Part shown: piece by piece, positions 1 through 60,577 of the stretch
How positions within the stretch are numbered: the stretch's first letter is position 1
How the letters are laid out: every line of letters starts with the position of its first letter
Virus record (IMG/VR): IMGVR_UViG_3300020045_000790
Span: 1-60,577 of that record
Reading direction: 5' to 3' (one strand)
DNA length: 60,577 bases
Source: a virus
Taxonomy: Duplodnaviria > Caudoviricetes
Notes under the pieces: generated by a model
The model's input: only the letters and a program-made list of their open reading frames with translations
The model's database searches: none
Told to the model about the DNA's origin: nothing
Program-made: the position numbers and the translations under genes

Positions 1-12
1 AAAAGAAATAAG

Positions 13-252
13 ATGACAGCAGTAGAAAAATTAGAACTAAGTTTACTAGGAATTATATCATTTGATTCAGAAGAATTAAGAGCAAAATATAAAGAAATAA
101 TTGCTAATGCTAAAGAAATTGAAAAGCAAAACATTATTGAAGCAAGGCAAGATGGATATGAATCTACTTATGCAGAATATGGTGAAACTCCTAAATGTTA
201 TTTAGATGGGAGTAATGAACAATACTACAACGAAACATTTAAAAACAAATAA
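13..252 (+). CDS. small hypothetical phage protein (MTAVE...EQYYNETF type)
   Basis: ORF track; A-rich start context; recurrent phage small-protein pattern recalled from memory. Confidence 0.6.
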   Translation: MTAVEKLELSLLGIISFDSEELRAKYKEIIANAKEIEKQNIIEARQDGYESTYAEYGETPKCYLDGSNEQYYNETFKNK

Positions 253-255
253 GAT

Positions 256-399
256 ATGAAAGTAAATTTTGATTTAAAAAACAAGTACAAAAGCGTAGAA
301 TTTTGTTACAATAACAAATGTATTATGATAAGATATTGGGGTGGGTTAAAATTTGATAGAGTTGTGCTTTATTGTGCTGAACAATTTAAAAACAAATAG
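256..399 (+). CDS. 47-aa hypothetical protein (not in ORF track)
   Basis: ATG 256 to TAG 399, MKVNFDLKNK...EQFKNK; fills the gap with 2-3 nt spacers. Confidence 0.55.
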   Translation: MKVNFDLKNKYKSVEFCYNNKCIMIRYWGGLKFDRVVLYCAEQFKNK

Positions 400-401
400 A
401 T

Positions 402-731
402 ATGGAAATAACACCTTGTAATGCTCACGCATTTGAGCAAGAAAGAGACAGAGTCGTAGAACAGGTAAAAGACAATTTTACTAAACGCTCAGAGACAGGC
501 ATAGCTAAGTACGGAACCACATTAGAACGAGGAGACCTTAGCTTATTAGATTGGCTTAATCATTTACAGGAAGAGCTAATGGACGCAACGCTTTACATTC
601 AGAAACTAAAGAATGAGTTAGACCAAAATCCAAATGGAATTGTTATCGCCAAAGAGTCTTGGGATAAGGCAGACAAGATAACACACGAAGGTTTCGTCTA
701 TGTTAAATACACAGACCTGACAGGAGTATGA
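402..731 (+). CDS. MazG-like / dNTP pyrophosphohydrolase-like protein
   Basis: GIAKYGTTL...WLNHLQEELMDA: EExxD acidic helix typical of all-alpha NTP pyrophosphatases. Confidence 0.5.
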   Translation: MEITPCNAHAFEQERDRVVEQVKDNFTKRSETGIAKYGTTLERGDLSLLDWLNHLQEELMDATLYIQKLKNELDQNPNGIVIAKESWDKADKITHEGFVYVKYTDLTGV

Positions 732-810
732 GAAAAATATTTATAAACCTATTCTTTTGGGTATTAATATTAACAACAATAGCATTATCAATAACAATAA
801 TAGTAACATT

Positions 811-1155
811 ATGAAAACAATTAAGAATCATTTAGAATCAGAGAAAGCAGCAGCCAAACCAAATCAATTAAGAATAGACGAACTGACTAAGATACTTTAC
901 AGAGGAACTCTAACGCTTGAGGAATGGAGAATGACGGGTAGATTTACACCCGCAGAAGAATACCTTAGCAGAAATGCAGATGTAAAACTTGCAAAGAATT
1001 GCAAGGAGATAATCGAATATGTTGGGGACAATATCATAAAGGTATTGAGCACAGGATATTTTGTCTTTGAAGACACTAAGAGCAAGAACCTTGACGAGGT
1101 TGAGAATAAATTATGGTCAGCTACAGCAGAGAAATTGTGGTGCGAAAATTGTTAA
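811..1155 (+). CDS. hypothetical protein (likely start ATG 811)
   Basis: ORF track 757-1155 begins at a TTG with low-complexity Asn-rich sequence; MKTIKN at 811 has a better start context. Confidence 0.6.
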   Translation: MKTIKNHLESEKAAAKPNQLRIDELTKILYRGTLTLEEWRMTGRFTPAEEYLSRNADVKLAKNCKEIIEYVGDNIIKVLSTGYFVFEDTKSKNLDEVENKLWSATAEKLWCENC

Positions 1156-1197
1156 TAACTTTATAAATAAAATGAACGAGATATGAACATTTATTAT

Positions 1198-1205
1198 TAT
1201 CTTTG
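1198..1205 (+). promoter_or_regulatory. Bacteroidota sigma-A -7 element TATCTTTG
   Basis: Matches TAnnTTTG, 21 nt upstream of ORF 1227. Confidence 0.6.
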
Positions 1206-1226
1206 TTTTTTTAAAAATCAAATCAA

Positions 1227-1529
1227 ATGAAAGAAGACGTGTTTAATCAATACATTGAAAGGGTAGCAAACCTTTTCAGTATTACAAAAGAAGAATTGTT
1301 TTCAAAGTCTAAGAAAAGAAACTTAGTTGATGCAAGACAATTAGTTTATTACCTATGCTCTAAGAGACCTATACAAGTTACATACATTCAGAAGTATATG
1401 AGCGATAATGGTTATTCAGTTAGCCACTCATCAATCATTCACGGAATAAATGTAATGAATAGAAAAGTCGAGGAGGACAAAGACTACAAGACCATTGCTC
1501 ACGAAATTGACAGAGCAGTATTTATTTAA
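1227..1529 (+). CDS. DnaA C-terminal (domain IV)-like HTH DNA-binding protein
   Basis: ELFSKSKKRNLVDARQLVYYL...HSSIIHG resembles DnaA domain IV (R..v..RQ.amYL...dHtTVih). Confidence 0.65.
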   Translation: MKEDVFNQYIERVANLFSITKEELFSKSKKRNLVDARQLVYYLCSKRPIQVTYIQKYMSDNGYSVSHSSIIHGINVMNRKVEEDKDYKTIAHEIDRAVFI

Positions 1530-1555
1530 TCAGTAATCAAATTTAATTTAATCAA

Positions 1556-2272
1556 ATGGAAAAAACAAAATCAACTTTTGATGTATTGTCGGCAGTTAAT
1601 GTGAACGACAAAGTAGAAAAGAAAAGCAACCTAACGTACCTATCTTGGGCTTGGGCTTGGGCAGAAGTTAAGAAGGCTTGCCCTGACGCTTCTTATGAGA
1701 TAAAGGGAGACCCTATTACTCAAAAACCATACTTCTATGATGAGAATCTTGGGTATATGGTAATGACAGAAGTAACTATCGAAGGAGAAACTTTGGAGAT
1801 GTGGCTACCTGTTATGGACGGTGCGAACAAATCTATGATGGCTAAACCATACACCTACAAAGGTAATGCTTGGGAAGGTGGAAGAAAAGTAGTTGTTGAC
1901 AAGACAGTCGAAGCAGCTACTATGTTCGACATTAATAAGACATTGATGAGATGTTTGACTAAGAACTTAGCGATGTTTGGATTAGGGCTTTACATTTATG
2001 CAGGAGAGGATTTACCTGAGGCAGACACTACACCTGCAACACCTGTTCAAGCACCTACAAGAGCAGAAGCTCAAGCACAACCTCAACAACCTGCACCTAC
2101 ACCTGAGTTAGCAGAGCTTAAAAAAGGTACAGAAGATTGGACTAAAGTTGTAGATTATATTACAGCAAACAAGTCATTAGGTATTGAAAAAATTGGCAAG
2201 CAATTGAATAGAAGATACAAGATGACACCTGCCATCAAGAAAGAAATCTCTAACTTAGTATCAGCAGAATAA
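1556..2272 (+). CDS. Sak (Rad52-like, DUF1071) single-strand annealing protein
   Basis: LTYLSWAWAW, WLPVMDGANK, INKTLMRCLTKNLAMFGLGLYIYAGEDLP signature. Confidence 0.85.
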   Translation: MEKTKSTFDVLSAVNVNDKVEKKSNLTYLSWAWAWAEVKKACPDASYEIKGDPITQKPYFYDENLGYMVMTEVTIEGETLEMWLPVMDGANKSMMAKPYTYKGNAWEGGRKVVVDKTVEAATMFDINKTLMRCLTKNLAMFGLGLYIYAGEDLPEADTTPATPVQAPTRAEAQAQPQQPAPTPELAELKKGTEDWTKVVDYITANKSLGIEKIGKQLNRRYKMTPAIKKEISNLVSAE

Positions 2273-3018
2273 TGGGGAAAGTAAACGAACACGTACTTGA
2301 GTTATTAAAAGATGACAAAGAGTACTACGGAGGTATTGGAAAAAATTACTTATCCAATTCAGACATTGGTACATTACTAAACAACCCAAAAGAGTTTGGT
2401 AAAGAAAGAGAGGACAACAAGGCTTTTATGGAAGGCAGATACTTCCATCAGTTAATACTTGAGCCTGAGAAAGCAAAAGGTTTATTGTATGTTGATGCGA
2501 GCACTCGTACAACAAAAATCTATAAAGACTTTTGTGAGACACACAACTTACCGTTCTGTATGCTACAAAAAGAAAAAGAAGATGTTGAGGCATTGGTAAA
2601 AATAATCAATGGTAACATAGCTTTCTTTGAGGAGTTATACAAGAAAGGAAATCAGTATGAGGTTCCTGCTGTTGCAGAGATTCAAGGTATGATGTGGAAA
2701 GGTAAGGCAGACATTGTAACAGACAACGCAATCATTGACCTAAAAACCACCTCAGACATTGATAAATTCAAATGGAATGCTAAGAAGTACAACTACGATT
2801 CTCAATGTTATATCTATCAGATGTTATTCGGCAAGCCTTTAGTGTTTTACGTTATTGACAAGACTACAGGAGTACTTGGTATCTTTAGACCAACTGAGGA
2901 GTTTATACAATCAGGAGAAACTAAGGTAGGAAGAGCTATTGAGATATTCAATAAGTATTTTGGAGACAATCCAACAGACGACATTGAGAACTATTACATT
3001 GACGAATACCTATTTTAA
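2272..3018 (+). CDS. PD-(D/E)XK exonuclease (RecE/ExoVIII-like)
   Basis: LSNSDI, GRYFH..ILEP, KGKAD...IDLKTT, Y..Q...Y motifs; coupled to the annealase gene. Confidence 0.8.
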   Translation: MGKVNEHVLELLKDDKEYYGGIGKNYLSNSDIGTLLNNPKEFGKEREDNKAFMEGRYFHQLILEPEKAKGLLYVDASTRTTKIYKDFCETHNLPFCMLQKEKEDVEALVKIINGNIAFFEELYKKGNQYEVPAVAEIQGMMWKGKADIVTDNAIIDLKTTSDIDKFKWNAKKYNYDSQCYIYQMLFGKPLVFYVIDKTTGVLGIFRPTEEFIQSGETKVGRAIEIFNKYFGDNPTDDIENYYIDEYLF

Positions 3019-3020
3019 TT

Positions 3021-3176
3021 ATGAAAAAGATAGCATTATTCACACTACTTACTTTCTTAGCATTGTTTTTAAGTGTATGGGCATTCAACCACATTGACGC
3101 TTGGGTTGGAATTATTGGAGCGTTGGCAACTATCTATGTTGTCGTATCAGAATTAGTAAATAAAATTAACAAGTAA
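3021..3176 (+). CDS. 51-aa membrane protein with two hydrophobic helices (not in ORF track)
   Basis: MKKIALFTLTTFLALFLSVWAFNHIDAWVGIIGALATIYVVVSELVNKINK. Confidence 0.6.
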   Translation: MKKIALFTLLTFLALFLSVWAFNHIDAWVGIIGALATIYVVVSELVNKINK

Positions 3177-3187
3177 AATTAAATCAA

Positions 3188-4000
3188 ATGAAAAAATTAT
3201 TAGCATTAGCAGTATTAGTATTAGTAACAATCGTTTTTATAGGTTGTGAGAGAGTAGCACCAAATTACTATGGAGTATTAATGGAAAACTACGGTAAGAA
3301 CGGTAAGGACGACTACGTTAAACAACAAGGTAGAGTAAGTACAATATCTCCCGGCACAGAATTATTTCAGGTTCCCGCTTGGGAACAAAGAGGTCAGTTT
3401 ACGGACGACGAAGGTAAGGACAGAACATTACAAGTGAAAGCAGCAGACAATACAGCATTTACTTCTAAGCCTTTATATTCATACAAAGTAATCGAAGCTA
3501 AGGTAGTTGATGTTGTATTTCAAAATTCAAGATTAGGTTCAGGAGATGACTTTATGTTGGCATTACAGGATAATGTATTAGAGCCACGTATCTATGACAT
3601 AATTAAAGAAGCATCGAGAAGCTATACGACAGAACAATTAATGGCTAATGGAGGTTCTTTAATGTTTGAGAAGTATGTTCAGGATATAGTTTCAAAAGAA
3701 TTTGATAAATCAGGTTTGAAGTTAATTAGTTTTAGTCTTAACTTAGACTTCTCTAAGAAAGTAAAAGCTAAGATTGACAGTCGAAATGAGGTTAATACAA
3801 ACATATCAGTATTAGACCAACAGATAGCTGAACAGAAAAAACGAAATGAATTAGAGGCATTAAAAACCGAACAGAATAAAATAAGAAGTGCAGGTATCAC
3901 TCCTCAGATTTTACAAGAGAAAGCAATTAACAAATGGAATGGTAAACTACCAACTACATATTCAGGAAGCGGACTACCTTTCGTTAAAGCTGTGAACTAA
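3188..4000 (+). CDS. SPFH/Band-7 domain protein, probable lipoprotein
   Basis: Signal peptide ending FIGC, RVAP..YGV, C-terminal coiled coil and KWNGKLP. Confidence 0.8.
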   Translation: MKKLLALAVLVLVTIVFIGCERVAPNYYGVLMENYGKNGKDDYVKQQGRVSTISPGTELFQVPAWEQRGQFTDDEGKDRTLQVKAADNTAFTSKPLYSYKVIEAKVVDVVFQNSRLGSGDDFMLALQDNVLEPRIYDIIKEASRSYTTEQLMANGGSLMFEKYVQDIVSKEFDKSGLKLISFSLNLDFSKKVKAKIDSRNEVNTNISVLDQQIAEQKKRNELEALKTEQNKIRSAGITPQILQEKAINKWNGKLPTTYSGSGLPFVKAVN

Positions 4001-4200
4001 TGGAACAATCTATAAGAACACAAGAACAATTAAATGATTTAAGAAGAAACGAACATTTAATATCTGACTTACATACAGAAGAAGGTGGGTGTCAATTCAG
4101 AATGGTTGATGGTATAAAAATATATCAGATTGAAGAAAAAACAGACGAGGACAGGAGAATGAATAACGCCATAAATCTTTGGCGTATGCGTAATCGTTAG
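4000..4200 (+). CDS. hypothetical protein
   Basis: ORF track; TAATG overlap with upstream gene. Confidence 0.5.
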   Translation: MEQSIRTQEQLNDLRRNEHLISDLHTEEGGCQFRMVDGIKIYQIEEKTDEDRRMNNAINLWRMRNR

Positions 4201-4231
4201 AACCAAGTGTCTTTAAAGACACAATCAATAT

Positions 4232-4285
4232 ACCAACTACAAACTTAGCCTTAGAGGGGAGTAGTTGGTTCAAACAGACTAAGGC
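4232..4285 (+). ncRNA. putative pseudoknot in the ssb 5' leader
   Basis: ACCAACTAC 4232-4240 pairs with GTAGTTGGT 4261-4269; GCCTTAG 4248-4254 pairs with CTAAGGC 4279-4285; the stems are interleaved. Confidence 0.6.
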
Positions 4286-4304
4286 AAACTAAAAATTATT
4301 CACA

Positions 4305-4625
4305 ATGGCACAAGACCAAGAAAAGATTTTTGCAGATGGATTCATCTTCAAAAGAAACCCGAAAGCACCAACGTTTGTAATCGGTAGAGTATCAATGAAA
4401 GTAGAAGAGGCAATTAATTTCTTAAAGACCCACGAAAAGAATGGTTGGGTAAATGTAGATATTAAAGAAGCTCGCAGCGGTAATCATTACATTGAGTTAG
4501 ACACATTTGTCGCAAACAATGATAGTGCGGTTGACAAGTACGAAGCAAAATCGGCTCCACCACCACCACCTGCTGCCGCAGAAATGCCACAGTCAGATGA
4601 AGAAGAGGACGATTTACCGTTCTAA
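4305..4625 (+). CDS. ssb: single-stranded DNA-binding protein
   Basis: Short beta-rich N-terminus, Pro/Ala linker, acidic tail ending DDLPF; lies in the Sak/exonuclease module. Confidence 0.7.
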   Translation: MAQDQEKIFADGFIFKRNPKAPTFVIGRVSMKVEEAINFLKTHEKNGWVNVDIKEARSGNHYIELDTFVANNDSAVDKYEAKSAPPPPPAAAEMPQSDEEEDDLPF

Positions 4626-4637
4626 GCCCAATAAACA

Positions 4638-4664
4638 AAGGGGAATTAACGTTCCCCTTATTTT
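4638..4664 (+). terminator. intrinsic terminator after ssb
   Basis: AAGGGGAA-ttaacg-TTCCCCTT followed by ATTTT. Confidence 0.6.
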
Positions 4665-4674
4665 AGCTACCGAT

Positions 4675-4840
4675 TATGACGAAAAATATATTTCCTATAT
4701 ATATATATATAATCTCTATTATTATTATTATTTTATTTTTTATAGACTAACTTTAAAATTAACAGAATTAACAGAAGTACTAATAATCAATTAGTTAGAT
4801 AAAAAAAATCAACACAAAACCAACATAAAATCAACAAACT
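4675..4840. other. putative replication origin element A
   Basis: TTTCC(TA)8, AT-rich tract, IHF-like AATCAATTAGTTA 4785-4797, CAACA repeats; directly upstream of the primase-helicase gene. Confidence 0.5.
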
Positions 4841-7234
4841 ATGTCATATACAGTTACAATCTTTCAAAACATACGTGATACGGACACTCCTTTCTTTAGA
4901 GATGTCAACGTTATACTTGATAGGATAAAAGACGGGGCGGGTGCTACCAAGGATATTGTAAAACGTATCAGACAAGAGAAAGATAAATCTGAGCGTAACG
5001 AAATCAAAAAACAATTACCTGCAATTTGTTTCAGTGGTAAATTCACAAAAAGAGAAGACACAGCTTTGTCTGAACACTCAGGACTTATCTGTTTGGACTT
5101 TGATGGATACCAAAAGCAAAAAGAATTATTACAAGACAAAGAGACTTTATCAAAAAACAAATACGTTTACTCGGTATTTATTTCTCCATCAGGAAATGGA
5201 TTAAAAGCATTGGTTAAGATTCCTGCCGAACCCGATAACCATAAAAACTATTTTAATAGCCTTGAAAAGTATTTCAATTCTCCTTATTTCGATAAGACGA
5301 GTAAAAATATTAGCCGAGTATGTTACGAGAGTTATGACCCACTTATCCATATTAACCCAAATTCTTCGATTTGGGACACGATTGAGGAGCCGGAGTACAC
5401 AGAGGTTAGTAGAGTTAGAGATAAGGCTACAATTCCAATTACAGACGAAAATAAGATAGTAGAGATACTTGTTAAGTGGTGGGAGAAAAAATATCCTATG
5501 CAAGAGGGTCAGAGAAATCAAAATGCTTATGTACTTGCTATGGCATTCAATGACTTTGGTATCAATAAAAGTCTTGCAGGATATGTTCTTAATCAGTTTG
5601 CATCAGCAGACTTTACATTAGCAGAGATTGCAACCACGATTGATTCGGCTTACAGAAACATAACTAATTTCGGAACTAAGTACTACGAAGACGAAGAGCG
5701 TATAAATAATATTAAAGCAAAGCTCAGGCGTGGAGCTTCACGAAAAGAGATAGCATTCCAACTTCAAGAGTCAAACTTAGATGAAGATGTAATTGATTCG
5801 GTACTGTCAAGAATTGAGGAAGAAAATTCTAAGATGAGTTTTTGGACTAAGAATGACAAAGGTATTATCAAGATAATTCATATTCTATTCAAAGAATTTT
5901 TAGAAGACAATGGATTTTATAAGTTCTGTCCTGAGGGAGGAAAGAATTATGTGTTTGTAAAAGTAACCAACAATCTTATCGACCACACTTCTGAGAAAGA
6001 GATTAAAGACTTCGTTCTTAATTATCTTCTTGATTTAGATGATGTTTCGATTTACAATTATTTTGCAGATAATACAAGATTCTTCAAGGAGGAATTTTTA
6101 TCATTGCTATCAACTATTGAGATTTATTTCATTGCCGATTCAAAATACTCGTCGTACTTGTATTACAAGAACTGTGCAGTCAAGATAACTAAAGACTCAA
6201 TAACAACTATTGATTATTTGGATTTAGGAGGTTACGTTTGGAAAGACCACGTTATTGACAGAGTATTTAATATTGGACAAGTAACAGATGCTTGCGACTT
6301 TAGAAAGTTTTTATCAAACATAAATGGTTCAGATGAAAACAGAATAAGCTCTATGGAAAGTACCTTGGGATTCTTAATGCACGGATATAAAAATTTATCA
6401 TTCTGTCCTGCCGTGATTCTGAATGATGAAGTTATCAGCGACAACCCTGAAGGCGGAACAGGAAAAGGATTGCTTATGAATGCACTAAGCAAGATGAAGA
6501 AAGTTGTTACTATTGATGGTAAGTCTTTCACATTTGAAAGAAGTTTTGCTTATCAGTTAGTATCAGCAGATACTCAGATACTTGTTTTTGATGACGTTAA
6601 GAAGCACTTTGACTTCGAGAGACTATTCTCTGTAGTTACAGAGGGATTAACGCTTGAGAAGAAGAATAAAGATGCTATCAAGATACCTTTTGCGAAATCT
6701 CCGAAGATTGCAATAACAACTAACTACGCGATTAAGGGGTCAGGGAACTCATTTGCGAGACGAAAATGGGAATTAGAACTACATCAGTACTACAATAAAA
6801 ACTTTACACCACAGGACGAATTTGGCAAGTTATTATTTGGAGATTGGAATGATGATGATTGGTTTCAGTTTGACAACTATATGATTAAGTGTCTTCAAAA
6901 CTATTTGGCTACAGGATTAATCAAGTCTAAGTTTGTCAATTTAAAAATCAGACACCTGTCTCAAGAGAGTTCTCACGAGTTTATAGAGTGGGTTGGATTA
7001 GTTGATAACATAGATAGAAGTAGTATCATACCAACTAATGTAAGGCTGTATAAAAACGAGCTTTATAATAATTTTGTTGATGAATACCCTGACTATAGTG
7101 CAAGAGGCAAGATGACTGTTAGTAGAACTAAATTCTACAGATGGTTGACGGCTTACGCAAACTTCAAGGATGGAGTTACAGCGGAAGAAGATAGAGACCA
7201 CATAGGTAGATGGATAATATTTAAAACTAATTAA
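4841..7234 (+). CDS. primase-helicase (BT4734/VirE-N AEP-like domain + PriCT + P-loop NTPase)
   Basis: LICLDFD, FISPSGNGLKA, RVCYESYDP; EGQRN (PriCT); Walker A GGTGKG; ILVFDD. Confidence 0.85.
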   Translation: MSYTVTIFQNIRDTDTPFFRDVNVILDRIKDGAGATKDIVKRIRQEKDKSERNEIKKQLPAICFSGKFTKREDTALSEHSGLICLDFDGYQKQKELLQDKETLSKNKYVYSVFISPSGNGLKALVKIPAEPDNHKNYFNSLEKYFNSPYFDKTSKNISRVCYESYDPLIHINPNSSIWDTIEEPEYTEVSRVRDKATIPITDENKIVEILVKWWEKKYPMQEGQRNQNAYVLAMAFNDFGINKSLAGYVLNQFASADFTLAEIATTIDSAYRNITNFGTKYYEDEERINNIKAKLRRGASRKEIAFQLQESNLDEDVIDSVLSRIEEENSKMSFWTKNDKGIIKIIHILFKEFLEDNGFYKFCPEGGKNYVFVKVTNNLIDHTSEKEIKDFVLNYLLDLDDVSIYNYFADNTRFFKEEFLSLLSTIEIYFIADSKYSSYLYYKNCAVKITKDSITTIDYLDLGGYVWKDHVIDRVFNIGQVTDACDFRKFLSNINGSDENRISSMESTLGFLMHGYKNLSFCPAVILNDEVISDNPEGGTGKGLLMNALSKMKKVVTIDGKSFTFERSFAYQLVSADTQILVFDDVKKHFDFERLFSVVTEGLTLEKKNKDAIKIPFAKSPKIAITTNYAIKGSGNSFARRKWELELHQYYNKNFTPQDEFGKLLFGDWNDDDWFQFDNYMIKCLQNYLATGLIKSKFVNLKIRHLSQESSHEFIEWVGLVDNIDRSSIIPTNVRLYKNELYNNFVDEYPDYSARGKMTVSRTKFYRWLTAYANFKDGVTAEEDRDHIGRWIIFKTN

Positions 7235-7236
7235 TT

Positions 7237-7575
7237 ATGAAGCAACCTCAAGTAGTTCATATAGGTATGATAAATTCATACAATGTATTGGTAAACAAAG
7301 CTAATGTAGAGCAAATTGTGTTGTCAGGAATAGGCGTGTTCGCTCATTCTGAGGACGAGAAAGATGCTAAGATTAGTATTGAGTTTATGATTAAGTATTT
7401 TCAAGATATTGAGATGTATGAGAAATGCTCAGCACTTCAAAAGTATATCAAGAAAACATTTGATAATGACGGTAAGTTTAAAGAGCCTGTATGTGTTTGC
7501 GAATACCCCGACATTAAACAGTATAGTCCAATTCCAAAATGTTCAGTATGCAATATGAAAATGAAGAGATTATAG
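7237..7575 (+). CDS. hypothetical protein with C-terminal Cys cluster
   Basis: EMYEKCS..L motif; CVC...CSVC possible Zn ribbon. Confidence 0.55.
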   Translation: MKQPQVVHIGMINSYNVLVNKANVEQIVLSGIGVFAHSEDEKDAKISIEFMIKYFQDIEMYEKCSALQKYIKKTFDNDGKFKEPVCVCEYPDIKQYSPIPKCSVCNMKMKRL

Positions 7576-9038
7576 CGAGAGACCCGGGGTATAACAACCA
7601 CGAAATGTGGAAAAGATGTGAACTTCTAAAGATGGTGGTAACACAAACGATAGATGTAAAAGAAGGTAGGGGTAAAAATGTTAAGGTATATCAGAAATAC
7701 AAACACAATACCCCTCAAAAAGTAATTGATAGGATAATCAATAGCTGCGAATACTATAAGTCATTATACGAAAAAGATATGGAAGTAAAAGAAGTACTTA
7801 CGAATGGAACTATTCAGTACAGGGATTATCAGTACGATATAATAAAGAAAGGTTCTGAGATTTTATCAGAGAATGGATTTGTTTATCTCGCTATGGAGGT
7901 TAGAACAGGTAAGACTCTAACAAGCCTTGGAATTGCAGCTACAATAAAAAGCTCTGAGGTATTATTCTTAACTAAGAAAAAAGCAATATCAAGTATTGAA
8001 GGAGATTACAAAAGCCTTGCACCGTCATACAATCTTACGGTTATTAACTACGAGAGCATTCACAAGTTACCAAATACCAAATGGGATTTAATTGTTTGTG
8101 ATGAGGCTCATAGTTTAGGTGCGTTCCCCAAGCCAAATAAAAGAGCAGAACAGGTCAAAGAGCTTATTGTGAAAACAAACGCAAAGGTAATTTTGTTATC
8201 AGGAACACCAACTCCCGAGTCATATTCTCAGATGTATCATCAGGTTTATGGAATACCAAAAAATCCTTTTCGAGATGTTAAAAATTTTTACAGATTTTGT
8301 GATAACTTTGTGAAAGTTACAACTAAGATTATAAATGGTCTATCAATGAATGATTACTCTAAAGGATTGGAGACAATTATTCAGGCTATGGAGCCATTCA
8401 CAATAAATTATACTCAGGAAGAAGCGGGATTTGTGTCTAAGATAACTGAGGAGATTTTTGAGGTAGAGCTAAAAGAATCAACCTATAAGTTGATTAAAAA
8501 GTTCATAAAAGATTTGGTTGTTCAAGGAAAGGAAGAGGTTATCTTAGGAGATACCCCTGTAAAGTTGATGATGAAGCTGCATCAGTTACACTCAGGAACT
8601 ATTAAGTTTGAGAGTGGTAAGTCGATGATATTGGATACGTCAAAAGCTGAGTTTATAAAAGAGTCTTGGGAAGGTTGTCAGATTGCTATCTTCTATAAGT
8701 TCAAAGAAGAGTTACAGGCATTGAAGCAAGTATTCGGAGATGAGCTAACAACAGAGCTTAGTGTCTTTGAAGACACACATAAGAACATAGCATTGCAGAT
8801 AGTTTCAGGGCGTGAAGGAATATCTTTAAGGAAAGCAGAGTATCTTGTGTACTATAATATTGATTTTAGTGCAACAAGTTATTGGCAATCAAGAGATAGA
8901 ATGACAACTAAGGACAGACCTGAGAACGAAGTGTTTTGGATATTCTCAAAAGGAGGTATCGAGCACGAGATTTATAAGGCAGTAACTAAAAAGAAAGATT
9001 ACACATTAGCACACTTTAAAAAAGATTTTTATTTATGA
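7539..9038 (+). CDS. SF2 (SNF2-like) helicase
   Basis: EVRTGKT, DEAH, LSGTP, GREGISL, QSRDR motifs; exact start uncertain. Confidence 0.85.
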   Translation: MFSMQYENEEIIARDPGYNNHEMWKRCELLKMVVTQTIDVKEGRGKNVKVYQKYKHNTPQKVIDRIINSCEYYKSLYEKDMEVKEVLTNGTIQYRDYQYDIIKKGSEILSENGFVYLAMEVRTGKTLTSLGIAATIKSSEVLFLTKKKAISSIEGDYKSLAPSYNLTVINYESIHKLPNTKWDLIVCDEAHSLGAFPKPNKRAEQVKELIVKTNAKVILLSGTPTPESYSQMYHQVYGIPKNPFRDVKNFYRFCDNFVKVTTKIINGLSMNDYSKGLETIIQAMEPFTINYTQEEAGFVSKITEEIFEVELKESTYKLIKKFIKDLVVQGKEEVILGDTPVKLMMKLHQLHSGTIKFESGKSMILDTSKAEFIKESWEGCQIAIFYKFKEELQALKQVFGDELTTELSVFEDTHKNIALQIVSGREGISLRKAEYLVYYNIDFSATSYWQSRDRMTTKDRPENEVFWIFSKGGIEHEIYKAVTKKKDYTLAHFKKDFYL

Positions 9039-9259
9039 CACTAAAAGAAAAGTTTATACCATTAGTTTGGTTTAATTCCGGCTCGTTCAATGTTTCTCAA
9101 AATAGGGAAAAAGATGAAAATTCAATTAAATGCGAAAAAATTGCAGATAATTACGCTATTGAGTTTTTAGATTGGTATGGCGGCTTAAGATTAGACCAAG
9201 TAGATGGAAAAAAGACAAAAGAGCTATTAGAATTATTTAAAAAAGAAAAAGGATTATGA
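9035..9259 (+). CDS. hypothetical protein
   Basis: ORF track; ATGA overlaps on both sides. Confidence 0.55.
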   Translation: MTLKEKFIPLVWFNSGSFNVSQNREKDENSIKCEKIADNYAIEFLDWYGGLRLDQVDGKKTKELLELFKKEKGL

Positions 9260-9534
9260 GAAACAAGTTAGCAGGGAAGCACCCATCTTATGACAAGTTA
9301 GGTATGTCAGAGGAAAGAAAAAAGAAAAAGTTAGCCTACGATACCAAATATCAGGCTACTGAGAAAAGAAAGAACTACAGAGTAGAACTTAACAAAGCTA
9401 ATCGAAATGCCGGAACTTACGGTAACGGAGATGGCTTAGATATGAGTCATACTAAGTCAGGAAAATTGGTTAAAGAGAAATCAAAAACCAATAGAGGTAG
9501 AAATGGTAGTAACGGAAAAAGCTCTAAGAAATGA
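9256..9534 (+). CDS. basic protein with degenerate HNH-like motif
   Basis: GDGLDMSH...NRGRN resembles truncated phage HNH (GDGKDVxH...SxNR). Confidence 0.45.
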   Translation: MRNKLAGKHPSYDKLGMSEERKKKKLAYDTKYQATEKRKNYRVELNKANRNAGTYGNGDGLDMSHTKSGKLVKEKSKTNRGRNGSNGKSSKK

Positions 9535-9863
9535 TTAAGTGTGTTTGCATAGACAATGACAACAGACCGAGCAGGGTTCCTGAAACTAAATGGTTGGAGA
9601 AAGGTAAAGAATATACCTTAGATTTTACTATGACTGTACACCCTCAAAAAAAATTAGCGTTTCAATTAAAAGAAATTGAACTCGATGATAGTTGCAGTCC
9701 ATACACTTGGTTCCTCGCAAGCAGATTTGCGTTCAGACAGGAAGACCTTCAAAAACTAATTGAGTTTATTAAGGAATGTAACAAAATTACGTTCTCACTA
9801 AATGAACTAATGAAAGTAACCACAGTAGATGAAAGAAAGTCAGATACAATCGAAAAAAATTAA
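9531..9863 (+). CDS. hypothetical protein
   Basis: ORF track; coupled by ATGA overlap. Confidence 0.55.
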   Translation: MIKCVCIDNDNRPSRVPETKWLEKGKEYTLDFTMTVHPQKKLAFQLKEIELDDSCSPYTWFLASRFAFRQEDLQKLIEFIKECNKITFSLNELMKVTTVDERKSDTIEKN

Positions 9864-10071
9864 GGAGCTTGAAGCTCAGGGGTACTACGTTATTAAGTTA
9901 ATCAAGACTAATAAGAATGGTATCCCTGACTTGATAGCAATACCTAAAAACTCAGACGTTCTTTTTATTGAAGTAAAAGGACCGAAAGGCTCTACATCTC
10001 CTCTTCAAGATTGGAGAATGGAAGAGTTAGAAAATCACGGAATAAAAACAGAAATATATAAACCACTCTAA
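9829..10071 (+). CDS. VRR-NUC domain nuclease
   Basis: ESQIQ...GIPDL...FIEVK...SPLQ signature. Confidence 0.85.
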   Translation: MKESQIQSKKIKELEAQGYYVIKLIKTNKNGIPDLIAIPKNSDVLFIEVKGPKGSTSPLQDWRMEELENHGIKTEIYKPL

Positions 10072-10075
10072 TCAA

Positions 10076-10531
10076 ATGGATTCATTAAAAACCATAATAA
10101 ACTTAGTATTTTTTGTAGATATAGAAGATACCACACGTAAAAGAAGAATAGTAGATGCAAGAAGAGCTTACGCTAAAATACTTAAAGATGCAGGATTTTC
10201 TTATCAACACATTGGGGATAGTTTAAATAAAAATCACGCAACAATTATTCACTATGTAAACTCTGTAGATGACCTGCTAAAGTATGACTCAACGTTTGAA
10301 AAAAAGTTTATGTTGGCTAAGAAAAACTTTTTAAAAGAAAACAAACATTTAATATCAAGTTCAAAAGAGGATATTTACACAGTTGCAATCGGCTTAGAAA
10401 ACAGGTTAAGCGAAATTATTTCTAAAAAAGACCAAATTATTTGTAGTTTAAATAATTATGAAAAAGAAAATGGTACAAATGAATGTATAGATTATTGCAA
10501 AGAATTAATGCTATCCTTATTTGATTCTTAA
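10076..10531 (+). CDS. second DnaA domain IV-like HTH protein
   Basis: RKRRIVDARR...SYQHIGDSLNKNHATIIH. Confidence 0.65.
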   Translation: MDSLKTIINLVFFVDIEDTTRKRRIVDARRAYAKILKDAGFSYQHIGDSLNKNHATIIHYVNSVDDLLKYDSTFEKKFMLAKKNFLKENKHLISSSKEDIYTVAIGLENRLSEIISKKDQIICSLNNYEKENGTNECIDYCKELMLSLFDS

Positions 10532-10542
10532 AAATCAAAGTT

Positions 10543-10722
10543 ATGGAAGAAGAACAAAGAGCCGAGAGAATATCTCGAAGAATAGAAGAGTACCACATAG
10601 TACTTACGGACATCTACGAAAAATTAGTTGACCGAGAATTTAAGTCTGTCCAAAAGGACGCTCAGTTCTTAATTATGGAATTACGTTGCGTATTAAAATC
10701 AATAGAAGAAGATGACTTTTGA
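10543..10722 (+). CDS. 59-aa hypothetical protein (not in ORF track)
   Basis: MEEEQRAERISRRIEEYH...IEEDDF; fills the intergenic gap. Confidence 0.55.
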   Translation: MEEEQRAERISRRIEEYHIVLTDIYEKLVDREFKSVQKDAQFLIMELRCVLKSIEEDDF

Positions 10723-11125
10723 AACCGAACAAGATTTAATCAGAGAGAAAAAAGCAATTCAAACATTTGTAAATATGTTTGGTGGCTCATTTAAAAAACT
10801 TGACCCGTATGATATTGACTATAAAATATTTGATAAAGACGGGAATTTAATAGCCTATGCTGAGGTTAAAGGGAGAATCAGAACAATATACAACGCCTAT
10901 CCTCTTCCGGTAGCAGCAAGAAAATTAGTTAAGTTGGTAGATAAAAGATTAGCACCTGTAGTTATATGGGCTTGCGAAGATGGGATTATCTATGGTAAGG
11001 CAGATAAATTAAAAGGAGACATCAGGTGGGGCGGTAGAGCCCCACGAGATAACTCCTTCAATGATACAGAACTTATGGTCTATTATGAGAAACAAAAAGA
11101 ACTAAAGTATGTAAGATATGTTTAA
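10712..11125 (+). CDS. putative PD-(D/E)XK nuclease
   Basis: IDY...YAEVKGR motif; last gene of the + strand block. Confidence 0.55.
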   Translation: MTFETEQDLIREKKAIQTFVNMFGGSFKKLDPYDIDYKIFDKDGNLIAYAEVKGRIRTIYNAYPLPVAARKLVKLVDKRLAPVVIWACEDGIIYGKADKLKGDIRWGGRAPRDNSFNDTELMVYYEKQKELKYVRYV

Positions 11126-14100
11126 TTATTAAAACCTCTTCTGCTACTACTTCTTGTTGTCGTTGTTTTTAATCCATTTGAGTCATATCCTGTAGAAGAC
11201 CCACTTGAACTTGAACTTGAGCCTGAGTTTGAAAATCCTCTTCTACTTCTTGAAGAGGAACTTTTGTAAGTTCCATCAGAATTTTTTCTTCTTTTTTTTG
11301 GGGCATATCCAAACTCTTTGTCTTTAGCTTCTCTTTCTTTATCTCTAAATAATTTTTCAGCTTCTTTTTTAGATTTATTTAGCTCATACCACTCTGACCC
11401 CTCTCCAAAATTTTTCTCCCACAATTCACGATTATATCTTTTTAAGTCAGTTTGATTTTCGTATTTAACCCCTGTTTCTTCATCAATTAAAAGACTTGGC
11501 TTCATTTCTTTAAGCGTCTCTTTTTCATTTTCATAATTCTCGGGATTTTTAATTCTATCCAACATAGACTCGGCAGCTTCTATATCTTGAGGGCTTGTAG
11601 CATTATCAATAATTTCTTGAATAGAATTTATCTTATCTTCTGTCTCTTGTAATTCTTCAGGAGTAGGAGATTTTTTCTTTGCAATCTTCATTGCATTTCT
11701 ACTTACACCTGAAACTTCAGGAGATGCTAATCCTATTAAGTTAGACACCAATACAACAGGGACTAATTTAGTAAGAGCATTTTTATTCTCATCAGATATT
11801 TGTCTTGTTTTTCCGTAATCATCTTTATATGTTCCTGTTGCTGACAAAGATACAAGGTCCCAAATCTCATCTATTCTTTTTGCTGTAATACCAAATGTTC
11901 CTAAGGCATCAACAAAATTTACTTTTCTTGATTCGTAAATGTTTTTTATATCTTTATCTTCAACTCCAAATGCTTTTTGAACACCTTCTATTATCAACGC
12001 AGAATTACTCTGAACTAATCTGTCAAGCACAGGTATTGGAGAAAGCACATCAGTTATTACAGAAGTTACAGCACCTTTCACAAGACCTTCTCTTCTTTTT
12101 TTCTTTTCTTCTTCATCGTCTCCTTTACCCATTAACGAAGCGGTCATACTTGCTATACCAATTCCTATACCTGCTGAAATAGTTCTGAATACAGCCATCT
12201 CAACAGCGTATCCTGCTAATGAACGTGCAGCAATTTTTCTATCTTCGGGTGTAGATATATCCCAATTTGATAAAACTCTCAAATCAGAACCTAATCTTGA
12301 ACCTTGATTCATTCTAAAACTCGCAAAAGGCATAAAGATTTTTACCATTGTTTGAGCGTAAGGATTTTTGTTAGAGAACATTGTTCCTGACATATCTGTA
12401 TCAGAAATATTCTGTTGTCTATCAACCATTCTTTGAGCGTAATCAGCCGCTTCTTTGTTTACTTCGTGAGTAGAATAATCAATTCCTTTGACATCTACAC
12501 CTTGGTCTTTTAATGATTGCTCATAGTAAGACTTCCAAGAAGATACCGCAACCCAAACGTCAGGCTTAACTAAGAACATTTTTAACCATCTTTTGTTTGC
12601 ATCTTCAAGAAGTTTTACAGCCTTAGCTCCTTTGCTCTCAGCCGCCTCATCAATCATTTTATTGATTGAATCAACATCAGCTTGAGATTCAACTCCTCTA
12701 TTTGAAATAGCATATCCTGTTTCATTTAACCAACTCATAAAGTCTTTATTGGACATAGCTGAAAAATCTATACTACCTCCTGTATTTACAAGTGTGTTTA
12801 AAGCCACAGGTATAACCTGTTTGAATGGCTGAGTAGGTCCTGCTAAAGCCTGACCAACACCAAGTGTTGCTATTTTATTTAAAGTTCTCATAGCCTTAGC
12901 AAACTCATCGTTAGAATAAGGATTCTTATTTCTAATGTTCTGAATATACTGCTGTATCCTTCCTACGCTTGATTTTGTTCCTTTTATTAAATCAGCATCT
13001 TCTCCAAATATTTTTCTGAAGTCTGCTGTATTCATAAACGCCTCAATCTGTCTAATTGGTGCAGCTGTATTAATATCTACAAGAGCATCGTACATAGAGT
13101 TTGAATTGTTTTTATCGAAAGATAAATCAATATATGACTCTGCTTCATTACTGTCTGCATTCTTTGGTAACTCATCAGGACGAGTAGCTTCCATTAATAC
13201 CCCTGTTTCTTTTTTGTAAAGATTTCCATTTGTATTTGTTATAAATGCAGAATCAGTGTTAGCTAAATCAACACTTCCTCCGTCATAGCTCATTCTTGTA
13301 AATCTATCAGGAGTATAGTTCAAATCTTTATCTAAGACTTTATTGTAAACATTTAATGCAGTATCGGACAATTCGTCAAACTTGCTATCCCATTCTTTAA
13401 TCCAAAAATCAACAGCTTCTAAGTTAACAGGGTCAACTTTAGATTGAACCTCATCTATATTTGTTGAACCGTCAAGAACCTTGTCGTATGCTTTTTGATA
13501 AACCAAAGCCTTTTTTCTTTCCTGTTCGTTTCCAACAGAAAGAACGTCTATTGATTCTTCAATAAGTTTTTTTCTTCTATCGAACTCAGTTTGCATTTCT
13601 GCCTCTGTTCCTATTACGTTTCTGCTCATAAATGAAGTAATACCTCTTTCAACATTGTTGTATAAAGTATTGAACTTTTGGTTATTAGCTTTTTTATTAT
13701 AGAAATCAGCAACATAATTAGCAACAATGGTATTTGCTTGTCTCTGAGCTTTTGATTTTCCATTAATTAAATCAGTAAGCCCCATAGCATCTTTAACTTT
13801 TCCTGCACGATTAAAACCAACAAACATCTTCTCAAAAAGAATATTTAAGTTAGTGGTTTGTTCTCCTAAGAATCTACCAAATGCTTTGCTTCCAAGTTTT
13901 TTAAGTGGAAGAGCAAATATATTTTGTTTTGCAACTCTCGCTGCATTTTGCTGACCTGTGTACTTAGCAAGTACAGCTTCCATTTTAGCAGTTGATTGGT
14001 TTGTTAAAAAGTTCATCAATGAATCTACCGCAGCCAACGAGTCTTTTACGCCCATATTATCGGTATCCATACTCATAAACTTCTTGATTATTTCTTTCTG

Positions 14101-17100
14101 AGCCTTAGTATATTCAACATCTTCATCTGTAAATATATCTTTTCCGCTACTTATAGATTCTTTAATCATAGCAGAGTAAACATCAAAAGCTCGTTTTATT
14201 GTAGCTCTTACTATTCCCTCATTGTATTTGTTTGTCTTAGCCTCAGGCTCCAATAGAGCTAACATTTCTTCAGCACTAAACTCAGAAGCATCTACTCCCA
14301 TTAGGTCCTGCAATTCAACAATCATCTCTTCACGAATTTTTTGCTCTTGCTCTTTTAATGTTTCTGAAGTATAATCTGTAACCTCTTGTATGTTTGTGGT
14401 CTCAGCAAATCTAACTTTCTGACCTCTAACAGACGAACCTGTTATAGCTTCTTTTAGTTTTGATGCTATTTCATTGTAAGTCTCAATATCTTCTACTAAT
14501 GAAGGGTCGATTTTAGTAAATTGAGAAGCCGCTATTCTAAGGTTAGCATTTTTATCTTTGTTCTTAGATAACTTTTTTAAGCTACTTCTAAATCCTTTTG
14601 CATCTTTTATTTTAGCAGAATAATCTGCGTTCTCAAAAACCTTAGTCATATAGGTAGTAAATCTATCTACAGACTTAGCACTAAATACATTTACTTTACT
14701 AAAAGCACGTATAACATTTGCAGCTTGGTCTGAAGTAATTTTACCTGACGCTTTTAATTCTTTAACATCTTTACTAAGTTGTTGACTTGCTAATTTAAAA
14801 GCTCTAACAGCATCTCTCGCACCTCTCGCTAAATCTTTAATTTGTTTTTTAAGAGCTACTTTTTCAGTCATTGTAATTTTTTTGACATCTTTAATCTTGC
14901 CAAATAATCTTGCAACTGACGGTGCAGCTTTCTCTCTTAAACCAAATCTTTTGCGAATATCACGCACCAAAGCCTCACGCTGTACATCTGTGGCGTTTTC
15001 ATAAACTTTTGAGCCCATAACATAGCTAATAACATTATCTGCTATTTTAGCCTCGTTTACGCCTCTTCTTTTAGATTTCTGCACGATACCTTCAACCTCT
15101 CCCATCATTCTGTCATATCCGGGTAAGTCTTGTTCGTTTATTTCTTGAGAAACGTTTTCCTCTGCTAAGTTTTCAGCGACCTCAGTCTCAGCCTGCGTAT
15201 CTCCCGCAAGACCCTCTGTCCAAGTCCACTCAGGCATAAGCCCTGTCTTTTGGTCAGCAAAAACTGTATCTTCAACTTTGGCAGTTCTGTTGTTCTCTCC
15301 TTCAGGACCGTAGTTAAGCCAAGAGTTTTGACCTCTTGTCTCACTTGTGATAGCACCTTTAGCAGGACCTGTAAACAATCTGATATGAGCCTGCCAAGCA
15401 TTCTCTTCTCCTCTTGCTCTAAATCCTGCACCTTCTAATCCGTGTCCAAAAGCATCGTGTACAGCTCTGAATAAATCGTTAGCAAGAACGGGCATCTTAG
15501 GTCCGTCTAATCCTCCAACGCTCCATTCAAATCCTGTCTCAGCTAAAAGCGGATTATCATTTACATCTAATTCGCTTGTACCGAAACCTTCAACAGTTGG
15601 GAAAACACCCATTTGTTTGTTTTGGCGTAAATCACGCATAGCATTATATGGACTTGCCGCATACTCAACATTACTTGGTATGTCCAAATCCATAAACCAA
15701 AACTTATATCCTGCATCAACTAACGCTTGATATTGAGCAATGGTCTGTTTGATAAGCTCAGCGTATGCTTCTTTTACTTTTGGGTTCTGAGGGTCGTGAG
15801 CCATTTCTTCGTAAGCCTGTGCTATACGCTGAGCTCTTTCCTCATCAACTTCTACATACTCTGATTGTCGCTTGAGGTCGATTCCATTGTCGGCTGCGTA
15901 TTGTTCTGCAACGCTGACAAGTTGCGGGTCCGGTCCTGTTGCCCCTTGTATTGTTGGCGAACCTTCAAGAGGCGTAATTTCCCTGCTATCAGTCCGTCCT
16001 GTTCTGTCTCCGGTGCGTTCGGGTTGTACTGTTGGTTGTTGTCCTGTTTCATTTTGTGTTTTTATTTGAGTTGTTGGTTGTGTCTTTGAAGACACTTGTT
16101 CTTCGATGATAGTTTGCGGTGCAGTCGCAGGAAGTAAACTTTCAACAGCTTTTACTAATTCAGGGTTACTTCCGTCTTCCTTAGCTATTTTATAAGCCTG
16201 TGCTATAGATGACGTATCACTTATGCTATATTGTTCACTTGGCATTAATTGTTCTCCTTCAATATCTAAAACTAAAGGAAGAGTCTCTTCTAATATTTTT
16301 GCATCTATGGAGTCTAATGATTGAACTACAGAATCTACATTTACCTCCGGTTGAGTTTCTGTAACAGGTTTATTTGAATTAATATATTCTTTAACCTGAT
16401 TAACACTTTCGTTAATTACTTCTTTTCCCTTTAAATCAGATTTTGTAACTTCATCTAATATGGCTTTTATACCTTCAGATGTAGATGTATTACCATTAGG
16501 AATAATAAATTCAAAAGTATTTGTAGCAGACCTTCCAAAATTATCTGAAGAAGGAGTTATTATTGTTAGTAATTTATTTCCATCATCTGAAACTGTATCT
16601 TCTGCAATTACTGATTTGTATTCATTCAAATCTTTTTGTTGCTCAACAGGTAAAAACCCTCTTCCGTCTTTAGGGGTAACTATATCTTCTGCATTTATTC
16701 CTTCTGAATATTGCAATCCAAATCCATTTACAGCTCCGTGAACAACAATAGTAGGCTCTTTTACTTCTTCTTGCGTAGCTTGCTCGGTAATGATTTCAGG
16801 TTTTGGTTCGGATATTCCTTCCGCCACCGTTTCGCTAATTCCGGTTTCTGACTGAACAGGAATCGCTGTTGTGCTTTGCTCTTGAATGGCATTTGTCTCG
16901 CTTAATTTAGTTAGTGAATCATTTATTTCTGCAATTCTATTTTTTTGCTTTACAACTAAGGCAGGGTCTTTCTCGTTGATATAGTTTTCTAAATCTCTTT
17001 TTTCTTTTAAAAGATTCATAGCTTCTTTTTTACCTTGAGTGTCAATACCATCAGGTAATTGTCTGAACAATCCAACTGAATTTCTATAATCGTTCAATTG

Positions 17101-19320
17101 GTTTTTTGCATCAGAAGCAGTTAACTCTCCACGAGTTATTTTATCTTTTAAAGTAGCTATATACGCACTCTGCATATTCTCATCATTAGCCATATTGGCA
17201 AATGTATCGAAAGTTGCGTCGTCCATTTTCAAGAATCCTTTTTCTGCAAAAGCAGTACTAACAGCAGTTGGTACACCTAAAACAAATCCACCTATAGCTT
17301 CTTGAGCTCCTGCAACAGCAATATTTTCAATCAAGTCAGCAGCAGACTCAGGAGTATCAAACATCTCTTTCCCTTTTATCTCATTGTAAACAGCTTTAAA
17401 TGCTGTGTCTGATAATTCTTGAGCAGCACCTGTTTCAAACTCAGCAGCACCGGCAGCAGTAATAGTCAAAAGACCTTTTGATAACATACCGTCAACTTCG
17501 TTCTCAACTAACTCTCTAAAAGTTTTAGCTGTTACTCCTCTACCTGATTTTCCTAAGGCGTTTAAGGCTATTCTATTTATAACCCCTTGACTACCTTTTA
17601 TGTTTTTTAATCCTATATTTTCTAATACAGCACCAACTATTCCTATAGGAAGAGTGATAGCAAGTTTTTCGTTTTCTGATATGTCTTTAAAATCAGGGTC
17701 TTGCTCCATTTCTTGAGTTAAACCATCAGAAACTTGAGCATACATTTGTGCTGTTCTTTGGGCTGCACCAACAGGTCCTGCTCCTCCAATCATAGCAGGT
17801 AAAGACTTAGCGACACCTAATATAGCACCTCCCCAAAAATCTTGCTCTTTCAAGTTAGACCATTGTTTAGTGGTGTCAGCATCTCCAAATACTTCTCTGT
17901 TACCTATTCGTATAGCAGGAAGTAAATTTCCTTTTAAGTCTTTTTTGATATAGTCATCAACTTCGTCTTCCCAATTATCTAATTGGTCTTCAGTTAATGT
18001 TTTTTTCCATTGGTCTATTGTTTGGTTTGCATTAGGACCTTTGATTCCAAGTTTTTTTGCTATGCCTACTGAAACATCTTTTAAATCTTTTTCGAGCATT
18101 CCGAATCCCGCAGGTGCTATCTCTGTAGTTAAGTCTATAGTTAAATTGGTAATCCCCGCAGCCATACTACTTGCTCCTTCATTTATAGCATTCCAAATAC
18201 CACCGCCCCAAGTTCCTTGCTTAGATTTTGCTATAGAGTATTTCCCAACAGCAGAATCTAATTTTTTGCTTTTTTGCTTTATATTCTCTTCTTCTTTTAT
18301 AAGAATATCCATTTCAGCTTTAAGAGCTAATCTTTGTTGTTCTAACGCAGATAATGCTTGCTTGTCAGGATTAGCACCTAATGCTTTTAACTCCTTGTCA
18401 AACTGAGACTTTTTAACTAAAAACTGTTTTTGTTTAGCATTTAAGCTGTTTAATTCAGTAGATATTCCTTTTATAGATTCATCTACCTGTTTTTGAGAGT
18501 TAAACTTCTTATCCTGTTCTCTCATAGTTTTCTCAAGCACGAAAAGCCCCTTAGCAGGAGTATTGTCTTTTATAAACTTTTGTAGGATTTCAGATTGAGT
18601 TTTTGACTTGCTGTCTAAAAAATTATCTAAAGATATTTCAGTGGTTTTACCGTTTGAAGCAGTTACTTTTACAAAATCTCCCGTAGCACCTGACTCTTCA
18701 AATTTAAAGCCTAAGTCTCCAAATTGATATTCTAATTCAGGAACAACATATTCTTCCTCTCTATTAATCAAATCAGTATTTATTGCAGACAATCTATCTT
18801 TTAAATATTGATTTCCTTCAACATTTGGTTTTATGTTTAATTGCTTATCAAACATATCTCCATACTTCTTTTTTTCAGAAGAAAGTTGTTTCTTTTCTTT
18901 TTCTATATTTTTAAATATATTTTTTGTCTCTTCTACTTTCTGAGAATCAAATATAGCTTTTCCTGACAAGTCTTTTGGTATGGATTTTTGCTTATCCATA
19001 GCTTGCTTAAATTGAGCTTGAAATTCTTCAGTTTTTGGATTAATAGGTTTTGGCTGCTCCGATGAACCAACTTCCGATGATGATTCCAAAGCGAATTTTT
19101 TTTTTACAGGAGCAGAAGGCTTTTCAGCACTAACACCACCTGAATATTTTTGAAAGAAAGAATTTTTGTCTTTTGTATAAATACCGTCTCTACTTACGAC
19201 ATCGTAAACTTTATTTTTATATGCTTCATCTTGAGACCATTTTACTTTAAATTCATCAAAAGATTTAGTGTACTTTCCTTCTCTGACTAATACGTCATAT
19301 AATTTTTGTAATTCTTCCAT
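11122..19320 (-). CDS. giant (2732 aa) internal virion / ejection protein
   Basis: Last gene of the structural operon, after two smaller helical proteins; Gly/Ala-rich hydrophobic segments; embedded HDxxxH domain. Confidence 0.65.
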   Translation of the reverse strand: MEELQKLYDVLVREGKYTKSFDEFKVKWSQDEAYKNKVYDVVSRDGIYTKDKNSFFQKYSGGVSAEKPSAPVKKKFALESSSEVGSSEQPKPINPKTEEFQAQFKQAMDKQKSIPKDLSGKAIFDSQKVEETKNIFKNIEKEKKQLSSEKKKYGDMFDKQLNIKPNVEGNQYLKDRLSAINTDLINREEEYVVPELEYQFGDLGFKFEESGATGDFVKVTASNGKTTEISLDNFLDSKSKTQSEILQKFIKDNTPAKGLFVLEKTMREQDKKFNSQKQVDESIKGISTELNSLNAKQKQFLVKKSQFDKELKALGANPDKQALSALEQQRLALKAEMDILIKEEENIKQKSKKLDSAVGKYSIAKSKQGTWGGGIWNAINEGASSMAAGITNLTIDLTTEIAPAGFGMLEKDLKDVSVGIAKKLGIKGPNANQTIDQWKKTLTEDQLDNWEDEVDDYIKKDLKGNLLPAIRIGNREVFGDADTTKQWSNLKEQDFWGGAILGVAKSLPAMIGGAGPVGAAQRTAQMYAQVSDGLTQEMEQDPDFKDISENEKLAITLPIGIVGAVLENIGLKNIKGSQGVINRIALNALGKSGRGVTAKTFRELVENEVDGMLSKGLLTITAAGAAEFETGAAQELSDTAFKAVYNEIKGKEMFDTPESAADLIENIAVAGAQEAIGGFVLGVPTAVSTAFAEKGFLKMDDATFDTFANMANDENMQSAYIATLKDKITRGELTASDAKNQLNDYRNSVGLFRQLPDGIDTQGKKEAMNLLKEKRDLENYINEKDPALVVKQKNRIAEINDSLTKLSETNAIQEQSTTAIPVQSETGISETVAEGISEPKPEIITEQATQEEVKEPTIVVHGAVNGFGLQYSEGINAEDIVTPKDGRGFLPVEQQKDLNEYKSVIAEDTVSDDGNKLLTIITPSSDNFGRSATNTFEFIIPNGNTSTSEGIKAILDEVTKSDLKGKEVINESVNQVKEYINSNKPVTETQPEVNVDSVVQSLDSIDAKILEETLPLVLDIEGEQLMPSEQYSISDTSSIAQAYKIAKEDGSNPELVKAVESLLPATAPQTIIEEQVSSKTQPTTQIKTQNETGQQPTVQPERTGDRTGRTDSREITPLEGSPTIQGATGPDPQLVSVAEQYAADNGIDLKRQSEYVEVDEERAQRIAQAYEEMAHDPQNPKVKEAYAELIKQTIAQYQALVDAGYKFWFMDLDIPSNVEYAASPYNAMRDLRQNKQMGVFPTVEGFGTSELDVNDNPLLAETGFEWSVGGLDGPKMPVLANDLFRAVHDAFGHGLEGAGFRARGEENAWQAHIRLFTGPAKGAITSETRGQNSWLNYGPEGENNRTAKVEDTVFADQKTGLMPEWTWTEGLAGDTQAETEVAENLAEENVSQEINEQDLPGYDRMMGEVEGIVQKSKRRGVNEAKIADNVISYVMGSKVYENATDVQREALVRDIRKRFGLREKAAPSVARLFGKIKDVKKITMTEKVALKKQIKDLARGARDAVRAFKLASQQLSKDVKELKASGKITSDQAANVIRAFSKVNVFSAKSVDRFTTYMTKVFENADYSAKIKDAKGFRSSLKKLSKNKDKNANLRIAASQFTKIDPSLVEDIETYNEIASKLKEAITGSSVRGQKVRFAETTNIQEVTDYTSETLKEQEQKIREEMIVELQDLMGVDASEFSAEEMLALLEPEAKTNKYNEGIVRATIKRAFDVYSAMIKESISSGKDIFTDEDVEYTKAQKEIIKKFMSMDTDNMGVKDSLAAVDSLMNFLTNQSTAKMEAVLAKYTGQQNAARVAKQNIFALPLKKLGSKAFGRFLGEQTTNLNILFEKMFVGFNRAGKVKDAMGLTDLINGKSKAQRQANTIVANYVADFYNKKANNQKFNTLYNNVERGITSFMSRNVIGTEAEMQTEFDRRKKLIEESIDVLSVGNEQERKKALVYQKAYDKVLDGSTNIDEVQSKVDPVNLEAVDFWIKEWDSKFDELSDTALNVYNKVLDKDLNYTPDRFTRMSYDGGSVDLANTDSAFITNTNGNLYKKETGVLMEATRPDELPKNADSNEAESYIDLSFDKNNSNSMYDALVDINTAAPIRQIEAFMNTADFRKIFGEDADLIKGTKSSVGRIQQYIQNIRNKNPYSNDEFAKAMRTLNKIATLGVGQALAGPTQPFKQVIPVALNTLVNTGGSIDFSAMSNKDFMSWLNETGYAISNRGVESQADVDSINKMIDEAAESKGAKAVKLLEDANKRWLKMFLVKPDVWVAVSSWKSYYEQSLKDQGVDVKGIDYSTHEVNKEAADYAQRMVDRQQNISDTDMSGTMFSNKNPYAQTMVKIFMPFASFRMNQGSRLGSDLRVLSNWDISTPEDRKIAARSLAGYAVEMAVFRTISAGIGIGIASMTASLMGKGDDEEEKKKRREGLVKGAVTSVITDVLSPIPVLDRLVQSNSALIIEGVQKAFGVEDKDIKNIYESRKVNFVDALGTFGITAKRIDEIWDLVSLSATGTYKDDYGKTRQISDENKNALTKLVPVVLVSNLIGLASPEVSGVSRNAMKIAKKKSPTPEELQETEDKINSIQEIIDNATSPQDIEAAESMLDRIKNPENYENEKETLKEMKPSLLIDEETGVKYENQTDLKRYNRELWEKNFGEGSEWYELNKSKKEAEKLFRDKEREAKDKEFGYAPKKRRKNSDGTYKSSSSRSRRGFSNSGSSSSSSGSSTGYDSNGLKTTTTRSSSRRGFNN

Positions 19321-19334
19321 TTTTTATAAAATTA

Positions 19335-21143
19335 TTAGTCTAATTCTCCTGTTGTTCCTCCTTCTCCTAAAAGAGCTTGTTTATCAGATGTTTTTACATT
19401 CTTAGCCAACCAATCTTTTAAAAGTTTAGCCTGCTTGCTTGCAGCTTCTTTGCTTTTTTGATTTGAATTTATAATTAAATCTTTTGCTCCCGGTTTTTTT
19501 ATTGTTATATTATTACCTGCAAATGCCCCACCACCTTCAGGGATTATTTCTATACCCGGTATATTTCCAAGTTTTTCCATAAGAACATCTGTTGTCTCAG
19601 CACTGTTTGAGTCATAGAATAAATTTGAATCAGCTGCTGAAGTAAACACCTTAGTTGCTTCCACGTCTATATCTTTAGTAGCCCCTGTTCCGGTATATGA
19701 AGTATTAAATGTTTTACCTAATTTTCCTTTGGCTTTATTTACAACCATATCTTCAGGGAAAGATGCACCTGTTGCAGTAAGAAGAGCTCCTGTGATTCCT
19801 CGTAATGCTGCTACTCTATCTCCTTTTGATTCAAAAGCAACAAGACCTTGTTTAGTTCTAATATAGTTACCCGCAGGTTTGCCCGGAGGGTTAGATACGA
19901 TATCAGCACCTCTTGACCTCATATATGCCATACCTTGTGCTTTTTGAGCATCAGTACCTGTCAAGATATATGAAGTATTAAGTGCAAAGTTTTCAGCATC
20001 TTTCTCCATATTAGTTTGAGCATTTTCTTCAGCTGTTTTTGGTCTTCTTTCTTGTAATTGATTTTGAGATGTAGTTTTAATAGTTCTCTCTTGGTCTATC
20101 TTACTTAAAAGATTAGTTTTAACCCAAGCAGCAGCTTCTTTTTTCTGAGCCTCATAATTCGGACCTTCTTCATCTAAAGTGGTCATATTTGTTCTTGGGT
20201 CAACTTTTACAAGTATTTTGTTTGCATCTTTAGCCGCTTCGTCTTTATCAAAAGTAAATGATTCAGCACCATACTTACCTAAATTCTGTGTTAATACAGA
20301 AGTAAGATTGTACGGTGTTTGGTCGAAATAACTATTAACTTGGTCATCTATGGCTTCGTTCCAATCATTTACTATTTTTTGAGTAGTAGGGTCTTTTTTA
20401 GTTGCTAAAAAATCAGGACCCATTAACTCTGTTATACTACCTGCTCCTGACAATGTAGCGGCTTGATATAAAAAATCTTTTCTCGTACCAAATCCTTTTA
20501 CAGTAGCAGTTGTTGCTGCCTCTACATCAAAAGTAGGTACGTTTTGAAGTATCTTACCTCTGATTACATTTACAGGTGCTATATTTTTAGATAAAACTCT
20601 TACTGTTTTACCATCTATAATCTTATTCTCATACAAGCCAATGCTTACTCTGCCATCTCCTAAAGCGTCAATTACTGCTTCTGATTGATTGAAATCAGCA
20701 TACCCTTCAACACTACCCATATTGAATACATTGATAGCTTGTAGCTCTCCTGAGTTAACTCCTTCCATTTTTTTCTTGAACTCGTCTTGATATAACTTAG
20801 AAAGTTCAAAAAGTTGATTTGTTCCATCTACTCTGTTTTGTCTTCTTAATGTGTATTTTTCAAGTGGCATCTGCCCCGACTTTAATAATTGCTCATCAAT
20901 TCGAGTTTGATTTATCATATTATGAGCAAACTTATTAGTAAAATTGTTTAAATCTTGGTTTTGCCCTTGAGGTGCATTTGCTAAATCATTCTCAAATTGT
21001 CTTGTAGCCGCATCAATCGCATCTTTCTTTTCTTGTCTGATACGATTAGTTTCAGCAAGCATATCACTGATATTCTTGCCGACCTCTGCCCAATTTACCT
21101 GCGAGTCTGCGTCTCTTTCTGCGTATTTATAGTATGTTGCCAT
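19335..21143 (-). CDS. internal virion protein
   Basis: 602 aa, helical N-terminus, position in the ejection-protein cluster. Confidence 0.55.
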   Translation of the reverse strand: MATYYKYAERDADSQVNWAEVGKNISDMLAETNRIRQEKKDAIDAATRQFENDLANAPQGQNQDLNNFTNKFAHNMINQTRIDEQLLKSGQMPLEKYTLRRQNRVDGTNQLFELSKLYQDEFKKKMEGVNSGELQAINVFNMGSVEGYADFNQSEAVIDALGDGRVSIGLYENKIIDGKTVRVLSKNIAPVNVIRGKILQNVPTFDVEAATTATVKGFGTRKDFLYQAATLSGAGSITELMGPDFLATKKDPTTQKIVNDWNEAIDDQVNSYFDQTPYNLTSVLTQNLGKYGAESFTFDKDEAAKDANKILVKVDPRTNMTTLDEEGPNYEAQKKEAAAWVKTNLLSKIDQERTIKTTSQNQLQERRPKTAEENAQTNMEKDAENFALNTSYILTGTDAQKAQGMAYMRSRGADIVSNPPGKPAGNYIRTKQGLVAFESKGDRVAALRGITGALLTATGASFPEDMVVNKAKGKLGKTFNTSYTGTGATKDIDVEATKVFTSAADSNLFYDSNSAETTDVLMEKLGNIPGIEIIPEGGGAFAGNNITIKKPGAKDLIINSNQKSKEAASKQAKLLKDWLAKNVKTSDKQALLGEGGTTGELD

Positions 21144-21146
21144 ATT

Positions 21147-21917
21147 TTAGAAATATTTTTTGGTTGGTTGGTAACCTATATTTTGAGGAAAGGATACAGC
21201 AGCAAATGGGTCAGGGTTAAATGCACTTTTACCAAATCCAATTGGATTAGGTTTGAACTTTTCGTCAAACACAGAATATCCCGTTGGTTTTTTAAGATTA
21301 TTAACTGATTGATTACTTGCTTGTAGCTGAGCTGCTTGCTGTTGACCTGTTTGTGGCGAACCTGTTTTTTGATATAAAGGAACCATTGCTAATCCTTGTT
21401 GCATAGTATTAGATAAGCCTTCAAAGCCTTGAGTTAATGCTGCGGCTCTTGCCTCTTCAGCATCTCTCGCTGCCAACTGAGCACCCTCAACTTCTCCTAA
21501 ATCTAATTGAACACCAACATCTCTTAGCCTACTATCTTCATTTATTATCTGTTGTTCAATACCCATCAATTCTTGACCCATAGCAGTTCTAATTCCTGCT
21601 TGACCTTCATTCTGAGCCATTTGAACTCTACCTGCTGTGGCTTCTGCACCTCTGTCAGATTCTCCTCCTTGCTGTATAGCTAAAGCTCCTTGAGCAAGCA
21701 TTGCCTCTCTTTCAAGTTCGTATGGTTCTTTCTTAATAGATAATTCTTCGGCATAATTAATCTCGAGTTTTTTACGTGCTTCAGCCATTGCTTCGGCTGC
21801 TTTTGCTTCCGCTGCTCGCTGAGCTTTCTTTTGCTTTCCTGCCTGAATAAATGAATTTGTAGTTGATGCAGCCGAAACCGCTAAACCACCAATTGCTACT
21901 GCTGTTGCTACTCCCAT
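21147..21917 (-). CDS. internal virion protein (small ejection protein-like)
   Basis: Hydrophobic Gly/Ala N-terminus followed by Ala/Gln coiled coil. Confidence 0.6.
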   Translation of the reverse strand: MGVATAVAIGGLAVSAASTTNSFIQAGKQKKAQRAAEAKAAEAMAEARKKLEINYAEELSIKKEPYELEREAMLAQGALAIQQGGESDRGAEATAGRVQMAQNEGQAGIRTAMGQELMGIEQQIINEDSRLRDVGVQLDLGEVEGAQLAARDAEEARAAALTQGFEGLSNTMQQGLAMVPLYQKTGSPQTGQQQAAQLQASNQSVNNLKKPTGYSVFDEKFKPNPIGFGKSAFNPDPFAAVSFPQNIGYQPTKKYF

Positions 21918-21918
21918 A

Positions 21919-22323
21919 TTAAAGTAATTTTATCATTTCACTTGTGTATGAATCTCCTTTAATATAACCAAGGCTTTCATACGTTTTAATTAAACTGTCG
22001 TTTTTTATTAGAGCGTAAGCGTATTTGCTTCCTGACATTTTGCTAAGATTAGTCAAAGTATCTATCAGCATTGTTATAGCTTCTCTTCTTTTCTCTCTAT
22101 ATTCTTTGTTTGAAATTATCCAATCAACCCAAGCTACTCTCGAATTGGTTATATAAATAAATCCTGCACAAACAGGAATATCTCCGTCATATACGATATA
22201 CCCACCCATTCCATTATCAGGTAAGAAGTCCCTTTCAGGGGCTGTCCAACCCCAATCTTTCCACCAATTAACAAGCGTTTCTTGGTAATCGTTTTCGTTA
22301 AGTTGTCTAATAGTTAATTCCAT
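21919..22323 (-). CDS. GNAT-fold acetyltransferase-like protein
   Basis: IRQL...PVCAGF...YESLGY pattern; podovirus position between tail and internal proteins. Confidence 0.6.
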   Translation of the reverse strand: MELTIRQLNENDYQETLVNWWKDWGWTAPERDFLPDNGMGGYIVYDGDIPVCAGFIYITNSRVAWVDWIISNKEYREKRREAITMLIDTLTNLSKMSGSKYAYALIKNDSLIKTYESLGYIKGDSYTSEMIKLL

Positions 22324-22344
22324 ACAGAGACAAAGATAATAAAA

Positions 22345-23160
22345 TTAAGGGAAACTTTTCATTACTTCAGATTCAACTGCAAATAATTCAATTTTTGAGT
22401 TTGAAGAATTTGACAGAGTGAATACGCAATAATGTCCTAAAACCCCGTGAGACTCAGCAACTGAGTTTTTCACATAGAAGAAGAAGTTTACATTACCCGG
22501 AATTGGATTTGATGGTGGATTAAGCATTGCATTATCTATAACCAATTGGTTTATACCATTTGGTAAATCAACATTTATTGCTGTAACCTGACCTGCAAAT
22601 AAAGGATTTGGGTGTCCGAAATAAACATAATCTCCAATACTTATGATACTGCCAATTGATATTAATGGAGATATACTAAAGTTTATTTTTGCAGAGTTAG
22701 TTCCTGAATCTACAACAGTTAAACTGTTACCGATTCCATTCAAACTTCTTAATGCAAACTCTCCAATAGTATTATTTCTGACAAACGCATAATAAGCTGC
22801 TTCTTTTCTTTCAAACCAAGATTCATTTATAAATCCTGAGAATTGCAAGTCTGTAATTAATTGAGCAGACCAAGCTGCATCTCCTTCTAAGTTTATGGTT
22901 TTAAATAACTTATTCTCAAGAGCAGAATTATTAAACACACTTTGTAATCTTGTTGGTGTAAATGAACCTGCCGGATTTCCGACTTGATTCCACCAAGGTT
23001 GGTAAAATGTATTTCTCGCTTGATTAACGTTATGTCTGTAAATATTCCCACCCTTAAATGTGTAGAAATAATTATTCATTCCTATTAACCAATCAGGATA
23101 ATAAGAATAGAAAGATACCCAACCGGCAACTCCTTCGCTATATGATAATGTGTAATTCAT
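22345..23160 (-). CDS. tail protein (resembles the C-terminal part of a tail nozzle/stabilisation protein)
   Basis: TLSYSE...GWVSFYSY.P, KLFKTINLEG, ELFAVESE motifs. Confidence 0.55.
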   Translation of the reverse strand: MNYTLSYSEGVAGWVSFYSYYPDWLIGMNNYFYTFKGGNIYRHNVNQARNTFYQPWWNQVGNPAGSFTPTRLQSVFNNSALENKLFKTINLEGDAAWSAQLITDLQFSGFINESWFERKEAAYYAFVRNNTIGEFALRSLNGIGNSLTVVDSGTNSAKINFSISPLISIGSIISIGDYVYFGHPNPLFAGQVTAINVDLPNGINQLVIDNAMLNPPSNPIPGNVNFFFYVKNSVAESHGVLGHYCVFTLSNSSNSKIELFAVESEVMKSFP

Positions 23161-23173
23161 AATTTATTTTTTA

Positions 23174-24097
23174 TTAACAAAATCCAAGACTAATTACAAT
23201 TCCATTCGCATCAACCTCAAAATAATCAGCACCGCCAACTAATGAACCTGTTGCTGTATAGAAACCTGCCGCTAAAGGCATAGCCCCATAAGCATCTTCA
23301 AAAACGTAATCGTATAATCCAACTAAAGTATCTATTGTTGTATGTACTTTAGCAAAGTAATAAGTCTCAGTCAAGGCAATAAAACAATCGTGAACAACTC
23401 CGACAACTGAACAAGGGAAGCTTGGTAAAAGATAAGGACATTGAAGACTTGCAGTCCAAGCAGTACCACTACAAGGTCCAAACATTTCAAGATTAACAAC
23501 ACTTGGAGAAGGATTAACCTTTGGTATAATCATAATACAACTTCCCGGAGATGCACCTAAGCTAACATCTCCCGGACTTATAGTGATGTTTTGAGTATTA
23601 CCCGTTGGTAAAAACGATGTTCCGTTATATAGATATTCTATAGCCGCAGGAAAATTAGTTGTATTTCCTGTTAACCCGCAATCTGCACCTGAATTACCAA
23701 CAACCGTAAATCCTGTTGGGTTTGTACTTTTGTGAGGACCATCAACAGGAGAACTCAAAGTATTATATGTATTTCCATCATATATAGCTCTTATTCCGTC
23801 AGGAATATTGTCAGGATTAAAATATATAACAATAGCACCTACATCTGAACCTGTATTTAAATTTGCAAGATAAATACCTTGACTGCCACTTGCTCCTATG
23901 CTTCCTCCACAAGGGACAGGACAAGGAGACACGCAAGTTTCCGCAGGTAAAAGAATACCTAATGACTGCTGTCTTGATATTGTTCCGTCTCCATAGAAAC
24001 CATCAGGAGCTAAAAAAGCTAATGATGAGTCTAAATACACCGCTGTAGCTGTTGCTAAGTCAGCGGCATCTAAATAATATGTTGAATTTATTGCCAT
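23174..24097 (-). CDS. Cys/Gly-rich virion structural protein
   Basis: Beta-rich; N-terminal module duplicated in the C-terminus of the upstream gene. Confidence 0.55.
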   Translation of the reverse strand: MAINSTYYLDAADLATATAVYLDSSLAFLAPDGFYGDGTISRQQSLGILLPAETCVSPCPVPCGGSIGASGSQGIYLANLNTGSDVGAIVIYFNPDNIPDGIRAIYDGNTYNTLSSPVDGPHKSTNPTGFTVVGNSGADCGLTGNTTNFPAAIEYLYNGTSFLPTGNTQNITISPGDVSLGASPGSCIMIIPKVNPSPSVVNLEMFGPCSGTAWTASLQCPYLLPSFPCSVVGVVHDCFIALTETYYFAKVHTTIDTLVGLYDYVFEDAYGAMPLAAGFYTATGSLVGGADYFEVDANGIVISLGFC

Positions 24098-24104
24098 ATT
24101 TTAA

Positions 24105-27100
24105 TTATAATAAACATTCACAAGATACAAAAAAGATAGTTACATTTACCGAAGGGTTTAATGAAACAGGGTATCCTATACTGCATACATTAGTTATAGC
24201 ACCTGCTTGAATAACAACTTCTTCGTATATTCCAAATTCGTTGTATAGTCCAATTAACCCATCAACAGCGTTTTTTGAATTATTTACTTCGTACATATTG
24301 TACGGAGAATCGCAATCTTCATCGCACTCACAGCAAACATCAAGTGCACTTGTTCCGAAGCACAAAGATACTTCAACTGCACAAGGTTTACAAGTTTGAG
24401 CAGGCAATAAAACGCCATCTACTAATTCACGAACAATACCACCAAAAGAATAGAATCCATTTGGTGCGAATGTAGTCATATCAGAATCTAAAAATATTGA
24501 TGTTGAATTTGCAAAAGAAGCATTCAAGTAATAATTACCCGGAGTACAATCGCAACAAGCATCTATTGCTGTAGCTGCAAAACATAACTCAGCAAGTATA
24601 GCATCTCTTAAATCCCAAATCAAATACAAGTAATCTCCATTTACACTTGCAGGAACAATAAAGTCTGCGTAGAATAATGGTGTACTTCCTGCGTTTGGAG
24701 TAGCTGTAGTCGATGCCGCCAATAAAGCCTGAATATCAATATCGTTATTATTAAACAGCACAGGACTTCTAAAGTATTTAAACTTATCCTGAGCTAAATC
24801 AAAGTTGAAAGTATCAGGTGCTATCTTATTGGTTGACAGCCTCATAGTACTTCCTCCTGTAGGGAATCCTCCCGACCCAACAAAACCTGAAGTTATATTA
24901 TATCTTGAAACAAGTGGCGTTGATGTGCCGCTTCCAAAAACAACTAAGTTAGATAATAACGGACCGATAAAAGCACCGTCAGTATATCTGTACTGAGTAT
25001 GAATGGTTTGTCCTGCCTCTGAATTATTTGTAAGTACAACCTCAACTATATTTAAAGGTTCTGCCTCACAGCAATTAGCCAATATAGAAACAACCATATC
25101 TCCTGTATATGTTATGGTTATATCTGCTGTTTCAACTGATATATTATCTTTATTAAAGAATATACTTCCACTAACACTAACAGGTCCTGAAGAAACTACA
25201 GTACCGTCATAACTTACTTCAACAGTTAAAGTGGCTCCCGACTCAATGCTTGATATTACCCAACTAACTTCTGTAGTTCCTACAAGAGGACCTAAATCAA
25301 CGCAATAAGAAAAACTTTCTCCTTGCACACTATTAGTTGACAAAGTAAATGTTTGACTTATACCACAATTTAAACACTGAGGATTTGTAGGCAACATTTC
25401 TTCGTTCATACTTAAAACGTACTCATTCATATAAGGGTCAAATCCTCCAAGTTTTTGAGTATTAAAAGAAGCATTGAATGTGTCTCTAAACCAAGTTCTC
25501 ATACTTTGCTCAGATATTACTACTAATTGGTCGCTTGGTCCTGAATCTCCTTTTATTTGAAGTACAGCACCACGTTTTACGTCAGTAAAATACCTGTCAT
25601 ATCCCCATTGAACATAGCTTTCAGGATTGAAACTAATACCGTACTTCTCAGTACGAGCTATTTGCGTTCCTAATACCTCAGGAGTAGCTGTAATTATATT
25701 TCCTGCACTTGCATCAGACAATAGGTTTTTACCCGCTAAAACGTAAGATATTTTATCTTCCTGTAAAGTAAGTACGTCTGTCTCTCTTCCGTCTAATATA
25801 AATATTTCTCCAAAAGAAGCCTCGCAGTTTTTGTAGTTAACTAATCCTTTGTTGAACTCATTAAGTCTATTTACATTTGTCTCTAAGTTGTAATTACCGC
25901 TATATGTAATGTCAGCAAATCTATCTGCTTCTTTATAGTCCTGTTCTGCTACAGTGGTAACACGCTCTCCTAAATTGAAACTTCTTCCAATAATAGAATC
26001 ACGAATCTTATAACTTTCAGCACCATTTCCGAATGAAAAACAGTTAAAGAACTCAGTATCAACAATTCCCGGTACAGACCCTGTTTGGTTTTGAACATTA
26101 CCTAAATGGTTTCCATTAGCATCAATTCCGAATGATAAGTTATTTTCAAAGAAAACGTCAGGTAAAGCATCTTGAGGTTCAGTTTCAAATATAATTAAAT
26201 CAACTGCTCTAAATACTTCAAACTTTGCAGTTACACAATACTTTCTTGAATTTGGATAACCTACTCCTGTACAACTTTTTCCTGAAGACATTTGTAGTAT
26301 TAATGCGTTTGTAGCAGGGTTTCTATAGAACTGAAGATACATTACGCTAAAGTCAACCGAACTTAAAACACCATTTGCTGCTATATACTGCAAAGTTGTA
26401 CTTCCATCTTTAGATGTTCCTGTATCTAATAACTGAGCTACATTATCTCCATTCCACCAATCTGCAAAATTGTCATAATCTGTAGATGAAGTTAATCTTC
26501 TATTAAACTCATATCCTCTTCTTTCACAAGAGTTTCCAACACCATTTCTATTCCAATCCATACCAAGATTAATAATACTTCCCGCAGGAATTGAGTAATC
26601 TATGTACATTCCCGGATTTGCAGGGTCAGGAATATTTACGAGATAAGATAATATAGTATAGTTACCACCTTTAGGAGCACATCTTGCGTGAAGACCTAAA
26701 TCTATAATAGCATTAGGGTCAAGAACAGCAGAAAAACTATTTGGATTAATCTTGATGTATAAACCTGCCGGGACAGTAACGTCTCCTACGGGGTCAATAA
26801 ATCCCGATGCCTGTGCTTGCTTATCTAACACAGTTGCATAAGCACAATTCTTTTTAGGACCATCAGTATCAGCCTTAACTATAAGCCTGTCTCCTACCTC
26901 AACTTTTTTAGTATTTTCTCCTTCTAAATAAAACCATACAGAATTACTAAGTGGGTCTGTAAAGAATAAATTAGAGTAAATTGTTTCGTAATTTTCTTCG
27001 TCAGGCTTAATAACGAACTTATATCTTTTAGCCCAATAAGGAGCTCTTTGAGTAGGTGGTATTGTTACACGTATTGAGTTCTTGTTTGCAGAAAATCCAC

Positions 27101-28934
27101 AAGCAATATGAACCGCATTATTTGGACTAACTAAAGCTGTAGAAGCTCTATTGTATTCGTCCATATAAACAATACCTATTTCATAACCTCTGTTACTATG
27201 TAAGCTTCTTGGATTACCTATTTCTTGAAAAGTGGCATCTGCAAAGCTTATGGTATAATATTCATAAATAGACCCTGTTGGTGCTGTTGGATTATCAACA
27301 TACTTCATTGAAAGAATTTGAAAACCAATTTGTGTACTTGCAGGAGAAGTAATTATTTTTATAGGCTGATTAACTCCTGTAATACCACTACCTACTTTCT
27401 GTAAAGAATCTAAGTTATTTGGTAAAATACAATTGAAAGCATCTGTAAAAGTAATACCATCGCAAGAAGTTTCAGCTCCCGGAACTGCACTATATACAGG
27501 TAAAATGTTTGCTACCGTACCAACAGCTTCTTGGAACTCAACACTTGATGCTAAAGCATATACAGATGAGTAATCCGCATTTAAAAAGAAATCAAATGAA
27601 ATTTCAGTATTATCTGTAGTCTCTGCCGGAAAAGGAAGACTTCCTGAAAATGAACTATGTGAAAAAGTTATTGTCATTGTAATAAATGACCCCGCAATAA
27701 GGTTTGCTGCTGCTAAGTCTATATACACTACAGAGTTAGGAACAGTAACAAAACCATTTATTTGATAATCTCCCGACACTACATTGTCAGGTACATTAGT
27801 AGTACCGATTTCTTCTGTTATAAATGTAGGTAAATATTCAAATTTTACAGACTGACCGTTTTTATCAACTAAGTCGTATCCTTCTACATAGTTTCCATAC
27901 ATAAGTCTATTGCCCATAATAGTTTGAGCTTTAGCAAATCGAGGAACATTATCGTAAAGTCTTAGAATTTCAGAAGAATTAAGAACGGTAAATATCTTGC
28001 TGTTATTGAAAGAGAATTGCTGAATTTGATTATCTCCAATTCCCAAGTCTGCTTTGTTGATTTTCTCAATAACTTTTATGATATTGTTATTTGATTGCTT
28101 AAATAGCAAATCAATACCTACAACCAAAGGTCCTCCCGAATTATAATTAACAATAGCTGTGTTGCAGAAATTAGTCATACCCTCATTAAGCATACTGTTT
28201 ATGCTAAACTGAAAAGGATTTGGTATAAACGCAATATCAGACCATTGAGACGTAGCAGAGTACTCTCCGTTTTCATATTCGTATCTGTAAGCAAACGATA
28301 TAAATCTATCTTCTAAATAATTCTCCTGACCACTTGTTGTAATCAATTCAACAGTAGGCGATTCAGTAGGTGGCTTCTTTATAACAAGAAGAGATTCTGC
28401 TGAAAATTGGTCTATATTACCTATAGGATTCGCATAATTCTTTTTGATATTGATAACTCTTGGAGGGTTGTAATCGTCTGTGAAAAACAATAAATCCTCA
28501 ATTATATCTACACCTGTGATAAGGTATGTTGAATTAAAATTAAGAGTGGTATCAACGTTTCCCCCGTCATTAATACTTATTACGTGGTAGGCAAGGACAT
28601 CTGTATGTACATTATAAGACACTATTAAATCGAGTCTTCCCGTAGCTCCAACTGTAAAAGTTGGGTCGTGAACAAACCAATAGATTGTCTCTCTTGCACT
28701 ATCTTCTATAGCACCAATACATCTTGCATTCGGACTAAGAAGAGTTCCGTCTATATATTTCAACGAAGTAAGTGGAAGATTCCCCTTGGTATTTTCTATA
28801 ACACCAATTTCAGAATTTTCAGTAGAACCCATTCTGACGTTCATAGCATCAATGTATTCTCCATCAGGAACTAATCGTTCATCAACGACTTTATTCATTC
28901 TTCCTGCTATAAAATTTCTTGTTATGTTTGCCAT
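24105..28934 (-). CDS. tail nozzle / stabilisation protein (1609 aa)
   Basis: NFIAGRMNKVVDERLVPDGEYIDAMN start, GNRLMYGNY, YGISFNPES, GGFDPY motifs of Bacteroidota podovirus tail proteins. Confidence 0.7.
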   Translation of the reverse strand: MANITRNFIAGRMNKVVDERLVPDGEYIDAMNVRMGSTENSEIGVIENTKGNLPLTSLKYIDGTLLSPNARCIGAIEDSARETIYWFVHDPTFTVGATGRLDLIVSYNVHTDVLAYHVISINDGGNVDTTLNFNSTYLITGVDIIEDLLFFTDDYNPPRVINIKKNYANPIGNIDQFSAESLLVIKKPPTESPTVELITTSGQENYLEDRFISFAYRYEYENGEYSATSQWSDIAFIPNPFQFSINSMLNEGMTNFCNTAIVNYNSGGPLVVGIDLLFKQSNNNIIKVIEKINKADLGIGDNQIQQFSFNNSKIFTVLNSSEILRLYDNVPRFAKAQTIMGNRLMYGNYVEGYDLVDKNGQSVKFEYLPTFITEEIGTTNVPDNVVSGDYQINGFVTVPNSVVYIDLAAANLIAGSFITMTITFSHSSFSGSLPFPAETTDNTEISFDFFLNADYSSVYALASSVEFQEAVGTVANILPVYSAVPGAETSCDGITFTDAFNCILPNNLDSLQKVGSGITGVNQPIKIITSPASTQIGFQILSMKYVDNPTAPTGSIYEYYTISFADATFQEIGNPRSLHSNRGYEIGIVYMDEYNRASTALVSPNNAVHIACGFSANKNSIRVTIPPTQRAPYWAKRYKFVIKPDEENYETIYSNLFFTDPLSNSVWFYLEGENTKKVEVGDRLIVKADTDGPKKNCAYATVLDKQAQASGFIDPVGDVTVPAGLYIKINPNSFSAVLDPNAIIDLGLHARCAPKGGNYTILSYLVNIPDPANPGMYIDYSIPAGSIINLGMDWNRNGVGNSCERRGYEFNRRLTSSTDYDNFADWWNGDNVAQLLDTGTSKDGSTTLQYIAANGVLSSVDFSVMYLQFYRNPATNALILQMSSGKSCTGVGYPNSRKYCVTAKFEVFRAVDLIIFETEPQDALPDVFFENNLSFGIDANGNHLGNVQNQTGSVPGIVDTEFFNCFSFGNGAESYKIRDSIIGRSFNLGERVTTVAEQDYKEADRFADITYSGNYNLETNVNRLNEFNKGLVNYKNCEASFGEIFILDGRETDVLTLQEDKISYVLAGKNLLSDASAGNIITATPEVLGTQIARTEKYGISFNPESYVQWGYDRYFTDVKRGAVLQIKGDSGPSDQLVVISEQSMRTWFRDTFNASFNTQKLGGFDPYMNEYVLSMNEEMLPTNPQCLNCGISQTFTLSTNSVQGESFSYCVDLGPLVGTTEVSWVISSIESGATLTVEVSYDGTVVSSGPVSVSGSIFFNKDNISVETADITITYTGDMVVSILANCCEAEPLNIVEVVLTNNSEAGQTIHTQYRYTDGAFIGPLLSNLVVFGSGTSTPLVSRYNITSGFVGSGGFPTGGSTMRLSTNKIAPDTFNFDLAQDKFKYFRSPVLFNNNDIDIQALLAASTTATPNAGSTPLFYADFIVPASVNGDYLYLIWDLRDAILAELCFAATAIDACCDCTPGNYYLNASFANSTSIFLDSDMTTFAPNGFYSFGGIVRELVDGVLLPAQTCKPCAVEVSLCFGTSALDVCCECDEDCDSPYNMYEVNNSKNAVDGLIGLYNEFGIYEEVVIQAGAITNVCSIGYPVSLNPSVNVTIFFVSCECLL

Positions 28935-28935
28935 A

Positions 28936-29859
28936 TTATTTAATTATCTTGTCCATTCCTCTTAAATTCATAAGAAGTCTTCCCGGGTGGATATTGCTAA
29001 TTCTTATTTTAGCATTTCTAAGTAATGCCATTCTTTCTTTTCTTGCACGAGCAACTATATATTCCTGAACTCCTAATTTATTGCTAAGAATCTCATAGCT
29101 AATATAAGCATAAATATATTTTTCAAATAACTTATTTACAGTTATTAAAGAGTCATCTCCACTTTCCATTCCATCAGAAACATACTCAAGAATACAAGAA
29201 TGACCTGCCATACTTGAATCGAAATTAATAACTCCTGCTTTTTTATCAATATTGAAAGTAGGGTTAAAGTTTGCTGTCTCAGTGTTTAATCCAAATCTAT
29301 CTCCAACACCAACTTCAAAATACCACATACCATCGTAATTCCAACCATACTGCCCATCAAATTGGCTACCTTGATTTAAGTAAATACTTTTTTTGCTTCT
29401 TGTCAATCTATCGTAGTCGATATTTGAATATTGAGGCTCAAGAATATTTCCATTTTGGTCAAACAATATGTTTCCACTTTGGTCTTGAAGATATGCCTTT
29501 GAAGATAATGTCTGAATGTTCTCAGTCAATGGTCTTAACCAACCATCTTTATACAAAGATATACGAACCCAATTCACAAAATCAGATGGTAAAACAAATC
29601 TAAGTGTATCAGCTACAGTTAGCTCTAAAACTTTTACTTCTTTAAAAGCATCATAATTAAGTTCTTGAATACCACGTTTTGCGTGGAATAAAATTTTATA
29701 TCTCTCTTCGTTATTGATTAAAGAGTGGTTTCCGTAATACATCAACATATAGTTATTAACTATATCTTCAAGACTTATATATTGATAAGAACCCCAATTT
29801 GCATCTTCGGGTTGATTACCATTATTGTCGTAGTATTCGTATTGAGATAAATAAGCCAT
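28936..29859 (-). CDS. tail adaptor/ring protein
   Basis: LPSDFVNWVRI, LEYVSDG; position between capsid and nozzle genes. Confidence 0.55.
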   Translation of the reverse strand: MAYLSQYEYYDNNGNQPEDANWGSYQYISLEDIVNNYMLMYYGNHSLINNEERYKILFHAKRGIQELNYDAFKEVKVLELTVADTLRFVLPSDFVNWVRISLYKDGWLRPLTENIQTLSSKAYLQDQSGNILFDQNGNILEPQYSNIDYDRLTRSKKSIYLNQGSQFDGQYGWNYDGMWYFEVGVGDRFGLNTETANFNPTFNIDKKAGVINFDSSMAGHSCILEYVSDGMESGDDSLITVNKLFEKYIYAYISYEILSNKLGVQEYIVARARKERMALLRNAKIRISNIHPGRLLMNLRGMDKIIK

Positions 29860-29870
29860 ATCTTAAAAAT

Positions 29871-30827
29871 TTATTGTAGATTGTTTTGTTGTTCTTGCCC
29901 TATTGCAAATGCAGCAACTTCAGTTTCTCTAATTGATATACCACAATATTGTAATATCTTCATTACTAATCTGTACGTGTCTTCGTATGGAAGTTCAAAG
30001 TCTTGATAATCAGGTTGTGATTGGTCAAAAACAGGCTCTCCATTTGCTAATGTAATGTATGTCCATTTTGGAGGTAAAGGGTGTCTAAAATAAACACACT
30101 CAACTTGTCCAAATTGGTTTATTGTTTTAGGATAAAGATTTATATAATCCCCTTCTAATGTATATGAAGGAAACATATTGTTAGGTTGGGTCAATAAAGA
30201 ACTATTCAACATAGTTATTTTACCAACACTTACCTTTTCAGCTTCTTTTGCTGCTTGAGAAATTATAAGATAATTTACAGGAGTTGTTAAGAAAATATCA
30301 GAGTCTAAAGTTATTGTTGTATTTGAAGAAACAACAACAACTCTTGCAGTTTTTTTTGTATTTACATTTACAACTATATCTCCTGATGTAATTCCTAAAG
30401 TAGTAAATTGTCCTGAAGAAGATATAAGTACATTAGACCCAACTGCTGTGTTAGTGCCTGCACTAATAATGTTTGTATGACAAAGCATCTTTAAAATGTA
30501 ATACGCTGTATTTCCTGTAGTGGTAACAGAAGGAACAGAAAAAGAATTGCTGCTTGGAAGTGAAGGAGTTGTCGCAGGATTAGACAAAAAGTTTGTAACT
30601 AAAAATCCTTCTATTGTTTCAGCAATAGGACCTTCAATCTCAGCATAATCGCTCCCCGCTGCACGGGCATTTTCCATATTTATAGCTTTATTGTAGCCAC
30701 TGAAGTAATCTTCAAATATCTCCATTTGTGCGTTTAAAGCATACAAATTAAAATCTGACGGAGAAATATACCCATAGTTGTTCTTATTTAGAACGGATAG
30801 TACTGTATTTCTAACTTCGTTTATCAT
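29871..30827 (-). CDS. tail adaptor/ring protein with a beta-rich insertion
   Basis: LNKNNYGYISPSDFN...Y.R.P..PKW...DFEL motif. Confidence 0.55.
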   Translation of the reverse strand: MINEVRNTVLSVLNKNNYGYISPSDFNLYALNAQMEIFEDYFSGYNKAINMENARAAGSDYAEIEGPIAETIEGFLVTNFLSNPATTPSLPSSNSFSVPSVTTTGNTAYYILKMLCHTNIISAGTNTAVGSNVLISSSGQFTTLGITSGDIVVNVNTKKTARVVVVSSNTTITLDSDIFLTTPVNYLIISQAAKEAEKVSVGKITMLNSSLLTQPNNMFPSYTLEGDYINLYPKTINQFGQVECVYFRHPLPPKWTYITLANGEPVFDQSQPDYQDFELPYEDTYRLVMKILQYCGISIRETEVAAFAIGQEQQNNLQ

Positions 30828-30842
30828 TTTAAATCTTTTTTA

Positions 30843-30850
30843 CAAATATA
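30843..30850 (-). promoter_or_regulatory. Bacteroidota-type -7 element TATATTTG (representative of the minus-strand set)
   Basis: Same element shortly upstream of starts at 22331-22338, 34346-34353, 44783-44790, 49394-49401 and 53150-53157. Confidence 0.65.
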
Positions 30851-30853
30851 CAT

Positions 30854-30882
30854 AAAAAAAAGCACAGAAATAATTCTGTGCT
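30854..30882 (-). terminator. intrinsic terminator
   Basis: AGCACAGAA-ataa-TTCTGTGCT stem followed by a T run on the minus strand. Confidence 0.7.
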
Positions 30883-30912
30883 AATTTTCGACCAAGGACA
30901 CCTCAATCCAAG

Positions 30913-31656
30913 TTATTCGCTAAGGATAGCCTCTAACATTTTTAATGCGTCTAATCCTTCATCGCTTTGAAGATAATGTCCTACCATTTCATAAGGGTCT
31001 TCCCCGAATGGTATTGACAACATTTTCTTCTTGTTAGTTGAAGTGTTAAACCAAACTTCTCTGTCGTTATTTCTCAATGCTAATAGTTTACTCTCGAAGA
31101 ATAAACGAACTTTAGCTTGGAATTGTAACTCAGGGTCGTTCAATATGTTTAAGAAATCTCTCGGCTCTGATTTAGCATAAACTAAAATATCTCTCTTCAG
31201 AATATCTGATGGATAGATAGAAGGGTCTTTGCCAAACATTACACGTGTAAGAGTTTCGATTTGTTCAATAGAAAGTTCTCTTGCTGCAATTAACGCATCT
31301 ATTTCAAGATTCATATCTGCAACTTCTTCTTCTGCTTCTTTTTGTTCGTCAACTTCAACAAACACATTCCCGTTTAAAGGGTGGTAGTGAAGGAACTCTT
31401 GTAGCACAGGATTTGTTTTTGGAACACTCAAGAATCCATCTTCAAAGATGATTGGTTCTACAATAGCGTTTCCGTCTTGTTCGTCCTCAAAAGGACTTTT
31501 TTGATTTACAGCATATCTTAATGCTCTGTTTTGTTGTTTGTCTTCATCAAACCACATTAAAGGAAAACGTGGGTGGTTTCTTGATGCTAAACTATAGGAA
31601 AGTGGACTTCCTGTTTTCAATTTATAGACCTTATCTGCTAATTTTACTTTTGCCAT
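30913..31656 (-). CDS. conserved hypothetical protein downstream of the capsid gene
   Basis: 247-aa ORF with good start context. Confidence 0.65.
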   Translation of the reverse strand: MAKVKLADKVYKLKTGSPLSYSLASRNHPRFPLMWFDEDKQQNRALRYAVNQKSPFEDEQDGNAIVEPIIFEDGFLSVPKTNPVLQEFLHYHPLNGNVFVEVDEQKEAEEEVADMNLEIDALIAARELSIEQIETLTRVMFGKDPSIYPSDILKRDILVYAKSEPRDFLNILNDPELQFQAKVRLFFESKLLALRNNDREVWFNTSTNKKKMLSIPFGEDPYEMVGHYLQSDEGLDALKMLEAILSE

Positions 31657-31690
31657 TTTTATAAATATTAAATTCGATTTGATTTACTTT

Positions 31691-31727
31691 AAAAAATATA
31701 GAGAGTGTCTTTGAAGACACTCCCTAT
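31691..31727 (-). terminator. terminator after the major capsid gene, built around the 16-bp palindrome
   Basis: ATAGAGAGTGTCTTTGAAGACACTCCCTAT stem flanked by A and T runs. Confidence 0.6.
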
Positions 31728-31741
31728 TTTTTATGCTTCTA

Positions 31742-33172
31742 TTATCCGAAACGGAATAATACGAAGTTATTTGCTCCAAGAGTACAAACACATCTTTCAG
31801 ATAAGAAGTTAACCTCCATTGCATCTAAGTCAGATGTTTGAGCACCTCCGGCAGAACCTGTAATCCAAGTTTTGTAACGTCTGTCCTCAGCTTCAGAAGC
31901 TCTATATCTTACGTGTAAGAATGGACGTTTAGCGTTTTTACCTAAGATTTGGTCATACACTGAAGTAGAACCCGCAGGAACTAATAAACCTGTAATAGTA
32001 CCTGTTGCAGTTGCAGCAGTAGTATTTAAACCACCACGCATAGTTGGGTCGTTTAAGTATTTCCAATCAGATTTGTAGAAATCGTAACCTCTACGGAATC
32101 CTGTGAAACCTAAGTTCAATGCCATATCAATATCATTGTCGAATAAACCGAATGATGCAGACTGAGCAACACCACCTGAAGTATATCCATTCAATGTAGC
32201 TAACATATTGTCGATGTCGAAAGACAATCCACGGTTAACGAATAAAGCATTTTCTTCAATAGCTCCTTGTTTGTCTAAACGAGAAACGATTGTATCCCAA
32301 TCTTGAAGAGTAGTTGGTGTACCACCTCCCCAAACGTTACCTCTACTGTTTACAACGTAGAAGATACCTTCAGAACCACCTTGACCGTTTCCACCTAATA
32401 CAGCAGAAGCTCCTGAGTTGTTCTCAGCAGGAACAGCCTCAATCATTGCAGTTTCTAAGTAATCCTCGAAACGTAAACGAGTTTCGTGCTCTGATTTCAA
32501 GTACCATAAGTACCCTGTAGCACCATTCTCAGTTGTAACTTCAACCCAACCAATTTGAGCCATATCAGAACCATTAACAGCATATTTATCTTTAATGATA
32601 ATAGGCTTGTTAGAGAAGATTTCATCTTCTGATTCTAATGAACCAACCATTCCGTTAGTTCCTTTTTTGAACTCAGAACCGTAAATGAATACAGTACATT
32701 GAGTAGATACAGCAAATGCTTGACCTGCTGCTTCGTAGTAAGCTACTGTGAAAGTAGTTGCAGAAGGAACAGCAGTTACAATTCCTTTGTTGTAAACACC
32801 TGAAGCGTTGTTTTGAATCATAACGGTTTGACCCACTCTGATTGCGATGTAAGTAACACCTGAATCAGCTACAGTGAAAGTTGCAGTGTTTGAAGCTGCT
32901 GCTGCTGCTGAAGTACAGTTAGTGTACTTAATGTGAAGACGACCTTGTTCTGCCCATTTGATTTGGTCAGAGTTAGAAGGCATCTCAGCACCTACCATTC
33001 TCAAGAATGATGCGATGGTTCTATTACCATAACGCTCAAATTCTTTCTCGTAAGTATCAGGAAGATACTGATTTAAGAAGTTGAAGTTGGTAATGTAGTT
33101 TGTCTGTAATGCTACTTGCTCAGCACTTGGCTGTAATTGATAAGTAGGATTGTTTAATAAAGCACTTGCCAT
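31742..33172 (-). CDS. major capsid protein
   Basis: 476 aa; follows portal and scaffold; strong codon bias; followed by a terminator. Confidence 0.8.
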   Translation of the reverse strand: MASALLNNPTYQLQPSAEQVALQTNYITNFNFLNQYLPDTYEKEFERYGNRTIASFLRMVGAEMPSNSDQIKWAEQGRLHIKYTNCTSAAAAASNTATFTVADSGVTYIAIRVGQTVMIQNNASGVYNKGIVTAVPSATTFTVAYYEAAGQAFAVSTQCTVFIYGSEFKKGTNGMVGSLESEDEIFSNKPIIIKDKYAVNGSDMAQIGWVEVTTENGATGYLWYLKSEHETRLRFEDYLETAMIEAVPAENNSGASAVLGGNGQGGSEGIFYVVNSRGNVWGGGTPTTLQDWDTIVSRLDKQGAIEENALFVNRGLSFDIDNMLATLNGYTSGGVAQSASFGLFDNDIDMALNLGFTGFRRGYDFYKSDWKYLNDPTMRGGLNTTAATATGTITGLLVPAGSTSVYDQILGKNAKRPFLHVRYRASEAEDRRYKTWITGSAGGAQTSDLDAMEVNFLSERCVCTLGANNFVLFRFG

Positions 33173-33190
33173 TTTTAATTGATTTTAGTT

Positions 33191-34324
33191 TTACATTTTT
33201 TTGATACTACGGATTTTTAGGCTTCTACCCGAATCAGGATTTACCGCTTTTACCTGTATCCCATCAGTAGGTCTTGTTGCTTCAGGAGCTCTACGCTCAG
33301 ACATTTGAATATTTTTAATATTTCTCATCGTCCCGTCAACTGCATCTGCCTTGCCTTGCTCATAAAAGAACGCAGCAAACCTCTCAGGGTTCATAGCAAC
33401 CGCTAATGATTTGTGGTATCCAACTGCATCTTTAATCAAACCTTGCTCGTCCAAGAACTTAGTTATAAAGTTCAAAGGAGTTGCCTGATTCTTTTTCAAT
33501 TCAGCCTTGTCTCCCGGAGTAAAAGTAATTTTCTTATCATTGATTGAAAATTCAAAACCTTTAAAGTCATCACTGAAGACCTCTTCTGTTTTTTGATTAA
33601 ACCAATCACGTTTTCGTTCATTTTCCTCCTCAATCGTTTTTGATTGCTCGATATATCGCTTATAGTTTTCGTAAGCTTCTTTTTGCTCTTCAGAAACAGA
33701 ATCAGCTCTTGACTCAAGAGGGATTCTATATTTTTCTTTCTGAGTGTTAAAAAACTTCTTGGCTTCAGCGACAGCCTTTTTTGTTTCTAATTTTATTTTT
33801 CTGATTGTCAACTCATCATCAATGTCTTCATCATATCTATAGTCGTCCATTAAAACGTCTATATCATCTGCGTCAAGACCTTCTTGCGTAGAACTCAAAT
33901 ACTCTCTTAAAAGAGTTTCAGGGTCCATTGAGTCAACATCTCTATTTAGCTGCATAAAGTCATTTATGCCTCTACCTGTTTCTTGTTTGTATTTTAAATA
34001 AGCAGCAACGTCCTCAGGCAAAGCCTCAGTCTCTTCTCTTTGTGCTGTTAATTCATCTAATGAATTAATCTGCTTATTATATCTTTTTCCAATATATGAA
34101 AGAACTTGCTCTTCTGATAACTCATAAGAACTATCATCATCTGCGGGTGGTGCATCAACAGGTGGCACATCAGCCGGTGGCGTATCAACAGGCGGCACAT
34201 CAGCCGGCTTTGGATTACTAATATCTGCAAATTGTTGTTCGTGTTTATCAAGCAACTCTTGCTCTACTTGTACAGCACTTTTTTGCTCAGCACCGTCTAA
34301 CGCTCTTACTTTGAAATTTTCCAT
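33191..34324 (-). CDS. capsid scaffolding protein
   Basis: Acidic, helical, Pro-rich N-terminal repeats; between portal and capsid genes. Confidence 0.65.
   Translation of the reverse strand: MENFKVRALDGAEQKSAVQVEQELLDKHEQQFADISNPKPADVPPVDTPPADVPPVDAPPADDDSSYELSEEQVLSYIGKRYNKQINSLDELTAQREETEALPEDVAAYLKYKQETGRGINDFMQLNRDVDSMDPETLLREYLSSTQEGLDADDIDVLMDDYRYDEDIDDELTIRKIKLETKKAVAEAKKFFNTQKEKYRIPLESRADSVSEEQKEAYENYKRYIEQSKTIEEENERKRDWFNQKTEEVFSDDFKGFEFSINDKKITFTPGDKAELKKNQATPLNFITKFLDEQGLIKDAVGYHKSLAVAMNPERFAAFFYEQGKADAVDGTMRNIKNIQMSERRAPEATRPTDGIQVKAVNPDSGRSLKIRSIKKM
34140..34207 (-). repeat. ~30-bp in-frame tandem repeat (PADVPPVDxP)
   Basis: Protein reads PADVPPVDTPPADVPPVDAPPAD. Confidence 0.75.
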
Positions 34325-34370
34325 TTGATTTGATTTAATTTGTTACAAATATATAATAATTTTTTAATAT

Positions 34371-36806
34371 TTATCGAGGCTCAAATTCTCCAAAGTCAAA
34401 ACCATCTAAACTGTCCTCATTTGATTCAAAATTTAAAGGAGGAAGGTTGTTCTTTCTTTGGTTTATTAATTTTGACTGCTCAGTATTTTGTTGACTTATT
34501 CTCTTAGCTTTAGCATCTTCTCTTTCTTTCTCACGAGTACTTAGGTTTTCAACTTCCATACCTCTTAATTGTTGATTGTAGTCGAACTCTTCAGCCATTA
34601 ATTGAGACTTCATTTCAGCTTCTTTCTCTAATAATTGTATATCAAAAGCTACCTCAGCTTGTTTTAATTGCATTTTAGCTTGAAGCTCTGTCTGCATTTT
34701 CTGCATAGCTAATTGTCCTGCCATTTGCTGAGACTGTAATTGTTGCTGAGCCATCATTGCTTGCTTCTGCATTTCCATTTGCTCTTCACGCTCTTGTTTC
34801 TTAACACGTTTCATTTTAAGCAATTGGTTTGCAAGTTTAAGATTTTTAATCTCACGAATGTCGATAGCATCTTCAAGATTAATATCTCCTTTAGATAATG
34901 CCATTTGAACATTAGCTTCAAGTTGTGCTTTTTGCTCTTCATCAGGAGAAACCTCAATGAAAATACCAAAGTCATAGATATAAAGGTCTTTTATCTCGTT
35001 TAAGATAGACACATTATATCTTCCGATTTTATTAATAAAGTCTTCCTTGAAATCAGAGTACTCTAAAATATCAGCTATTCTATAAGTTAGAGCTTCTGCT
35101 AAAGTTTTGTAAATAAACAAACTACTATCCAAAATATGTCTTGTAGCTGTATTTGAATTTAACGATGCTAACTTCTGAACACCAACCAATGAATTAGGGT
35201 CAGGCATAGAACCATCACGAGCCTCATTAAGACCGGTTACAGTTCTAATCATATCCATATAATGATTGTAATTAGAAATAAGCATTTGTGTTTTTGCAGC
35301 CCCTGAGTTAGAGTTTAACTGAGTAATAGGCACTCTTGCATTATTAAATTCTCCGTCTTGAGTATAACTACGTCCAATAACAGAACCTGTTTGGAAATAT
35401 AATCTCAATGCGTCCTCAGGATTATAAGCAGCACCTGTTCCTAAATCAACCTCATTCAATCCATCAGCATCAATGAATACCCCATCAGGAACAGTTCTAT
35501 TGATTACTTGTTGTAGTTTTAAGTGAGTAAGCTGTATAAGGTCGGCAAAAGGAATCATTCTACGTACCAAAGATTCTATAACTCCTTTATACATACGTGG
35601 AGCACAAGCTACATAATTTGGTATTGCGTGTTGAGAAGCAGATTTAGGTCTAACCATATTCTTAGAAAGCTCCCACTTTAAAAGTATATTAGTTCCCATA
35701 ACCATAACTCCTTCATACCAAACATCAATTGTTTTTTCTATTTTCTCGAAATTACCTTCTTCCATCATTTCTGTTGGAGGATTGAATGTTTCGTCTTTCT
35801 CTATAACACGAACATTTCCATTGTCAAGAACTTTTCTTTTATAAACAATCTTCTTAGTGGTTTTATAATTGAAATACATCAACGTAGCTGTATCTCTTGA
35901 GAATACACTATTCTCGTAGAACTGAGCAACATTATAATAGTCATACCACGCTTGGCTATACTGAGTAATTTCTTGAAGGTCTTCTTTAGTTAAAGTAGGG
36001 TCAATTTTCATTAACTCTGTAAGTGGAAGTGTTTTAATTTCTCCCCAATAGAAACAATCTCTAAAGAAAGGGTCTTCTGTATAAGAGTAAACAACATTTG
36101 CAGGGTCAACATAAGATATTTGAACTCCTGAACCTTGAAGAAACTCGTGCTTTGCAATAGATACTCCTATTACAGCTGCATCATAGTTAAGTCTTTTTCT
36201 GATGTTATCGTAATGATTCTCATCAAACATAGTATTGATAGCCTCTTCTTCAGCTATCTCAATAGCAGGCTTATAGTTAAGCTGCATATATAAGCTTAAT
36301 TCTTCATCTGTCTCAGGAAGTTTCTCAGGGTCCATCATAAATGTATCTACACCTGTTTTTTCTTTAATGGTTTGAAGGATTGGTTTTGCAATCATTTGTC
36401 CTTCAAGCATTTCCTGATACTTGTTTCTTTTCGCTTGAGACATAGCGTCTTGAGCGTATGCTTTTACTTTAAAAAGTCTGTCAGACATTCCATTAACAAC
36501 AATATCAACGAACTTCGGAATTATAGGAACAGGTGTCCAATCTAAATTTAGATAAGATAAATCCCCATCAATTGCCAATTCACTCTTGTATTTCGCTACA
36601 GACTGCTCGCCTCTTGCATAAAGTCTCAATCTATTAAACTCTCTCCACTGACTGTAATATCTACAGTTGCTTCCGTCTTTTCTAAACCACTCGTACTGAA
36701 TAGCTTGACCAACTTGTAAACCAAATTGAGAAGTTGCTTTCTCCGCATCAGTAGCTAACTGACTTGGAAAGGCTGACGATGTAATATCTATTGTTATGTT
36801 TTTCAT
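34371..36806 (-). CDS. portal protein
   Basis: 811 aa after terminase; PIIPKFVDIVVNG, TGLNEARDG, Gln/Met-rich C-terminal coil. Confidence 0.8.
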   Translation of the reverse strand: MKNITIDITSSAFPSQLATDAEKATSQFGLQVGQAIQYEWFRKDGSNCRYYSQWREFNRLRLYARGEQSVAKYKSELAIDGDLSYLNLDWTPVPIIPKFVDIVVNGMSDRLFKVKAYAQDAMSQAKRNKYQEMLEGQMIAKPILQTIKEKTGVDTFMMDPEKLPETDEELSLYMQLNYKPAIEIAEEEAINTMFDENHYDNIRKRLNYDAAVIGVSIAKHEFLQGSGVQISYVDPANVVYSYTEDPFFRDCFYWGEIKTLPLTELMKIDPTLTKEDLQEITQYSQAWYDYYNVAQFYENSVFSRDTATLMYFNYKTTKKIVYKRKVLDNGNVRVIEKDETFNPPTEMMEEGNFEKIEKTIDVWYEGVMVMGTNILLKWELSKNMVRPKSASQHAIPNYVACAPRMYKGVIESLVRRMIPFADLIQLTHLKLQQVINRTVPDGVFIDADGLNEVDLGTGAAYNPEDALRLYFQTGSVIGRSYTQDGEFNNARVPITQLNSNSGAAKTQMLISNYNHYMDMIRTVTGLNEARDGSMPDPNSLVGVQKLASLNSNTATRHILDSSLFIYKTLAEALTYRIADILEYSDFKEDFINKIGRYNVSILNEIKDLYIYDFGIFIEVSPDEEQKAQLEANVQMALSKGDINLEDAIDIREIKNLKLANQLLKMKRVKKQEREEQMEMQKQAMMAQQQLQSQQMAGQLAMQKMQTELQAKMQLKQAEVAFDIQLLEKEAEMKSQLMAEEFDYNQQLRGMEVENLSTREKEREDAKAKRISQQNTEQSKLINQRKNNLPPLNFESNEDSLDGFDFGEFEPR

Positions 36807-39049
36807 CTAATTAATTGACTATTAGTTCCATCATTTGAATACCTTGCGAAGTTAAGAATAATTTTTGAATCTTTTTTCTCAGGTAGATATAAATGCTTTT
36901 GATTAGCCATAATAGCCAATCCCGAGCTAATTGAGGCATCAAATTTAGTCCTGTCGTTTATATCAAACTTCGCCCAATCCTCCAATGTTCTTATAAAAGG
37001 CATATTGCCAATCTCATCAGGGTCTCTATATATACCACCCATATCGAAACCAATGTACTTTTCGATATAAGATTCAATAGCAGATGCGTGAGACTGCTTA
37101 ACATCTTCAGAAGAGTTTGGTATTCCTCCGAGCTCACGTTCTGTTTTTGTAAGTTTGTTGTATTGTTTGTCAGGTCTATTTAGTGAGAAACCTCTATATC
37201 CTCTGTTTTTGAAATGGTATAAAAGCCTTGGCTTATTATTCTCTATAAGAATAGGCATACCGTAAAACACACAAGCCATAAGAACATCTTCAAAAAATAT
37301 CTCAGCGGTTTGTGGTCTTGCTATGTATTCTAAGAAAAACTCATTTGAAGGAGCTTCGTCCATATTGAATTTAGTCAATCCGTGAAGAGAACCATTAGAC
37401 CCTCTACCTCCAACTACCGCAGAAATATCATACGGGTCGCAGCCGAACGAACCAATATGGTCATTTCCGGGATATTTAATACCTCCTCTTATATGAACAT
37501 TATTTTGTAAGTGTCTTGCCGGTGTCCAACTAACTAAGAACCTGCCTCTTGAATCAGGAGTGAATACAACCTTAGTATCTTTCATTCCGTCTAACCAATG
37601 GAAAGAACCTTTTGTTATATAGTGCTCTTTAATTAAGCTGTCATTATAATCTATCTGTTGGTATATCTTCGTAAGGTTGAACAAAGATTGTTTACTCTCA
37701 TCTCTAAAAGCGTGAGACTCTGTTCTTGGGAACTGACGATAAAACTCGTTAAGTGCATCGGCATCATTCTTCAATGAATCAACCTCTGCTTCCCAATAAT
37801 CTATTGCACCATTTTTTATCCAAGAGTTATCAACTCCCATAATTGACTCTTTCGGCTTGTAGAATACAGGCATACCATATCTGTCAATAAATCCTTCCAT
37901 ATTCCATTCCATAGGAATAAATAATGAATACAGCCCTGATTTGGTTTGTCCGTTGGCATTTCTAATTGCAACATTAGAATCCTCGTACATATCCTTATAG
38001 TTTTGTCCTCCTTTTGATAAAGCATTTGAAGTTGAACCCATCATACACTTTCCAATAATCTTAGAACCTAATCGAAGACAAGTTTTGGTTACTCGCCAAT
38101 TCTCTTTAATATTATTCGGCTTGGTCCATTTACCGCTTTCATCGTGAGCTAAGAATAAAAGTTTTTCCCCGTCATACGAGTTGTCCTCTGTATTCTTCCA
38201 ATCTATTGATGTATCTAATCCTTGTATTATTTCAGCCTCTGAATCATACATATTTTTCTTCGTAATCTTAGAAGCAGGTACTCTAAACGCTAATTCTGTT
38301 TTAGGTTTATCCATACCGTCCATAATTGGTTTGAAGAAAAACGGAAGTCTGCTATTGATAGGAACAACTTTGTCTGTAAACATTTTTTTGGCATCGGCTC
38401 CTGTTTTAGATAAGATACCAACCCGTGAATCTTTTGCAAGTGTTCCAATATTAACAGCTTCAGAAGAAGACATAAAAGAGAACCCTGAACGTCTAATTTT
38501 AAGATATATCATTCCGAAACATCTCTCATCAGCTTTGCAGGCTTCCCAAAACAACCAATAGATTCTATTGGCTTCACGAAAGTCAGGATAACCAACGTCA
38601 ATACTTGACCATTGTAGGTACATATAATGAGAACCGGTTATATAGGTTTTGACTCCATTGTTCATAAACCAAAAGCCCTGTTCTCTAAAATCAAATTCCT
38701 GTTCAATATAATCTACCCATCTGTTTTTAAATTCAGCAGGCATTTCATTCCATTGGAATATTGATTGTATTCTTTGTAGTGATTTAGGAAGCGGCTGTCT
38801 TTCCCAATATTGTTCAGCCTTACTTGAGTGTCTTTGAAGACACTTGTCGGGAGTAGGTGGTAGTGCTATATAAACACCTGAGATATTTATTATATCTCCG
38901 ATTTGTCCTGTTTTGGAAATTACTACTACATTGTATTGGTTATTATAGCCATATATCCAAGACTTCACTCTGTTCTTATTAGAGATAACGCCCTTAGGTA
39001 TATAGTCATTGACTACAGTGTATAAGTTATTTTGACCTTCTTTCTGCAA
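36803..39049 (-). CDS. terL: terminase large subunit
   Basis: KIRRSGFS Walker A variant, HDESGKW Walker B, MGST, nuclease GCDPYD, IENNK, TKFDA. Confidence 0.85.
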   Translation of the reverse strand: MQKEGQNNLYTVVNDYIPKGVISNKNRVKSWIYGYNNQYNVVVISKTGQIGDIINISGVYIALPPTPDKCLQRHSSKAEQYWERQPLPKSLQRIQSIFQWNEMPAEFKNRWVDYIEQEFDFREQGFWFMNNGVKTYITGSHYMYLQWSSIDVGYPDFREANRIYWLFWEACKADERCFGMIYLKIRRSGFSFMSSSEAVNIGTLAKDSRVGILSKTGADAKKMFTDKVVPINSRLPFFFKPIMDGMDKPKTELAFRVPASKITKKNMYDSEAEIIQGLDTSIDWKNTEDNSYDGEKLLFLAHDESGKWTKPNNIKENWRVTKTCLRLGSKIIGKCMMGSTSNALSKGGQNYKDMYEDSNVAIRNANGQTKSGLYSLFIPMEWNMEGFIDRYGMPVFYKPKESIMGVDNSWIKNGAIDYWEAEVDSLKNDADALNEFYRQFPRTESHAFRDESKQSLFNLTKIYQQIDYNDSLIKEHYITKGSFHWLDGMKDTKVVFTPDSRGRFLVSWTPARHLQNNVHIRGGIKYPGNDHIGSFGCDPYDISAVVGGRGSNGSLHGLTKFNMDEAPSNEFFLEYIARPQTAEIFFEDVLMACVFYGMPILIENNKPRLLYHFKNRGYRGFSLNRPDKQYNKLTKTERELGGIPNSSEDVKQSHASAIESYIEKYIGFDMGGIYRDPDEIGNMPFIRTLEDWAKFDINDRTKFDASISSGLAIMANQKHLYLPEKKDSKIILNFARYSNDGTNSQLIR

Positions 39050-39311
39050 ACCCTTGTTTTGTATCAGTTACACTTCCTCCTTTTTCAGACAGCTCTATGC
39101 TCTCTTTTTCAGCCTCAATTCTATTTAGAATTTCAAACGCATCAAATATAGCTAATTTCTTCGTTGCTGCTGCATTTTTTAATTTATCAGCAGCCAAGTC
39201 ATCTCCTTCACTGTTTGGGTCCAATATGGAATCCTCAGCAACCTTGATTAGTTCTTCTACAGCTCTATGTCCCGCTGCTATTATCTTTAGTTTTATTTCT
39301 TTACTATCCAT
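39027..39311 (-). CDS. putative terminase small subunit
   Basis: Small helical ORF overlapping the terL start. Confidence 0.4.
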   Translation of the reverse strand: MDSKEIKLKIIAAGHRAVEELIKVAEDSILDPNSEGDDLAADKLKNAAATKKLAIFDAFEILNRIEAEKESIELSEKGGSVTDTKQGFAERRSK

Positions 39312-39314
39312 AAC

Positions 39315-39881
39315 TTATCTATAAAACATTACATAAACCATTCTACCTTCTTTCCAACCTGTATTTGGATACTTGCTATGAAAATAATTTGACGGATACA
39401 TTAATGCCCTATTTGGTCTATAGCCAACAACAGAGTGTAAATCCCAATTATCTAATTGATTAGCTTCCTCTAAGAGAAATCTATTCGCTTCTTCGTCAGA
39501 CACATCGAGAGGCATTTCATATCCAATCTCTTTGTGTTTCCAAAATGCAGTTCCGTGAAGTCCTTCTTTAGTCGATGGAGATATATATAACACCAAAGCT
39601 CGTTCAGGTCTAATGTCTCCTACTTTTGAGTCTGCGTGTATTCTCCAATCAGTATCTAATTCTTCTGTAGCTACTCTAAAAAACCCTAATAAGCATTCTC
39701 TTTTCACTCCATCTATTTCACTTAACTTATCAAGAACTAAATTGTCAAATTCCTCATTAGTATATTGCACCCAAAAAGGTTTATCTCCTACTTCAACTTT
39801 TACAAATTCATTATCTGATAAATGTTGATAAACAGATTCGTATATTTCTTTGTCTAAAAAATCATCTACAATATTTATCAT
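39315..39881 (-). CDS. 2OG-Fe(II) oxygenase
   Basis: IVDDFL, HAD (HxD), GTAF, NRALMY...FHS, distal R. Confidence 0.75.
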   Translation of the reverse strand: MINIVDDFLDKEIYESVYQHLSDNEFVKVEVGDKPFWVQYTNEEFDNLVLDKLSEIDGVKRECLLGFFRVATEELDTDWRIHADSKVGDIRPERALVLYISPSTKEGLHGTAFWKHKEIGYEMPLDVSDEEANRFLLEEANQLDNWDLHSVVGYRPNRALMYPSNYFHSKYPNTGWKEGRMVYVMFYR

Positions 39882-40441
39882 AGCTTCATAGTTATTTGGT
39901 GGTCATACATTCTGTACATCTTTTCTCCTTCAACAGTAAATTCATATTCGCTATCAGGTTTAAAACATACAAGGTCTCCTGAGTTTATTCCTTGACTAAT
40001 CAAGTATTCGTTTGGATATACCATCTTAGCCATAAGAGGCTCTTCTTTAAATGGTTTCTTGATATATGATTCAATTGCCGGAATTGGCTTCACAAAACAA
40101 TATCTATCGTACGCAAACCACTTATCTTTCTTATTGTACATAAAGAATTGGTCTGTTTCAATAAAGAACAAGTCGTCCTTAAAAAAGCTCTTTCCACTTT
40201 TCTGACGACCTCGCATATCGTTATAATATTTGAAAGCGTTGTGATGCACAAGCAATGTGTCTCCTATTTCTATAGGACCGGTATAGCCTAATGGTAATTC
40301 AACAACTTCAGCATAGCGGTTAGAAAATTTAGAATCCTCTTCTGAGGTGCTTACTATAAACTCTATTCCTGCTATGTTTTTTGTATTGTCGTATCGTTTT
40401 CCATTTTTAGGCTTTGCAATAAAGTAAAATGGAGATTTCAT
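39878..40441 (-). CDS. tandem GroES-like domain protein
   Basis: Two GroES-like repeats (IEIGDTLLVH; INSGDLVCF...FTVEGEKMYRM). Confidence 0.55.
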   Translation of the reverse strand: MKSPFYFIAKPKNGKRYDNTKNIAGIEFIVSTSEEDSKFSNRYAEVVELPLGYTGPIEIGDTLLVHHNAFKYYNDMRGRQKSGKSFFKDDLFFIETDQFFMYNKKDKWFAYDRYCFVKPIPAIESYIKKPFKEEPLMAKMVYPNEYLISQGINSGDLVCFKPDSEYEFTVEGEKMYRMYDHQITMKL

Positions 40442-40668
40442 TAAAAATTGATATTATATTCGATTGAAATTGGTATTTGAGAATTAAATTCTTTCCACAA
40501 AACAACCTCTTGTTTTACATTGATAATGTAAATTTTAAAAGAGTTTCGCTTCTCATCGTACTTAATAAGATGAATATCATTAGTATCCCCAAGCACTTTC
40601 TGCCCCACTATGTAGTGCATAGCGTTGCTCTTGTAATCAGCACCTATTGATATTTTTCTAATGTCCAT
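40441..40668 (-). CDS. hypothetical protein
   Basis: ORF track; translationally coupled. Confidence 0.6.
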   Translation of the reverse strand: MDIRKISIGADYKSNAMHYIVGQKVLGDTNDIHLIKYDEKRNSFKIYIINVKQEVVLWKEFNSQIPISIEYNINF

Positions 40669-41067
40669 CTATTCCTCAACTAAATAATCCCATAAAAAAG
40701 CGATAGATTGTATATCTAATCCTTTTGTGAAAGCAATAAAATCTTCTTCATTAATCTTGTTAAGCCAATTTACACTGTATTGTGTTTTATTAAGCTCGTT
40801 TATTAATGATTGAATTTTAATTTGAGTTTCAGAATCCATATCAGACCAATCGTACATAGAGCCTTGTTCTCTTTGAACTTGAGGCACATTGAATTTCTCA
40901 AGAATCTCTCTTTGTTCTTCAGAGTGCATTTTAATATTCTCTTCGATTTTTTTTGTAACTCGAATAATAGATAATATTGAAGAAGGGTCCTTCAACTCCT
41001 TATCATTTTTGCATTTACCAAGTAGTGTAAATACAGCATTTAATTCTGCGATAGTGTAAGTTTTCAT
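40669..41067 (-). CDS. hypothetical protein (possible tail-fibre assembly factor)
   Basis: ORF directly after the tail fibre gene; function from position only. Confidence 0.5.
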   Translation of the reverse strand: MKTYTIAELNAVFTLLGKCKNDKELKDPSSILSIIRVTKKIEENIKMHSEEQREILEKFNVPQVQREQGSMYDWSDMDSETQIKIQSLINELNKTQYSVNWLNKINEEDFIAFTKGLDIQSIAFLWDYLVEE

Positions 41068-41116
41068 TTGATTTTATTAGATTAAAGTGTGTAAATATAC
41101 AAATTTTGTTATAATA

Positions 41117-44100
41117 TTATATTGTTTTAAATAAAAGTCTTGATGTAAATCTAATATAAGATGATGTTCCTCCGGCATTAACTACTCTTAGAATTGCATT
41201 ATGATTTCCATCATCTATTACATCAAATGTAAAATCAGACGTAGTTCCAATACTAGTTGTTGCTTGGTCATCTAATTGGTATTGAAAACTACCTTGATTT
41301 GTAAAAATACATTTTATTGTTCCGGCTCTTAAATTTCCACTTGCATCATCAAATGAATAATCAACAAAAAAAGCATTATAAGTGTCCCAAGTAACTGACA
41401 GTATTTCAGTATTAGCAGATGCACTTATAAATATTTTATCAGGAGCATAAAAATGAGGTTTGCCTGTAAACTCACTCCAATATTGTGATATAGCTAATTC
41501 GTTATTTGATAAAGGTATATTTCCTGTGCTAGGTTTATATTTTAAATCATATCCAATTAAAGTCATACCTACAGAACTTGTTGACGCTCCACCCGACGAT
41601 TGACCTATGCAAGTATTAAAATCTCCATCTAATAAGCTACTTAAAGAAGCTGCTCCTATAGCAGTATTTGAATTACTATACTCCATAGACGATAAAGAGC
41701 CATCTCCAATAGCTGTATTAGCTCCACCCGTTGTATTTGAGTTTAAAGAATAATAGCCTATAGCTGTATTACCTGTTCCCGTAGTGTTACTACCTAAAGC
41801 ATATTGCCCAAAAGCCGAGTTAGACATTTGATTGTTACCCCCTCTACCAACTGTCAAACTATTTATTAAAGCATCTCCATTTACGTCAAGTTTTTTTGTA
41901 GGAGTTGCAGTTCCAAGACCTAATCTTTTATTAATATTGTCCCAAAAGAAATTAGCATTATCTTGAGCAAGTGTTGTTCCGTTTGAAAATATTACAGAAC
42001 CATTTGTAAAAGTTGGCAGTGTTGGCTGTATTCCCGCAGCACTTAAACTCTTATTTTCCCATAAGTCATTTGAAGAGTTATATTGTAATAAATCTCCATT
42101 AGCAAGAGTTGCAGGGTTTATATAAACATCGTGCAATTCATCTAACTCATATCCATTTTGAATTTTTACCTCAACAACACCTTGTGTAGGGTGGCTTCTT
42201 ACAACTATCCCTACATAAACTAAATGTATTGGGGCCTGTGGCTTAACAGATGTCCACGCACCGGCAGTTGTTCCACTTAAATATAATTGAGTTCCATTAG
42301 GATACGCTTGAGTATCTAAATTTGATAAAGAACCTATAACAACTACATACCCATTATTGTTACTTGTTATGTCGCTTTGAACAACACCATAAGTTTGAGC
42401 AGAAGTAGCATCAGAAGTAGCCAATGCTTTAGCTATTGTAGGTAAGTTTCCTTGTCCTCCATTTATATAAACAATAGTACCTTTTGTTAAGGTAGCACCT
42501 GTATCGTTATAAACCTCTGTTACTAATCTCTGTGCTTCACTTACAATAGAAGGAAAAGTAGCTAAACTACCATCTCCTCTAACATACTGAGATGTTGTCC
42601 CTGTAGGTATTGGATAATAAGTAGAAGCCGCTGTAGAAATTAATAAATAAGGAGATAATGCAGCAGAAGTAATATATCCCGCACCATTTAATATCTGACT
42701 ATTGTCAGTAGGTATAGTAATAATTCCTGTTACGTCATCATAAGCACCACTTCCCGCAGCAAAACTTAATGCTAATCGAGCACGTGCATCTGTAAAATAT
42801 AAGTTAGTTACTCCTTCAGGAATATCTGTTGTAACCAAGTTTACAGCACCTGTATATCCATTTACAGACACAACTGAATCTGTATTGTCAACTTTTTGCC
42901 AAACTGTTCCGTCAAATATAGCCCAATCTCCAACTAACCAATCTGTTATTCCATCAAGATTTGTGTTTCCTGCAACATTAACAATGTAATAATATCCTGC
43001 TGTACCAACGCCACTTGCCAAAGCAGGGGTATTAGTAGAAGCATTCCAAGTACCTTGATATGCAGAACCTCCAACTAAAGAATTGATTTGGTTTTGTAAT
43101 TTACCAAACGCCTCTAATATACTGTCAGTAGAAACAACTGAACCACCTGTTACATTTAGTCCTGTTAAAATTTTAGCTATAACAGCTGCATTGCTCAAAA
43201 CAACACTTGCAACTCCCGGACCTACAGCAGTAGCCTCTCCTGTTAAAGCAGTAATTCCTGAAGTACCTCCTCCTGATTCTGTCCAAGTTGTAGTAATCAC
43301 ATCTCCATCACGCTGAGTAAGCGTTAATGTTTTTGTGGTTGTTCCTGTTACAGCAGCAGAAATTATTGAATCATTATATGCACGATTCCAATTCAAAGAA
43401 TTGTTAGTAATATAACTTATCGTTCCACCACTTGAAACTACAATACCTGTTCCTGATAAAGCATTTTGCTTTCCATCAAAATTAATCCAATCAGCATAAC
43501 TTAAATAACCGTCTTGAGTTCCATCAGCTTTTTGAATAGTAATATTTTTTGTAGCAGGATTTATAAATAATGGAGACGAAGCTGTATAAACAGGAACGTC
43601 TTGCCATTCAACACCTGTACCTAAACTAATTAACATTTGACCTGAAGTCCCTGCCAATCCGTTTGAATCAAGAAAAGTTCCGCTTAATTCAAAACTATCT
43701 TGAACTAAAATGTCATTAGCAGTAATTAATTCAGCAGTTAGATTTGACGTTAAAATCATATCAACATCAGCCTCATTTCCTGCCATTAATACTTCTTGTA
43801 AAGTAGGTGTAGTGCTTATAGGAGTAACCCATTCTACACCAACCCCTGTACTCGTAAGTATCTGACCTGCTGTTCCTTCTGAGTTATTTCCATCAAATAA
43901 AGACGCTTCAATGTAAATTGAATCGGTAATGTATGCAGAAAATATGTTTGCAATGCTACTAACCTCAAGACCAACGGTAAATATTGTTCCGTTTAAGTTT
44001 ATATCTTGAGTTGCTGCATTGTTATTATCTAAAACACCTTGTAAAGTATTCCCGGGTAATAATGGCGAAAATAAATCCAATAACTGTTGAAGACTAAAGT

Positions 44101-44212
44101 TATATGTAGGATTCTCAAGGTTTCCTATTTGATTCAATCCAACGCTTGTTCCAATAAGTTTATCACTTAATTTTGGATTCCCTTCAAGAGGGTATGTACT
44201 TATTTTTGCCAT
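41117..44212 (-). CDS. tail fibre / receptor-binding protein
   Basis: Mosaic of Gly/Thr-rich modules; NTAIG beta-roll repeats; NFFWDNINKRLGLGT motif. Confidence 0.8.
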   Translation of the reverse strand: MAKISTYPLEGNPKLSDKLIGTSVGLNQIGNLENPTYNFSLQQLLDLFSPLLPGNTLQGVLDNNNAATQDINLNGTIFTVGLEVSSIANIFSAYITDSIYIEASLFDGNNSEGTAGQILTSTGVGVEWVTPISTTPTLQEVLMAGNEADVDMILTSNLTAELITANDILVQDSFELSGTFLDSNGLAGTSGQMLISLGTGVEWQDVPVYTASSPLFINPATKNITIQKADGTQDGYLSYADWINFDGKQNALSGTGIVVSSGGTISYITNNSLNWNRAYNDSIISAAVTGTTTKTLTLTQRDGDVITTTWTESGGGTSGITALTGEATAVGPGVASVVLSNAAVIAKILTGLNVTGGSVVSTDSILEAFGKLQNQINSLVGGSAYQGTWNASTNTPALASGVGTAGYYYIVNVAGNTNLDGITDWLVGDWAIFDGTVWQKVDNTDSVVSVNGYTGAVNLVTTDIPEGVTNLYFTDARARLALSFAAGSGAYDDVTGIITIPTDNSQILNGAGYITSAALSPYLLISTAASTYYPIPTGTTSQYVRGDGSLATFPSIVSEAQRLVTEVYNDTGATLTKGTIVYINGGQGNLPTIAKALATSDATSAQTYGVVQSDITSNNNGYVVVIGSLSNLDTQAYPNGTQLYLSGTTAGAWTSVKPQAPIHLVYVGIVVRSHPTQGVVEVKIQNGYELDELHDVYINPATLANGDLLQYNSSNDLWENKSLSAAGIQPTLPTFTNGSVIFSNGTTLAQDNANFFWDNINKRLGLGTATPTKKLDVNGDALINSLTVGRGGNNQMSNSAFGQYALGSNTTGTGNTAIGYYSLNSNTTGGANTAIGDGSLSSMEYSNSNTAIGAASLSSLLDGDFNTCIGQSSGGASTSSVGMTLIGYDLKYKPSTGNIPLSNNELAISQYWSEFTGKPHFYAPDKIFISASANTEILSVTWDTYNAFFVDYSFDDASGNLRAGTIKCIFTNQGSFQYQLDDQATTSIGTTSDFTFDVIDDGNHNAILRVVNAGGTSSYIRFTSRLLFKTI

Positions 44213-44223
44213 TATCTAAATTT

Positions 44224-44490
44224 TTAATGAACTATTTTTAATAAATCTCCGGTTCTATAAACCTGTCCAACATTCAAACCACCTGTTATAGCAGCAGAAT
44301 TATCAGCATACTCATTAACACCTGATATGGTAAAACTTGCAGCAGTTAAATTGCTTGAGATTAAAGCTAATAGCTCAGCTATAGTAAAGTTAAATGTTGA
44401 ATCAACAGGATTCCCACCAATCTTAGTTCCAACAAGTTTGTCGCCAAGAATAGGTGCTGCGGCAACCGGATATTCACTAATTTTTCCCAT
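44224..44490 (-). CDS. small virion protein paralogous to the tail-fibre N-terminus
   Basis: MGKISEYP...DKLVGT...TFNFTI vs MAKISTYP...DKLIGT...TYNFSL. Confidence 0.6.
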   Translation of the reverse strand: MGKISEYPVAAAPILGDKLVGTKIGGNPVDSTFNFTIAELLALISSNLTAASFTISGVNEYADNSAAITGGLNVGQVYRTGDLLKIVH

Positions 44491-44492
44491 TA

Positions 44493-44756
44493 TTATTTCT
44501 CTTTTTGAGAAACCTCGCCTGTCTGCATATTAATTACAGCATTAGCTCCGTATTTCTCGATTAGTCTTTTCTCGTTTTCTTTAAACGCATTGGTAATCAT
44601 TTCAGCCTGCTCTAATAAACCTTGCTTTTGTAATTCAAGTTCTCCAAGAGCTATCTTTAACTTGGTATAGTTAGCAGAACCTGTTTTAATAAATTCGTGC
44701 TCTTCTTGACTTAATTTCTGATTTTTTTCTTGCGTAAATTTGTTTGTGTTTTTCAT
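44493..44756 (-). CDS. small coiled-coil protein
   Basis: LGELELQK...KYG...INMQTG. Confidence 0.6.
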   Translation of the reverse strand: MKNTNKFTQEKNQKLSQEEHEFIKTGSANYTKLKIALGELELQKQGLLEQAEMITNAFKENEKRLIEKYGANAVINMQTGEVSQKEK

Positions 44757-44797
44757 TTTGATTTAATTTAATTGTTATGTTACAAATATATGAATTT

Positions 44798-45268
44798 TTA
44801 AGGTAATATTTTAAGCAATCTATTTCGAGCATAAAAAAACAGTATAATTAAAAGTATAATCAAAAGCCACCACCAATAAACAGAATGACTTTCCTTTTTA
44901 TCTACTTGTTTTTTAAACACTTTTTCTTTCTTGTTCTTTACTACCTTTACTTCTTGAACTTCTTTTTTTACTTCAGATTTCTTAGTAGTATCAACCATTT
45001 TTACCTTGGTTTTCTTATATTTAATCTTAGCATTAAAATACTTTTGTTCTCCAATAACAACAGGTTTAGTGGAATCTATAGGAGTAATCTCTACTTCATC
45101 AGTATCCGTATTTATACTTATATTGTTTTGAGTAACAACTACCTCGTCTTTTTTAATAGTTGAGGTACTATCTACTTTAACAACTGTGTCAGTTTTATCA
45201 ATAGCGACTTTTCTTGACCCACAAGAGACAAGAATTAAAAATAAAAATACAAGACTATATCGTAACAT
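44798..45268 (-). CDS. lipoprotein, spanin-like
   Basis: LVSC lipobox plus a C-terminal TM helix (u-spanin topology); next to the endolysin. Confidence 0.6.
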   Translation of the reverse strand: MLRYSLVFLFLILVSCGSRKVAIDKTDTVVKVDSTSTIKKDEVVVTQNNISINTDTDEVEITPIDSTKPVVIGEQKYFNAKIKYKKTKVKMVDTTKKSEVKKEVQEVKVVKNKKEKVFKKQVDKKESHSVYWWWLLIILLIILFFYARNRLLKILP

Positions 45269-45800
45269 AAGTATAAGTTTTTCCGTTAATTACTTCAGTA
45301 AAAGTTTTTCCTGAATCAAAAGATTGTTTCAGTGTTCTCCAAGAATGACCAAAGGTCATTTCAAAATGAGGAGCGTCTTTAAATCTCCAATCTCCACCCC
45401 AAGTGAATCCAATTGATTTAAAATATTCTACAACCTCAAGCCAATCTGCTTTTCCGTCTTTATCAAAATCTAACATCTCGTAAGTTGCTGATTCAAATTT
45501 TCCATCTCCGTCTTTATCAAGAAGAAGAACTATATCGAATGCTAAATGATAATTATGAATGCTTTGACCTGCTTTTGCTTGAGTAATTATACCTAATCTT
45601 TTTCCGGTTGAATCAAAAAGTTTTGTTCTTCCTTGAGCATACATTTCTGCTTGCTCTTCATTTGTTCTTGTGGTATATGCAAAACGCAAACGAACTCCCT
45701 TTCCAAGGAGTTTGTTGTTTACATAAGTATAAGCATCTAATACTTTCTTTCTTATTTTTGGGTGTAGCGTAGCTATTCTGTCAAGAGTTACCTTATCCAT
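45255..45800 (-). CDS. endolysin, M15 family L-Ala-D-Glu peptidase
   Basis: EQAEMYAQGR, SIHNYHLAFD, WGGDW..DAPHFE. Confidence 0.85.
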   Translation of the reverse strand: MDKVTLDRIATLHPKIRKKVLDAYTYVNNKLLGKGVRLRFAYTTRTNEEQAEMYAQGRTKLFDSTGKRLGIITQAKAGQSIHNYHLAFDIVLLLDKDGDGKFESATYEMLDFDKDGKADWLEVVEYFKSIGFTWGGDWRFKDAPHFEMTFGHSWRTLKQSFDSGKTFTEVINGKTYTYVTI

Positions 45801-46234
45801 TATTTCGTTAAATCATCAACGTTATCTTTAACTTCTTTTGCTCTAAGAAATACTTTTTTAAGCATATCCCAAATTTTTATATTATAAGCCTCTTCGATGT
45901 TCTCTTTTATAGAAACTAACTCTATAAAAATCAAAAGTATGGCAGATATTTTAGTGAACATAAAGTCTATACTTAACCACTTAAATATAAACTCATTTAA
46001 TATGAATTTATCAATTACGAATAATAATAAAACGCATATTTCGTATAATAGCATTTTTGACACAATCTGAGATAATCTTTTACTTCTAATACTCTTCCAC
46101 CCATTCATTTTTACGCTTTTGAATATTCCCGTGAAAGTATCAAGAATAATAGCAGCACCTACAGCAATAAGTATCCCATAAATGGGAACAAAAAGAAGTA
46201 TTAATGACGAAAATATATAGTTAACGTATTTCAT
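45800..46234 (-). CDS. holin
   Basis: Multiple TM segments, DTFTG...E..SI.EN motif; coupled to the endolysin. Confidence 0.75.
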   Translation of the reverse strand: MKYVNYIFSSLILLFVPIYGILIAVGAAIILDTFTGIFKSVKMNGWKSIRSKRLSQIVSKMLLYEICVLLLFVIDKFILNEFIFKWLSIDFMFTKISAILLIFIELVSIKENIEEAYNIKIWDMLKKVFLRAKEVKDNVDDLTK

Positions 46235-46371
46235 TATTTTCCTTGCCCATTATATAGTTTAACATAGTTTTTGCTCGACTTAGAAGTACTTGTCTTCGTC
46301 TTAGCGTGAACTCCCTTTCGTTTTACTTTAGGAGCCGCTTTAAATACTGAGGTATTAGTCTGCTTTGCCAT
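46234..46371 (-). CDS. 45-aa basic peptide ending in Y.GQG (not in ORF track)
   Basis: MAKQTNTSVFKAAPKVKRKGVHAKTKTSTSKSSKNYVKLYNGQGK. Confidence 0.65.
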   Translation of the reverse strand: MAKQTNTSVFKAAPKVKRKGVHAKTKTSTSKSSKNYVKLYNGQGK

Positions 46372-46372
46372 T

Positions 46373-46864
46373 TTACCAAAGAGCTATAATTGAAGTTACT
46401 GTTGTTTCTGAGTCGTAAGAATGAACTTTTACAACCTGAACAGGCAATAAAGTACCACCTTTTAAGTCATTAAAAGTAACAATATCTTGACCAATAGTAG
46501 TAACTTTTACATTACCATCTGTTCCAAGATATAAATAACAACCCGGATTTCCATTAGAAGTCTGAGAAGATGCGTTGTAAATAGAATAAATAGTTGCACT
46601 TGATGGTATAATATCTTTATTCAACAATAAAGTAGTTGAATTTATTACTTCAACAACTGTTGCAGCAAAATTATTACTCGTATTGTAAACAATATCTCCA
46701 ACAGAAACATTGGCTCTAATAAAATCAGCTCCGGTGTCTATTAATTCATCAGCAGCAACACCTGTAGTTACGCCTGAAATTACTAAATTAGGATAAGGTA
46801 TATTTGCATCATCAGAAGGAATTACCTTTAAAGCTCTTGTGTATTGTGATTGAAATACTGACAT
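46373..46864 (-). CDS. putative virion decoration protein
   Basis: LYLG..GNVKV...GTLLPVQV..V pattern with a GDIVYN insertion. Confidence 0.5.
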   Translation of the reverse strand: MSVFQSQYTRALKVIPSDDANIPYPNLVISGVTTGVAADELIDTGADFIRANVSVGDIVYNTSNNFAATVVEVINSTTLLLNKDIIPSSATIYSIYNASSQTSNGNPGCYLYLGTDGNVKVTTIGQDIVTFNDLKGGTLLPVQVVKVHSYDSETTVTSIIALW

Positions 46865-46869
46865 AATTT

Positions 46870-47046
46870 TTAGATTTTATAAAATGTTTTGTTAATAATT
46901 AATTTTGGATTATTTAATTTTTCTTTTCTTCCATTACAACCACAATCCTCAATACCAACAGCTTCTGCTATTGTTTCAACAGCTTTTTTTATACCTGTTG
47001 CAGTAGTGAATTTTTCAATTGTATCTCCTAATCCTTTGCTTTTCAT
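46870..47046 (-). CDS. 58-aa protein with GLGD...DCGC motif (not in ORF track)
   Basis: MKSKGLGDTIEKFTTATGIKKAVETIAEAVGIEDCGCNGRKEKLN... Confidence 0.65.
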   Translation of the reverse strand: MKSKGLGDTIEKFTTATGIKKAVETIAEAVGIEDCGCNGRKEKLNNPKLIINKTFYKI

Positions 47047-47058
47047 TGTGTAAAGATA

Positions 47059-47319
47059 TTAAAAATTTTTGACTGAATTTGTAATGGGATTATATTTAAA
47101 ACTTTCTTTAGAACGACCTGTGTATTTAGATGCTCTATCTTTAGCTCTTTCTTCAGCGGTCATAGAGTTTCTCTTCATACCTTCCTCTGTATATGCTTTT
47201 CCGTCTGCTGTTAAATGACCTCTCTTCTTCAATATCTCTATTGCCATCTTTCTACTACCAATCTGAGCTGTCAGCCTTTCTAATAACTGACCTCTGCCCA
47301 TAAATTTCTGAGTTGCCAT
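47059..47319 (-). CDS. small basic protein
   Basis: ORF track; K/R-rich. Confidence 0.6.
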   Translation of the reverse strand: MATQKFMGRGQLLERLTAQIGSRKMAIEILKKRGHLTADGKAYTEEGMKRNSMTAEERAKDRASKYTGRSKESFKYNPITNSVKNF

Positions 47320-47320
47320 A

Positions 47321-47659
47321 TTAAACTTTGCTTATACGATTCCCCATACCTACTCTCGACTTTTCTGCTTTTTTTGCAATAAGCTTAGACTTACTAATTT
47401 CAGATATAGTCTTAGGTGTCTTTGAAGACACTTTTACCTTAGGTCTGCAATACTCATTTTTTCCTCCTGCACCACACGCTTTTCCTGTGCGAGTATCAGT
47501 CCACTTCTCTTTTTCCCATCTTTTTAAAGACGTTCCTTCAGAAGTTTTTCTAACACTACCCGATGCCTTTCTACATTTAGCAATAGCCTGAGAAGCTCTT
47601 GCCGATGGAAAAGCATCATATTGTGCTTTTACTTTTTTATAACAAGCATCTTTTGGCAT
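47321..47659 (-). CDS. small basic protein (LKRW..EKW motif)
   Basis: ORF track; K/R-rich. Confidence 0.65.
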   Translation of the reverse strand: MPKDACYKKVKAQYDAFPSARASQAIAKCRKASGSVRKTSEGTSLKRWEKEKWTDTRTGKACGAGGKNEYCRPKVKVSSKTPKTISEISKSKLIAKKAEKSRVGMGNRISKV

Positions 47660-47660
47660 A

Positions 47661-47768
47661 CTATTTCTTTTTAACAGGAGGTTTTACATTTCCTTTTAGA
47701 AATTTCATTTTGCCATCTAATGATTTTTTAGACTCGTATTGTTTTGCTTTCGCTATTACTTTTTTCAT
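47661..47768 (-). CDS. 35-aa basic peptide (not in ORF track)
   Basis: MKKVIAKAKQYESKKSLDGKMKFLKGNVKPPVKKK; TAATG coupling to the upstream gene. Confidence 0.6.
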   Translation of the reverse strand: MKKVIAKAKQYESKKSLDGKMKFLKGNVKPPVKKK

Positions 47769-48058
47769 TAGTATTTTCCTTTTCGATTTTTTGGACTCGA
47801 AGCAGTCGAACCTCCCGGTCCTGCCCATAAATTTTTACACGCCCAATATCTTGGGGTTAGTTTATTAGTTGCTGTATCGCAACTATGTCTTGCCTTGAAA
47901 CTTCTACGAGCTACAGGCGAATAGTTATGACCATAACCTTTTGCCCCAAAATGGAGAAGTTTTTCTTCCCCATTGGAGCAGGCTTTTACCATTTTCTTTT
48001 TCCCGGGTCTATCAGAAGCCACAGGGCTATTGCATTTCATTTTGGTTTTATCAGCCAT
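47768..48058 (-). CDS. small basic protein (HFG...RRSFKARH.C...RYWAC motif)
   Basis: ORF track; recurrent phage motif. Confidence 0.65.
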   Translation of the reverse strand: MADKTKMKCNSPVASDRPGKKKMVKACSNGEEKLLHFGAKGYGHNYSPVARRSFKARHSCDTATNKLTPRYWACKNLWAGPGGSTASSPKNRKGKY

Positions 48059-48070
48059 AGGTCTTAGTTT

Positions 48071-48229
48071 TTAGCCTCTGAAGGCTCTTGTTGTGTGTCC
48101 CGGAGTTTCTGCTTGAGCAGGAACTTCATTTAACGCTACATCTTGTTTTGGTTGAGCAGTCTCTACAGTTTCAACTGCTTGATTCTCAACTAAACCATTT
48201 TTTACTTCTTTTGCAACTTTCTTTGCCAT
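48071..48229 (-). CDS. 52-aa protein (not in ORF track)
   Basis: MAKKVAKEVKNGLVENQ...PGHTTRAFRG. Confidence 0.55.
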   Translation of the reverse strand: MAKKVAKEVKNGLVENQAVETVETAQPKQDVALNEVPAQAETPGHTTRAFRG

Positions 48230-48247
48230 CTTTTTTAATTTTAAAAA

Positions 48248-48412
48248 TTAATCACAATAAGGATTACTTCCTTTCATTCCTTTTCCCTTAGCTGAGCTCA
48301 TCACTCTTTTAGAGATTGGTCCTGAAGCACCTTTGATTTTTGGAACAGAGTTCCCGCTTGTACTTGGCATCTGCATACGAGATGAACCCGGTAAGTTAGG
48401 TGTCGATTTCAT
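48248..48412 (-). CDS. 54-aa basic peptide, PNLPGSSR type (not in ORF track)
   Basis: MKSTPNLPGSSRMQMP...KGKGMKGSNPYCD; TAATG coupling. Confidence 0.6.
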   Translation of the reverse strand: MKSTPNLPGSSRMQMPSTSGNSVPKIKGASGPISKRVMSSAKGKGMKGSNPYCD

Positions 48413-48561
48413 TAGTACTTCTTTTTAGCCGCAGATTTAACCATAGTTTTTGCTACACCTTTCATAGCACCTTTTACTGCTGCTTTAGCAACAGTTTTCT
48501 TCATACCTTTTGGAGGCATCAATTTTGATGATGCAGGTAAGTTTGGAATGTCTTTTTTCAT
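48412..48561 (-). CDS. 49-aa Lys/Ala-rich peptide, PNLPASSK type (not in ORF track)
   Basis: MKKDIPNLPASSKLMPPKGMKKTVAKAAVKGAMKGVAKTMVKSAAKKKY. Confidence 0.6.
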   Translation of the reverse strand: MKKDIPNLPASSKLMPPKGMKKTVAKAAVKGAMKGVAKTMVKSAAKKKY

Positions 48562-48563
48562 AA

Positions 48564-48692
48564 TTACTTCTTTTTTTGGTTTTTCATTGCCGCTTGGGCG
48601 TTTTTAGCATAGTTGCTTCTTGCACTTGCTTTTAATTTTGGATTACTCGCTTGCTTAATGTCATAAGCAGTTTTTGCACTTACTTTTTTCAT
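48564..48692 (-). CDS. 42-aa basic peptide (not in ORF track)
   Basis: MKKVSAKTAYDIKQASNPKLKASARSNYAKNAQAAMKNQKKK. Confidence 0.6.
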   Translation of the reverse strand: MKKVSAKTAYDIKQASNPKLKASARSNYAKNAQAAMKNQKKK

Positions 48693-48699
48693 TTTATAT

Positions 48700-48939
48700 T
48701 TATTTTACAATTTTACCACCAAATGACGTATTCAGACCTTTAATTCCTTGAATAGAAGACCCTTTTGACGTAGTTTTATTACTCATTCTTTTTTTTCTTG
48801 CCGCTATAGCGGAAGCACGAACAGCATTTCTCTCAGATTGACGCTCAGCAGCTCTAGTATTTACATCTTTAAGAGCCTGTCTTACGTCGGCAATAGTTTT
48901 ATTTTTTTCAGACTTATCTTCTTTAATTTTCTTAGCCAT
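48700..48939 (-). CDS. small basic protein
   Basis: ORF track; K/R-rich. Confidence 0.6.
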   Translation of the reverse strand: MAKKIKEDKSEKNKTIADVRQALKDVNTRAAERQSERNAVRASAIAARKKRMSNKTTSKGSSIQGIKGLNTSFGGKIVK

Positions 48940-48941
48940 AA

Positions 48942-49364
48942 CTATTTCTTTTTGATTTTATCTAAAGTCTTTAAGGTTTTTAAATCAGAAGCACTAAGAT
49001 TATCTTTCTTACCTGTACTTATGTTTCTGAAGTTCGCATTACGATTTCTTCTATCCATAGTATTGGTACTATCTCTTTTATACTCTCTGTACAATTGCTC
49101 GTTAGACCTTTTTGTAACACTTTTTGCTTCCTTTACTTTACTTCCTTTACTATCTACAATAATAGCTCTTGTTCTTTTGCTATCAGCAGGAATAAATTTT
49201 TTCTCGTATGGTTTTGCAGAAGATGTTCCTGTAGTAGAAACTTTTACACCTGCGGGTGCAGAGGCTTTCTCTATTCTTTTTTTAGATTCAGAATACTTTT
49301 TAGTGTATTCAACATTAGCATCAGGAGATGCCGCTAACGGAGTATCGGGTCTTTTTGCCGGCAT
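48942..49364 (-). CDS. basic low-complexity protein
   Basis: ORF track; first gene after the promoter at 49394-49401. Confidence 0.6.
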   Translation of the reverse strand: MPAKRPDTPLAASPDANVEYTKKYSESKKRIEKASAPAGVKVSTTGTSSAKPYEKKFIPADSKRTRAIIVDSKGSKVKEAKSVTKRSNEQLYREYKRDSTNTMDRRNRNANFRNISTGKKDNLSASDLKTLKTLDKIKKK

Positions 49365-49383
49365 ATTTTTAAATTTTAATTAT

Positions 49384-49401
49384 TAACTTTGTACAAATAT
49401 A
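49384..49401. promoter_or_regulatory. face-to-face overlapping -7 elements driving divergent genes
   Basis: TAACTTTG (+, 49384-49391) and TATATTTG (-, 49394-49401), 2 bp apart. Confidence 0.55.
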
Positions 49402-49415
49402 TAAAAAATAATTAA

Positions 49416-49865
49416 ATGAAATCAAATCACGACGACTATCTGAAATATTGGAGAGTAATTCGCCAATGGGTAAAAATAAAATACAACCTAACTCAAGCAG
49501 ACCTCGATATGATATTTTTCCTAAACTCAGAGAAATATTTTGACAGAGATAAATTCCTTGAATTTGACAGCTTACTTGGTTGGGATAAAAATAGATTCCA
49601 CAGATTAATCCACTCAGGTTGGATAGAAGTATTCAGAAGTCCAATGACTCCCGGAGGAAGAAGAGCTATATACAAATTGTCAAATAAGTCAGTTGCTATG
49701 GTTAAGACCGTATATAACAAACTAAACGGGGAAGAAATCCCCGTTAGTCAGTCGCAAAACAAAATGTTTGCAAGAAATGTATCATACACGGATAAAAGAT
49801 ACCGAGCTATGATTAAAGAAATGAATGCTCTTATAAAACAACAACGACATCACGCTCCTGAATAA
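49416..49865 (+). CDS. winged-helix (MarR-like) DNA-binding protein
   Basis: LTQADLDMIFFL...RLIHSGWIEV...IYKLS; the only + strand gene inside the late block. Confidence 0.6.
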   Translation: MKSNHDDYLKYWRVIRQWVKIKYNLTQADLDMIFFLNSEKYFDRDKFLEFDSLLGWDKNRFHRLIHSGWIEVFRSPMTPGGRRAIYKLSNKSVAMVKTVYNKLNGEEIPVSQSQNKMFARNVSYTDKRYRAMIKEMNALIKQQRHHAPE

Positions 49866-50088
49866 TCGTAAAAGGTTTATCTTCTATTAGCATCGTAAAT
49901 CCGTGAGACTTGTCGTAATGAATAACATCATCTGCCTTAATGTAATCAACCTCTGTTCCTGATGCTATTACGACAGCCTTTCTATAACGCATTCCCTTCA
50001 TATCTTCGCCTGATAATATCAAGCCTGAATCTGTCTTAATTTCTTCATCAATGTTTTTAACGATGATGTTTTTCCCTATTGGTTTCAT
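49831..50088 (-). CDS. groES: co-chaperonin GroES
   Basis: MKPIG..IIVK..EE.KTDSGLIL...VIASG...I.ERDVV. Confidence 0.85.
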   Translation of the reverse strand: MKPIGKNIIVKNIDEEIKTDSGLILSGEDMKGMRYRKAVVIASGTEVDYIKADDVIHYDKSHGFTMLIEDKPFTIIQERDVVVVL

Positions 50089-50090
50089 AA

Positions 50091-50555
50091 TTAATCGTTT
50101 GTAAATTCAATCCTTGAATCCAAGGCGTACAGATATAACTCCATTGCGTTGAACTGATTTATCAATAAAATTCTATTGATATTTGTCAGCTCATCAAACT
50201 TAGAGTTATTTTCGATAAATTCCTTCAACTTTGATACCTTTTCTGCCAAGTCTGCTTTTTCTTTTACCATTCTATCCAAAAAGCTTTCAGGAGCGTCTAC
50301 TGAATCATAACTAAGTTCAAATATCTCAGGCTTACAAGGATAAAACTCTCCCTTCAATCCTTTGATAACGTAGTCTTTTGGAGAAACTTGCATTCTTCCT
50401 TCAAGAGTTTCAATATAGAATCCATCAAAAAATCCTGTTCCGTAATCTAACATTCCTTCAAAATCTTCAATAGATGCAATCTCTATTGCGTGCTGCTCAG
50501 TACCGTCCCATTGTATAGCTTCAATTACCACCGGTTTTTTTCTAAACTTTGCCAT
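50091..50555 (-). CDS. two-domain protein: PGDYG-like N-terminus plus crAss001_48-like helical C-terminus
   Basis: RKKPVVIEA...TLEG...DYVIKG..GEFYPCKPEIF; FLDRM..E...L..F...LL..Q..AM..Y...L..RI. Confidence 0.6.
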   Translation of the reverse strand: MAKFRKKPVVIEAIQWDGTEQHAIEIASIEDFEGMLDYGTGFFDGFYIETLEGRMQVSPKDYVIKGLKGEFYPCKPEIFELSYDSVDAPESFLDRMVKEKADLAEKVSKLKEFIENNSKFDELTNINRILLINQFNAMELYLYALDSRIEFTND

Positions 50556-50557
50556 AA

Positions 50558-50809
50558 CTAATATTTAAAAGTTAATACTTTAACCACGTTCATCTGTGCG
50601 TCCAAGATGTCTCCGATAGCTTTATCGAACAAAAGTCTGCACAATGGTCTCTCAATGTTTGGGTCTGCGTTTTCGTTTAGCAAATCTGCTAATTCAGCAC
50701 AAAGCTGTTTTGCTCTTGTAACTTTCTCATCTCCTGATGGATTAAATGTCAATCCTACTAACTTTTCTCCGAATGTTAGTCCTCTGTTTTCTGTTTGATT
50801 TTCTTGCAT
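50558..50809 (-). CDS. Acb2/Tad1-like helical hairpin protein (putative nucleotide-signal sponge)
   Basis: GE..VG..FNPSG...V...K...A.L.D...R....A...I..AQM..VK pattern; family recalled from memory. Confidence 0.5.
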   Translation of the reverse strand: MQENQTENRGLTFGEKLVGLTFNPSGDEKVTRAKQLCAELADLLNENADPNIERPLCRLLFDKAIGDILDAQMNVVKVLTFKY

Positions 50810-50846
50810 AATAGTCTTAGCACTTTACCTTGCAATCGGAATTAAA

Positions 50847-51101
50847 TTAATCGTTTATTAAATTTATAAATATCGGAGCTTTATCTCCGTGGTATGATGT
50901 CTCAATGCTGCAAAAGAAATAGTCAGCAGCATCTTTGCCTGACCAATTATCATTTCTTGAGGTTAGTATGTCAATTATTTTTGAAATTGAATATACAAGT
51001 CTTCCTGATGTGCTAACGCCAACAATAGCATCATCAAATCCATCTGCCTTAATATACCCATCTTCAGGGTAATGCTCTAATATTTTAGTCAATATATCCA
51101 T
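50847..51101 (-). CDS. hypothetical protein (ADGFDDAIVG family)
   Basis: ADGFDDAIVG...VYS..KII...PIF. Confidence 0.6.
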   Translation of the reverse strand: MDILTKILEHYPEDGYIKADGFDDAIVGVSTSGRLVYSISKIIDILTSRNDNWSGKDAADYFFCSIETSYHGDKAPIFINLIND

Positions 51102-51360
51102 CTTCCTTCAAGTCTTTAATGAATTTTCTTTTATTTCCATTCTTCGGACGCAAAGCAACGTCAATGTATCCTGTGTCTTGATTGTGGTTTAAGACCTTGA
51201 CTTCATAATGCTGTAAGCTCTTTACTTCGTCAACCAATACTTGACACTCTTCTATGGTCGCATTATAGCTTTGCATAAGCCCATAGATTTCTATCGTTAC
51301 AAAATCAATCCCTCTTATCATAATCTTTAGATTCGTCTTTCCAATTAAACCAAAAGCCAA
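51085..51360 (-). CDS. hypothetical protein
   Basis: ORF track; true start may be the internal MIRGID. Confidence 0.45.
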   Translation of the reverse strand: MAFGLIGKTNLKIMIRGIDFVTIEIYGLMQSYNATIEECQVLVDEVKSLQHYEVKVLNHNQDTGYIDVALRPKNGNKRKFIKDLKEDGYID

Positions 51361-51520
51361 TGGCTACTATTATGTTCATTCCTAATGACCCTCCAATCTC
51401 AAGCAAGTCGTGGTATATATTCAAGCTCAGATGAACGTGCCCTACCACCCAAAATGGGATTGATAGGTTGCACGCTATCCAAACTATAGTGAATCTAAAG
51501 AACCTCTTCAGCTTGCTCAT
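51305..51520 (-). CDS. small membrane protein
   Basis: Two hydrophobic segments; overlaps the groEL end. Confidence 0.5.
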   Translation of the reverse strand: MSKLKRFFRFTIVWIACNLSIPFWVVGHVHLSLNIYHDLLEIGGSLGMNIIVAIGFWFNWKDESKDYDKRD

Positions 51521-53123
51521 AACTACGAGCCATTGTTATAATTGCATTTGTACTCAAGATTGTTACAGCTACACTCACTGCATTTTGTAACGCACTTCGA
51601 GTTACCTTCAGTGGGTCAATAACACCCATCTTAATCAAGTCGCCCATCTGTCCGGTTTTCAAGTTGTAACCGTGCCCCGGCTCTACAACATCAGGATATA
51701 CATCTGAAGCTTTCAGTCCTGCGTTAGCAAGTATCTGTAAGAACGGAGCCATAAGTGCATCTCTAAGAACAGCAACTGCAATATTGTACTCAGCACTTTT
51801 TCCTTCTTGATGGTTGCTGAACATAGCAGCACTCTCTTCAAGTAATGCCTTACCTGCACCCGTCAAAATACCTTCCTCTAAAGCTGAGCGAACTGCACAA
51901 ACAGCATCATCAACTCTATCGTATAGCTCTTTTTGCTCTAAATCAGTCTGTCCACCAACGTAAATTACGCCAATTCCTCCTGTAAGTGAAGCAATTCTCT
52001 CTAACAAGAAGTCTTTGTCTGCTTTTTTGGTAGCGTTTTTATGTGCTTCCCACAATTGGTCCACTCTTTCTTGCACTGCATCTTCGTCCAATCTCAAATC
52101 AGACTTGATAATCACAGTTTTATCTTTACTGACAATCACTTTTGCTGCGTGTCCTAAGTCTCCGAAGTTGATAATACTTAAATCGTCCCCTGTTTTCTCA
52201 CTGAAGTACGTTGCACCAACACTAAGAGCGATGTCTTGCATCAACTCGTGCTGCTTATATCCGAAACTTGGAGGAGGAACTGCACATACTTTCAGATTTC
52301 CCTTCACTGAGTTCGCTGCCAACGTGTTTACCACATTCGCATTACACGGAGAAATAATCAATAGCTTCTTTCCTTCAGAAATAATTGGCTTCAATATGTT
52401 CTCAATCTGCAAAATGTTCGCAATCTCCATATCAGCAACCAATACCATAGTGTCTTCAAGGACACATTCGTCTTTCTTATGGTCATTGATGAACATAGAG
52501 CTCATATAACCTCTGTCAAACTTCAATCCCTTGGTGGTCTCAGCATAAGTCTCATCGTTTTGGCTTCTCTCAACCGTTACAATACCACTTTTACCAACGT
52601 CTTTGTACACCTCAGCAATAATTCGCCCGGTCTCACGGTCATTGTTCGCTGAAATACTTGCTACATCTACCAACATTGAAGTCGTTAACCTCTTGCTCTT
52701 ACGTCTTAGGTTATCCACCACGTTGTCGCTCAGTTCCACCAATGCTCTCAACACCTCTGTTCTGTTGTGCTCTTCTTTAATTTGGTTTAATCCACCCAAT
52801 ACTAAAGCCTCTGTCAAGACAATCGCTGTAGTTGTTCCGTCTCCCGCATTTGTAGCGGTACGCTCAGCAGCCTCTTTCATCATCTTAACCGCAAGGTTCT
52901 CAACAGGGTCAAATAAATCAATACTCTTAGCAACCGTTACTCCGTCTTTCGTTACAGTAATCCCGTGCGTGTGATTAGGACTCTCAATAAGAACAGTATT
53001 ACCACCCGGTCCTAATGTACTCTTTACAGACTTAGCCATTTTGGCTACACCATTAGCTAATTTCTTTCTTCCTTTATCCTCAAAATGTAAATCTTTTGGG
53101 GAATAACCTTGATTTTGTGTCAT
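51495..53123 (-). CDS. groEL: phage chaperonin GroEL
   Basis: TLGP.G, TKDGVTVAK, GDGTTTA, FDRGY, GVIDP.KVTRSALQNA; lacks the GGM tail. Confidence 0.95.
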   Translation of the reverse strand: MTQNQGYSPKDLHFEDKGRKKLANGVAKMAKSVKSTLGPGGNTVLIESPNHTHGITVTKDGVTVAKSIDLFDPVENLAVKMMKEAAERTATNAGDGTTTAIVLTEALVLGGLNQIKEEHNRTEVLRALVELSDNVVDNLRRKSKRLTTSMLVDVASISANNDRETGRIIAEVYKDVGKSGIVTVERSQNDETYAETTKGLKFDRGYMSSMFINDHKKDECVLEDTMVLVADMEIANILQIENILKPIISEGKKLLIISPCNANVVNTLAANSVKGNLKVCAVPPPSFGYKQHELMQDIALSVGATYFSEKTGDDLSIINFGDLGHAAKVIVSKDKTVIIKSDLRLDEDAVQERVDQLWEAHKNATKKADKDFLLERIASLTGGIGVIYVGGQTDLEQKELYDRVDDAVCAVRSALEEGILTGAGKALLEESAAMFSNHQEGKSAEYNIAVAVLRDALMAPFLQILANAGLKASDVYPDVVEPGHGYNLKTGQMGDLIKMGVIDPLKVTRSALQNAVSVAVTILSTNAIITMARSYEQAEEVL

Positions 53124-53250
53124 TTGATTAAATTTTAAATTGATATGTGCAAATATAGTACATAAAATCTGTAATACCTATACCAAAAATAAATAAAATT
53201 GCGAGAATTTTATAAAATCTCGATATATCTATAAACTTACTGTGTAAGTC

Positions 53251-53452
53251 TATGACGGAATGTCAAAATTTTTTTTCCTATATATATATATATAATTTCC
53301 TTTTATATATAATAACTTTCTATTACAGTTTATCTTTTTTTTCAACATAATCGACATAAAAAGAATAATATATTAATAATCAGTTAGTTACAAAAAATAA
53401 AACGACATAAAAAATAACATAAAATAAAGAATCTATGTCGATAATCAACATA
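53251..53452. other. putative origin element B (second copy of the 4.7 kb element)
   Basis: TATGACG, TTTCC(TA)8AT, IHF-like AATCAGTTAGTTA 53378-53390, several CRACATAA repeats. Confidence 0.5.
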
Positions 53453-53500
53453 AAAAAAGGAGACACATAAGCATCTCCTAAATTTTAAAGTAAGAATAGA

Positions 53501-53731
53501 CTAATCACAATCAGAACACTCTCCCATTTCAGACATCATCTCGCCCATAGCTGTACCCTTAGCTACAATCATAACCTTCTCAGCTCGCTTCATAGACTTT
53601 CTAATGTCAGAAGCTTGAGCAATGCCCGTTTGACCATCAGGACGATTGTTAATCAATCTCCCGTTTCTAACAGTTAATCCATCGAACTTAGAACCCGAAT
53701 AGATACTGTCGCTTGTGGCGGGGCTTCGCAA
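53501..53731 (-). CDS. small protein, 5' end possibly truncated
   Basis: ORF starts at TTG at the strand switch; followed by a hairpin at 53458-53479 and a T run on the minus strand. Confidence 0.45.
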   Translation of the reverse strand: MRSPATSDSIYSGSKFDGLTVRNGRLINNRPDGQTGIAQASDIRKSMKRAEKVMIVAKGTAMGEMMSEMGECSDCD

Positions 53732-54299
53732 GGTTTTTGCGGTGTCTTTGAAGACACAAATTGATGAGCTTATTTTCGTGCTGTCTGTTCACTATGCGTG
53801 CGTGCGTGCGTGGGCTGTTGATTGCGTGGCTAATTGGTTTGCATCAGAAGAGGGCAAACAGGCAACAGCCGAAGCAGGTATCTATTGGAGTAATGAAGCC
53901 ATAGGCTTAAAGGTTTTTGGGTGGCAAAAATCGTATTACTACAAAGTATTAAAAGCAGGTAAATTGGACGATGCAATCATCGAGGAGTTTAACAGCCTTT
54001 GCGACCAAGCCGAAGCACAGGGTCAAGAGCCAAACAGAAGTTTAGAGGGCTTGCTTAAATTCACTCGCTCAGGAGGTGGAGAAACCACAGGCGAAGCAGG
54101 TGGAGAAGAGACAGAAGAGGGAGAGGGAGAAGCCACAGAGAGAGCTATCGAGGTTAGAATACCTACAATTTTCACGATGACGTACAAAGGTGGCGAGAAA
54201 AACGTTTCAGTTCGTGTAAACGAAAATAACGAGGTAACGACTACCAACAGCCGAGAGGAAATCTTAGCAGCAATAGAATTTTTAACTAATTTAATCTAA
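53715..54299 (+). CDS. hypothetical early protein, N-terminus uncertain
   Basis: Protein-like from about ANWFASEEGK onward; first ~35 codons run through the palindrome and (GCGT)n. Confidence 0.5.
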   Translation: MAGLRKVFAVSLKTQIDELIFVLSVHYACVRAWAVDCVANWFASEEGKQATAEAGIYWSNEAIGLKVFGWQKSYYYKVLKAGKLDDAIIEEFNSLCDQAEAQGQEPNRSLEGLLKFTRSGGGETTGEAGGEETEEGEGEATERAIEVRIPTIFTMTYKGGEKNVSVRVNENNEVTTTNSREEILAAIEFLTNLI

Positions 54300-54334
54300 T
54301 CAGTGTCTTCAAAGACACACAAATTTCAATCATT

Positions 54335-55252
54335 ATGAGTGCAACAGGCGTAGTTTACACAACAACAGGAGAGAGAAGCAGAGGTACAATTGCAGGATAC
54401 CACAACAAGCCGAACCCTTTATTTTTAAACAAATCAGCCCACAGGGTAGATGTAGCAGGGTTGAAACCAATCGACCAAAGAACAGCTATCAAGTTTGACG
54501 GCAGAGAGTACGAGAGTAAATTTACAATCGGTTTCGAGGTAGAGAAAAACAGCCTATCACGTAGGGCGGTTAAGGAGTACGAATTGTTTTGTGGTTTTGA
54601 GACGGACAGCTCTTGCGGTTACGAAGCGGTTACTCACATTTTACCCTTGTTACCTTGCGGTCAGTGGAGAACAAAAGTTTACGATATGATGTACAAAGCG
54701 GACAAAATTATCGACGACAATTTTAGCCCAAGCGACAAAAGATGTGGCGGACACATTACTATCGGAGTTGATGGACTAACAGGCGACGAGATACGTGAAG
54801 CGGTACGCAAAAATTCAGGTATTGTTTTAGCCCTATTCAGAAAACGTTTAAACAATGTTTATTGCGGTGCTAATCGTAGAATGCAATCAAACGACGACGA
54901 GACCTACAACAGCTACTCAGGGAGTGGTGCATATTACAGAACAGGCTCACATTGGAAATATCAAACAGCCCTTGTAAAAGGGTCGTGCCTTGAGTTTCGC
55001 TTAGTGTCTAAGTTTGAGAGCGTGAAGCAAATGATGAGACGATACGAATTGTTTTACGAGTTGGTAAACTACAGCGTAAACAAGCCAAAGGGTACGTTTG
55101 CAGGGTTTCTAAAAGTTATCGAGCCAATCATTGTTTCGATGTACAACGGAGACAAAGACAAAGCCCATAACGTTATGGAGTTGGCGAAACATTTTCAGAA
55201 GTTCATCAACACAGGAGTAATTAGTGAAGAGATAGCAGAGTTCTTAGGGTAA
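54335..55252 (+). CDS. putative amidoligase (COOH-NH2 ligase, glutamine-synthetase-like fold)
   Basis: TIGFEVE, ETDSS..YEAV, CGGHITI, LEFR motifs. Confidence 0.7.
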   Translation: MSATGVVYTTTGERSRGTIAGYHNKPNPLFLNKSAHRVDVAGLKPIDQRTAIKFDGREYESKFTIGFEVEKNSLSRRAVKEYELFCGFETDSSCGYEAVTHILPLLPCGQWRTKVYDMMYKADKIIDDNFSPSDKRCGGHITIGVDGLTGDEIREAVRKNSGIVLALFRKRLNNVYCGANRRMQSNDDETYNSYSGSGAYYRTGSHWKYQTALVKGSCLEFRLVSKFESVKQMMRRYELFYELVNYSVNKPKGTFAGFLKVIEPIIVSMYNGDKDKAHNVMELAKHFQKFINTGVISEEIAEFLG

Positions 55253-55268
55253 TACCTAAGGGCTTTGC

Positions 55269-55317
55269 CCGTCCCTAAGTGAGTGCTTAGGCTGATGAGT
55301 TCAAAAGAACGAAACGG
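55269..55317 (+). ncRNA. hammerhead ribozyme 1 (type III)
   Basis: CCGUC^ / stem I CCUAAG-ugagug-CUUAGG / CUGAUGA / stem II GUUC-aaaa-GAAC / GAA / ACGG. Confidence 0.9.
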
Positions 55318-55337
55318 AAACCTTAAATTCAATTATT

Positions 55338-55529
55338 ATGAAAGCAGAAATTTGTTTAAAATCGTTTAGTGTAGCAGTTATTTATTTGTCTATTGCCTTA
55401 GGTTTAACCTCAGGTTATTTACAGCAGTTTTTTAAATTCAACTCAGTTGATAGCGAAATCTTTATGGCGTTGCTATGCGGTACGTTTGGGCTTTTATGCT
55501 TAGGCGTTTCAATCAAAGTTAAGCGATGA
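55338..55529 (+). CDS. small two-TM membrane protein
   Basis: Two hydrophobic segments; starts 20 nt after ribozyme 1. Confidence 0.6.
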   Translation: MKAEICLKSFSVAVIYLSIALGLTSGYLQQFFKFNSVDSEIFMALLCGTFGLLCLGVSIKVKR

Positions 55530-55569
55530 TAGTGCGGTAACGCAAAGGTCGAGGAGGGCAAACCTCCTC

Positions 55570-55618
55570 CCGTACACAAGTGAGTGCTTGTGCTGATGAT
55601 ACCAAAAGGTTGAAACGG
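55570..55618 (+). ncRNA. hammerhead ribozyme 2 (type III)
   Basis: CCGUA^ / CACAAG-ugagug-CUUGUG / CUGAUGA / U-ACC-aaaa-GGU-U / GAA / ACGG; compensatory changes relative to ribozyme 1. Confidence 0.85.
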
Positions 55619-55637
55619 AAACTTTAAATCAAATCAA

Positions 55638-55832
55638 ATGACAAATTCAAATTTTGTGTCTTCAAAGACACACGCAGAAATCGTAAAATTTCACGAATGG
55701 TTAGAAGCTAACCGAAACATTTACTTAGCAGACAAGCAGAGAATGGACAGAGCTTACAACATAGTCCGAGAGAATGTAGAGCAACAATATACCTCGAGAC
55801 AGCCTGTAAATACAGGGGCTAACAAATTTTAA
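55638..55832 (+). CDS. hypothetical protein
   Basis: AAATCAAATCAAATG start context; 19 nt after ribozyme 2. Confidence 0.6.
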   Translation: MTNSNFVSSKTHAEIVKFHEWLEANRNIYLADKQRMDRAYNIVRENVEQQYTSRQPVNTGANKF

Positions 55833-55852
55833 CAAAATATTAACATTTTAAA

Positions 55853-55885
55853 TTTGGTACGTGTCTAATTCTCGTCTTATATTTG
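55853..55885 (+). promoter_or_regulatory. Bacteroidota sigma-A promoter (-33 TTTG, -7 TATATTTG)
   Basis: 21-nt spacer; near-copy at 57556-57587. Confidence 0.75.
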
Positions 55886-55922
55886 TCGAAAATTAGTTCA
55901 TTAACCTTTAAAACATAACACT

Positions 55923-56477
55923 ATGAGAAAAATAACAGAACAGGTTGTCGGTGCTTTTGAAAACTACAACATAAAAAAAGTAGGTAACACCGAGACAGAC
56001 GGAACGAGCCTTTGGCTATTTGGCAATAAGATTGCAGAACACAGAGCCGACGGAATATGGATTACTAACGCAGGGTGGAGTAGCCCAACAACTAAGGAAA
56101 GACTAAACGGAATTACAGGCGTACACATTACGCAAAAGAAAGGCGAATGGTTTTTGAATGGTCATCGTTGGGACGGAGAGTGGGTTTGCTTGAATGACTT
56201 GACCTTGCTTACGGAACAGGAAAGCGAGACAGATTTTGATACCACAATGGAATGGGTTGATAACTACAGCAGACCGATTTACTCAGTGTACCATACACGC
56301 ATCGAGGCAGAGCTACAGCAGATTGAAATGGTGCTTGCTGTTATGGGAATAGCCACCCGCAGAATGTATTCAGATACGCAAGGTGCTTACAAACCTAATC
56401 ACTTTATCGTCGTACCTGTACAAGAGTTCGAGAGAGCAAAAACTTTTATTAAAAAAGTGTCTTTGGAGACACTATAA
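55923..56477 (+). CDS. hypothetical early protein
   Basis: LFGNKIA...GWSSPTTKERLN motif. Confidence 0.65.
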   Translation: MRKITEQVVGAFENYNIKKVGNTETDGTSLWLFGNKIAEHRADGIWITNAGWSSPTTKERLNGITGVHITQKKGEWFLNGHRWDGEWVCLNDLTLLTEQESETDFDTTMEWVDNYSRPIYSVYHTRIEAELQQIEMVLAVMGIATRRMYSDTQGAYKPNHFIVVPVQEFERAKTFIKKVSLETL

Positions 56478-56554
56478 AACCAATTAACTATGAGAGCAAT
56501 ACTAAGATTTTTGCAAGAGTTAGCAAATGCTTGTCCGAGAGAGACAAAGTGGTA

Positions 56555-56608
56555 GGCAAACTGATGAGACTTCAATAGTCGAAACCCGATTTAGTTCGGG
56601 TCTTTGTC
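56555..56608 (+). ncRNA. hammerhead ribozyme 3 (type I)
   Basis: GGCAAA / CUGAUGA / GACU-ucaau-AGUC / GAA / ACCCGA-uuuagu-UCGGGU / C^ / UUUGUC. Confidence 0.9.
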
Positions 56609-56629
56609 AAACAATTAAAAATTAAAACT

Positions 56630-56848
56630 ATGAGAATTATTGTAGAGTATTGCCCAAACATTTCAAAAGATGCACAGAAAATTATTAGAGACAACGTAAC
56701 ACCGTCTATGATTTCAAATGACGAAACGAGTTGTCAGTATGAGATTAGTATGTGTTTAGAAGAGTTGATTGAAAACGATGTATGTGTTGAAGATTATAAA
56801 GTTATAACTTCTTTAATAGAACAGGGCGTTAGCTATTTAGAATTTTAA
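56630..56848 (+). CDS. small acidic hypothetical protein
   Basis: ORF track; 21 nt after ribozyme 3. Confidence 0.6.
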   Translation: MRIIVEYCPNISKDAQKIIRDNVTPSMISNDETSCQYEISMCLEELIENDVCVEDYKVITSLIEQGVSYLEF

Positions 56849-56853
56849 ATAGT

Positions 56854-57018
56854 ATGGAAGAGATTTGGTACTTTGAAGATTGGGTAAACGAGATGCTTAA
56901 CCAATCAGACTATTCAGAATTTGAGTTGATGTGCTTTGAAGAGTATTATCAAAACTTATTAGACTATGAACAAAATACAGAAAACTTTTTAAATAGAATT
57001 TCAGATGAAGAAGATTAG
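56854..57018 (+). CDS. 54-aa highly acidic protein (not in ORF track)
   Basis: MEEIWYFEDWVNEMLNQSDYSEFELMCFEEYYQNLLDYEQNTENFLNRISDEED. Confidence 0.55.
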   Translation: MEEIWYFEDWVNEMLNQSDYSEFELMCFEEYYQNLLDYEQNTENFLNRISDEED

Positions 57019-57403
57019 AATTACTAAAGAAGACCAATTCGTTTGGCTTATAGTTACAGAAAAAGCAAAGGAGATTTTCCTTTCAGGCTTATTCGAGCTG
57101 TATATAATCTACAGCGATGATAGTGAGTGTTTAATCGAAGGCTTCGGTCAATTGATTGAAGCGATTGAGGACGGACAGGACATAGGCATAGAGGTCGGAT
57201 TTATCAGCGATGACATAGACTTGTTCGACCACTACAGCAGAATACCTAAGAAGATTAGATATATCATTGAGACCTACACAGACGCTTCAGAGTTCAGTGC
57301 AGACGATTGCAAAGCTATGCTCAAAGACTTAGAAGCTAATGGATACACCTTTGACTATGGATTAGACTTTCAACCTATTAACCTTAGACCAAATGGAGAA
57401 TAG
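57005..57403 (+). CDS. acidic hypothetical protein
   Basis: ORF track; C-terminal GYTFDYGLD motif. Confidence 0.6.
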   Translation: MKKIRITKEDQFVWLIVTEKAKEIFLSGLFELYIIYSDDSECLIEGFGQLIEAIEDGQDIGIEVGFISDDIDLFDHYSRIPKKIRYIIETYTDASEFSADDCKAMLKDLEANGYTFDYGLDFQPINLRPNGE

Positions 57404-57554
57404 TCATACATTTAGAATTACCTATGACAAAAATTTTGTTTGTTATGTGATAGCCCGAACAGACTTCGAGGCGATTGACAAAGTTTACAACAGAAACTTA
57501 GACCAACCCCCTGACTTATTCAGAAAACTTTTTAATGCAAAAAAATTAAAATAA
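57393..57554 (+). CDS. 53-aa hypothetical protein (not in ORF track)
   Basis: MENSHTFRITY...FNAKKLK; overlaps the upstream stop. Confidence 0.45.
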   Translation: MENSHTFRITYDKNFVCYVIARTDFEAIDKVYNRNLDQPPDLFRKLFNAKKLK

Positions 57555-57555
57555 A

Positions 57556-57587
57556 TTTGGTAGTGTATAAATTTTGTCTTACCTTTG
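57556..57587 (+). promoter_or_regulatory. Bacteroidota sigma-A promoter (-33 TTTG, -7 TACCTTTG)
   Basis: 20-nt spacer; followed by a palindrome copy at 57617-57632. Confidence 0.75.
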
Positions 57588-57654
57588 TCTAAATTTAATC
57601 AAATAATCAGAGTTCTGTGTCTTCAAAGACACTGCTCACAAATCAAATCAAACT

Positions 57655-58746
57655 ATGTGCGTAATTATCGTAAAAAAAGCAGGACTAAAAGTTCCAACAG
57701 AAGTATTAAAATCATCAGCAAAAATTAACCCTCACGGATTAGGTATCGTGTGGCTTGACGATTACAGAGTTACCTATCACAAATCATCAGAGTACGCCAT
57801 ACTCGACACCGACAAACCTTACATTGCTCACTTTAGATATGCGACCGTTGGTGCTATCGGCAGGTCAAATACACACCCCTTTGTGTGTGGCTCAAACAAG
57901 AACGAGTTGCTTATGATGAATGGAACAATCAAAGGACTTGGAAACCTAAAAGATAGCGACAGCAAGATATTGGCTAATTCGCTTGGAAAAGTTTCGAGAC
58001 ACCTGTGGAAAAAAGAATTAGAGCGTTACGATTGCAGGTTCGTTACACTTAACACACGCAACAAATCGTATCAGATGTACAACAAACAAGATTGGCATCA
58101 CAAAGACGGAGTTTGGTACAGCAAGGATAATGTACTTGAGACCAACTATGTGGCTGTATATGGTACATTGAAAAAGCATTATAGCAACTATTGGGGCTAC
58201 CTTACAGCTTCATCGTTTATAGGTAGCGGTAACACACAGGACAAGTATCCGCTTATCATCAAGGGATTGCCTTACCTAATAAACAAAAAAGGCACAGGAC
58301 ATAAAGTTGCTGTAGATGTATTCAGAGTTACCGACAGAGTTCTTAAAGATTTAGATACTTTAGAGGGACACCCTGTTTGGTACAAGAGAGAGCAGATTTA
58401 TATTGACGTGAAAGGTAAAAAAGTATTGTGTTGGATTTACTTCAACTTACGTGAGACAGACATAGGTCAAGTACACCATAAGACATATACTCAAGCACCT
58501 AAGGTTTGGAATAGTCCGTCTCCTTACAAGTGGAATTACCCTACCAAAAATTTATTCTCAAATACATACATTGATGACTTTAGAGATTTACCTGAGGTAG
58601 ATGACGAGTTCGATGTAGAGAATGAAATACCTATGTGCGTAGCTTGTTACAATGATTTAGAGTTCGATGGTTTCAATCTATACCATTGCCAACAATGTAA
58701 TACGTGGCACACAGAAACAGATGTTTTAAAAAGTTTTAATTACTAA
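57655..58746 (+). CDS. class II glutamine amidotransferase fused to a gamma-glutamylcyclotransferase (AIG2-like) domain and a Zn ribbon
   Basis: Cys2 (MCVII), NPHG.G, HFRYAT, NTHPF, NG, DS; VYGTLK...LDTLEG..Y.R; CVAC...CQQC. Confidence 0.8.
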   Translation: MCVIIVKKAGLKVPTEVLKSSAKINPHGLGIVWLDDYRVTYHKSSEYAILDTDKPYIAHFRYATVGAIGRSNTHPFVCGSNKNELLMMNGTIKGLGNLKDSDSKILANSLGKVSRHLWKKELERYDCRFVTLNTRNKSYQMYNKQDWHHKDGVWYSKDNVLETNYVAVYGTLKKHYSNYWGYLTASSFIGSGNTQDKYPLIIKGLPYLINKKGTGHKVAVDVFRVTDRVLKDLDTLEGHPVWYKREQIYIDVKGKKVLCWIYFNLRETDIGQVHHKTYTQAPKVWNSPSPYKWNYPTKNLFSNTYIDDFRDLPEVDDEFDVENEIPMCVACYNDLEFDGFNLYHCQQCNTWHTETDVLKSFNY

Positions 58747-58787
58747 CAGGGAGTGTCTTCAAGGACACTCTCACAAACCTTAACAAG

Positions 58788-59072
58788 ATGAAAATACATT
58801 TAAAATTCAATCACAAAGCAGACACAGTCCTTGAATCAATAGACTGTCCATTTACCTCAGACCAAGTAACAGACCAAGTTAATGATTGCTTGCATAAATT
58901 TATGAGCAATGATGATTTAGAAACCAAGAGTCATTTAGCAGAAATTATGGATAAAGAATTAGACTATTCAATCATATTGTTTTTGGCTCTTAAAAATGTT
59001 ACACAGGATATTGAGAAAAAGATGATGAAAAACATTCTTAGAAACATAATCGACAGAGATGAAGATATTTAA
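58788..59072 (+). CDS. hypothetical protein
   Basis: ORF track. Confidence 0.55.
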   Translation: MKIHLKFNHKADTVLESIDCPFTSDQVTDQVNDCLHKFMSNDDLETKSHLAEIMDKELDYSIILFLALKNVTQDIEKKMMKNILRNIIDRDEDI

Positions 59073-59283
59073 AGTAAACACCACAGCATACGAGGAAGAG
59101 GACTTCTTCTTGCTAACAGACTTAACAGAACAGGACATAACAGAGGTAATACACCCTATTGTTATGGCTGAACGAGACGAAGAGGAAGAGTATGATAACG
59201 ACACGTTATTAGAGGCTTTAAAGAAAAGATACCCGAACAACAAAATCACGATGATAGTTGAGTTCGAGCAATTAACGTATTAA
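59059..59283 (+). CDS. small acidic protein
   Basis: ORF track; D/E-rich. Confidence 0.55.
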   Translation: MKIFKVNTTAYEEEDFFLLTDLTEQDITEVIHPIVMAERDEEEEYDNDTLLEALKKRYPNNKITMIVEFEQLTY

Positions 59284-59284
59284 A

Positions 59285-59424
59285 TGAGTGGCAAATGAAA
59301 CGCCTTGCTTGTCGGCAATGTAGGACGTTGTAATGCTAATGGTTAATTTAGTCGCCACTCAGTGTTGTACAACACACTCATAGGACTAAAATTACAATCA
59401 GACTGACAGCTCGGAAAGACGAGC
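59285..59424 (+). ncRNA. putative structured RNA / regulatory leader
   Basis: Several long-range complementarities plus the CUGACAGCUCGGAAAGACGAGC hairpin. Confidence 0.5.
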
Positions 59425-59431
59425 TTATTTT

Positions 59432-59833
59432 ATGAAAAAACTTAGAGAAATTTTATACGTGTTTTTAATCTGTGTACCATTTGCAATAGTGGTTTACATA
59501 GCAGCACATATCGGAATATTAATTTATAAATTATATAAAATGACAAATCCAAATGACATTAAAGTAATAGACCCTGAGGTAGTAAGCGATGACTTTTCAG
59601 CGGTAATCAGACAATTAGACATTAATGAAGCTAAGAGAATACTGAAAGATGCAGGATATTTTGTAGATAATCTTTGGTGCGTGGAAGACGTACAGGGAAA
59701 TTATGATTGTACAAACGAACAGGCTCAAGAAGTTTTAGACGGTGCGTTGCAGAACGAAGCAACTATGCAACAAATATGGTTTGCTATCAAAGAGGAAGCA
59801 ATGGCAATGAACCTTAAAAATAAAGAGCAATGA
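59432..59833 (+). CDS. hypothetical protein with N-terminal TM helix (possibly two fused ORFs)
   Basis: ORF track; internal MTNPND has an A-rich start context. Confidence 0.5.
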   Translation: MKKLREILYVFLICVPFAIVVYIAAHIGILIYKLYKMTNPNDIKVIDPEVVSDDFSAVIRQLDINEAKRILKDAGYFVDNLWCVEDVQGNYDCTNEQAQEVLDGALQNEATMQQIWFAIKEEAMAMNLKNKEQ

Positions 59834-59952
59834 TAGACACTTGGAACAATCCTCCTGAGGAAAAAGAGAACGAATGTAATTATTGTGGAGAGCCTTGCGA
59901 CGGAAGGTATTGCTCAACAGATTGCAAGAAAGGTTATGAATCAGATAACTAA
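59830..59952 (+). CDS. 40-aa Zn-finger peptide (not in ORF track)
   Basis: CNYC...YCSTDC. Confidence 0.5.
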   Translation: MIDTWNNPPEEKENECNYCGEPCDGRYCSTDCKKGYESDN

Positions 59953-59960
59953 ATAACATT

Positions 59961-60577
59961 ATGAAAAACATACACGTATTACCAACAGAGAAACCAAGTA
60001 GATTGCATCTATGGTTTAATAAATTAGAATTAACAAAAGAATTTTTAAAAGTTAAAAGAAATAAACAACACATCTACATCACTTCTGATGAAGAAATTAA
60101 AGAAGGGTATTATTTTGATTTAGATATAAATAAAGTCTTAAAATATCCAATTGGTTGTTATAATAAAGGAAATAAAAAAATCATTCTAACAACAGACCAA
60201 GACTTAATCAAAGATGGTGTACAAGCTATTGATGATGACTTCCTTGAATGGTTTGTTAAGAATCCGAGTTGTGAGTTTGTTGAAGTTAAAGAAGATGAAT
60301 GCGGTTGGTTTGTTAATGGAGGAAAAGATATAGAATATAGAAAATATAATTATATTGAAATTCCAAAAGAAGAACCTAAACAAGAAACACTTGAAGAAGT
60401 CGGTGCGTATCAACAAGTATTATTCAATTACTTGCACGATTTAGGTATAACAGCTTTACAATCAGAAATGCAAGATATTGAAAAAATAGTTTTGAGTATG
60501 CAACAAGAACAAGACAAGAATAAGTATAGTGAGGGAGATATGAAAAAAGCATTTTACAATGGTTATTGTTGTGAAAA
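59961..60577 (+). CDS. hypothetical protein running off the window end
   Basis: MKNIHVLPTEKPSRL...IILTTDQDLIKDGVQAIDDDFLEWFVKNPSC; no stop before base 60577. Confidence 0.7.
   Translation, partial: MKNIHVLPTEKPSRLHLWFNKLELTKEFLKVKRNKQHIYITSDEEIKEGYYFDLDINKVLKYPIGCYNKGNKKIILTTDQDLIKDGVQAIDDDFLEWFVKNPSCEFVEVKEDECGWFVNGGKDIEYRKYNYIEIPKEEPKQETLEEVGAYQQVLFNYLHDLGITALQSEMQDIEKIVLSMQQEQDKNKYSEGDMKKAFYNGYCCE

Follow-up and report, generated by a model that had tools for sequence, protein, structure and literature searches.

The N protein of phage lambda is a small arginine-rich peptide, and boxB occurs about twice per genome. The IncP plasmid RK2 carries 12 OB operators for KorB. KorB is a dimeric helix-turn-helix global regulator, and its dispersed palindromic operators lie at promoters and at a distance from them, according to the part of the account drawn on here (PMC11790492). 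Cluster A stoperators are asymmetric and are bound by the monomeric immunity repressor of temperate phages, and the bound repressor halts elongation, in the sections of the source used here (PMC9283540). Hammerhead ribozymes flank genes in phage and prophage operons, which is taken to imply processing into single-gene mRNAs in the portion of the survey considered here (Perreault et al. 2011, PMC3088659). The palindrome compared with these systems below was analyzed in the window (the whole stretch of 60,577 nt) and in a large family of related uncultured podophages.

A dispersed palindrome under strong selection

Exact copies of GTGTC-N6-GACAC numbered 13 in the window, against a mean of 0.01 and a maximum of 1 in 100 dinucleotide shuffles. 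A 14th copy, at 1061, has one mismatch (TTGTC...), and the at least 14 near-identical copies of the original prediction were all recovered where it had placed them. Scanning with mismatches returned 1061 as the one true one-mismatch site, together with two poor matches, 12792 with 2 mismatches and 30317 with 3, that were treated as chance. The predicted core consensus was retained, but the true unit is longer, GTGTCTT-NN-AAGACAC, with 7-bp arms (GTGTCTT/AAGACAC) and a 2-bp centre of TG, CA or TA. The palindrome is confirmed as real and under strong selection.

Nine of the 14 sites lie within curated ORFs, as had been predicted (1061, 8761, 16080, 38828, 47416, 52450, 53742, 55656 and 56457), and five between genes (4207, 31705, 54303, 57617 and 58753). 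Bare sites were recorded without a strand. The site at 1061..1076 (TTGTCTTTGAAGACAC, one arm mismatch) falls in ORF 757-1155, and its T-variant is present at identical codons in relatives G003, G001 and L107. The peptides quoted earlier were correct for the sites at 8761..8776 (helicase, SVFEDT), 16080..16095 (2732-aa giant ORF, VSSKT on the - strand, with a syntenic copy at 35327 in G003), 38828..38843 (TerL, CLQRH, syntenic in G004 and G005), 47416..47431 (DUF5872 ORF 47321-47659, VSSKT) and 52450..52465 (GroEL, CVLEDT). The intergenic site at 4207..4222 (GTGTCTTTAAAGACAC) begins 6 nt after the stop of 4000-4200, with ATG 4305 located 82 nt on. Six copies were found between 53742 and 58768, spaced 561-1353 bp apart, matching the six predicted for the 5 kb after the strand switch; the sites do not thin out as a gradient from a genome end, and their density reflects the early operon, where most intercistronic junctions carry one site.

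Synonymous-codon shuffles (500) gave on average 0.166 and at most 2 exact in-ORF sites, against 8 observed. Across 7 genomes and 78 loci, 222 distinct sites were identified, often at syntenic places, in-ORF ones included, and in conserved genes the same codons were kept between genomes with 58-78% protein identity, with amino-acid changes forced. Motif-less relatives wrote the same peptides with other codons: in G007 the DUF5872 peptide is identical to that of the window and is encoded GTA...ACG, and in G007 and G008 the GroEL peptide CVFEDT is encoded TGC GTA ..., in each case without a site. Individual sites appear dispensable, because the close relative G003 lacks the GroEL site. Codon shuffles, motif-less codons and the relative G041 (below) support selection acting on the nucleic acid and not on the peptide, and the earlier claim of selection on DNA is upheld in this form.

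Among 16 near-variants of the site, 10 were single arm changes and none was a compensatory double. The choice of C or T at position 6 in G004 was independent between halves (C/C 4, C/T 8, T/T 5; hand count). For the hammerheads of these phages, compensatory changes were seen at 11 of 14 pairs. A sequence-specific reader is indicated, since the palindrome arms never covary whereas the hammerhead stems do so freely.

Sites and gpE1 vary together

The first early gene, gpE1 (53715..54299, + strand), is the candidate reader of the palindrome, on the basis of a phyletic match and an AlphaFold2 model. It belongs to an unnamed family and its product is ~200 aa. Of 6 motif-bearing relatives, tblastn detected gpE1 in 5, and the other, G001, is a fragment that starts past the locus; it was detected in 0 of 5 motif-less genomes. 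A profile search at E<=1 also gave 0 of 5 for the motif-less genomes, with the control found in 5 of 5. Among 50 further records, which like the others counted are related to each other, 22 had gene and sites, 18 had neither, 8 had sites but ended before the place of gpE1, and 2 had the gene and no GTGTC site. The first early gene of L137 is a gpE1 homolog (hhalign, 97.8%). The phyletic signal cannot cleanly separate gpE1 from its neighbors, because it co-occurs with a whole early module that includes the 54335 and 57655 genes and the hammerheads.

Co-variation extends to the sequence of the site. The complete relative G041 is one of the two records with the gene and no GTGTC site; its gpE1 is diverged with a changed helix, and 15 exact copies of GTCTGTT-NN-AACAGAC were found, against 0 in the window, G008, G034 and G032. 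These copies occupy the places of GTGTC sites: upstream of and after gpE1, after the capsid-like gene, before the GGCT-like gene at the spot of 57617 with conserved flanks, and at the same helicase codons as site 8761. All ~15 positions, the in-ORF helicase site included, have switched together.

In the gpE1 models (pLDDT 83 and 91), a predicted helical domain containing a helix-turn-helix (residues 76-98) is joined by a flexible, acidic linker to a small beta-beta-alpha domain at the C terminus. The DNA-binding domains of Spo0J, KorB, SopB and Noc recurred as weak fold matches, at Z 4.2-4.8, which is the tool's stated noise range and tied with unrelated helical proteins. Foldseek returned no match at E<=0.001, and sequence searches with gpE1 gave no link to the ParB/KorB family. 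The analogy to ParB-type palindrome binders was reasonable for the predicted helix-turn-helix domain, linker and small C-terminal domain, but its ParB fold matches stayed at noise level. The window gpE1 lacks ~24-50 N-terminal residues present in relatives, its locus is rearranged relative to close strains, and the site at 53742..53757, in the divergent control region, lies in the rearranged 5' end of the gene; this copy of gpE1 may be defective, and all 14 sites are nonetheless intact.

The preferred reading, for which we put the chances at about even, is that the sites are operators scattered over the genome, nested in intercistronic RNA hairpins and recognized by a phage-encoded protein with which they co-evolve. 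This reader is most likely gpE1, which would act as a dimeric helix-turn-helix protein. The original prediction, a site system for a phage or host DNA-binding protein, is supported in so far as the dispersed sites behave as if served by a dedicated reader specific to these phages. The gpE1 dimer would bind double-stranded DNA at two 5-bp half-sites (GTGTC/GACAC) with centres 11 bp apart, and GTGTCTTCAAAGACAC would be the duplex target of the full-length protein. A site was found 122-434 nt upstream of gpE1 in every motif-bearing genome examined, and autoregulation would be possible from this position, in an apparently untranscribed divergent control region. Most other sites, at early-cistron junctions, and the few in late genes would together make up a set of operators or roadblocks spanning the genome, through which early transcription is timed or shut off, presumably by repression, with a mode of action like that of RK2 KorB operators or the stoperators of Cluster A mycobacteriophages.

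RNA hairpins, ribozymes and rival readings

Three hammerheads were placed in the early region of the window. The site at 54303..54318 starts 3 nt after the gpE1 stop, with ATG 54335 16 nt on. A type III hammerhead (55265..55319, +) lies between 54335-55252 and 55338-55529, with a predicted cut after C55273 and a 14-bp generic hairpin on its 5' side. A second type III hammerhead-like element (55566..55620, +) was assigned from its sequence by by-eye comparison with L055:13705-13759, a row of hammerhead alignment A4 from which the element itself is absent; it may be weak, because its first stem II pair is U:U. The site at 55656..55671 is 18 nt past the ATG of ORF 55638-55832 and is syntenic in G003 and G001, and that at 56457..56472 (GTGTCTTTGGAGACAC) overlaps the end of ORF 55923-56477. 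A type I, RAGATH-1-like hammerhead follows (56531..56607, +; predicted cut after C56602); its RF03152 match is under the gathering score (23.7 bits, E 0.32), and all three stems are present in its minimum-free-energy fold, which has a z-score of only -1.08. A putative Bacteroidota-type -7 box (TACCTTTG, 57580..57587, +) with TTTG upstream was found by pattern scan only. Because this box lies upstream, the site at 57617..57632 would fall within a transcript 5' leader, 22 nt before ATG 57655. The site at 58753-58768 gains a 4-bp outer stem (58749..58772, +; -13.7 kcal/mol) for which a sense-strand G:U pair is needed, and is flanked by a stop 6 nt before and ATG 58788 19 nt on. On the - strand, the capsid-like gene 31742-33172 is followed by what looks like an intrinsic terminator, made up of the site at 31705-31720 with a 7-bp outer stem and a following U-run (31698..31727, -17.7 kcal/mol); counterparts of the site occupy the same place in G004 (21173) and in G041 (38886, alternative palindrome). 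The original prediction had not included this RNA context, with sites at sense-strand hairpin tips beside hammerhead ribozymes.

Between genes, the sites make up the tips of RNA hairpins on the sense strand. These hairpins close cistrons, often directly 5' of hammerheads, and because the palindrome is nested in such a tip the same 16 bases would also be read as RNA structure. Recognition on RNA is a serious rival to the DNA-operator reading, possible though doubtful: an apical stem-loop, 5'-GUGUC-loop-GACAC, in sense transcripts would be read by gpE1 or another early product, and would stabilise 3' ends after ribozyme or RNase cleavage, regulate translation of the cistron that starts 15-25 nt on, or act in lambda N/boxB-like termination or antitermination. 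Sites are intergenic in 123 of 222 cases and between same-strand genes in 91, of which 62 are within 22 nt past a stop and 42 at 8-25 nt before the next ATG, positions that suit this rival, as does the placement of 57617 downstream of a host-type promoter box. So do the outer stems, which covary, depend on G:U pairing only when read on the sense strand, and have at least 4 extra pairs in 32/91 sites on the sense strand vs. 4/91 on the antisense strand. However, the fold of the 16-mer alone reaches only -5.6 kcal/mol, C:A and U:G are equally frequent at sense-strand pair 6:11 (10 vs. 11), and in-ORF sites occur in both orientations with no bias and no stem extension. The intergenic centre on the sense strand is CA in 56 and TG in 14 cases, and of the 15 G041 copies 13 read C-N and two GG at the centre on the + strand; this favors an RNA signal but could arise from G-avoidance in A/C-rich leaders alone. 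A site lies <=70 nt upstream of 13 of 35 hammerhead matches and the palindrome forms stem III in three more, some sites are followed by terminator-like U-runs, generic hairpins occupy the corresponding positions in motif-less G006, and the inner six bases in L137 are not palindromic, all of which fit reading as RNA. Against this, the conserved site ahead of gpE1 precedes promoter-like boxes (by eye, G003 and G004) and appears to be outside the predicted transcripts, and the candidate reader resembles a helix-turn-helix protein.

The generic hairpins of G006, the terminator-like copies and the mosaic early region, where genes are swapped between relatives, would also suit a hairpin cassette with no dedicated reader, comparable to the promoter-stem-loop cassettes of T4-type phages or to REP elements, which has spread by recombination within and between genomes, owes its uniformity to recent copying and does no more than terminate transcription or block exonucleases in a generic way. 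This is improbable given the in-ORF codons held with forced amino-acid changes, the concerted switch in G041, and arms that never covary in genomes where real RNA stems do. Still less likely is a genome organiser or protector of the ParB/parS, MatP or Noc type, bound by the wHTH at 49416, a DnaA-C-like protein or a host protein and marking the first-entering end. Its appeal is a 16-bp palindrome dispersed irrespective of gene borders and a wHTH gene conserved across the family (459 relatives), but the wHTH and both DnaA-C-like genes (1227 and 10076), proposed earlier as binders, are present at 38-76% identity in five site-free relatives. L063 has a wHTH 76% identical to that of the window and no site in the 10 kb downstream, and a search of 70 ORFs, with a Pfam scan of 25, turned up neither a ParA-like gene nor a ParB N-terminal domain. 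A host chromosomal site system, also suggested originally, left no sign among the matches listed from a 185,579-species genome set, which were scattered single 16-mers in many phyla (at least 124 stretches), one phage-like contig excepted. Phage N4 uses hairpin-type promoters for its virion RNA polymerase, and an N4-like role with the 2732-aa giant protein as polymerase would explain sites concentrated among early genes at a distance of 15-25 nt upstream of start codons, beside a giant virion-type gene adjoined by a crAss-like muzzle domain. It is scarcely credible: the giant protein has no Pfam or PDB sequence match and is poorly conserved between relatives, host-type promoter boxes are present in the early region (one upstream of a site), sites also follow late-gene stops and lie within ORFs, and a related Elemovirus has a giant protein and no such motif.

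Comparison with described systems

The palindrome resembles lambda N/boxB as a short hairpin of early transcripts with a first-early-gene product as reader, hairpin and protein co-varying between related phages. It differs in its ~14 copies, which include late-gene ORFs and an apparently untranscribed region, and in a candidate reader that is a folded protein of ~200 aa. Several hammerheads between genes of a polycistronic phage transcript are arranged as in the survey of Perreault et al. (PMC3088659), but the portion of that survey considered here describes neither a conserved palindromic or hairpin partner on the 5' side of the ribozyme nor the use of a palindrome as stem III, and the present palindrome also occurs where the ribozyme is absent. 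With stoperators the sites share many copies of one short sequence, placed for the most part in the narrow gaps between genes of an operon, and a single phage protein as putative reader; unlike those described in the sections used, they are palindromic, also lie in ORFs and double as RNA hairpin tips (PMC9283540), and no integrase or lysogeny module was seen in the window phage by PHROG scan.

The reading of gpE1 as binder of the palindrome places the system beside RK2 KorB, with palindromic sites across the whole replicon as in the OB set described in the part of the account drawn on (PMC11790492). The KorB DNA-binding domain is among the weak gpE1 fold matches, and the modelled order of parts (DNA-binding domain, flexible linker, small C-terminal domain) would correspond to the C-terminal two-thirds of KorB. 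In contrast to KorB, gpE1 has no room for a ParB-type N-terminal CTPase domain, and no ParA/IncC partner gene was found in the window. The replicon is a phage, with no integrase in the PHROG scan, and not a plasmid, and its sites lie within transcription units, at the tips of RNA hairpins.

Genome context and the dispersed palindrome

The window is a complete virus record of 60,577 bp, and PHROG and Pfam scans showed a podophage-like genome. The late block runs leftward and carries GroEL/GroES, lysis and tail genes, TerL, portal and a capsid-like gene (PHROG/Pfam), together with a 2732-aa giant protein and a 1609-aa virion protein (24105-28934, - strand) with a match to the N-terminal portion of the crAss muzzle protein (PF25731, E 1e-11). 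The rightward block extends from ~53.7 kb across the record ends to ~11 kb, with small early genes followed by Sak, exonuclease, primase and helicase. A small protein (50091-50555, -) has a crAss001_48-related domain (PF21825), and the two matches tie the group of the window to crAss-like tail architecture. Two GroES-like genes were found in addition to GroEL: phrog_13932 (187 aa, 39878-40441, -), beside packaging genes, and phrog_3188 (85 aa, 49831-50088, -). TerL is 45% identical to the TerLs of Flavobacterium (Elemovirus) and Cellulophaga phages, which, with one binned contig, suggests Flavobacteriia or Cytophagia as host. WTJX01000555.1, a contig of 56 kb that was binned with a Cytophagales MAG, has 5 copies of the 16-mer of the window in 10 kb (45633-55330; loci L187-L190 and L237); it is probably a phage of the same family, and a weak hint to the host.

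Relatives were collected from IMG/VR with the winged-helix (wHTH) protein as query; at least 459 were found and 80 loci kept. As the records are kin to one another, counts are not independent events. ORF calls were crude, and promoter boxes are pattern matches or by-eye readings.

The palindrome GTGTC-N6-GACAC was present in 13 exact copies in the window, against a mean of 0.01 in 100 dinucleotide shuffles, and the site at 1061 has one mismatch. The full unit is GTGTCTT-NN-AAGACAC with TG, CA or TA at its centre; representative 16-mers are GTGTCTTCAAAGACAC (GTGTC type) and GTCTGTTCGAACAGAC (the type of G041, a complete relative with an alternative palindrome). Four 16-mers, as exact strings, were absent from the literature searched. 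ORFs contain nine of the 14 sites, read in the frames that the original prediction had quoted, and the other five are intergenic. The prediction also held that selection appears to act on the DNA, and a codon-shuffled null bore this out: 8 in-ORF sites were observed, against a mean of 0.166 and a maximum of 2 in the shuffles (500 synonymous-codon shuffles, 70 curated ORFs).

A family set of 222 non-identical sites was compiled from 7 genomes and 78 loci, leaving out sites ≤100 nt from a sequence end and duplicate contexts. The form GTGTCTT-CA/TG-AAGACAC accounted for 125 sites, TA centres for 20 and CG for 4. Intergenic sites numbered 123/222 by a crude ORF caller (ATG starts, ≥40 aa); 91 sites fell between same-strand genes, 62 of them ≤22 nt after a stop and 42 of them 8-25 nt before the next ATG. 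In the circular relative MW202828.1 one sequence, GTGTCGTTAACGACAC, is repeated identically 14 times; it has the arms of the window and different inner bases. All of these copies lie in the early block, and most follow a stop by 3-13 nt and precede the next ATG by 16-23 nt. No GTGTC site was found in 31 more distant loci, for which a GGCT-like gene is the sole common gene.

Synteny of in-ORF sites holds for the helicase, TerL, GroEL and DUF5872 genes among genomes at 58-78% protein identity. Where the centre flips in an ORF, TTTGAA becomes TTCAAG or TTCAAA and E becomes K. Relatives that lack the motif keep the peptide and not the site: G007 encodes VSSKT by GTA TCT TCA AAG ACG, and both G007 and G008 encode CVFEDT by TGC GTA TTT GAA GAC ACT. 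Among 16 near-variants, ten had one arm change, five had two changes at unpaired positions, one had a paired non-complementary change and none was compensatory. In the motif-bearing relative G004, position 6 is C or T independently in the two halves (C/C 4, C/T 8, T/T 5 by hand count). Arms that change without compensation, set against the covarying stems of hammerheads, suggest that the palindrome has a sequence-specific reader.

A candidate reader of the palindrome

The original prediction had proposed the wHTH gene at 49416 and the DnaA-C-like genes at 1227 and 10076 as binders. Five relatives (G006-G010) have zero sites anywhere; the wHTH gene (60-76% identity) and both DnaA-C-like genes are present in them, so these candidates do not follow the motif and were set aside. 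The gene that tracks the motif is the first early gene (53715-54299, +), with the product gpE1, which was found in 5/6 motif-bearing relatives and 0/5 motif-less ones; the contig of the sixth motif-bearing relative, G001, begins past the gpE1 place. A gpE1 profile search matched none of the five motif-less genomes at E ≤ 1 and all five motif-bearing ones, the latter being training members of the profile. For 50 further records, gene and sites were both present in 22 and both absent in 18; 8 had sites only, on contigs that end <3.2 kb after the wHTH gene, short of the gpE1 place, and 2 had the gene without a GTGTC site (G032, a fragment with gpE1 at its very end, and the complete G041). Locus L137 keeps the arms of its sites with inner bases free, and its first early gene is a remote gpE1 homolog (hhalign 97.8%). 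Elemovirus MT497017, with the same genome plan as the window, had no repeated palindrome, and tblastn found in it no homolog of gpE1, of the wHTH protein or of the DnaA-C-like proteins. In three relatives without gpE1, copies of TTACAAATGTAA (3-5 in each) form a cluster near the divergent control region, 3-5 kb past the wHTH gene (L077 14844-15516, L089 14644-14830, L114 12894-14072), and may be the operator of another regulator.

The gpE1 of G041 is 27% identical to the protein of G003 (a motif-bearing relative) and differs in its putative recognition helix, and this genome has 15 exact copies of GTCTGTT-NN-AACAGAC, of which there are 0 copies in the window, G008, G034 and G032. The copies occupy the site places of the window, 275 nt upstream of gpE1 and 35 nt past its stop; further copies stand ahead of the GGCT-like gene, where the flanks are conserved, and past the capsid-like gene. 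At the same codons of the helicase, G041 encodes SLFQQT in place of SVFEDT. Across gpE1-bearing phages, one fixed palindrome occurs at hairpin tips, at extra places in ORFs and upstream of the promoter-like boxes of gpE1, and it changes solely together with gpE1. Comparison of the position-6 variants (T, C, G) with the putative recognition helix, residue by residue (88-98 in G003 gpE1), gave no simple rule.

No family was matched by gpE1 in Pfam, PHROGs or PDB sequence profiles, and ParBc gave no Pfam match in gpE1 or 26 family members. Relatives formed 365 clusters at 50% identity (E ≤ 0.001, representative proteins). The Atlas gave unnamed viral clusters only, the nearest named one being DUF3102 (29% of members, score 0.91). 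The AlphaFold2 model (pLDDT 83; domain alone 91) predicts nine helices, a disordered acidic linker and a small beta-beta-alpha domain, with the helical putative DNA-binding part beginning by about residue 35 of ~200. Residues 76-98 look like an HTH, in which one Ser is invariant and Lys residues are nearly so. Foldseek returned nothing at E ≤ 0.001. Among weak fold matches, the DNA-binding domains of Spo0J, KorB, SopB and Noc recur (Z 4.2-4.8), tied with unrelated helical proteins, as were the single comparisons: 1vz0_A (Z 4.8, rmsd 3.5, 95 aligned), 1r71_A (Z 4.3, rmsd 2.7-3.9, 72-96 aligned), 3mkw_B (Z 4.4, rmsd 3.1, 74 aligned) and 6y93_B (Foldseek E 5.5).

In the window, gpE1 lacks ~24-50 residues that are conserved at its N-terminus. 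The window parts from contigs of close strains at 53714 and 53828, where these contigs have ~394 extra bases; the comparison also shows an 'opposite strands' joint. A (GTGC)n-like run lies at ~53795-53815 in the 5' region of the gene (53708-53828). The 5' end looks rearranged, which may be the result of deletion or inversion or an artefact of assembly. Short tandem repeats, C-rich or of CAGCCAA type (e.g. CTGCCCC units), accompany the site upstream of gpE1 in L046 5760-5870 (G004), L055 11480-11520 (G003) and L137 13230-13268; they resemble iterons and could serve as an origin or as an upstream promoter element.

RNA hairpins, hammerheads and leaders

A pattern search gave 35 hammerheads in the family. 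The window has three on the + strand between early genes: type III at 55265-55319, a possibly weak type III at 55566-55620, in which the basal pair of stem II is U:U, and a RAGATH-1-like type I at 56531-56607; a hairpin precedes or is contained in each. In 22 type III sequences (55265-55319 included), picked by core and stem II pairing with no demand on stems I and III, the CUGAUGA...GAAA core columns were invariant with an NUH cleavage triplet, 99.7% of cells were paired and 11/14 pairs were compensatory, values reached by 0/500 shuffles. Rfam bits in the window were 17.6 against a gathering score of 52 (HH9) and 23.7 against 56.3 (RAGATH-1), and L137 had three hammerheads at 32-44 bits, slightly below the gathering score (Hammerhead_3, 44.1 against 48.5). 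At the gathering threshold, the window and three loci gave a tRNA in L046 alone. An Rfam E-value search of the whole window and of 53100-60577 returned no hammerhead; on a 1.4-kb stretch hammerheads were returned, weakly. The palindrome lies ≤70 nt upstream of 13/35 hammerheads and forms stem III in 3 more, and in L158 (G041; loci L158/L159) the alternative palindrome is stem III of type I hammerheads in 3 copies. Perreault et al. 2011 (PMC3088659) already reported hammerheads on the flanks of genes in prophage operons.

Outer stems of intergenic sites often covary, with G:U pairs needed on the sense strand. An outer extension of ≥4 pairs was found at 32/91 intergenic sites in sense vs 4/91 in antisense, and at 5/99 vs 4/99 ORF sites; sense-strand centres were CA 56 vs TG 14 in intergenic sites and 36 vs 39 in ORFs. 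In the motif-less G006, generic GC-rich hairpins fill the same slot of stop, hairpin, leader and ATG. Hairpins that close cistrons, ribozyme or not, appear to be an RNA feature of the family in general. In metatranscriptome contigs (3 RNA runs, 2 studies), relatives were covered in gene-sized pieces (e.g. 54342-55249), and the DNA run was unbroken across 53826-56480; because contigs cannot show RNA ends, the gene-sized pieces are only a hint.

Transcription signals were also considered. A terminator was rejected as the general explanation: a G+C-rich hairpin with a U-run occurs at 31705 (-) and at the syntenic sites of G004 and G041, and the U-run is missing at most sites. A host-type promoter was dismissed, as the flanks have no conserved -33/-7 partner and TAnnTTTG boxes stand elsewhere. 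An N4-type hairpin promoter for a virion RNA polymerase seems unlikely: the 2732-aa protein had no PDB sequence match (E ≤ 1) or Pfam family. The phi14:2 preprint reports that the early transcripts of that phage have no motif in common upstream. In the 52-bp gap 49364-49416, which separates the lone + strand wHTH gene from the leftward gene 48942-49364, two -7 boxes of Bacteroidota type point toward one another and form the near-palindrome TATATATTTGTACAAAGTTA. The 5' leaders of the window are A/C-rich and almost G-free; the motif AAATCAAATCAA...ATG stands at ~15 places upstream of start codons (e.g. 57640-57654), and the 9-mer AAATCAAAT has 15 occurrences.

Interpretation and comparison with known systems

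We consider it an even question whether the palindromes serve a dimeric DNA-binding protein as a set of operators that are nested in RNA hairpins. The main rival, in which the reader recognises the RNA stem-loop, is possible but rather unlikely; the sense-strand bias of intergenic outer stems and centres speaks for it, the balanced counts at ORF sites against it. Going further with the operator reading, the 16 bases could have a dual use, as DNA operator of gpE1, which would be a minimal ParB/KorB-like silencer that times the early operon of a lytic phage, and as RNA tip of a hairpin that would cap cistrons after hammerhead self-cleavage. Palindrome and reader would then be interchangeable specificity pairs, and a change of reader would rewrite all ~15 sites together, those in essential ORFs included. 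This fuller scheme is doubtful as a whole and is offered tentatively.

If gpE1 reads the sites, they would make up a compact control system that spans the genome, in a phage family that is large and has so far escaped culture, and a natural experiment in which ~15 dispersed sites and their reader shift specificity jointly, amino-acid changes in the helicase notwithstanding. One intercistronic module joins putative protein-binding palindromes, cistron-ending RNA hairpins and hammerheads, so that the long-open role of phage hammerheads becomes directly testable. The parts could be of use in Bacteroidota as orthogonal operator-repressor pairs and ribozyme insulators.

ParABS systems have a ~16-bp palindromic centromere-like site, and the window likewise has 13 exact copies of a 16-bp palindrome. 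However, ParB has an N-terminal CTPase (ParB/Srx) domain and none was matched in gpE1, whose predicted helical DNA-binding part starts by ~residue 35 of ~200 and so leaves no room for one; and the ParA partner had no counterpart among 70 ORFs (PHROGs) or 25 (Pfam). Stoperators of Cluster A mycobacteriophages likewise occur in numerous copies that are dispersed chiefly over the short gaps between genes of operons, but they are asymmetric, with a fixed orientation to transcription, whereas the site of the window is a palindrome with an orientation bias limited to its 2-bp centre. They are also read by a monomeric immunity repressor, and no lysogeny genes were found here by PHROG scan. The system of the window fails defining features of ParABS and of stoperators, and the closest systems are the KorB operators (PMC11790492) and the stoperators (PMC9283540).

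Follow-up and report, generated by a model that had tools for sequence, protein, structure and literature searches.

Within a block of small genes on the + strand of a viral DNA of 60,577 bp (the window, meaning the whole stretch analyzed), three sequences resembling hammerhead ribozymes each lie shortly before a start codon. Why would a DNA phage place self-cleaving RNA motifs at such positions? A sequence-only reading of the window had proposed that they cut the early transcript into separate units. We favor, with moderate confidence, a mechanism in which the three hammerheads cleave the nascent RNA between cistrons so that both products would receive useful ends.

The motifs (HH1, HH2, and HH3) were searched for with a descriptor consisting of the core CUGANGA...GAAA, three stems, and a UH cleavage site. 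Scanning both strands of the whole window gave exactly three matches, at the predicted coordinates (Table 1). In 300 dinucleotide-preserving shuffles, the mean number of matches was 0.053; at least one match appeared in 15 shuffles, and three or more in none. Because the shuffles never reached three matches, a chance origin of HH1, HH2, and HH3 as a set is excluded. All three are located in intergenic gaps on the gene strand within 1.4 kb, and all have CUGAUGA...GAAA with a UC or UA site. The nucleotides that define the class (C3 U4 G5 A6 N7 G8 A9, G12 A13 A14, A15.1-U16.1, and H17, which is not G) are present in each of them. The types and sites given by the sequence-only reading (cuts after 55273, 55574, and 56602) agree with the sequence, as do the gaps of 20, 19, and 21 nt to the ATG codons at 55338, 55638, and 56630. 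The hairpins that it placed ahead of HH1 and HH2 are present in both the sequence and the folds.

HH1 has the order stem I, CUGAUGA, stem II, GAAA, with CCGU/ACGG as stem III, a 6-bp stem I with the loop UGAGUG, and GUUC-AAAA-GAAC as stem II. HH2 shares this plan; relative to HH1, both sides are changed in two pairs of stem I and in two of stem II. In HH3, stems I, II, and III are GGCAAA/UUUGUC, GACU/AGUC, and CCCGA/UCGGG, respectively. HH2 departs from the class in one respect, as its stem II consists of three base pairs and a U.U mismatch at 10.1/11.1. This position adjoins the core and is a G-C pair in HH1 and HH3. In the minimum-free-energy folds with flanking sequences, stems I and II and the hairpins appear and the 4-bp stem III is absent; when HH1 is folded without flanks, stem I is instead extended in another way.

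Table 1. Features of the small-gene block and their positions in the window.
Feature	Position	Strand	Remarks
305-aa ORF	54335..55252	+	Upstream of HH1; function unassigned
Hairpin 1	55238..55265	+	11-bp stem; core CUUAGG-GUAAUA-CCUAAG at 55243-55260
HH1	55269..55317	+	Type III, GUC site; predicted scission between 55273 and 55274
Leader from HH1 to start codon	55318..55337	+	20 nt, A/U-rich, G-poor
63-aa ORF	55338..55529	+	Between HH1 and HH2; two hydrophobic segments (residues about 5-28 and 39-61)
Hairpin 2	55551..55569	+	GAGGAGG-GCAAA-CCUCCUC; abuts HH2 with no gap
HH2	55570..55618	+	Type III, GUA site; predicted scission between 55574 and 55575
64-aa ORF	55638..55832	+	Downstream of HH2
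Promoter-like motif	55853..55885	+	Bacteroidota-type (TTTG, 21 nt, TAnnTTTG); possible internal promoter
Micro-ORF	56491..56556	+	21 codons; UAG stop overlaps the first base of HH3 stem I
HH3	56555..56608	+	Type I, GUC site; predicted scission between 56602 and 56603
72-aa ORF	56630..56848	+	Start 27 nt after the HH3 cleavage site; phrog_14999, unknown function

An Rfam scan of the whole window gave no gathering-level match. The hammerhead models had been named as a check by the sequence-only reading; no family reached the gathering score on HH1, HH2, or HH3. Below threshold, HH1 scored 17.9 bits with Hammerhead_3 (RF00008, cut-off 48.5), 17.6 with HH9 (RF02275, cut-off 52), and 12.8 with Hammerhead_1 (RF00163, cut-off 34). 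HH3 gave no match to Hammerhead_1 and 23.7 bits with RAGATH-1-hammerhead (RF03152, cut-off 56.3). The run CUGAUGAGACUU...CGAAAC of HH3 is also found in the RAGATH-1 consensus, as is a stretch resembling a hairpin upstream of it. However, the RAGATH-1 model has a reduced stem II and a conserved upstream hairpin, whereas HH3 has a normal 4-bp stem II, and its upstream stretch is the conserved 21-codon micro-ORF, of which the copy in the related record L185 has altered hairpin bases and an unaltered peptide. The assignment of HH3 to RAGATH-1 was rejected because of the score below gathering level, the 4-bp stem II, and the upstream stretch, which behaves as coding sequence. Against the family model R1, HH1 and HH2 scored 74.3 and 72.3 bits, and HH3 scored 66.1 bits against R2, all three being members of the sets from which these models were built.

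The type III family, which includes HH1 and HH2, was found at 58 viral loci, giving 60 distinct contexts. The search fixed the loops and the core, and left free the 11 nt upstream, namely the 5′ strand of stem III, the UH site, and the 5′ strand of stem I. These 11 nt completed the fold in all cases. In an alignment of 49 sequences (A2), pairing holds in 98.1% of 686 cells, and changes on both sides affect 11 of the 14 pairs; none of 500 shuffles was as high, and slid controls were 36-52% paired. The core is invariant in A2 and in a further alignment, A3, although the search patterns partly fixed it. The U.U form at 10.1/11.1 occurs in 11 of the 49 rows of A2 (11 of 62 contexts). Because it recurs while the rest of stem II covaries, we suggest that it may be a tolerated variant. 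Copies that were found by the model and missed by the pattern have a loop I near UGWGUG and an A-rich loop II (AAAA, GAAA, or AAGA), and the conservation of the two loops would be compatible with a conserved contact between them.

The type I family, to which HH3 belongs, is represented at 122 or more viral loci, among them 68 Flavobacterium phage records. Of 104 distinct matches to its pattern, 89 close as type I. In its alignment, 9 of 15 pairs are changed on both sides; the figure of 99.8% paired is circular because the rows were preselected for closure. The HH3 region is the sole DNA-level match of the window to the 68 Flavobacterium phage records. In the Elemovirus record examined in detail, stem III of the HH3 copy is wholly replaced by another paired sequence, and a type III copy is also present, 17 nt before a start codon. 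Three helices with covariation were thus found in both families. We regard HH1, HH2, and HH3 as confirmed hammerhead motifs on comparative grounds, with a fold backed by covariation, a fixed placement, and predicted self-cleavage. Two abundant ribozyme families escape standard Rfam annotation at threshold.

The placement of the ribozymes follows a rule that differs between the two types. From the 3′ end of a type III ribozyme to the ATG that opens an ORF of 30 aa or more, the distance is 18-48 nt with a median of 23 nt (62 contexts), and it falls within 18-29 nt in 57 of them. The leaders consist of 52% A and 4% G across the family, and 3 of 62 contain a Shine-Dalgarno-like 4-mer. The 40 nt upstream of type III copies fold with a median of -17.8 kcal/mol, compared with -4.5 in 367 control windows, and values of -10 or lower were obtained for 53 of 62 copies and 31 of 367 controls. 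In 51 of 62 contexts, 0-1 nt separate the hairpin from the ribozyme; hairpin 1 of the window ends 3 nt short of HH1. In contrast, type I copies show no excess of upstream hairpins (-10 or lower in 2 of 86; median -3.85 versus -3.8 in controls, 88 contexts). Instead, in 62 of 86 cases an upstream stop codon ends between -6 and +5 nt relative to stem I, and the cut is a median of 27 nt ahead of the next ATG.

The sequence-only reading had suggested looking for the same ribozyme-gene linkage in relatives, and it does recur. L184 and L185 are syntenic with the window in the order 305-aa ORF, hairpin, type III hammerhead, 63-aa protein with two hydrophobic segments, hairpin, and type III hammerhead. 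The 63-aa ORF, whose two hydrophobic segments make a small membrane protein the likely product, has orthologs with 94% and 56% identity in L185 and L184, respectively. Homologs of the 305-aa ORF, which has no Pfam or PHROG match, also stand before the same module of hairpin and type III hammerhead in relatives. Hairpin 1 is present in L050/L184 with a different loop, and hairpin 2 is identical there. The relatives carry 1-5 type III copies per record (71 matches over 30 records), and 12 of these 30 records also hold type I copies (24 matches); the records were mostly picked for an existing pattern match, so that a count such as 29 of 30 is no prevalence. Within one record, the type III copies lie on a single strand within a few kb, and in L184-L187, for which ORFs were listed, both types share the strand of the small ORFs that they separate. 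One additional type III copy occurs in L185, at a place where the window lacks it. As judged from these comparisons, no single ribozyme copy is indispensable, because copies come and go between close relatives.

This architecture is new and family-wide: a hairpin abuts the type III copies and an ORF begins about 23 nt after them, and type I copies lack the hairpin and begin at the upstream stop codon. It would fit cutting between genes that leaves structured ends. In the mechanism that we favor, HH1, HH2, and HH3 would be transcribed together with the small genes of a podophage of Flavobacteriia of roughly 60 kb. HH1 and HH2 would cut at their 5′ edge; the upstream mRNA would then terminate in a stable hairpin followed by five nucleotides and a 2′,3′-cyclic phosphate, hairpin 1 forming such a 3′-terminal structure for the product upstream of HH1. 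The downstream mRNA would begin with a 5′-OH and the folded ribozyme, followed by about 20 nt of unstructured, A-rich, and G-poor leader before the start codon. The 4-bp stem III is short, so the 5′ product would leave and the cut would be effectively irreversible. HH3 would cut at its 3′ edge, so that the message upstream would terminate in the structured body of the ribozyme, and the downstream message would begin 27 nt before its ATG. The likely outcome would be discrete mRNAs whose stability and translation are independent of the neighboring sequence. We infer cleavage in vivo, protective end structures, and an effect on expression. Alternatively, the sole role of the upstream hairpin could be to stack on the short stem III and stabilize it, with no protection of a 3′ end, and the difference between type I and type III copies is compatible with both roles.

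Several known systems resemble parts of this scheme. In the early region of phage T7, to which the sequence-only reading drew an analogy, intercistronic cuts by RNase III produce discrete early mRNAs with hairpin 3′ ends. There, a host protein enzyme leaves a 5′-phosphate and a 3′-OH, whereas in the window the RNA is predicted to cut itself and to leave a 5′-OH and a 2′,3′-cyclic phosphate. The closest parallel to the predicted action of the type III copies is RiboJ, an insulator with a downstream hairpin that Lou et al. (2012) reportedly engineered from a plant satellite RNA ribozyme. This closed-stem-I hammerhead, placed just before the translation start, reportedly strips variable upstream RNA to give a defined structured 5′ end and context-independent expression. 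The hairpin lies downstream of the ribozyme in RiboJ but upstream in the window, where it would stay with the other product. The host group mostly initiates translation without a Shine-Dalgarno sequence, so that an insulating structured element ahead of an unstructured leader becomes a concrete hypothesis.

The idea of processing itself is not new. According to the portion of Perreault et al. 2011 (PMC3088659) used here, the cutting of long phage transcripts into single-gene mRNAs by hammerheads had already been proposed, and the idea was restated in a 2019 review (Weinberg et al.). The sequence-only reading is supported in that the family-wide placement fits intercistronic cutting with a hairpin capping the upstream product. 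In the same portion of that paper, three clustered prophage arrays were cleaved in vitro, and the ardA array of Agrobacterium tumefaciens also in E. coli. Those arrays resemble the window in having mixed-type hammerheads close together that flank single genes or short blocks in phage DNA, and the window likewise holds a clustered array of at least two co-oriented hammerheads flanking single genes. They differ in coming, as far as that portion describes them, from prophages of Proteobacteria and Clostridia rather than from lytic-type podophages of Flavobacteriia, and the two families of the window go undetected by Rfam at threshold. The rule linking hairpin and type and the fixed distance to the ATG were not found in the part of the paper that we drew on, and its supplements and alignment dataset may already hold family members. 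HHphage of the haloviruses HF1/HF2, as described in the same source (PMC3088659), is another hammerhead of a tailed virus, 13 nt before an early-gene start codon, where a transcript 5′ end was mapped within 3 nt of the cut site. HHphage is, however, a core-insertion variant for high salt in single copy at the transcript start, whereas the window has an intercistronic series. Hammerheads in the 5′-UTRs of RNA mycoviruses also lie just before an ORF, and their self-cleavage is linked to translation initiation in the sections used of Lopez-Galiano et al. 2026 (PMC13725137); these belong to eukaryotic RNA viruses with cap-independent translation, whereas the motifs of the window belong to a DNA phage and are known from sequence. 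According to the 2019 review by Weinberg et al., the role of bacterial and phage hammerheads is an open question. Although the window contributes nothing new in kind, two abundant families with strongly supported folds are a good test bed for that role. The positional rule (a hairpin with type III, a stop codon with type I, and a start codon about 20-27 nt further on) predicts selection on the ends of both products, and the 68 Flavobacterium Elemovirus records with an HH3-type ribozyme are cultured relatives, making it testable in a real phage-host pair.

A different role for the same ribozymes would be to tune expression, with some copies slow or conditional, so that the cut-to-uncut ratio of the RNA would set the relative levels of neighboring genes. 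HH2-type copies, with the U.U mismatch and a GUA site, would be attenuated, and HH3 would be kept unfolded by a ribosome terminating at the micro-ORF stop codon. The U.U mismatch always occurs with A17 (11 copies with A17 and 0 without, versus 14 and 37 for the others; Fisher 9e-6, with shared ancestry uncorrected), as it does in three more copies with the mismatch that the search pattern did not cover. Since covariation persists in the remaining three pairs of stem II in the U.U copies, the variant is maintained, and regulated cleavage by slow phage variants was raised in the consulted portion of Perreault et al. 2011 (PMC3088659). In that portion, a mispair at 10.1/11.1 such as that of HH2 is a criterion for rejecting a candidate, a point against the mechanism that we favor. 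The link to A17 may, however, mark one paralog lineage, and the L185 ortholog of HH2 has a canonical G-C pair, indicating no fixed association of the variant with that gene. The overlap of the micro-ORF stop with HH3 stem I, and the stop codons at the edge of stem I throughout the type I family, would suit control by terminating ribosomes, but tight genome packing would in any case be expected to bring stop codons up to stem I. Four lineages retain the micro-ORF, showing synonymous as well as conservative substitutions. We consider such regulation possible, but rather doubtful.

A reading of the ribozymes as components of mobile or shuffling cassettes (hairpin, ribozyme, leader, and small ORF) that persist by recombining at the conserved cores, with cleavage being of little benefit to the phage, is unlikely. 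Near-identical cores are repeated 1-5 times per genome, their presence varies at equivalent junctions of close relatives, the genes next to them vary between records, and a second type I copy in L184 brings the last four micro-ORF codons along, all as such shuffling would produce. Against it, the orientation of the ribozymes is always that of the local genes, the distance to the next start codon is tight (the 57 of 62 given above), and the many compensatory stem changes indicate selection on the fold itself. In addition, no integrase, reverse transcriptase, or homing endonuclease was recognized among the ORFs of the block with PHROGs and Pfam.

We hold it to be very improbable that cuts at HH1 and HH2 free a 301-nt RNA that is circularized, either through host RtcB or through self-ligation of the hammerhead, to give a stable circular mRNA encoding the 63-aa membrane protein. 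If true, this would be a viroid-style step in a DNA phage that yields an exonuclease-proof, long-lived early message. The RNA (55274-55574) would carry 5′-OH and cyclic-phosphate ends, which the sequence-only reading had called compatible with RtcB-type circularization, and the stem III strands of HH1 and HH2 are identical (CCGU, ACGG), as they also are in L184 and L185. Given this identity, the 3′-terminal CCGUA>p could pair with the ACGG of HH1 near the 5′-OH and rebuild a chimeric hammerhead, but a 4-bp intramolecular contact over about 240 nt is weak. Moreover, two stem III variants dominate the type III family (second pair CG in 26 and UA in 19), so identity is often expected by chance, and stem III differs between copies in 3 of 8 multi-copy records (L029, L032/L033, and L038/L039). 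No RtcB, RNA ligase, polynucleotide kinase, or other repair gene was recognized among the 54 ORFs (20 + 34) scanned against PHROGs. The table of joints from RNA contigs is empty, such contigs being a weak test, and the part used of Perreault et al. 2011 (PMC3088659) reports that circular or spliced products of clustered phage hammerheads were sought and none detected. That the three motifs are functionless chance matches is scarcely credible: the core is short, single matches do arise in shuffled sequences, and the Rfam gathering scores are not reached, but no shuffle gave three matches, all three motifs are intergenic on the coding strand within 1.4 kb, and both families recur across viral contigs with compensatory changes.

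A further point against intercistronic cutting, the mechanism that we favor, is that the block may not be transcribed as one RNA. It is doubtful that the block is a single operon because two promoter-like motifs lie inside it, one in the 90-nt gap ahead of a 184-aa ORF (Table 1) and a second of the same Bacteroidota type at 57556-57587; this motif is weakly enriched in the window (10 matches, 4.49 expected). The "early" timing of the block is inferred from gene content. RNA contigs from metatranscriptomes of relatives cover parts of the block, although contigs cannot show RNA ends. One of them extends 26 nt across the HH3 site and a second one 6 nt across the HH1 site; DNA or uncut RNA is a possible source of such contigs. 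The 64-aa ORF downstream of HH2 holds the palindrome GTGTCTTCAAAGACAC at 55656-55671.

The sequence-only reading had described three hammerhead motifs in the window, two of type III (HH1 and HH2) and one of type I (HH3). Our reading of the sequence agrees with it on the motifs, their types and cut sites, on the gaps of 20, 19 and 21 nt that separate HH1, HH2 and HH3 from the next ATG, and on the two hairpins 5' of HH1 and HH2. A descriptor that demands CUGANGA and GAAA on either side of a closed stem II, and a UH site with closure as type I or type III, matched exactly these three positions on both strands of the whole window. In 300 dinucleotide-preserving shuffles, the mean number of matches was 0.053; at least one match occurred in 15/300 and three in 0/300. 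At the gathering thresholds of Rfam there were 0 matches in the whole window, with the best partial scores far under the cut-offs, and the permissive mode gave sub-threshold hammerhead matches together with evident noise (snoR126, bxd_1 and UPD-PKib). HH1 and HH2 are paralogues. Loops I (UGAGUG) and II (AAAA) and stem III are the same in both, and two stem I pairs and two stem II pairs are altered on both sides. When folded thermodynamically with their flanks, the sequences adopt the hairpins and stems I and II, whereas stem III is absent; the ribozymes therefore probably require tertiary contacts or stacking.

Positions of the ribozymes and other features (window coordinates unless a record is named)
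Feature	Position	Strand	Remark
Minus-strand block	about 11-53 kb	-	portal, terminase, virion proteins, crAss-type muzzle-like protein, tail, endolysin, GroES/GroEL
Plus-strand block	about 53.7 kb to end, continuing 1-11 kb	+	many small ORFs of unknown function
2732-aa ORF	11122-19320	-	without Pfam match (E cut-off 0.001); sole family match phrog_3170, unknown function
crAss-type muzzle-like protein	24105-28934	-	PF25731, 1e-11
GroES and GroEL	39878-40441 and 51495-53123	-	phage's own
305-aa ORF	54335-55252	+	5' of HH1; without family match
HH1	55269-55317	+	type III; predicted cut after 55273
HH2	55570-55618	+	type III; predicted cut after 55574; positions 10.1/11.1 are 55600 and 55611
HH3	56555-56608	+	type I; predicted cut after 56602
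Micro-ORF	56491-56556	+	21 codons
363-aa ORF	57655-58746	+	gamma-glutamyl cyclotransferase domain and amidotransferase-like N-terminus
TTTG, spacer, TAnnTTTG motifs	55853-55885 and 57556-57587	+	both in intergenic gaps
Palindrome, first half of sites (16 nt each)	1061, 4207, 8761, 16080, 31705, 38828, 47416
Palindrome, second half of sites (16 nt each)	52450, 53742, 54303, 55656, 56457, 57617, 58753
Second type I hammerhead of L184	L184:3226-3305		only the last four micro-ORF codons 5' of stem I
Hypothetical CDS deposited in MT497017.1 (L002)	L002:3032-3139	-	exactly over type I hammerhead and micro-ORF

A type III pattern that starts at loop I, with the two loops, CUGAUGA and GAAAC fixed and the stems free, detected 58 loci (60 distinct contexts) in viral contigs. 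In every context, the unselected sequence 5' of the pattern holds a six-base strand complementary to stem I with a UC or UA site, and an unselected 5' strand is also complementary to the bases after GAAA. In the alignment of 49 sequences (A2), standard pairs fill 98.1% of 686 cells, and 11/14 pairs are altered on both sides. These values were reached in 0/500 shuffles, and slid partners gave 36-52% pairing. The family model built from A2 (R1) detected only HH1 (74.3 bits) and HH2 (72.3 bits) in the window, both being members of its build set. Its 71 copies in 30 related records, 1-5 per record and always on one strand within a few kb, are informative on multiplicity and clustering only, because most of these records were chosen for an existing match. 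The copies caught by R1 but not by the pattern resemble UGWGUG in loop I and are rich in A in loop II. In a one-per-species collection of bacterial and archaeal genomes, the pattern gave only 6 matches, all in contigs of metagenome-assembled bins, and the family is therefore not evident in the prophages of the scanned genomes.

HH2 carries a U.U mispair at 10.1/11.1. Within the family, this mispair is confined to copies that have A as the cleavage-site base (11 and 0 vs 14 and 37; Fisher 9e-6 with shared ancestry ignored), and there are three further cases outside the pattern. The U.U form may mark a paralogue lineage or a subtype of ribozyme that cleaves more slowly. The orthologue of HH2 in the close relative L185 has a normal G-C pair at this position.

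The stretch around HH3 (56489-56621) shows about 80% identity to Elemovirus records, and the flanking genes are without match. In its core and in stems I and II, HH3 is identical to the elemoA_7-9A copy, whereas stem III is different yet still paired. A pattern of the core and stem II was found at at least 122 loci in viral contigs, with type I closure under simple rules in 89/104 distinct contexts. The alignment A3 has 41 rows, comprising 39/73 distinct closures picked by length, the window and the related record L144; 9/15 pairs are altered on both sides, and the pairing of 99.8% is partly circular because the rows were preselected for closure. The type I model (R2) detected HH3 alone in the window (66.1 bits) and 24 copies in 12/30 related records, two of them weak (21.1 and 19.7 bits). 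With filters off, R1 and R2 revealed no extra copies above 13 bits in the whole window, which thus holds three ribozymes and no more. Type I copies are interleaved with type III copies in the relatives: a stretch of no more than 3.4 kb in G020 contains four type I copies and a single type III copy, and two copies of each type fit into 3 kb in G027.

The two types differ in their placement. The 3' end of the type III ribozymes (62 contexts) is followed after 18-48 nt by the ATG of an ORF with 30 aa or more; the median is 23 nt, and 57/62 contexts fall within 18-29 nt. The 40 nt on their 5' side have a median folding energy of -17.8 kcal/mol, compared with -4.5 kcal/mol in 367 control windows of the same loci; energies of -10 kcal/mol or below were found in 53/62 contexts and 31/367 controls. 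Hairpin and ribozyme are 0-1 nt apart in 51/62, and a minimal 6-bp hairpin is still present in four of the nine weaker cases. The type I ribozymes (88 contexts) showed no excess of 5' hairpins (-10 kcal/mol or below in 2/86; median -3.85 vs -3.8 in controls). The stop codon of the upstream ORF ends between -6 and +5 nt from their stem I in 62/86, and the median distance from the predicted cut to the following ATG is 27 nt. The leaders between the type III ribozymes and the ATG are composed of 52% A, 29% U, 15% C and 4% G, compared with 22% G in the loci overall, and 3/62 contain an SD-like 4-mer. The ribozyme body would be kept on the downstream RNA in type III and on the upstream RNA in type I. 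The rule that follows is a stable structure at the end of every upstream product, and a start codon that always comes just past the last structure. One Elemovirus type III copy, which follows a divergent intergenic region and has no same-strand upstream gene, lacks a strong hairpin; this single case fits the rule. This architecture, with a hairpin accompanying type III and none accompanying type I, is the new part of the finding.

The observed fold and placement are most likely explained by constitutive co-transcriptional self-cleavage, which would split a multi-gene RNA into separate messages with defined and structured ends; the structures would protect these ends, and expression may be affected in turn. 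The three predicted cuts would give internal fragments of 301 and 1028 nt. Because stem III is short, the products would be released more readily. The hairpin might stack on stem III, instead of or besides protecting the end. Processing of the early operon, as the sequence-only reading had proposed, is a published hypothesis; it is supported here by the placement statistics. In Perreault et al. 2011 (PMC3088659), multiple hammerheads flank single genes in prophages and are proposed to process long phage transcripts into single-gene mRNAs; three arrays were cleaved in vitro and one in E. coli, and circular or spliced products were looked for and none detected. The same paper places a halovirus hammerhead 13 nt 5' of an early-gene start codon, with a mapped 5' end coinciding with the cut. 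The review by Weinberg et al. 2019 restates the processing idea and says that the purpose remains undefined, and a 2026 paper (PMC13725137) ties RNA-virus 5'-UTR hammerheads to translation initiation. Literature on hammerheads in Flavobacterium, phage genomes and mRNA processing yielded nothing specific to these Flavobacteriia phage families, although the alignment supplement of Perreault 2011 may include family members. The positional rule is useful, and cultured relatives make the ribozyme function testable. One such system is Flavobacterium sp. BAL314 with Elemoviruses such as elemoA_7-9A; the Elemovirus locus L002 has a type III copy at 1278-1328 and a type I copy at about 3062-3125.

A circular RNA between HH1 and HH2 had also been suggested, and this proposal is unsupported. 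RtcB, RNA ligase and polynucleotide kinase were not found by PHROGs on 54 ORFs and Pfam on 15, which cover the small ORFs in part. Self-ligation is chemically conceivable because the stem III strands of HH1 and HH2 are identical. Three metatranscriptome runs contain 5-18% of the sampled window words, as assembled contigs of 90-99% similar relatives that can neither show nor exclude cleavage or circles. Among these assembled contigs, two of one study end at 55249, 24 nt 5' of the HH1 cut, others span the HH1 site by 6 nt and the HH3 site by 26 nt, and no joints are listed.

The linkage between ribozymes and genes is retained in relatives. L184 and L185 keep the order of 305-aa ORF, hairpin, type III, 63-aa ORF, hairpin and type III. 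The 63-aa protein has two hydrophobic segments and 94% and 56% identity to its orthologues in L185 and L184, respectively. The ribozyme complement differs, with an extra type III copy in L185 and a second type I copy in L184, the closest relative. The few micro-ORF codons that accompany the latter suggest that ribozyme copies may have spread along with a few flanking bases.

The micro-ORF is kept in four lineages (window, L184, L185/L144 and Elemovirus). Its changes are synonymous or conservative, including one K-to-R via three base changes. The micro-ORF stop codon reaches into stem I of HH3, and a terminating ribosome would thus cover the HH3 core. We had considered the stretch 5' of HH3 as a RAGATH-1-like hairpin and rejected this in favour of the 21-codon ORF. 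The minus-strand CDS deposited in the Elemovirus record is probably a spurious gene call.

The ribozyme-bearing block may not be one operon, because it contains two promoter-like motifs of Bacteroidota type (TTTG, spacer, TAnnTTTG), which we take to resemble the housekeeping promoters of that phylum. Their enrichment across the window is weak (10 vs 4.49 expected; 10 reached in 3/100 shuffles). Between 53000 and 58000, the scans for sigma-70 promoters (17 vs 13.4) and terminators (7 vs 3.4) were near shuffle expectation. A 16-nt palindrome, GTGTCTT-NN-AAGACAC, occurs 14 times in the window compared with 0.09 expected. Roughly half of its copies fall between genes, and in several cases a start codon follows after 16-22 nt. 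In relatives, its core is within the hairpin adjoining 32/62 type III ribozymes, in most cases with covarying flanks that lengthen it. Candidate roles for the palindrome are those of an RNA hairpin, an operator for a protein or a terminator-like element.

The window is a complete or near-complete virus record (60,577 bp, 35% G+C). In its plus-strand block, the small ORFs are followed by genes for a Sak-type annealing protein, exonuclease, primase and helicase. The ribozyme region is called "early" from gene content alone, which is hence our inference and not a result. Among deposited phages, DNA-level matches were obtained only with one uncultured podovirus and 68 Flavobacterium Elemovirus records. 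In this podovirus (MW202828.1), homologues of the 305-aa and 363-aa ORFs adjoin each other, and the two ORFs may form one small-molecule or peptide-modifying system.
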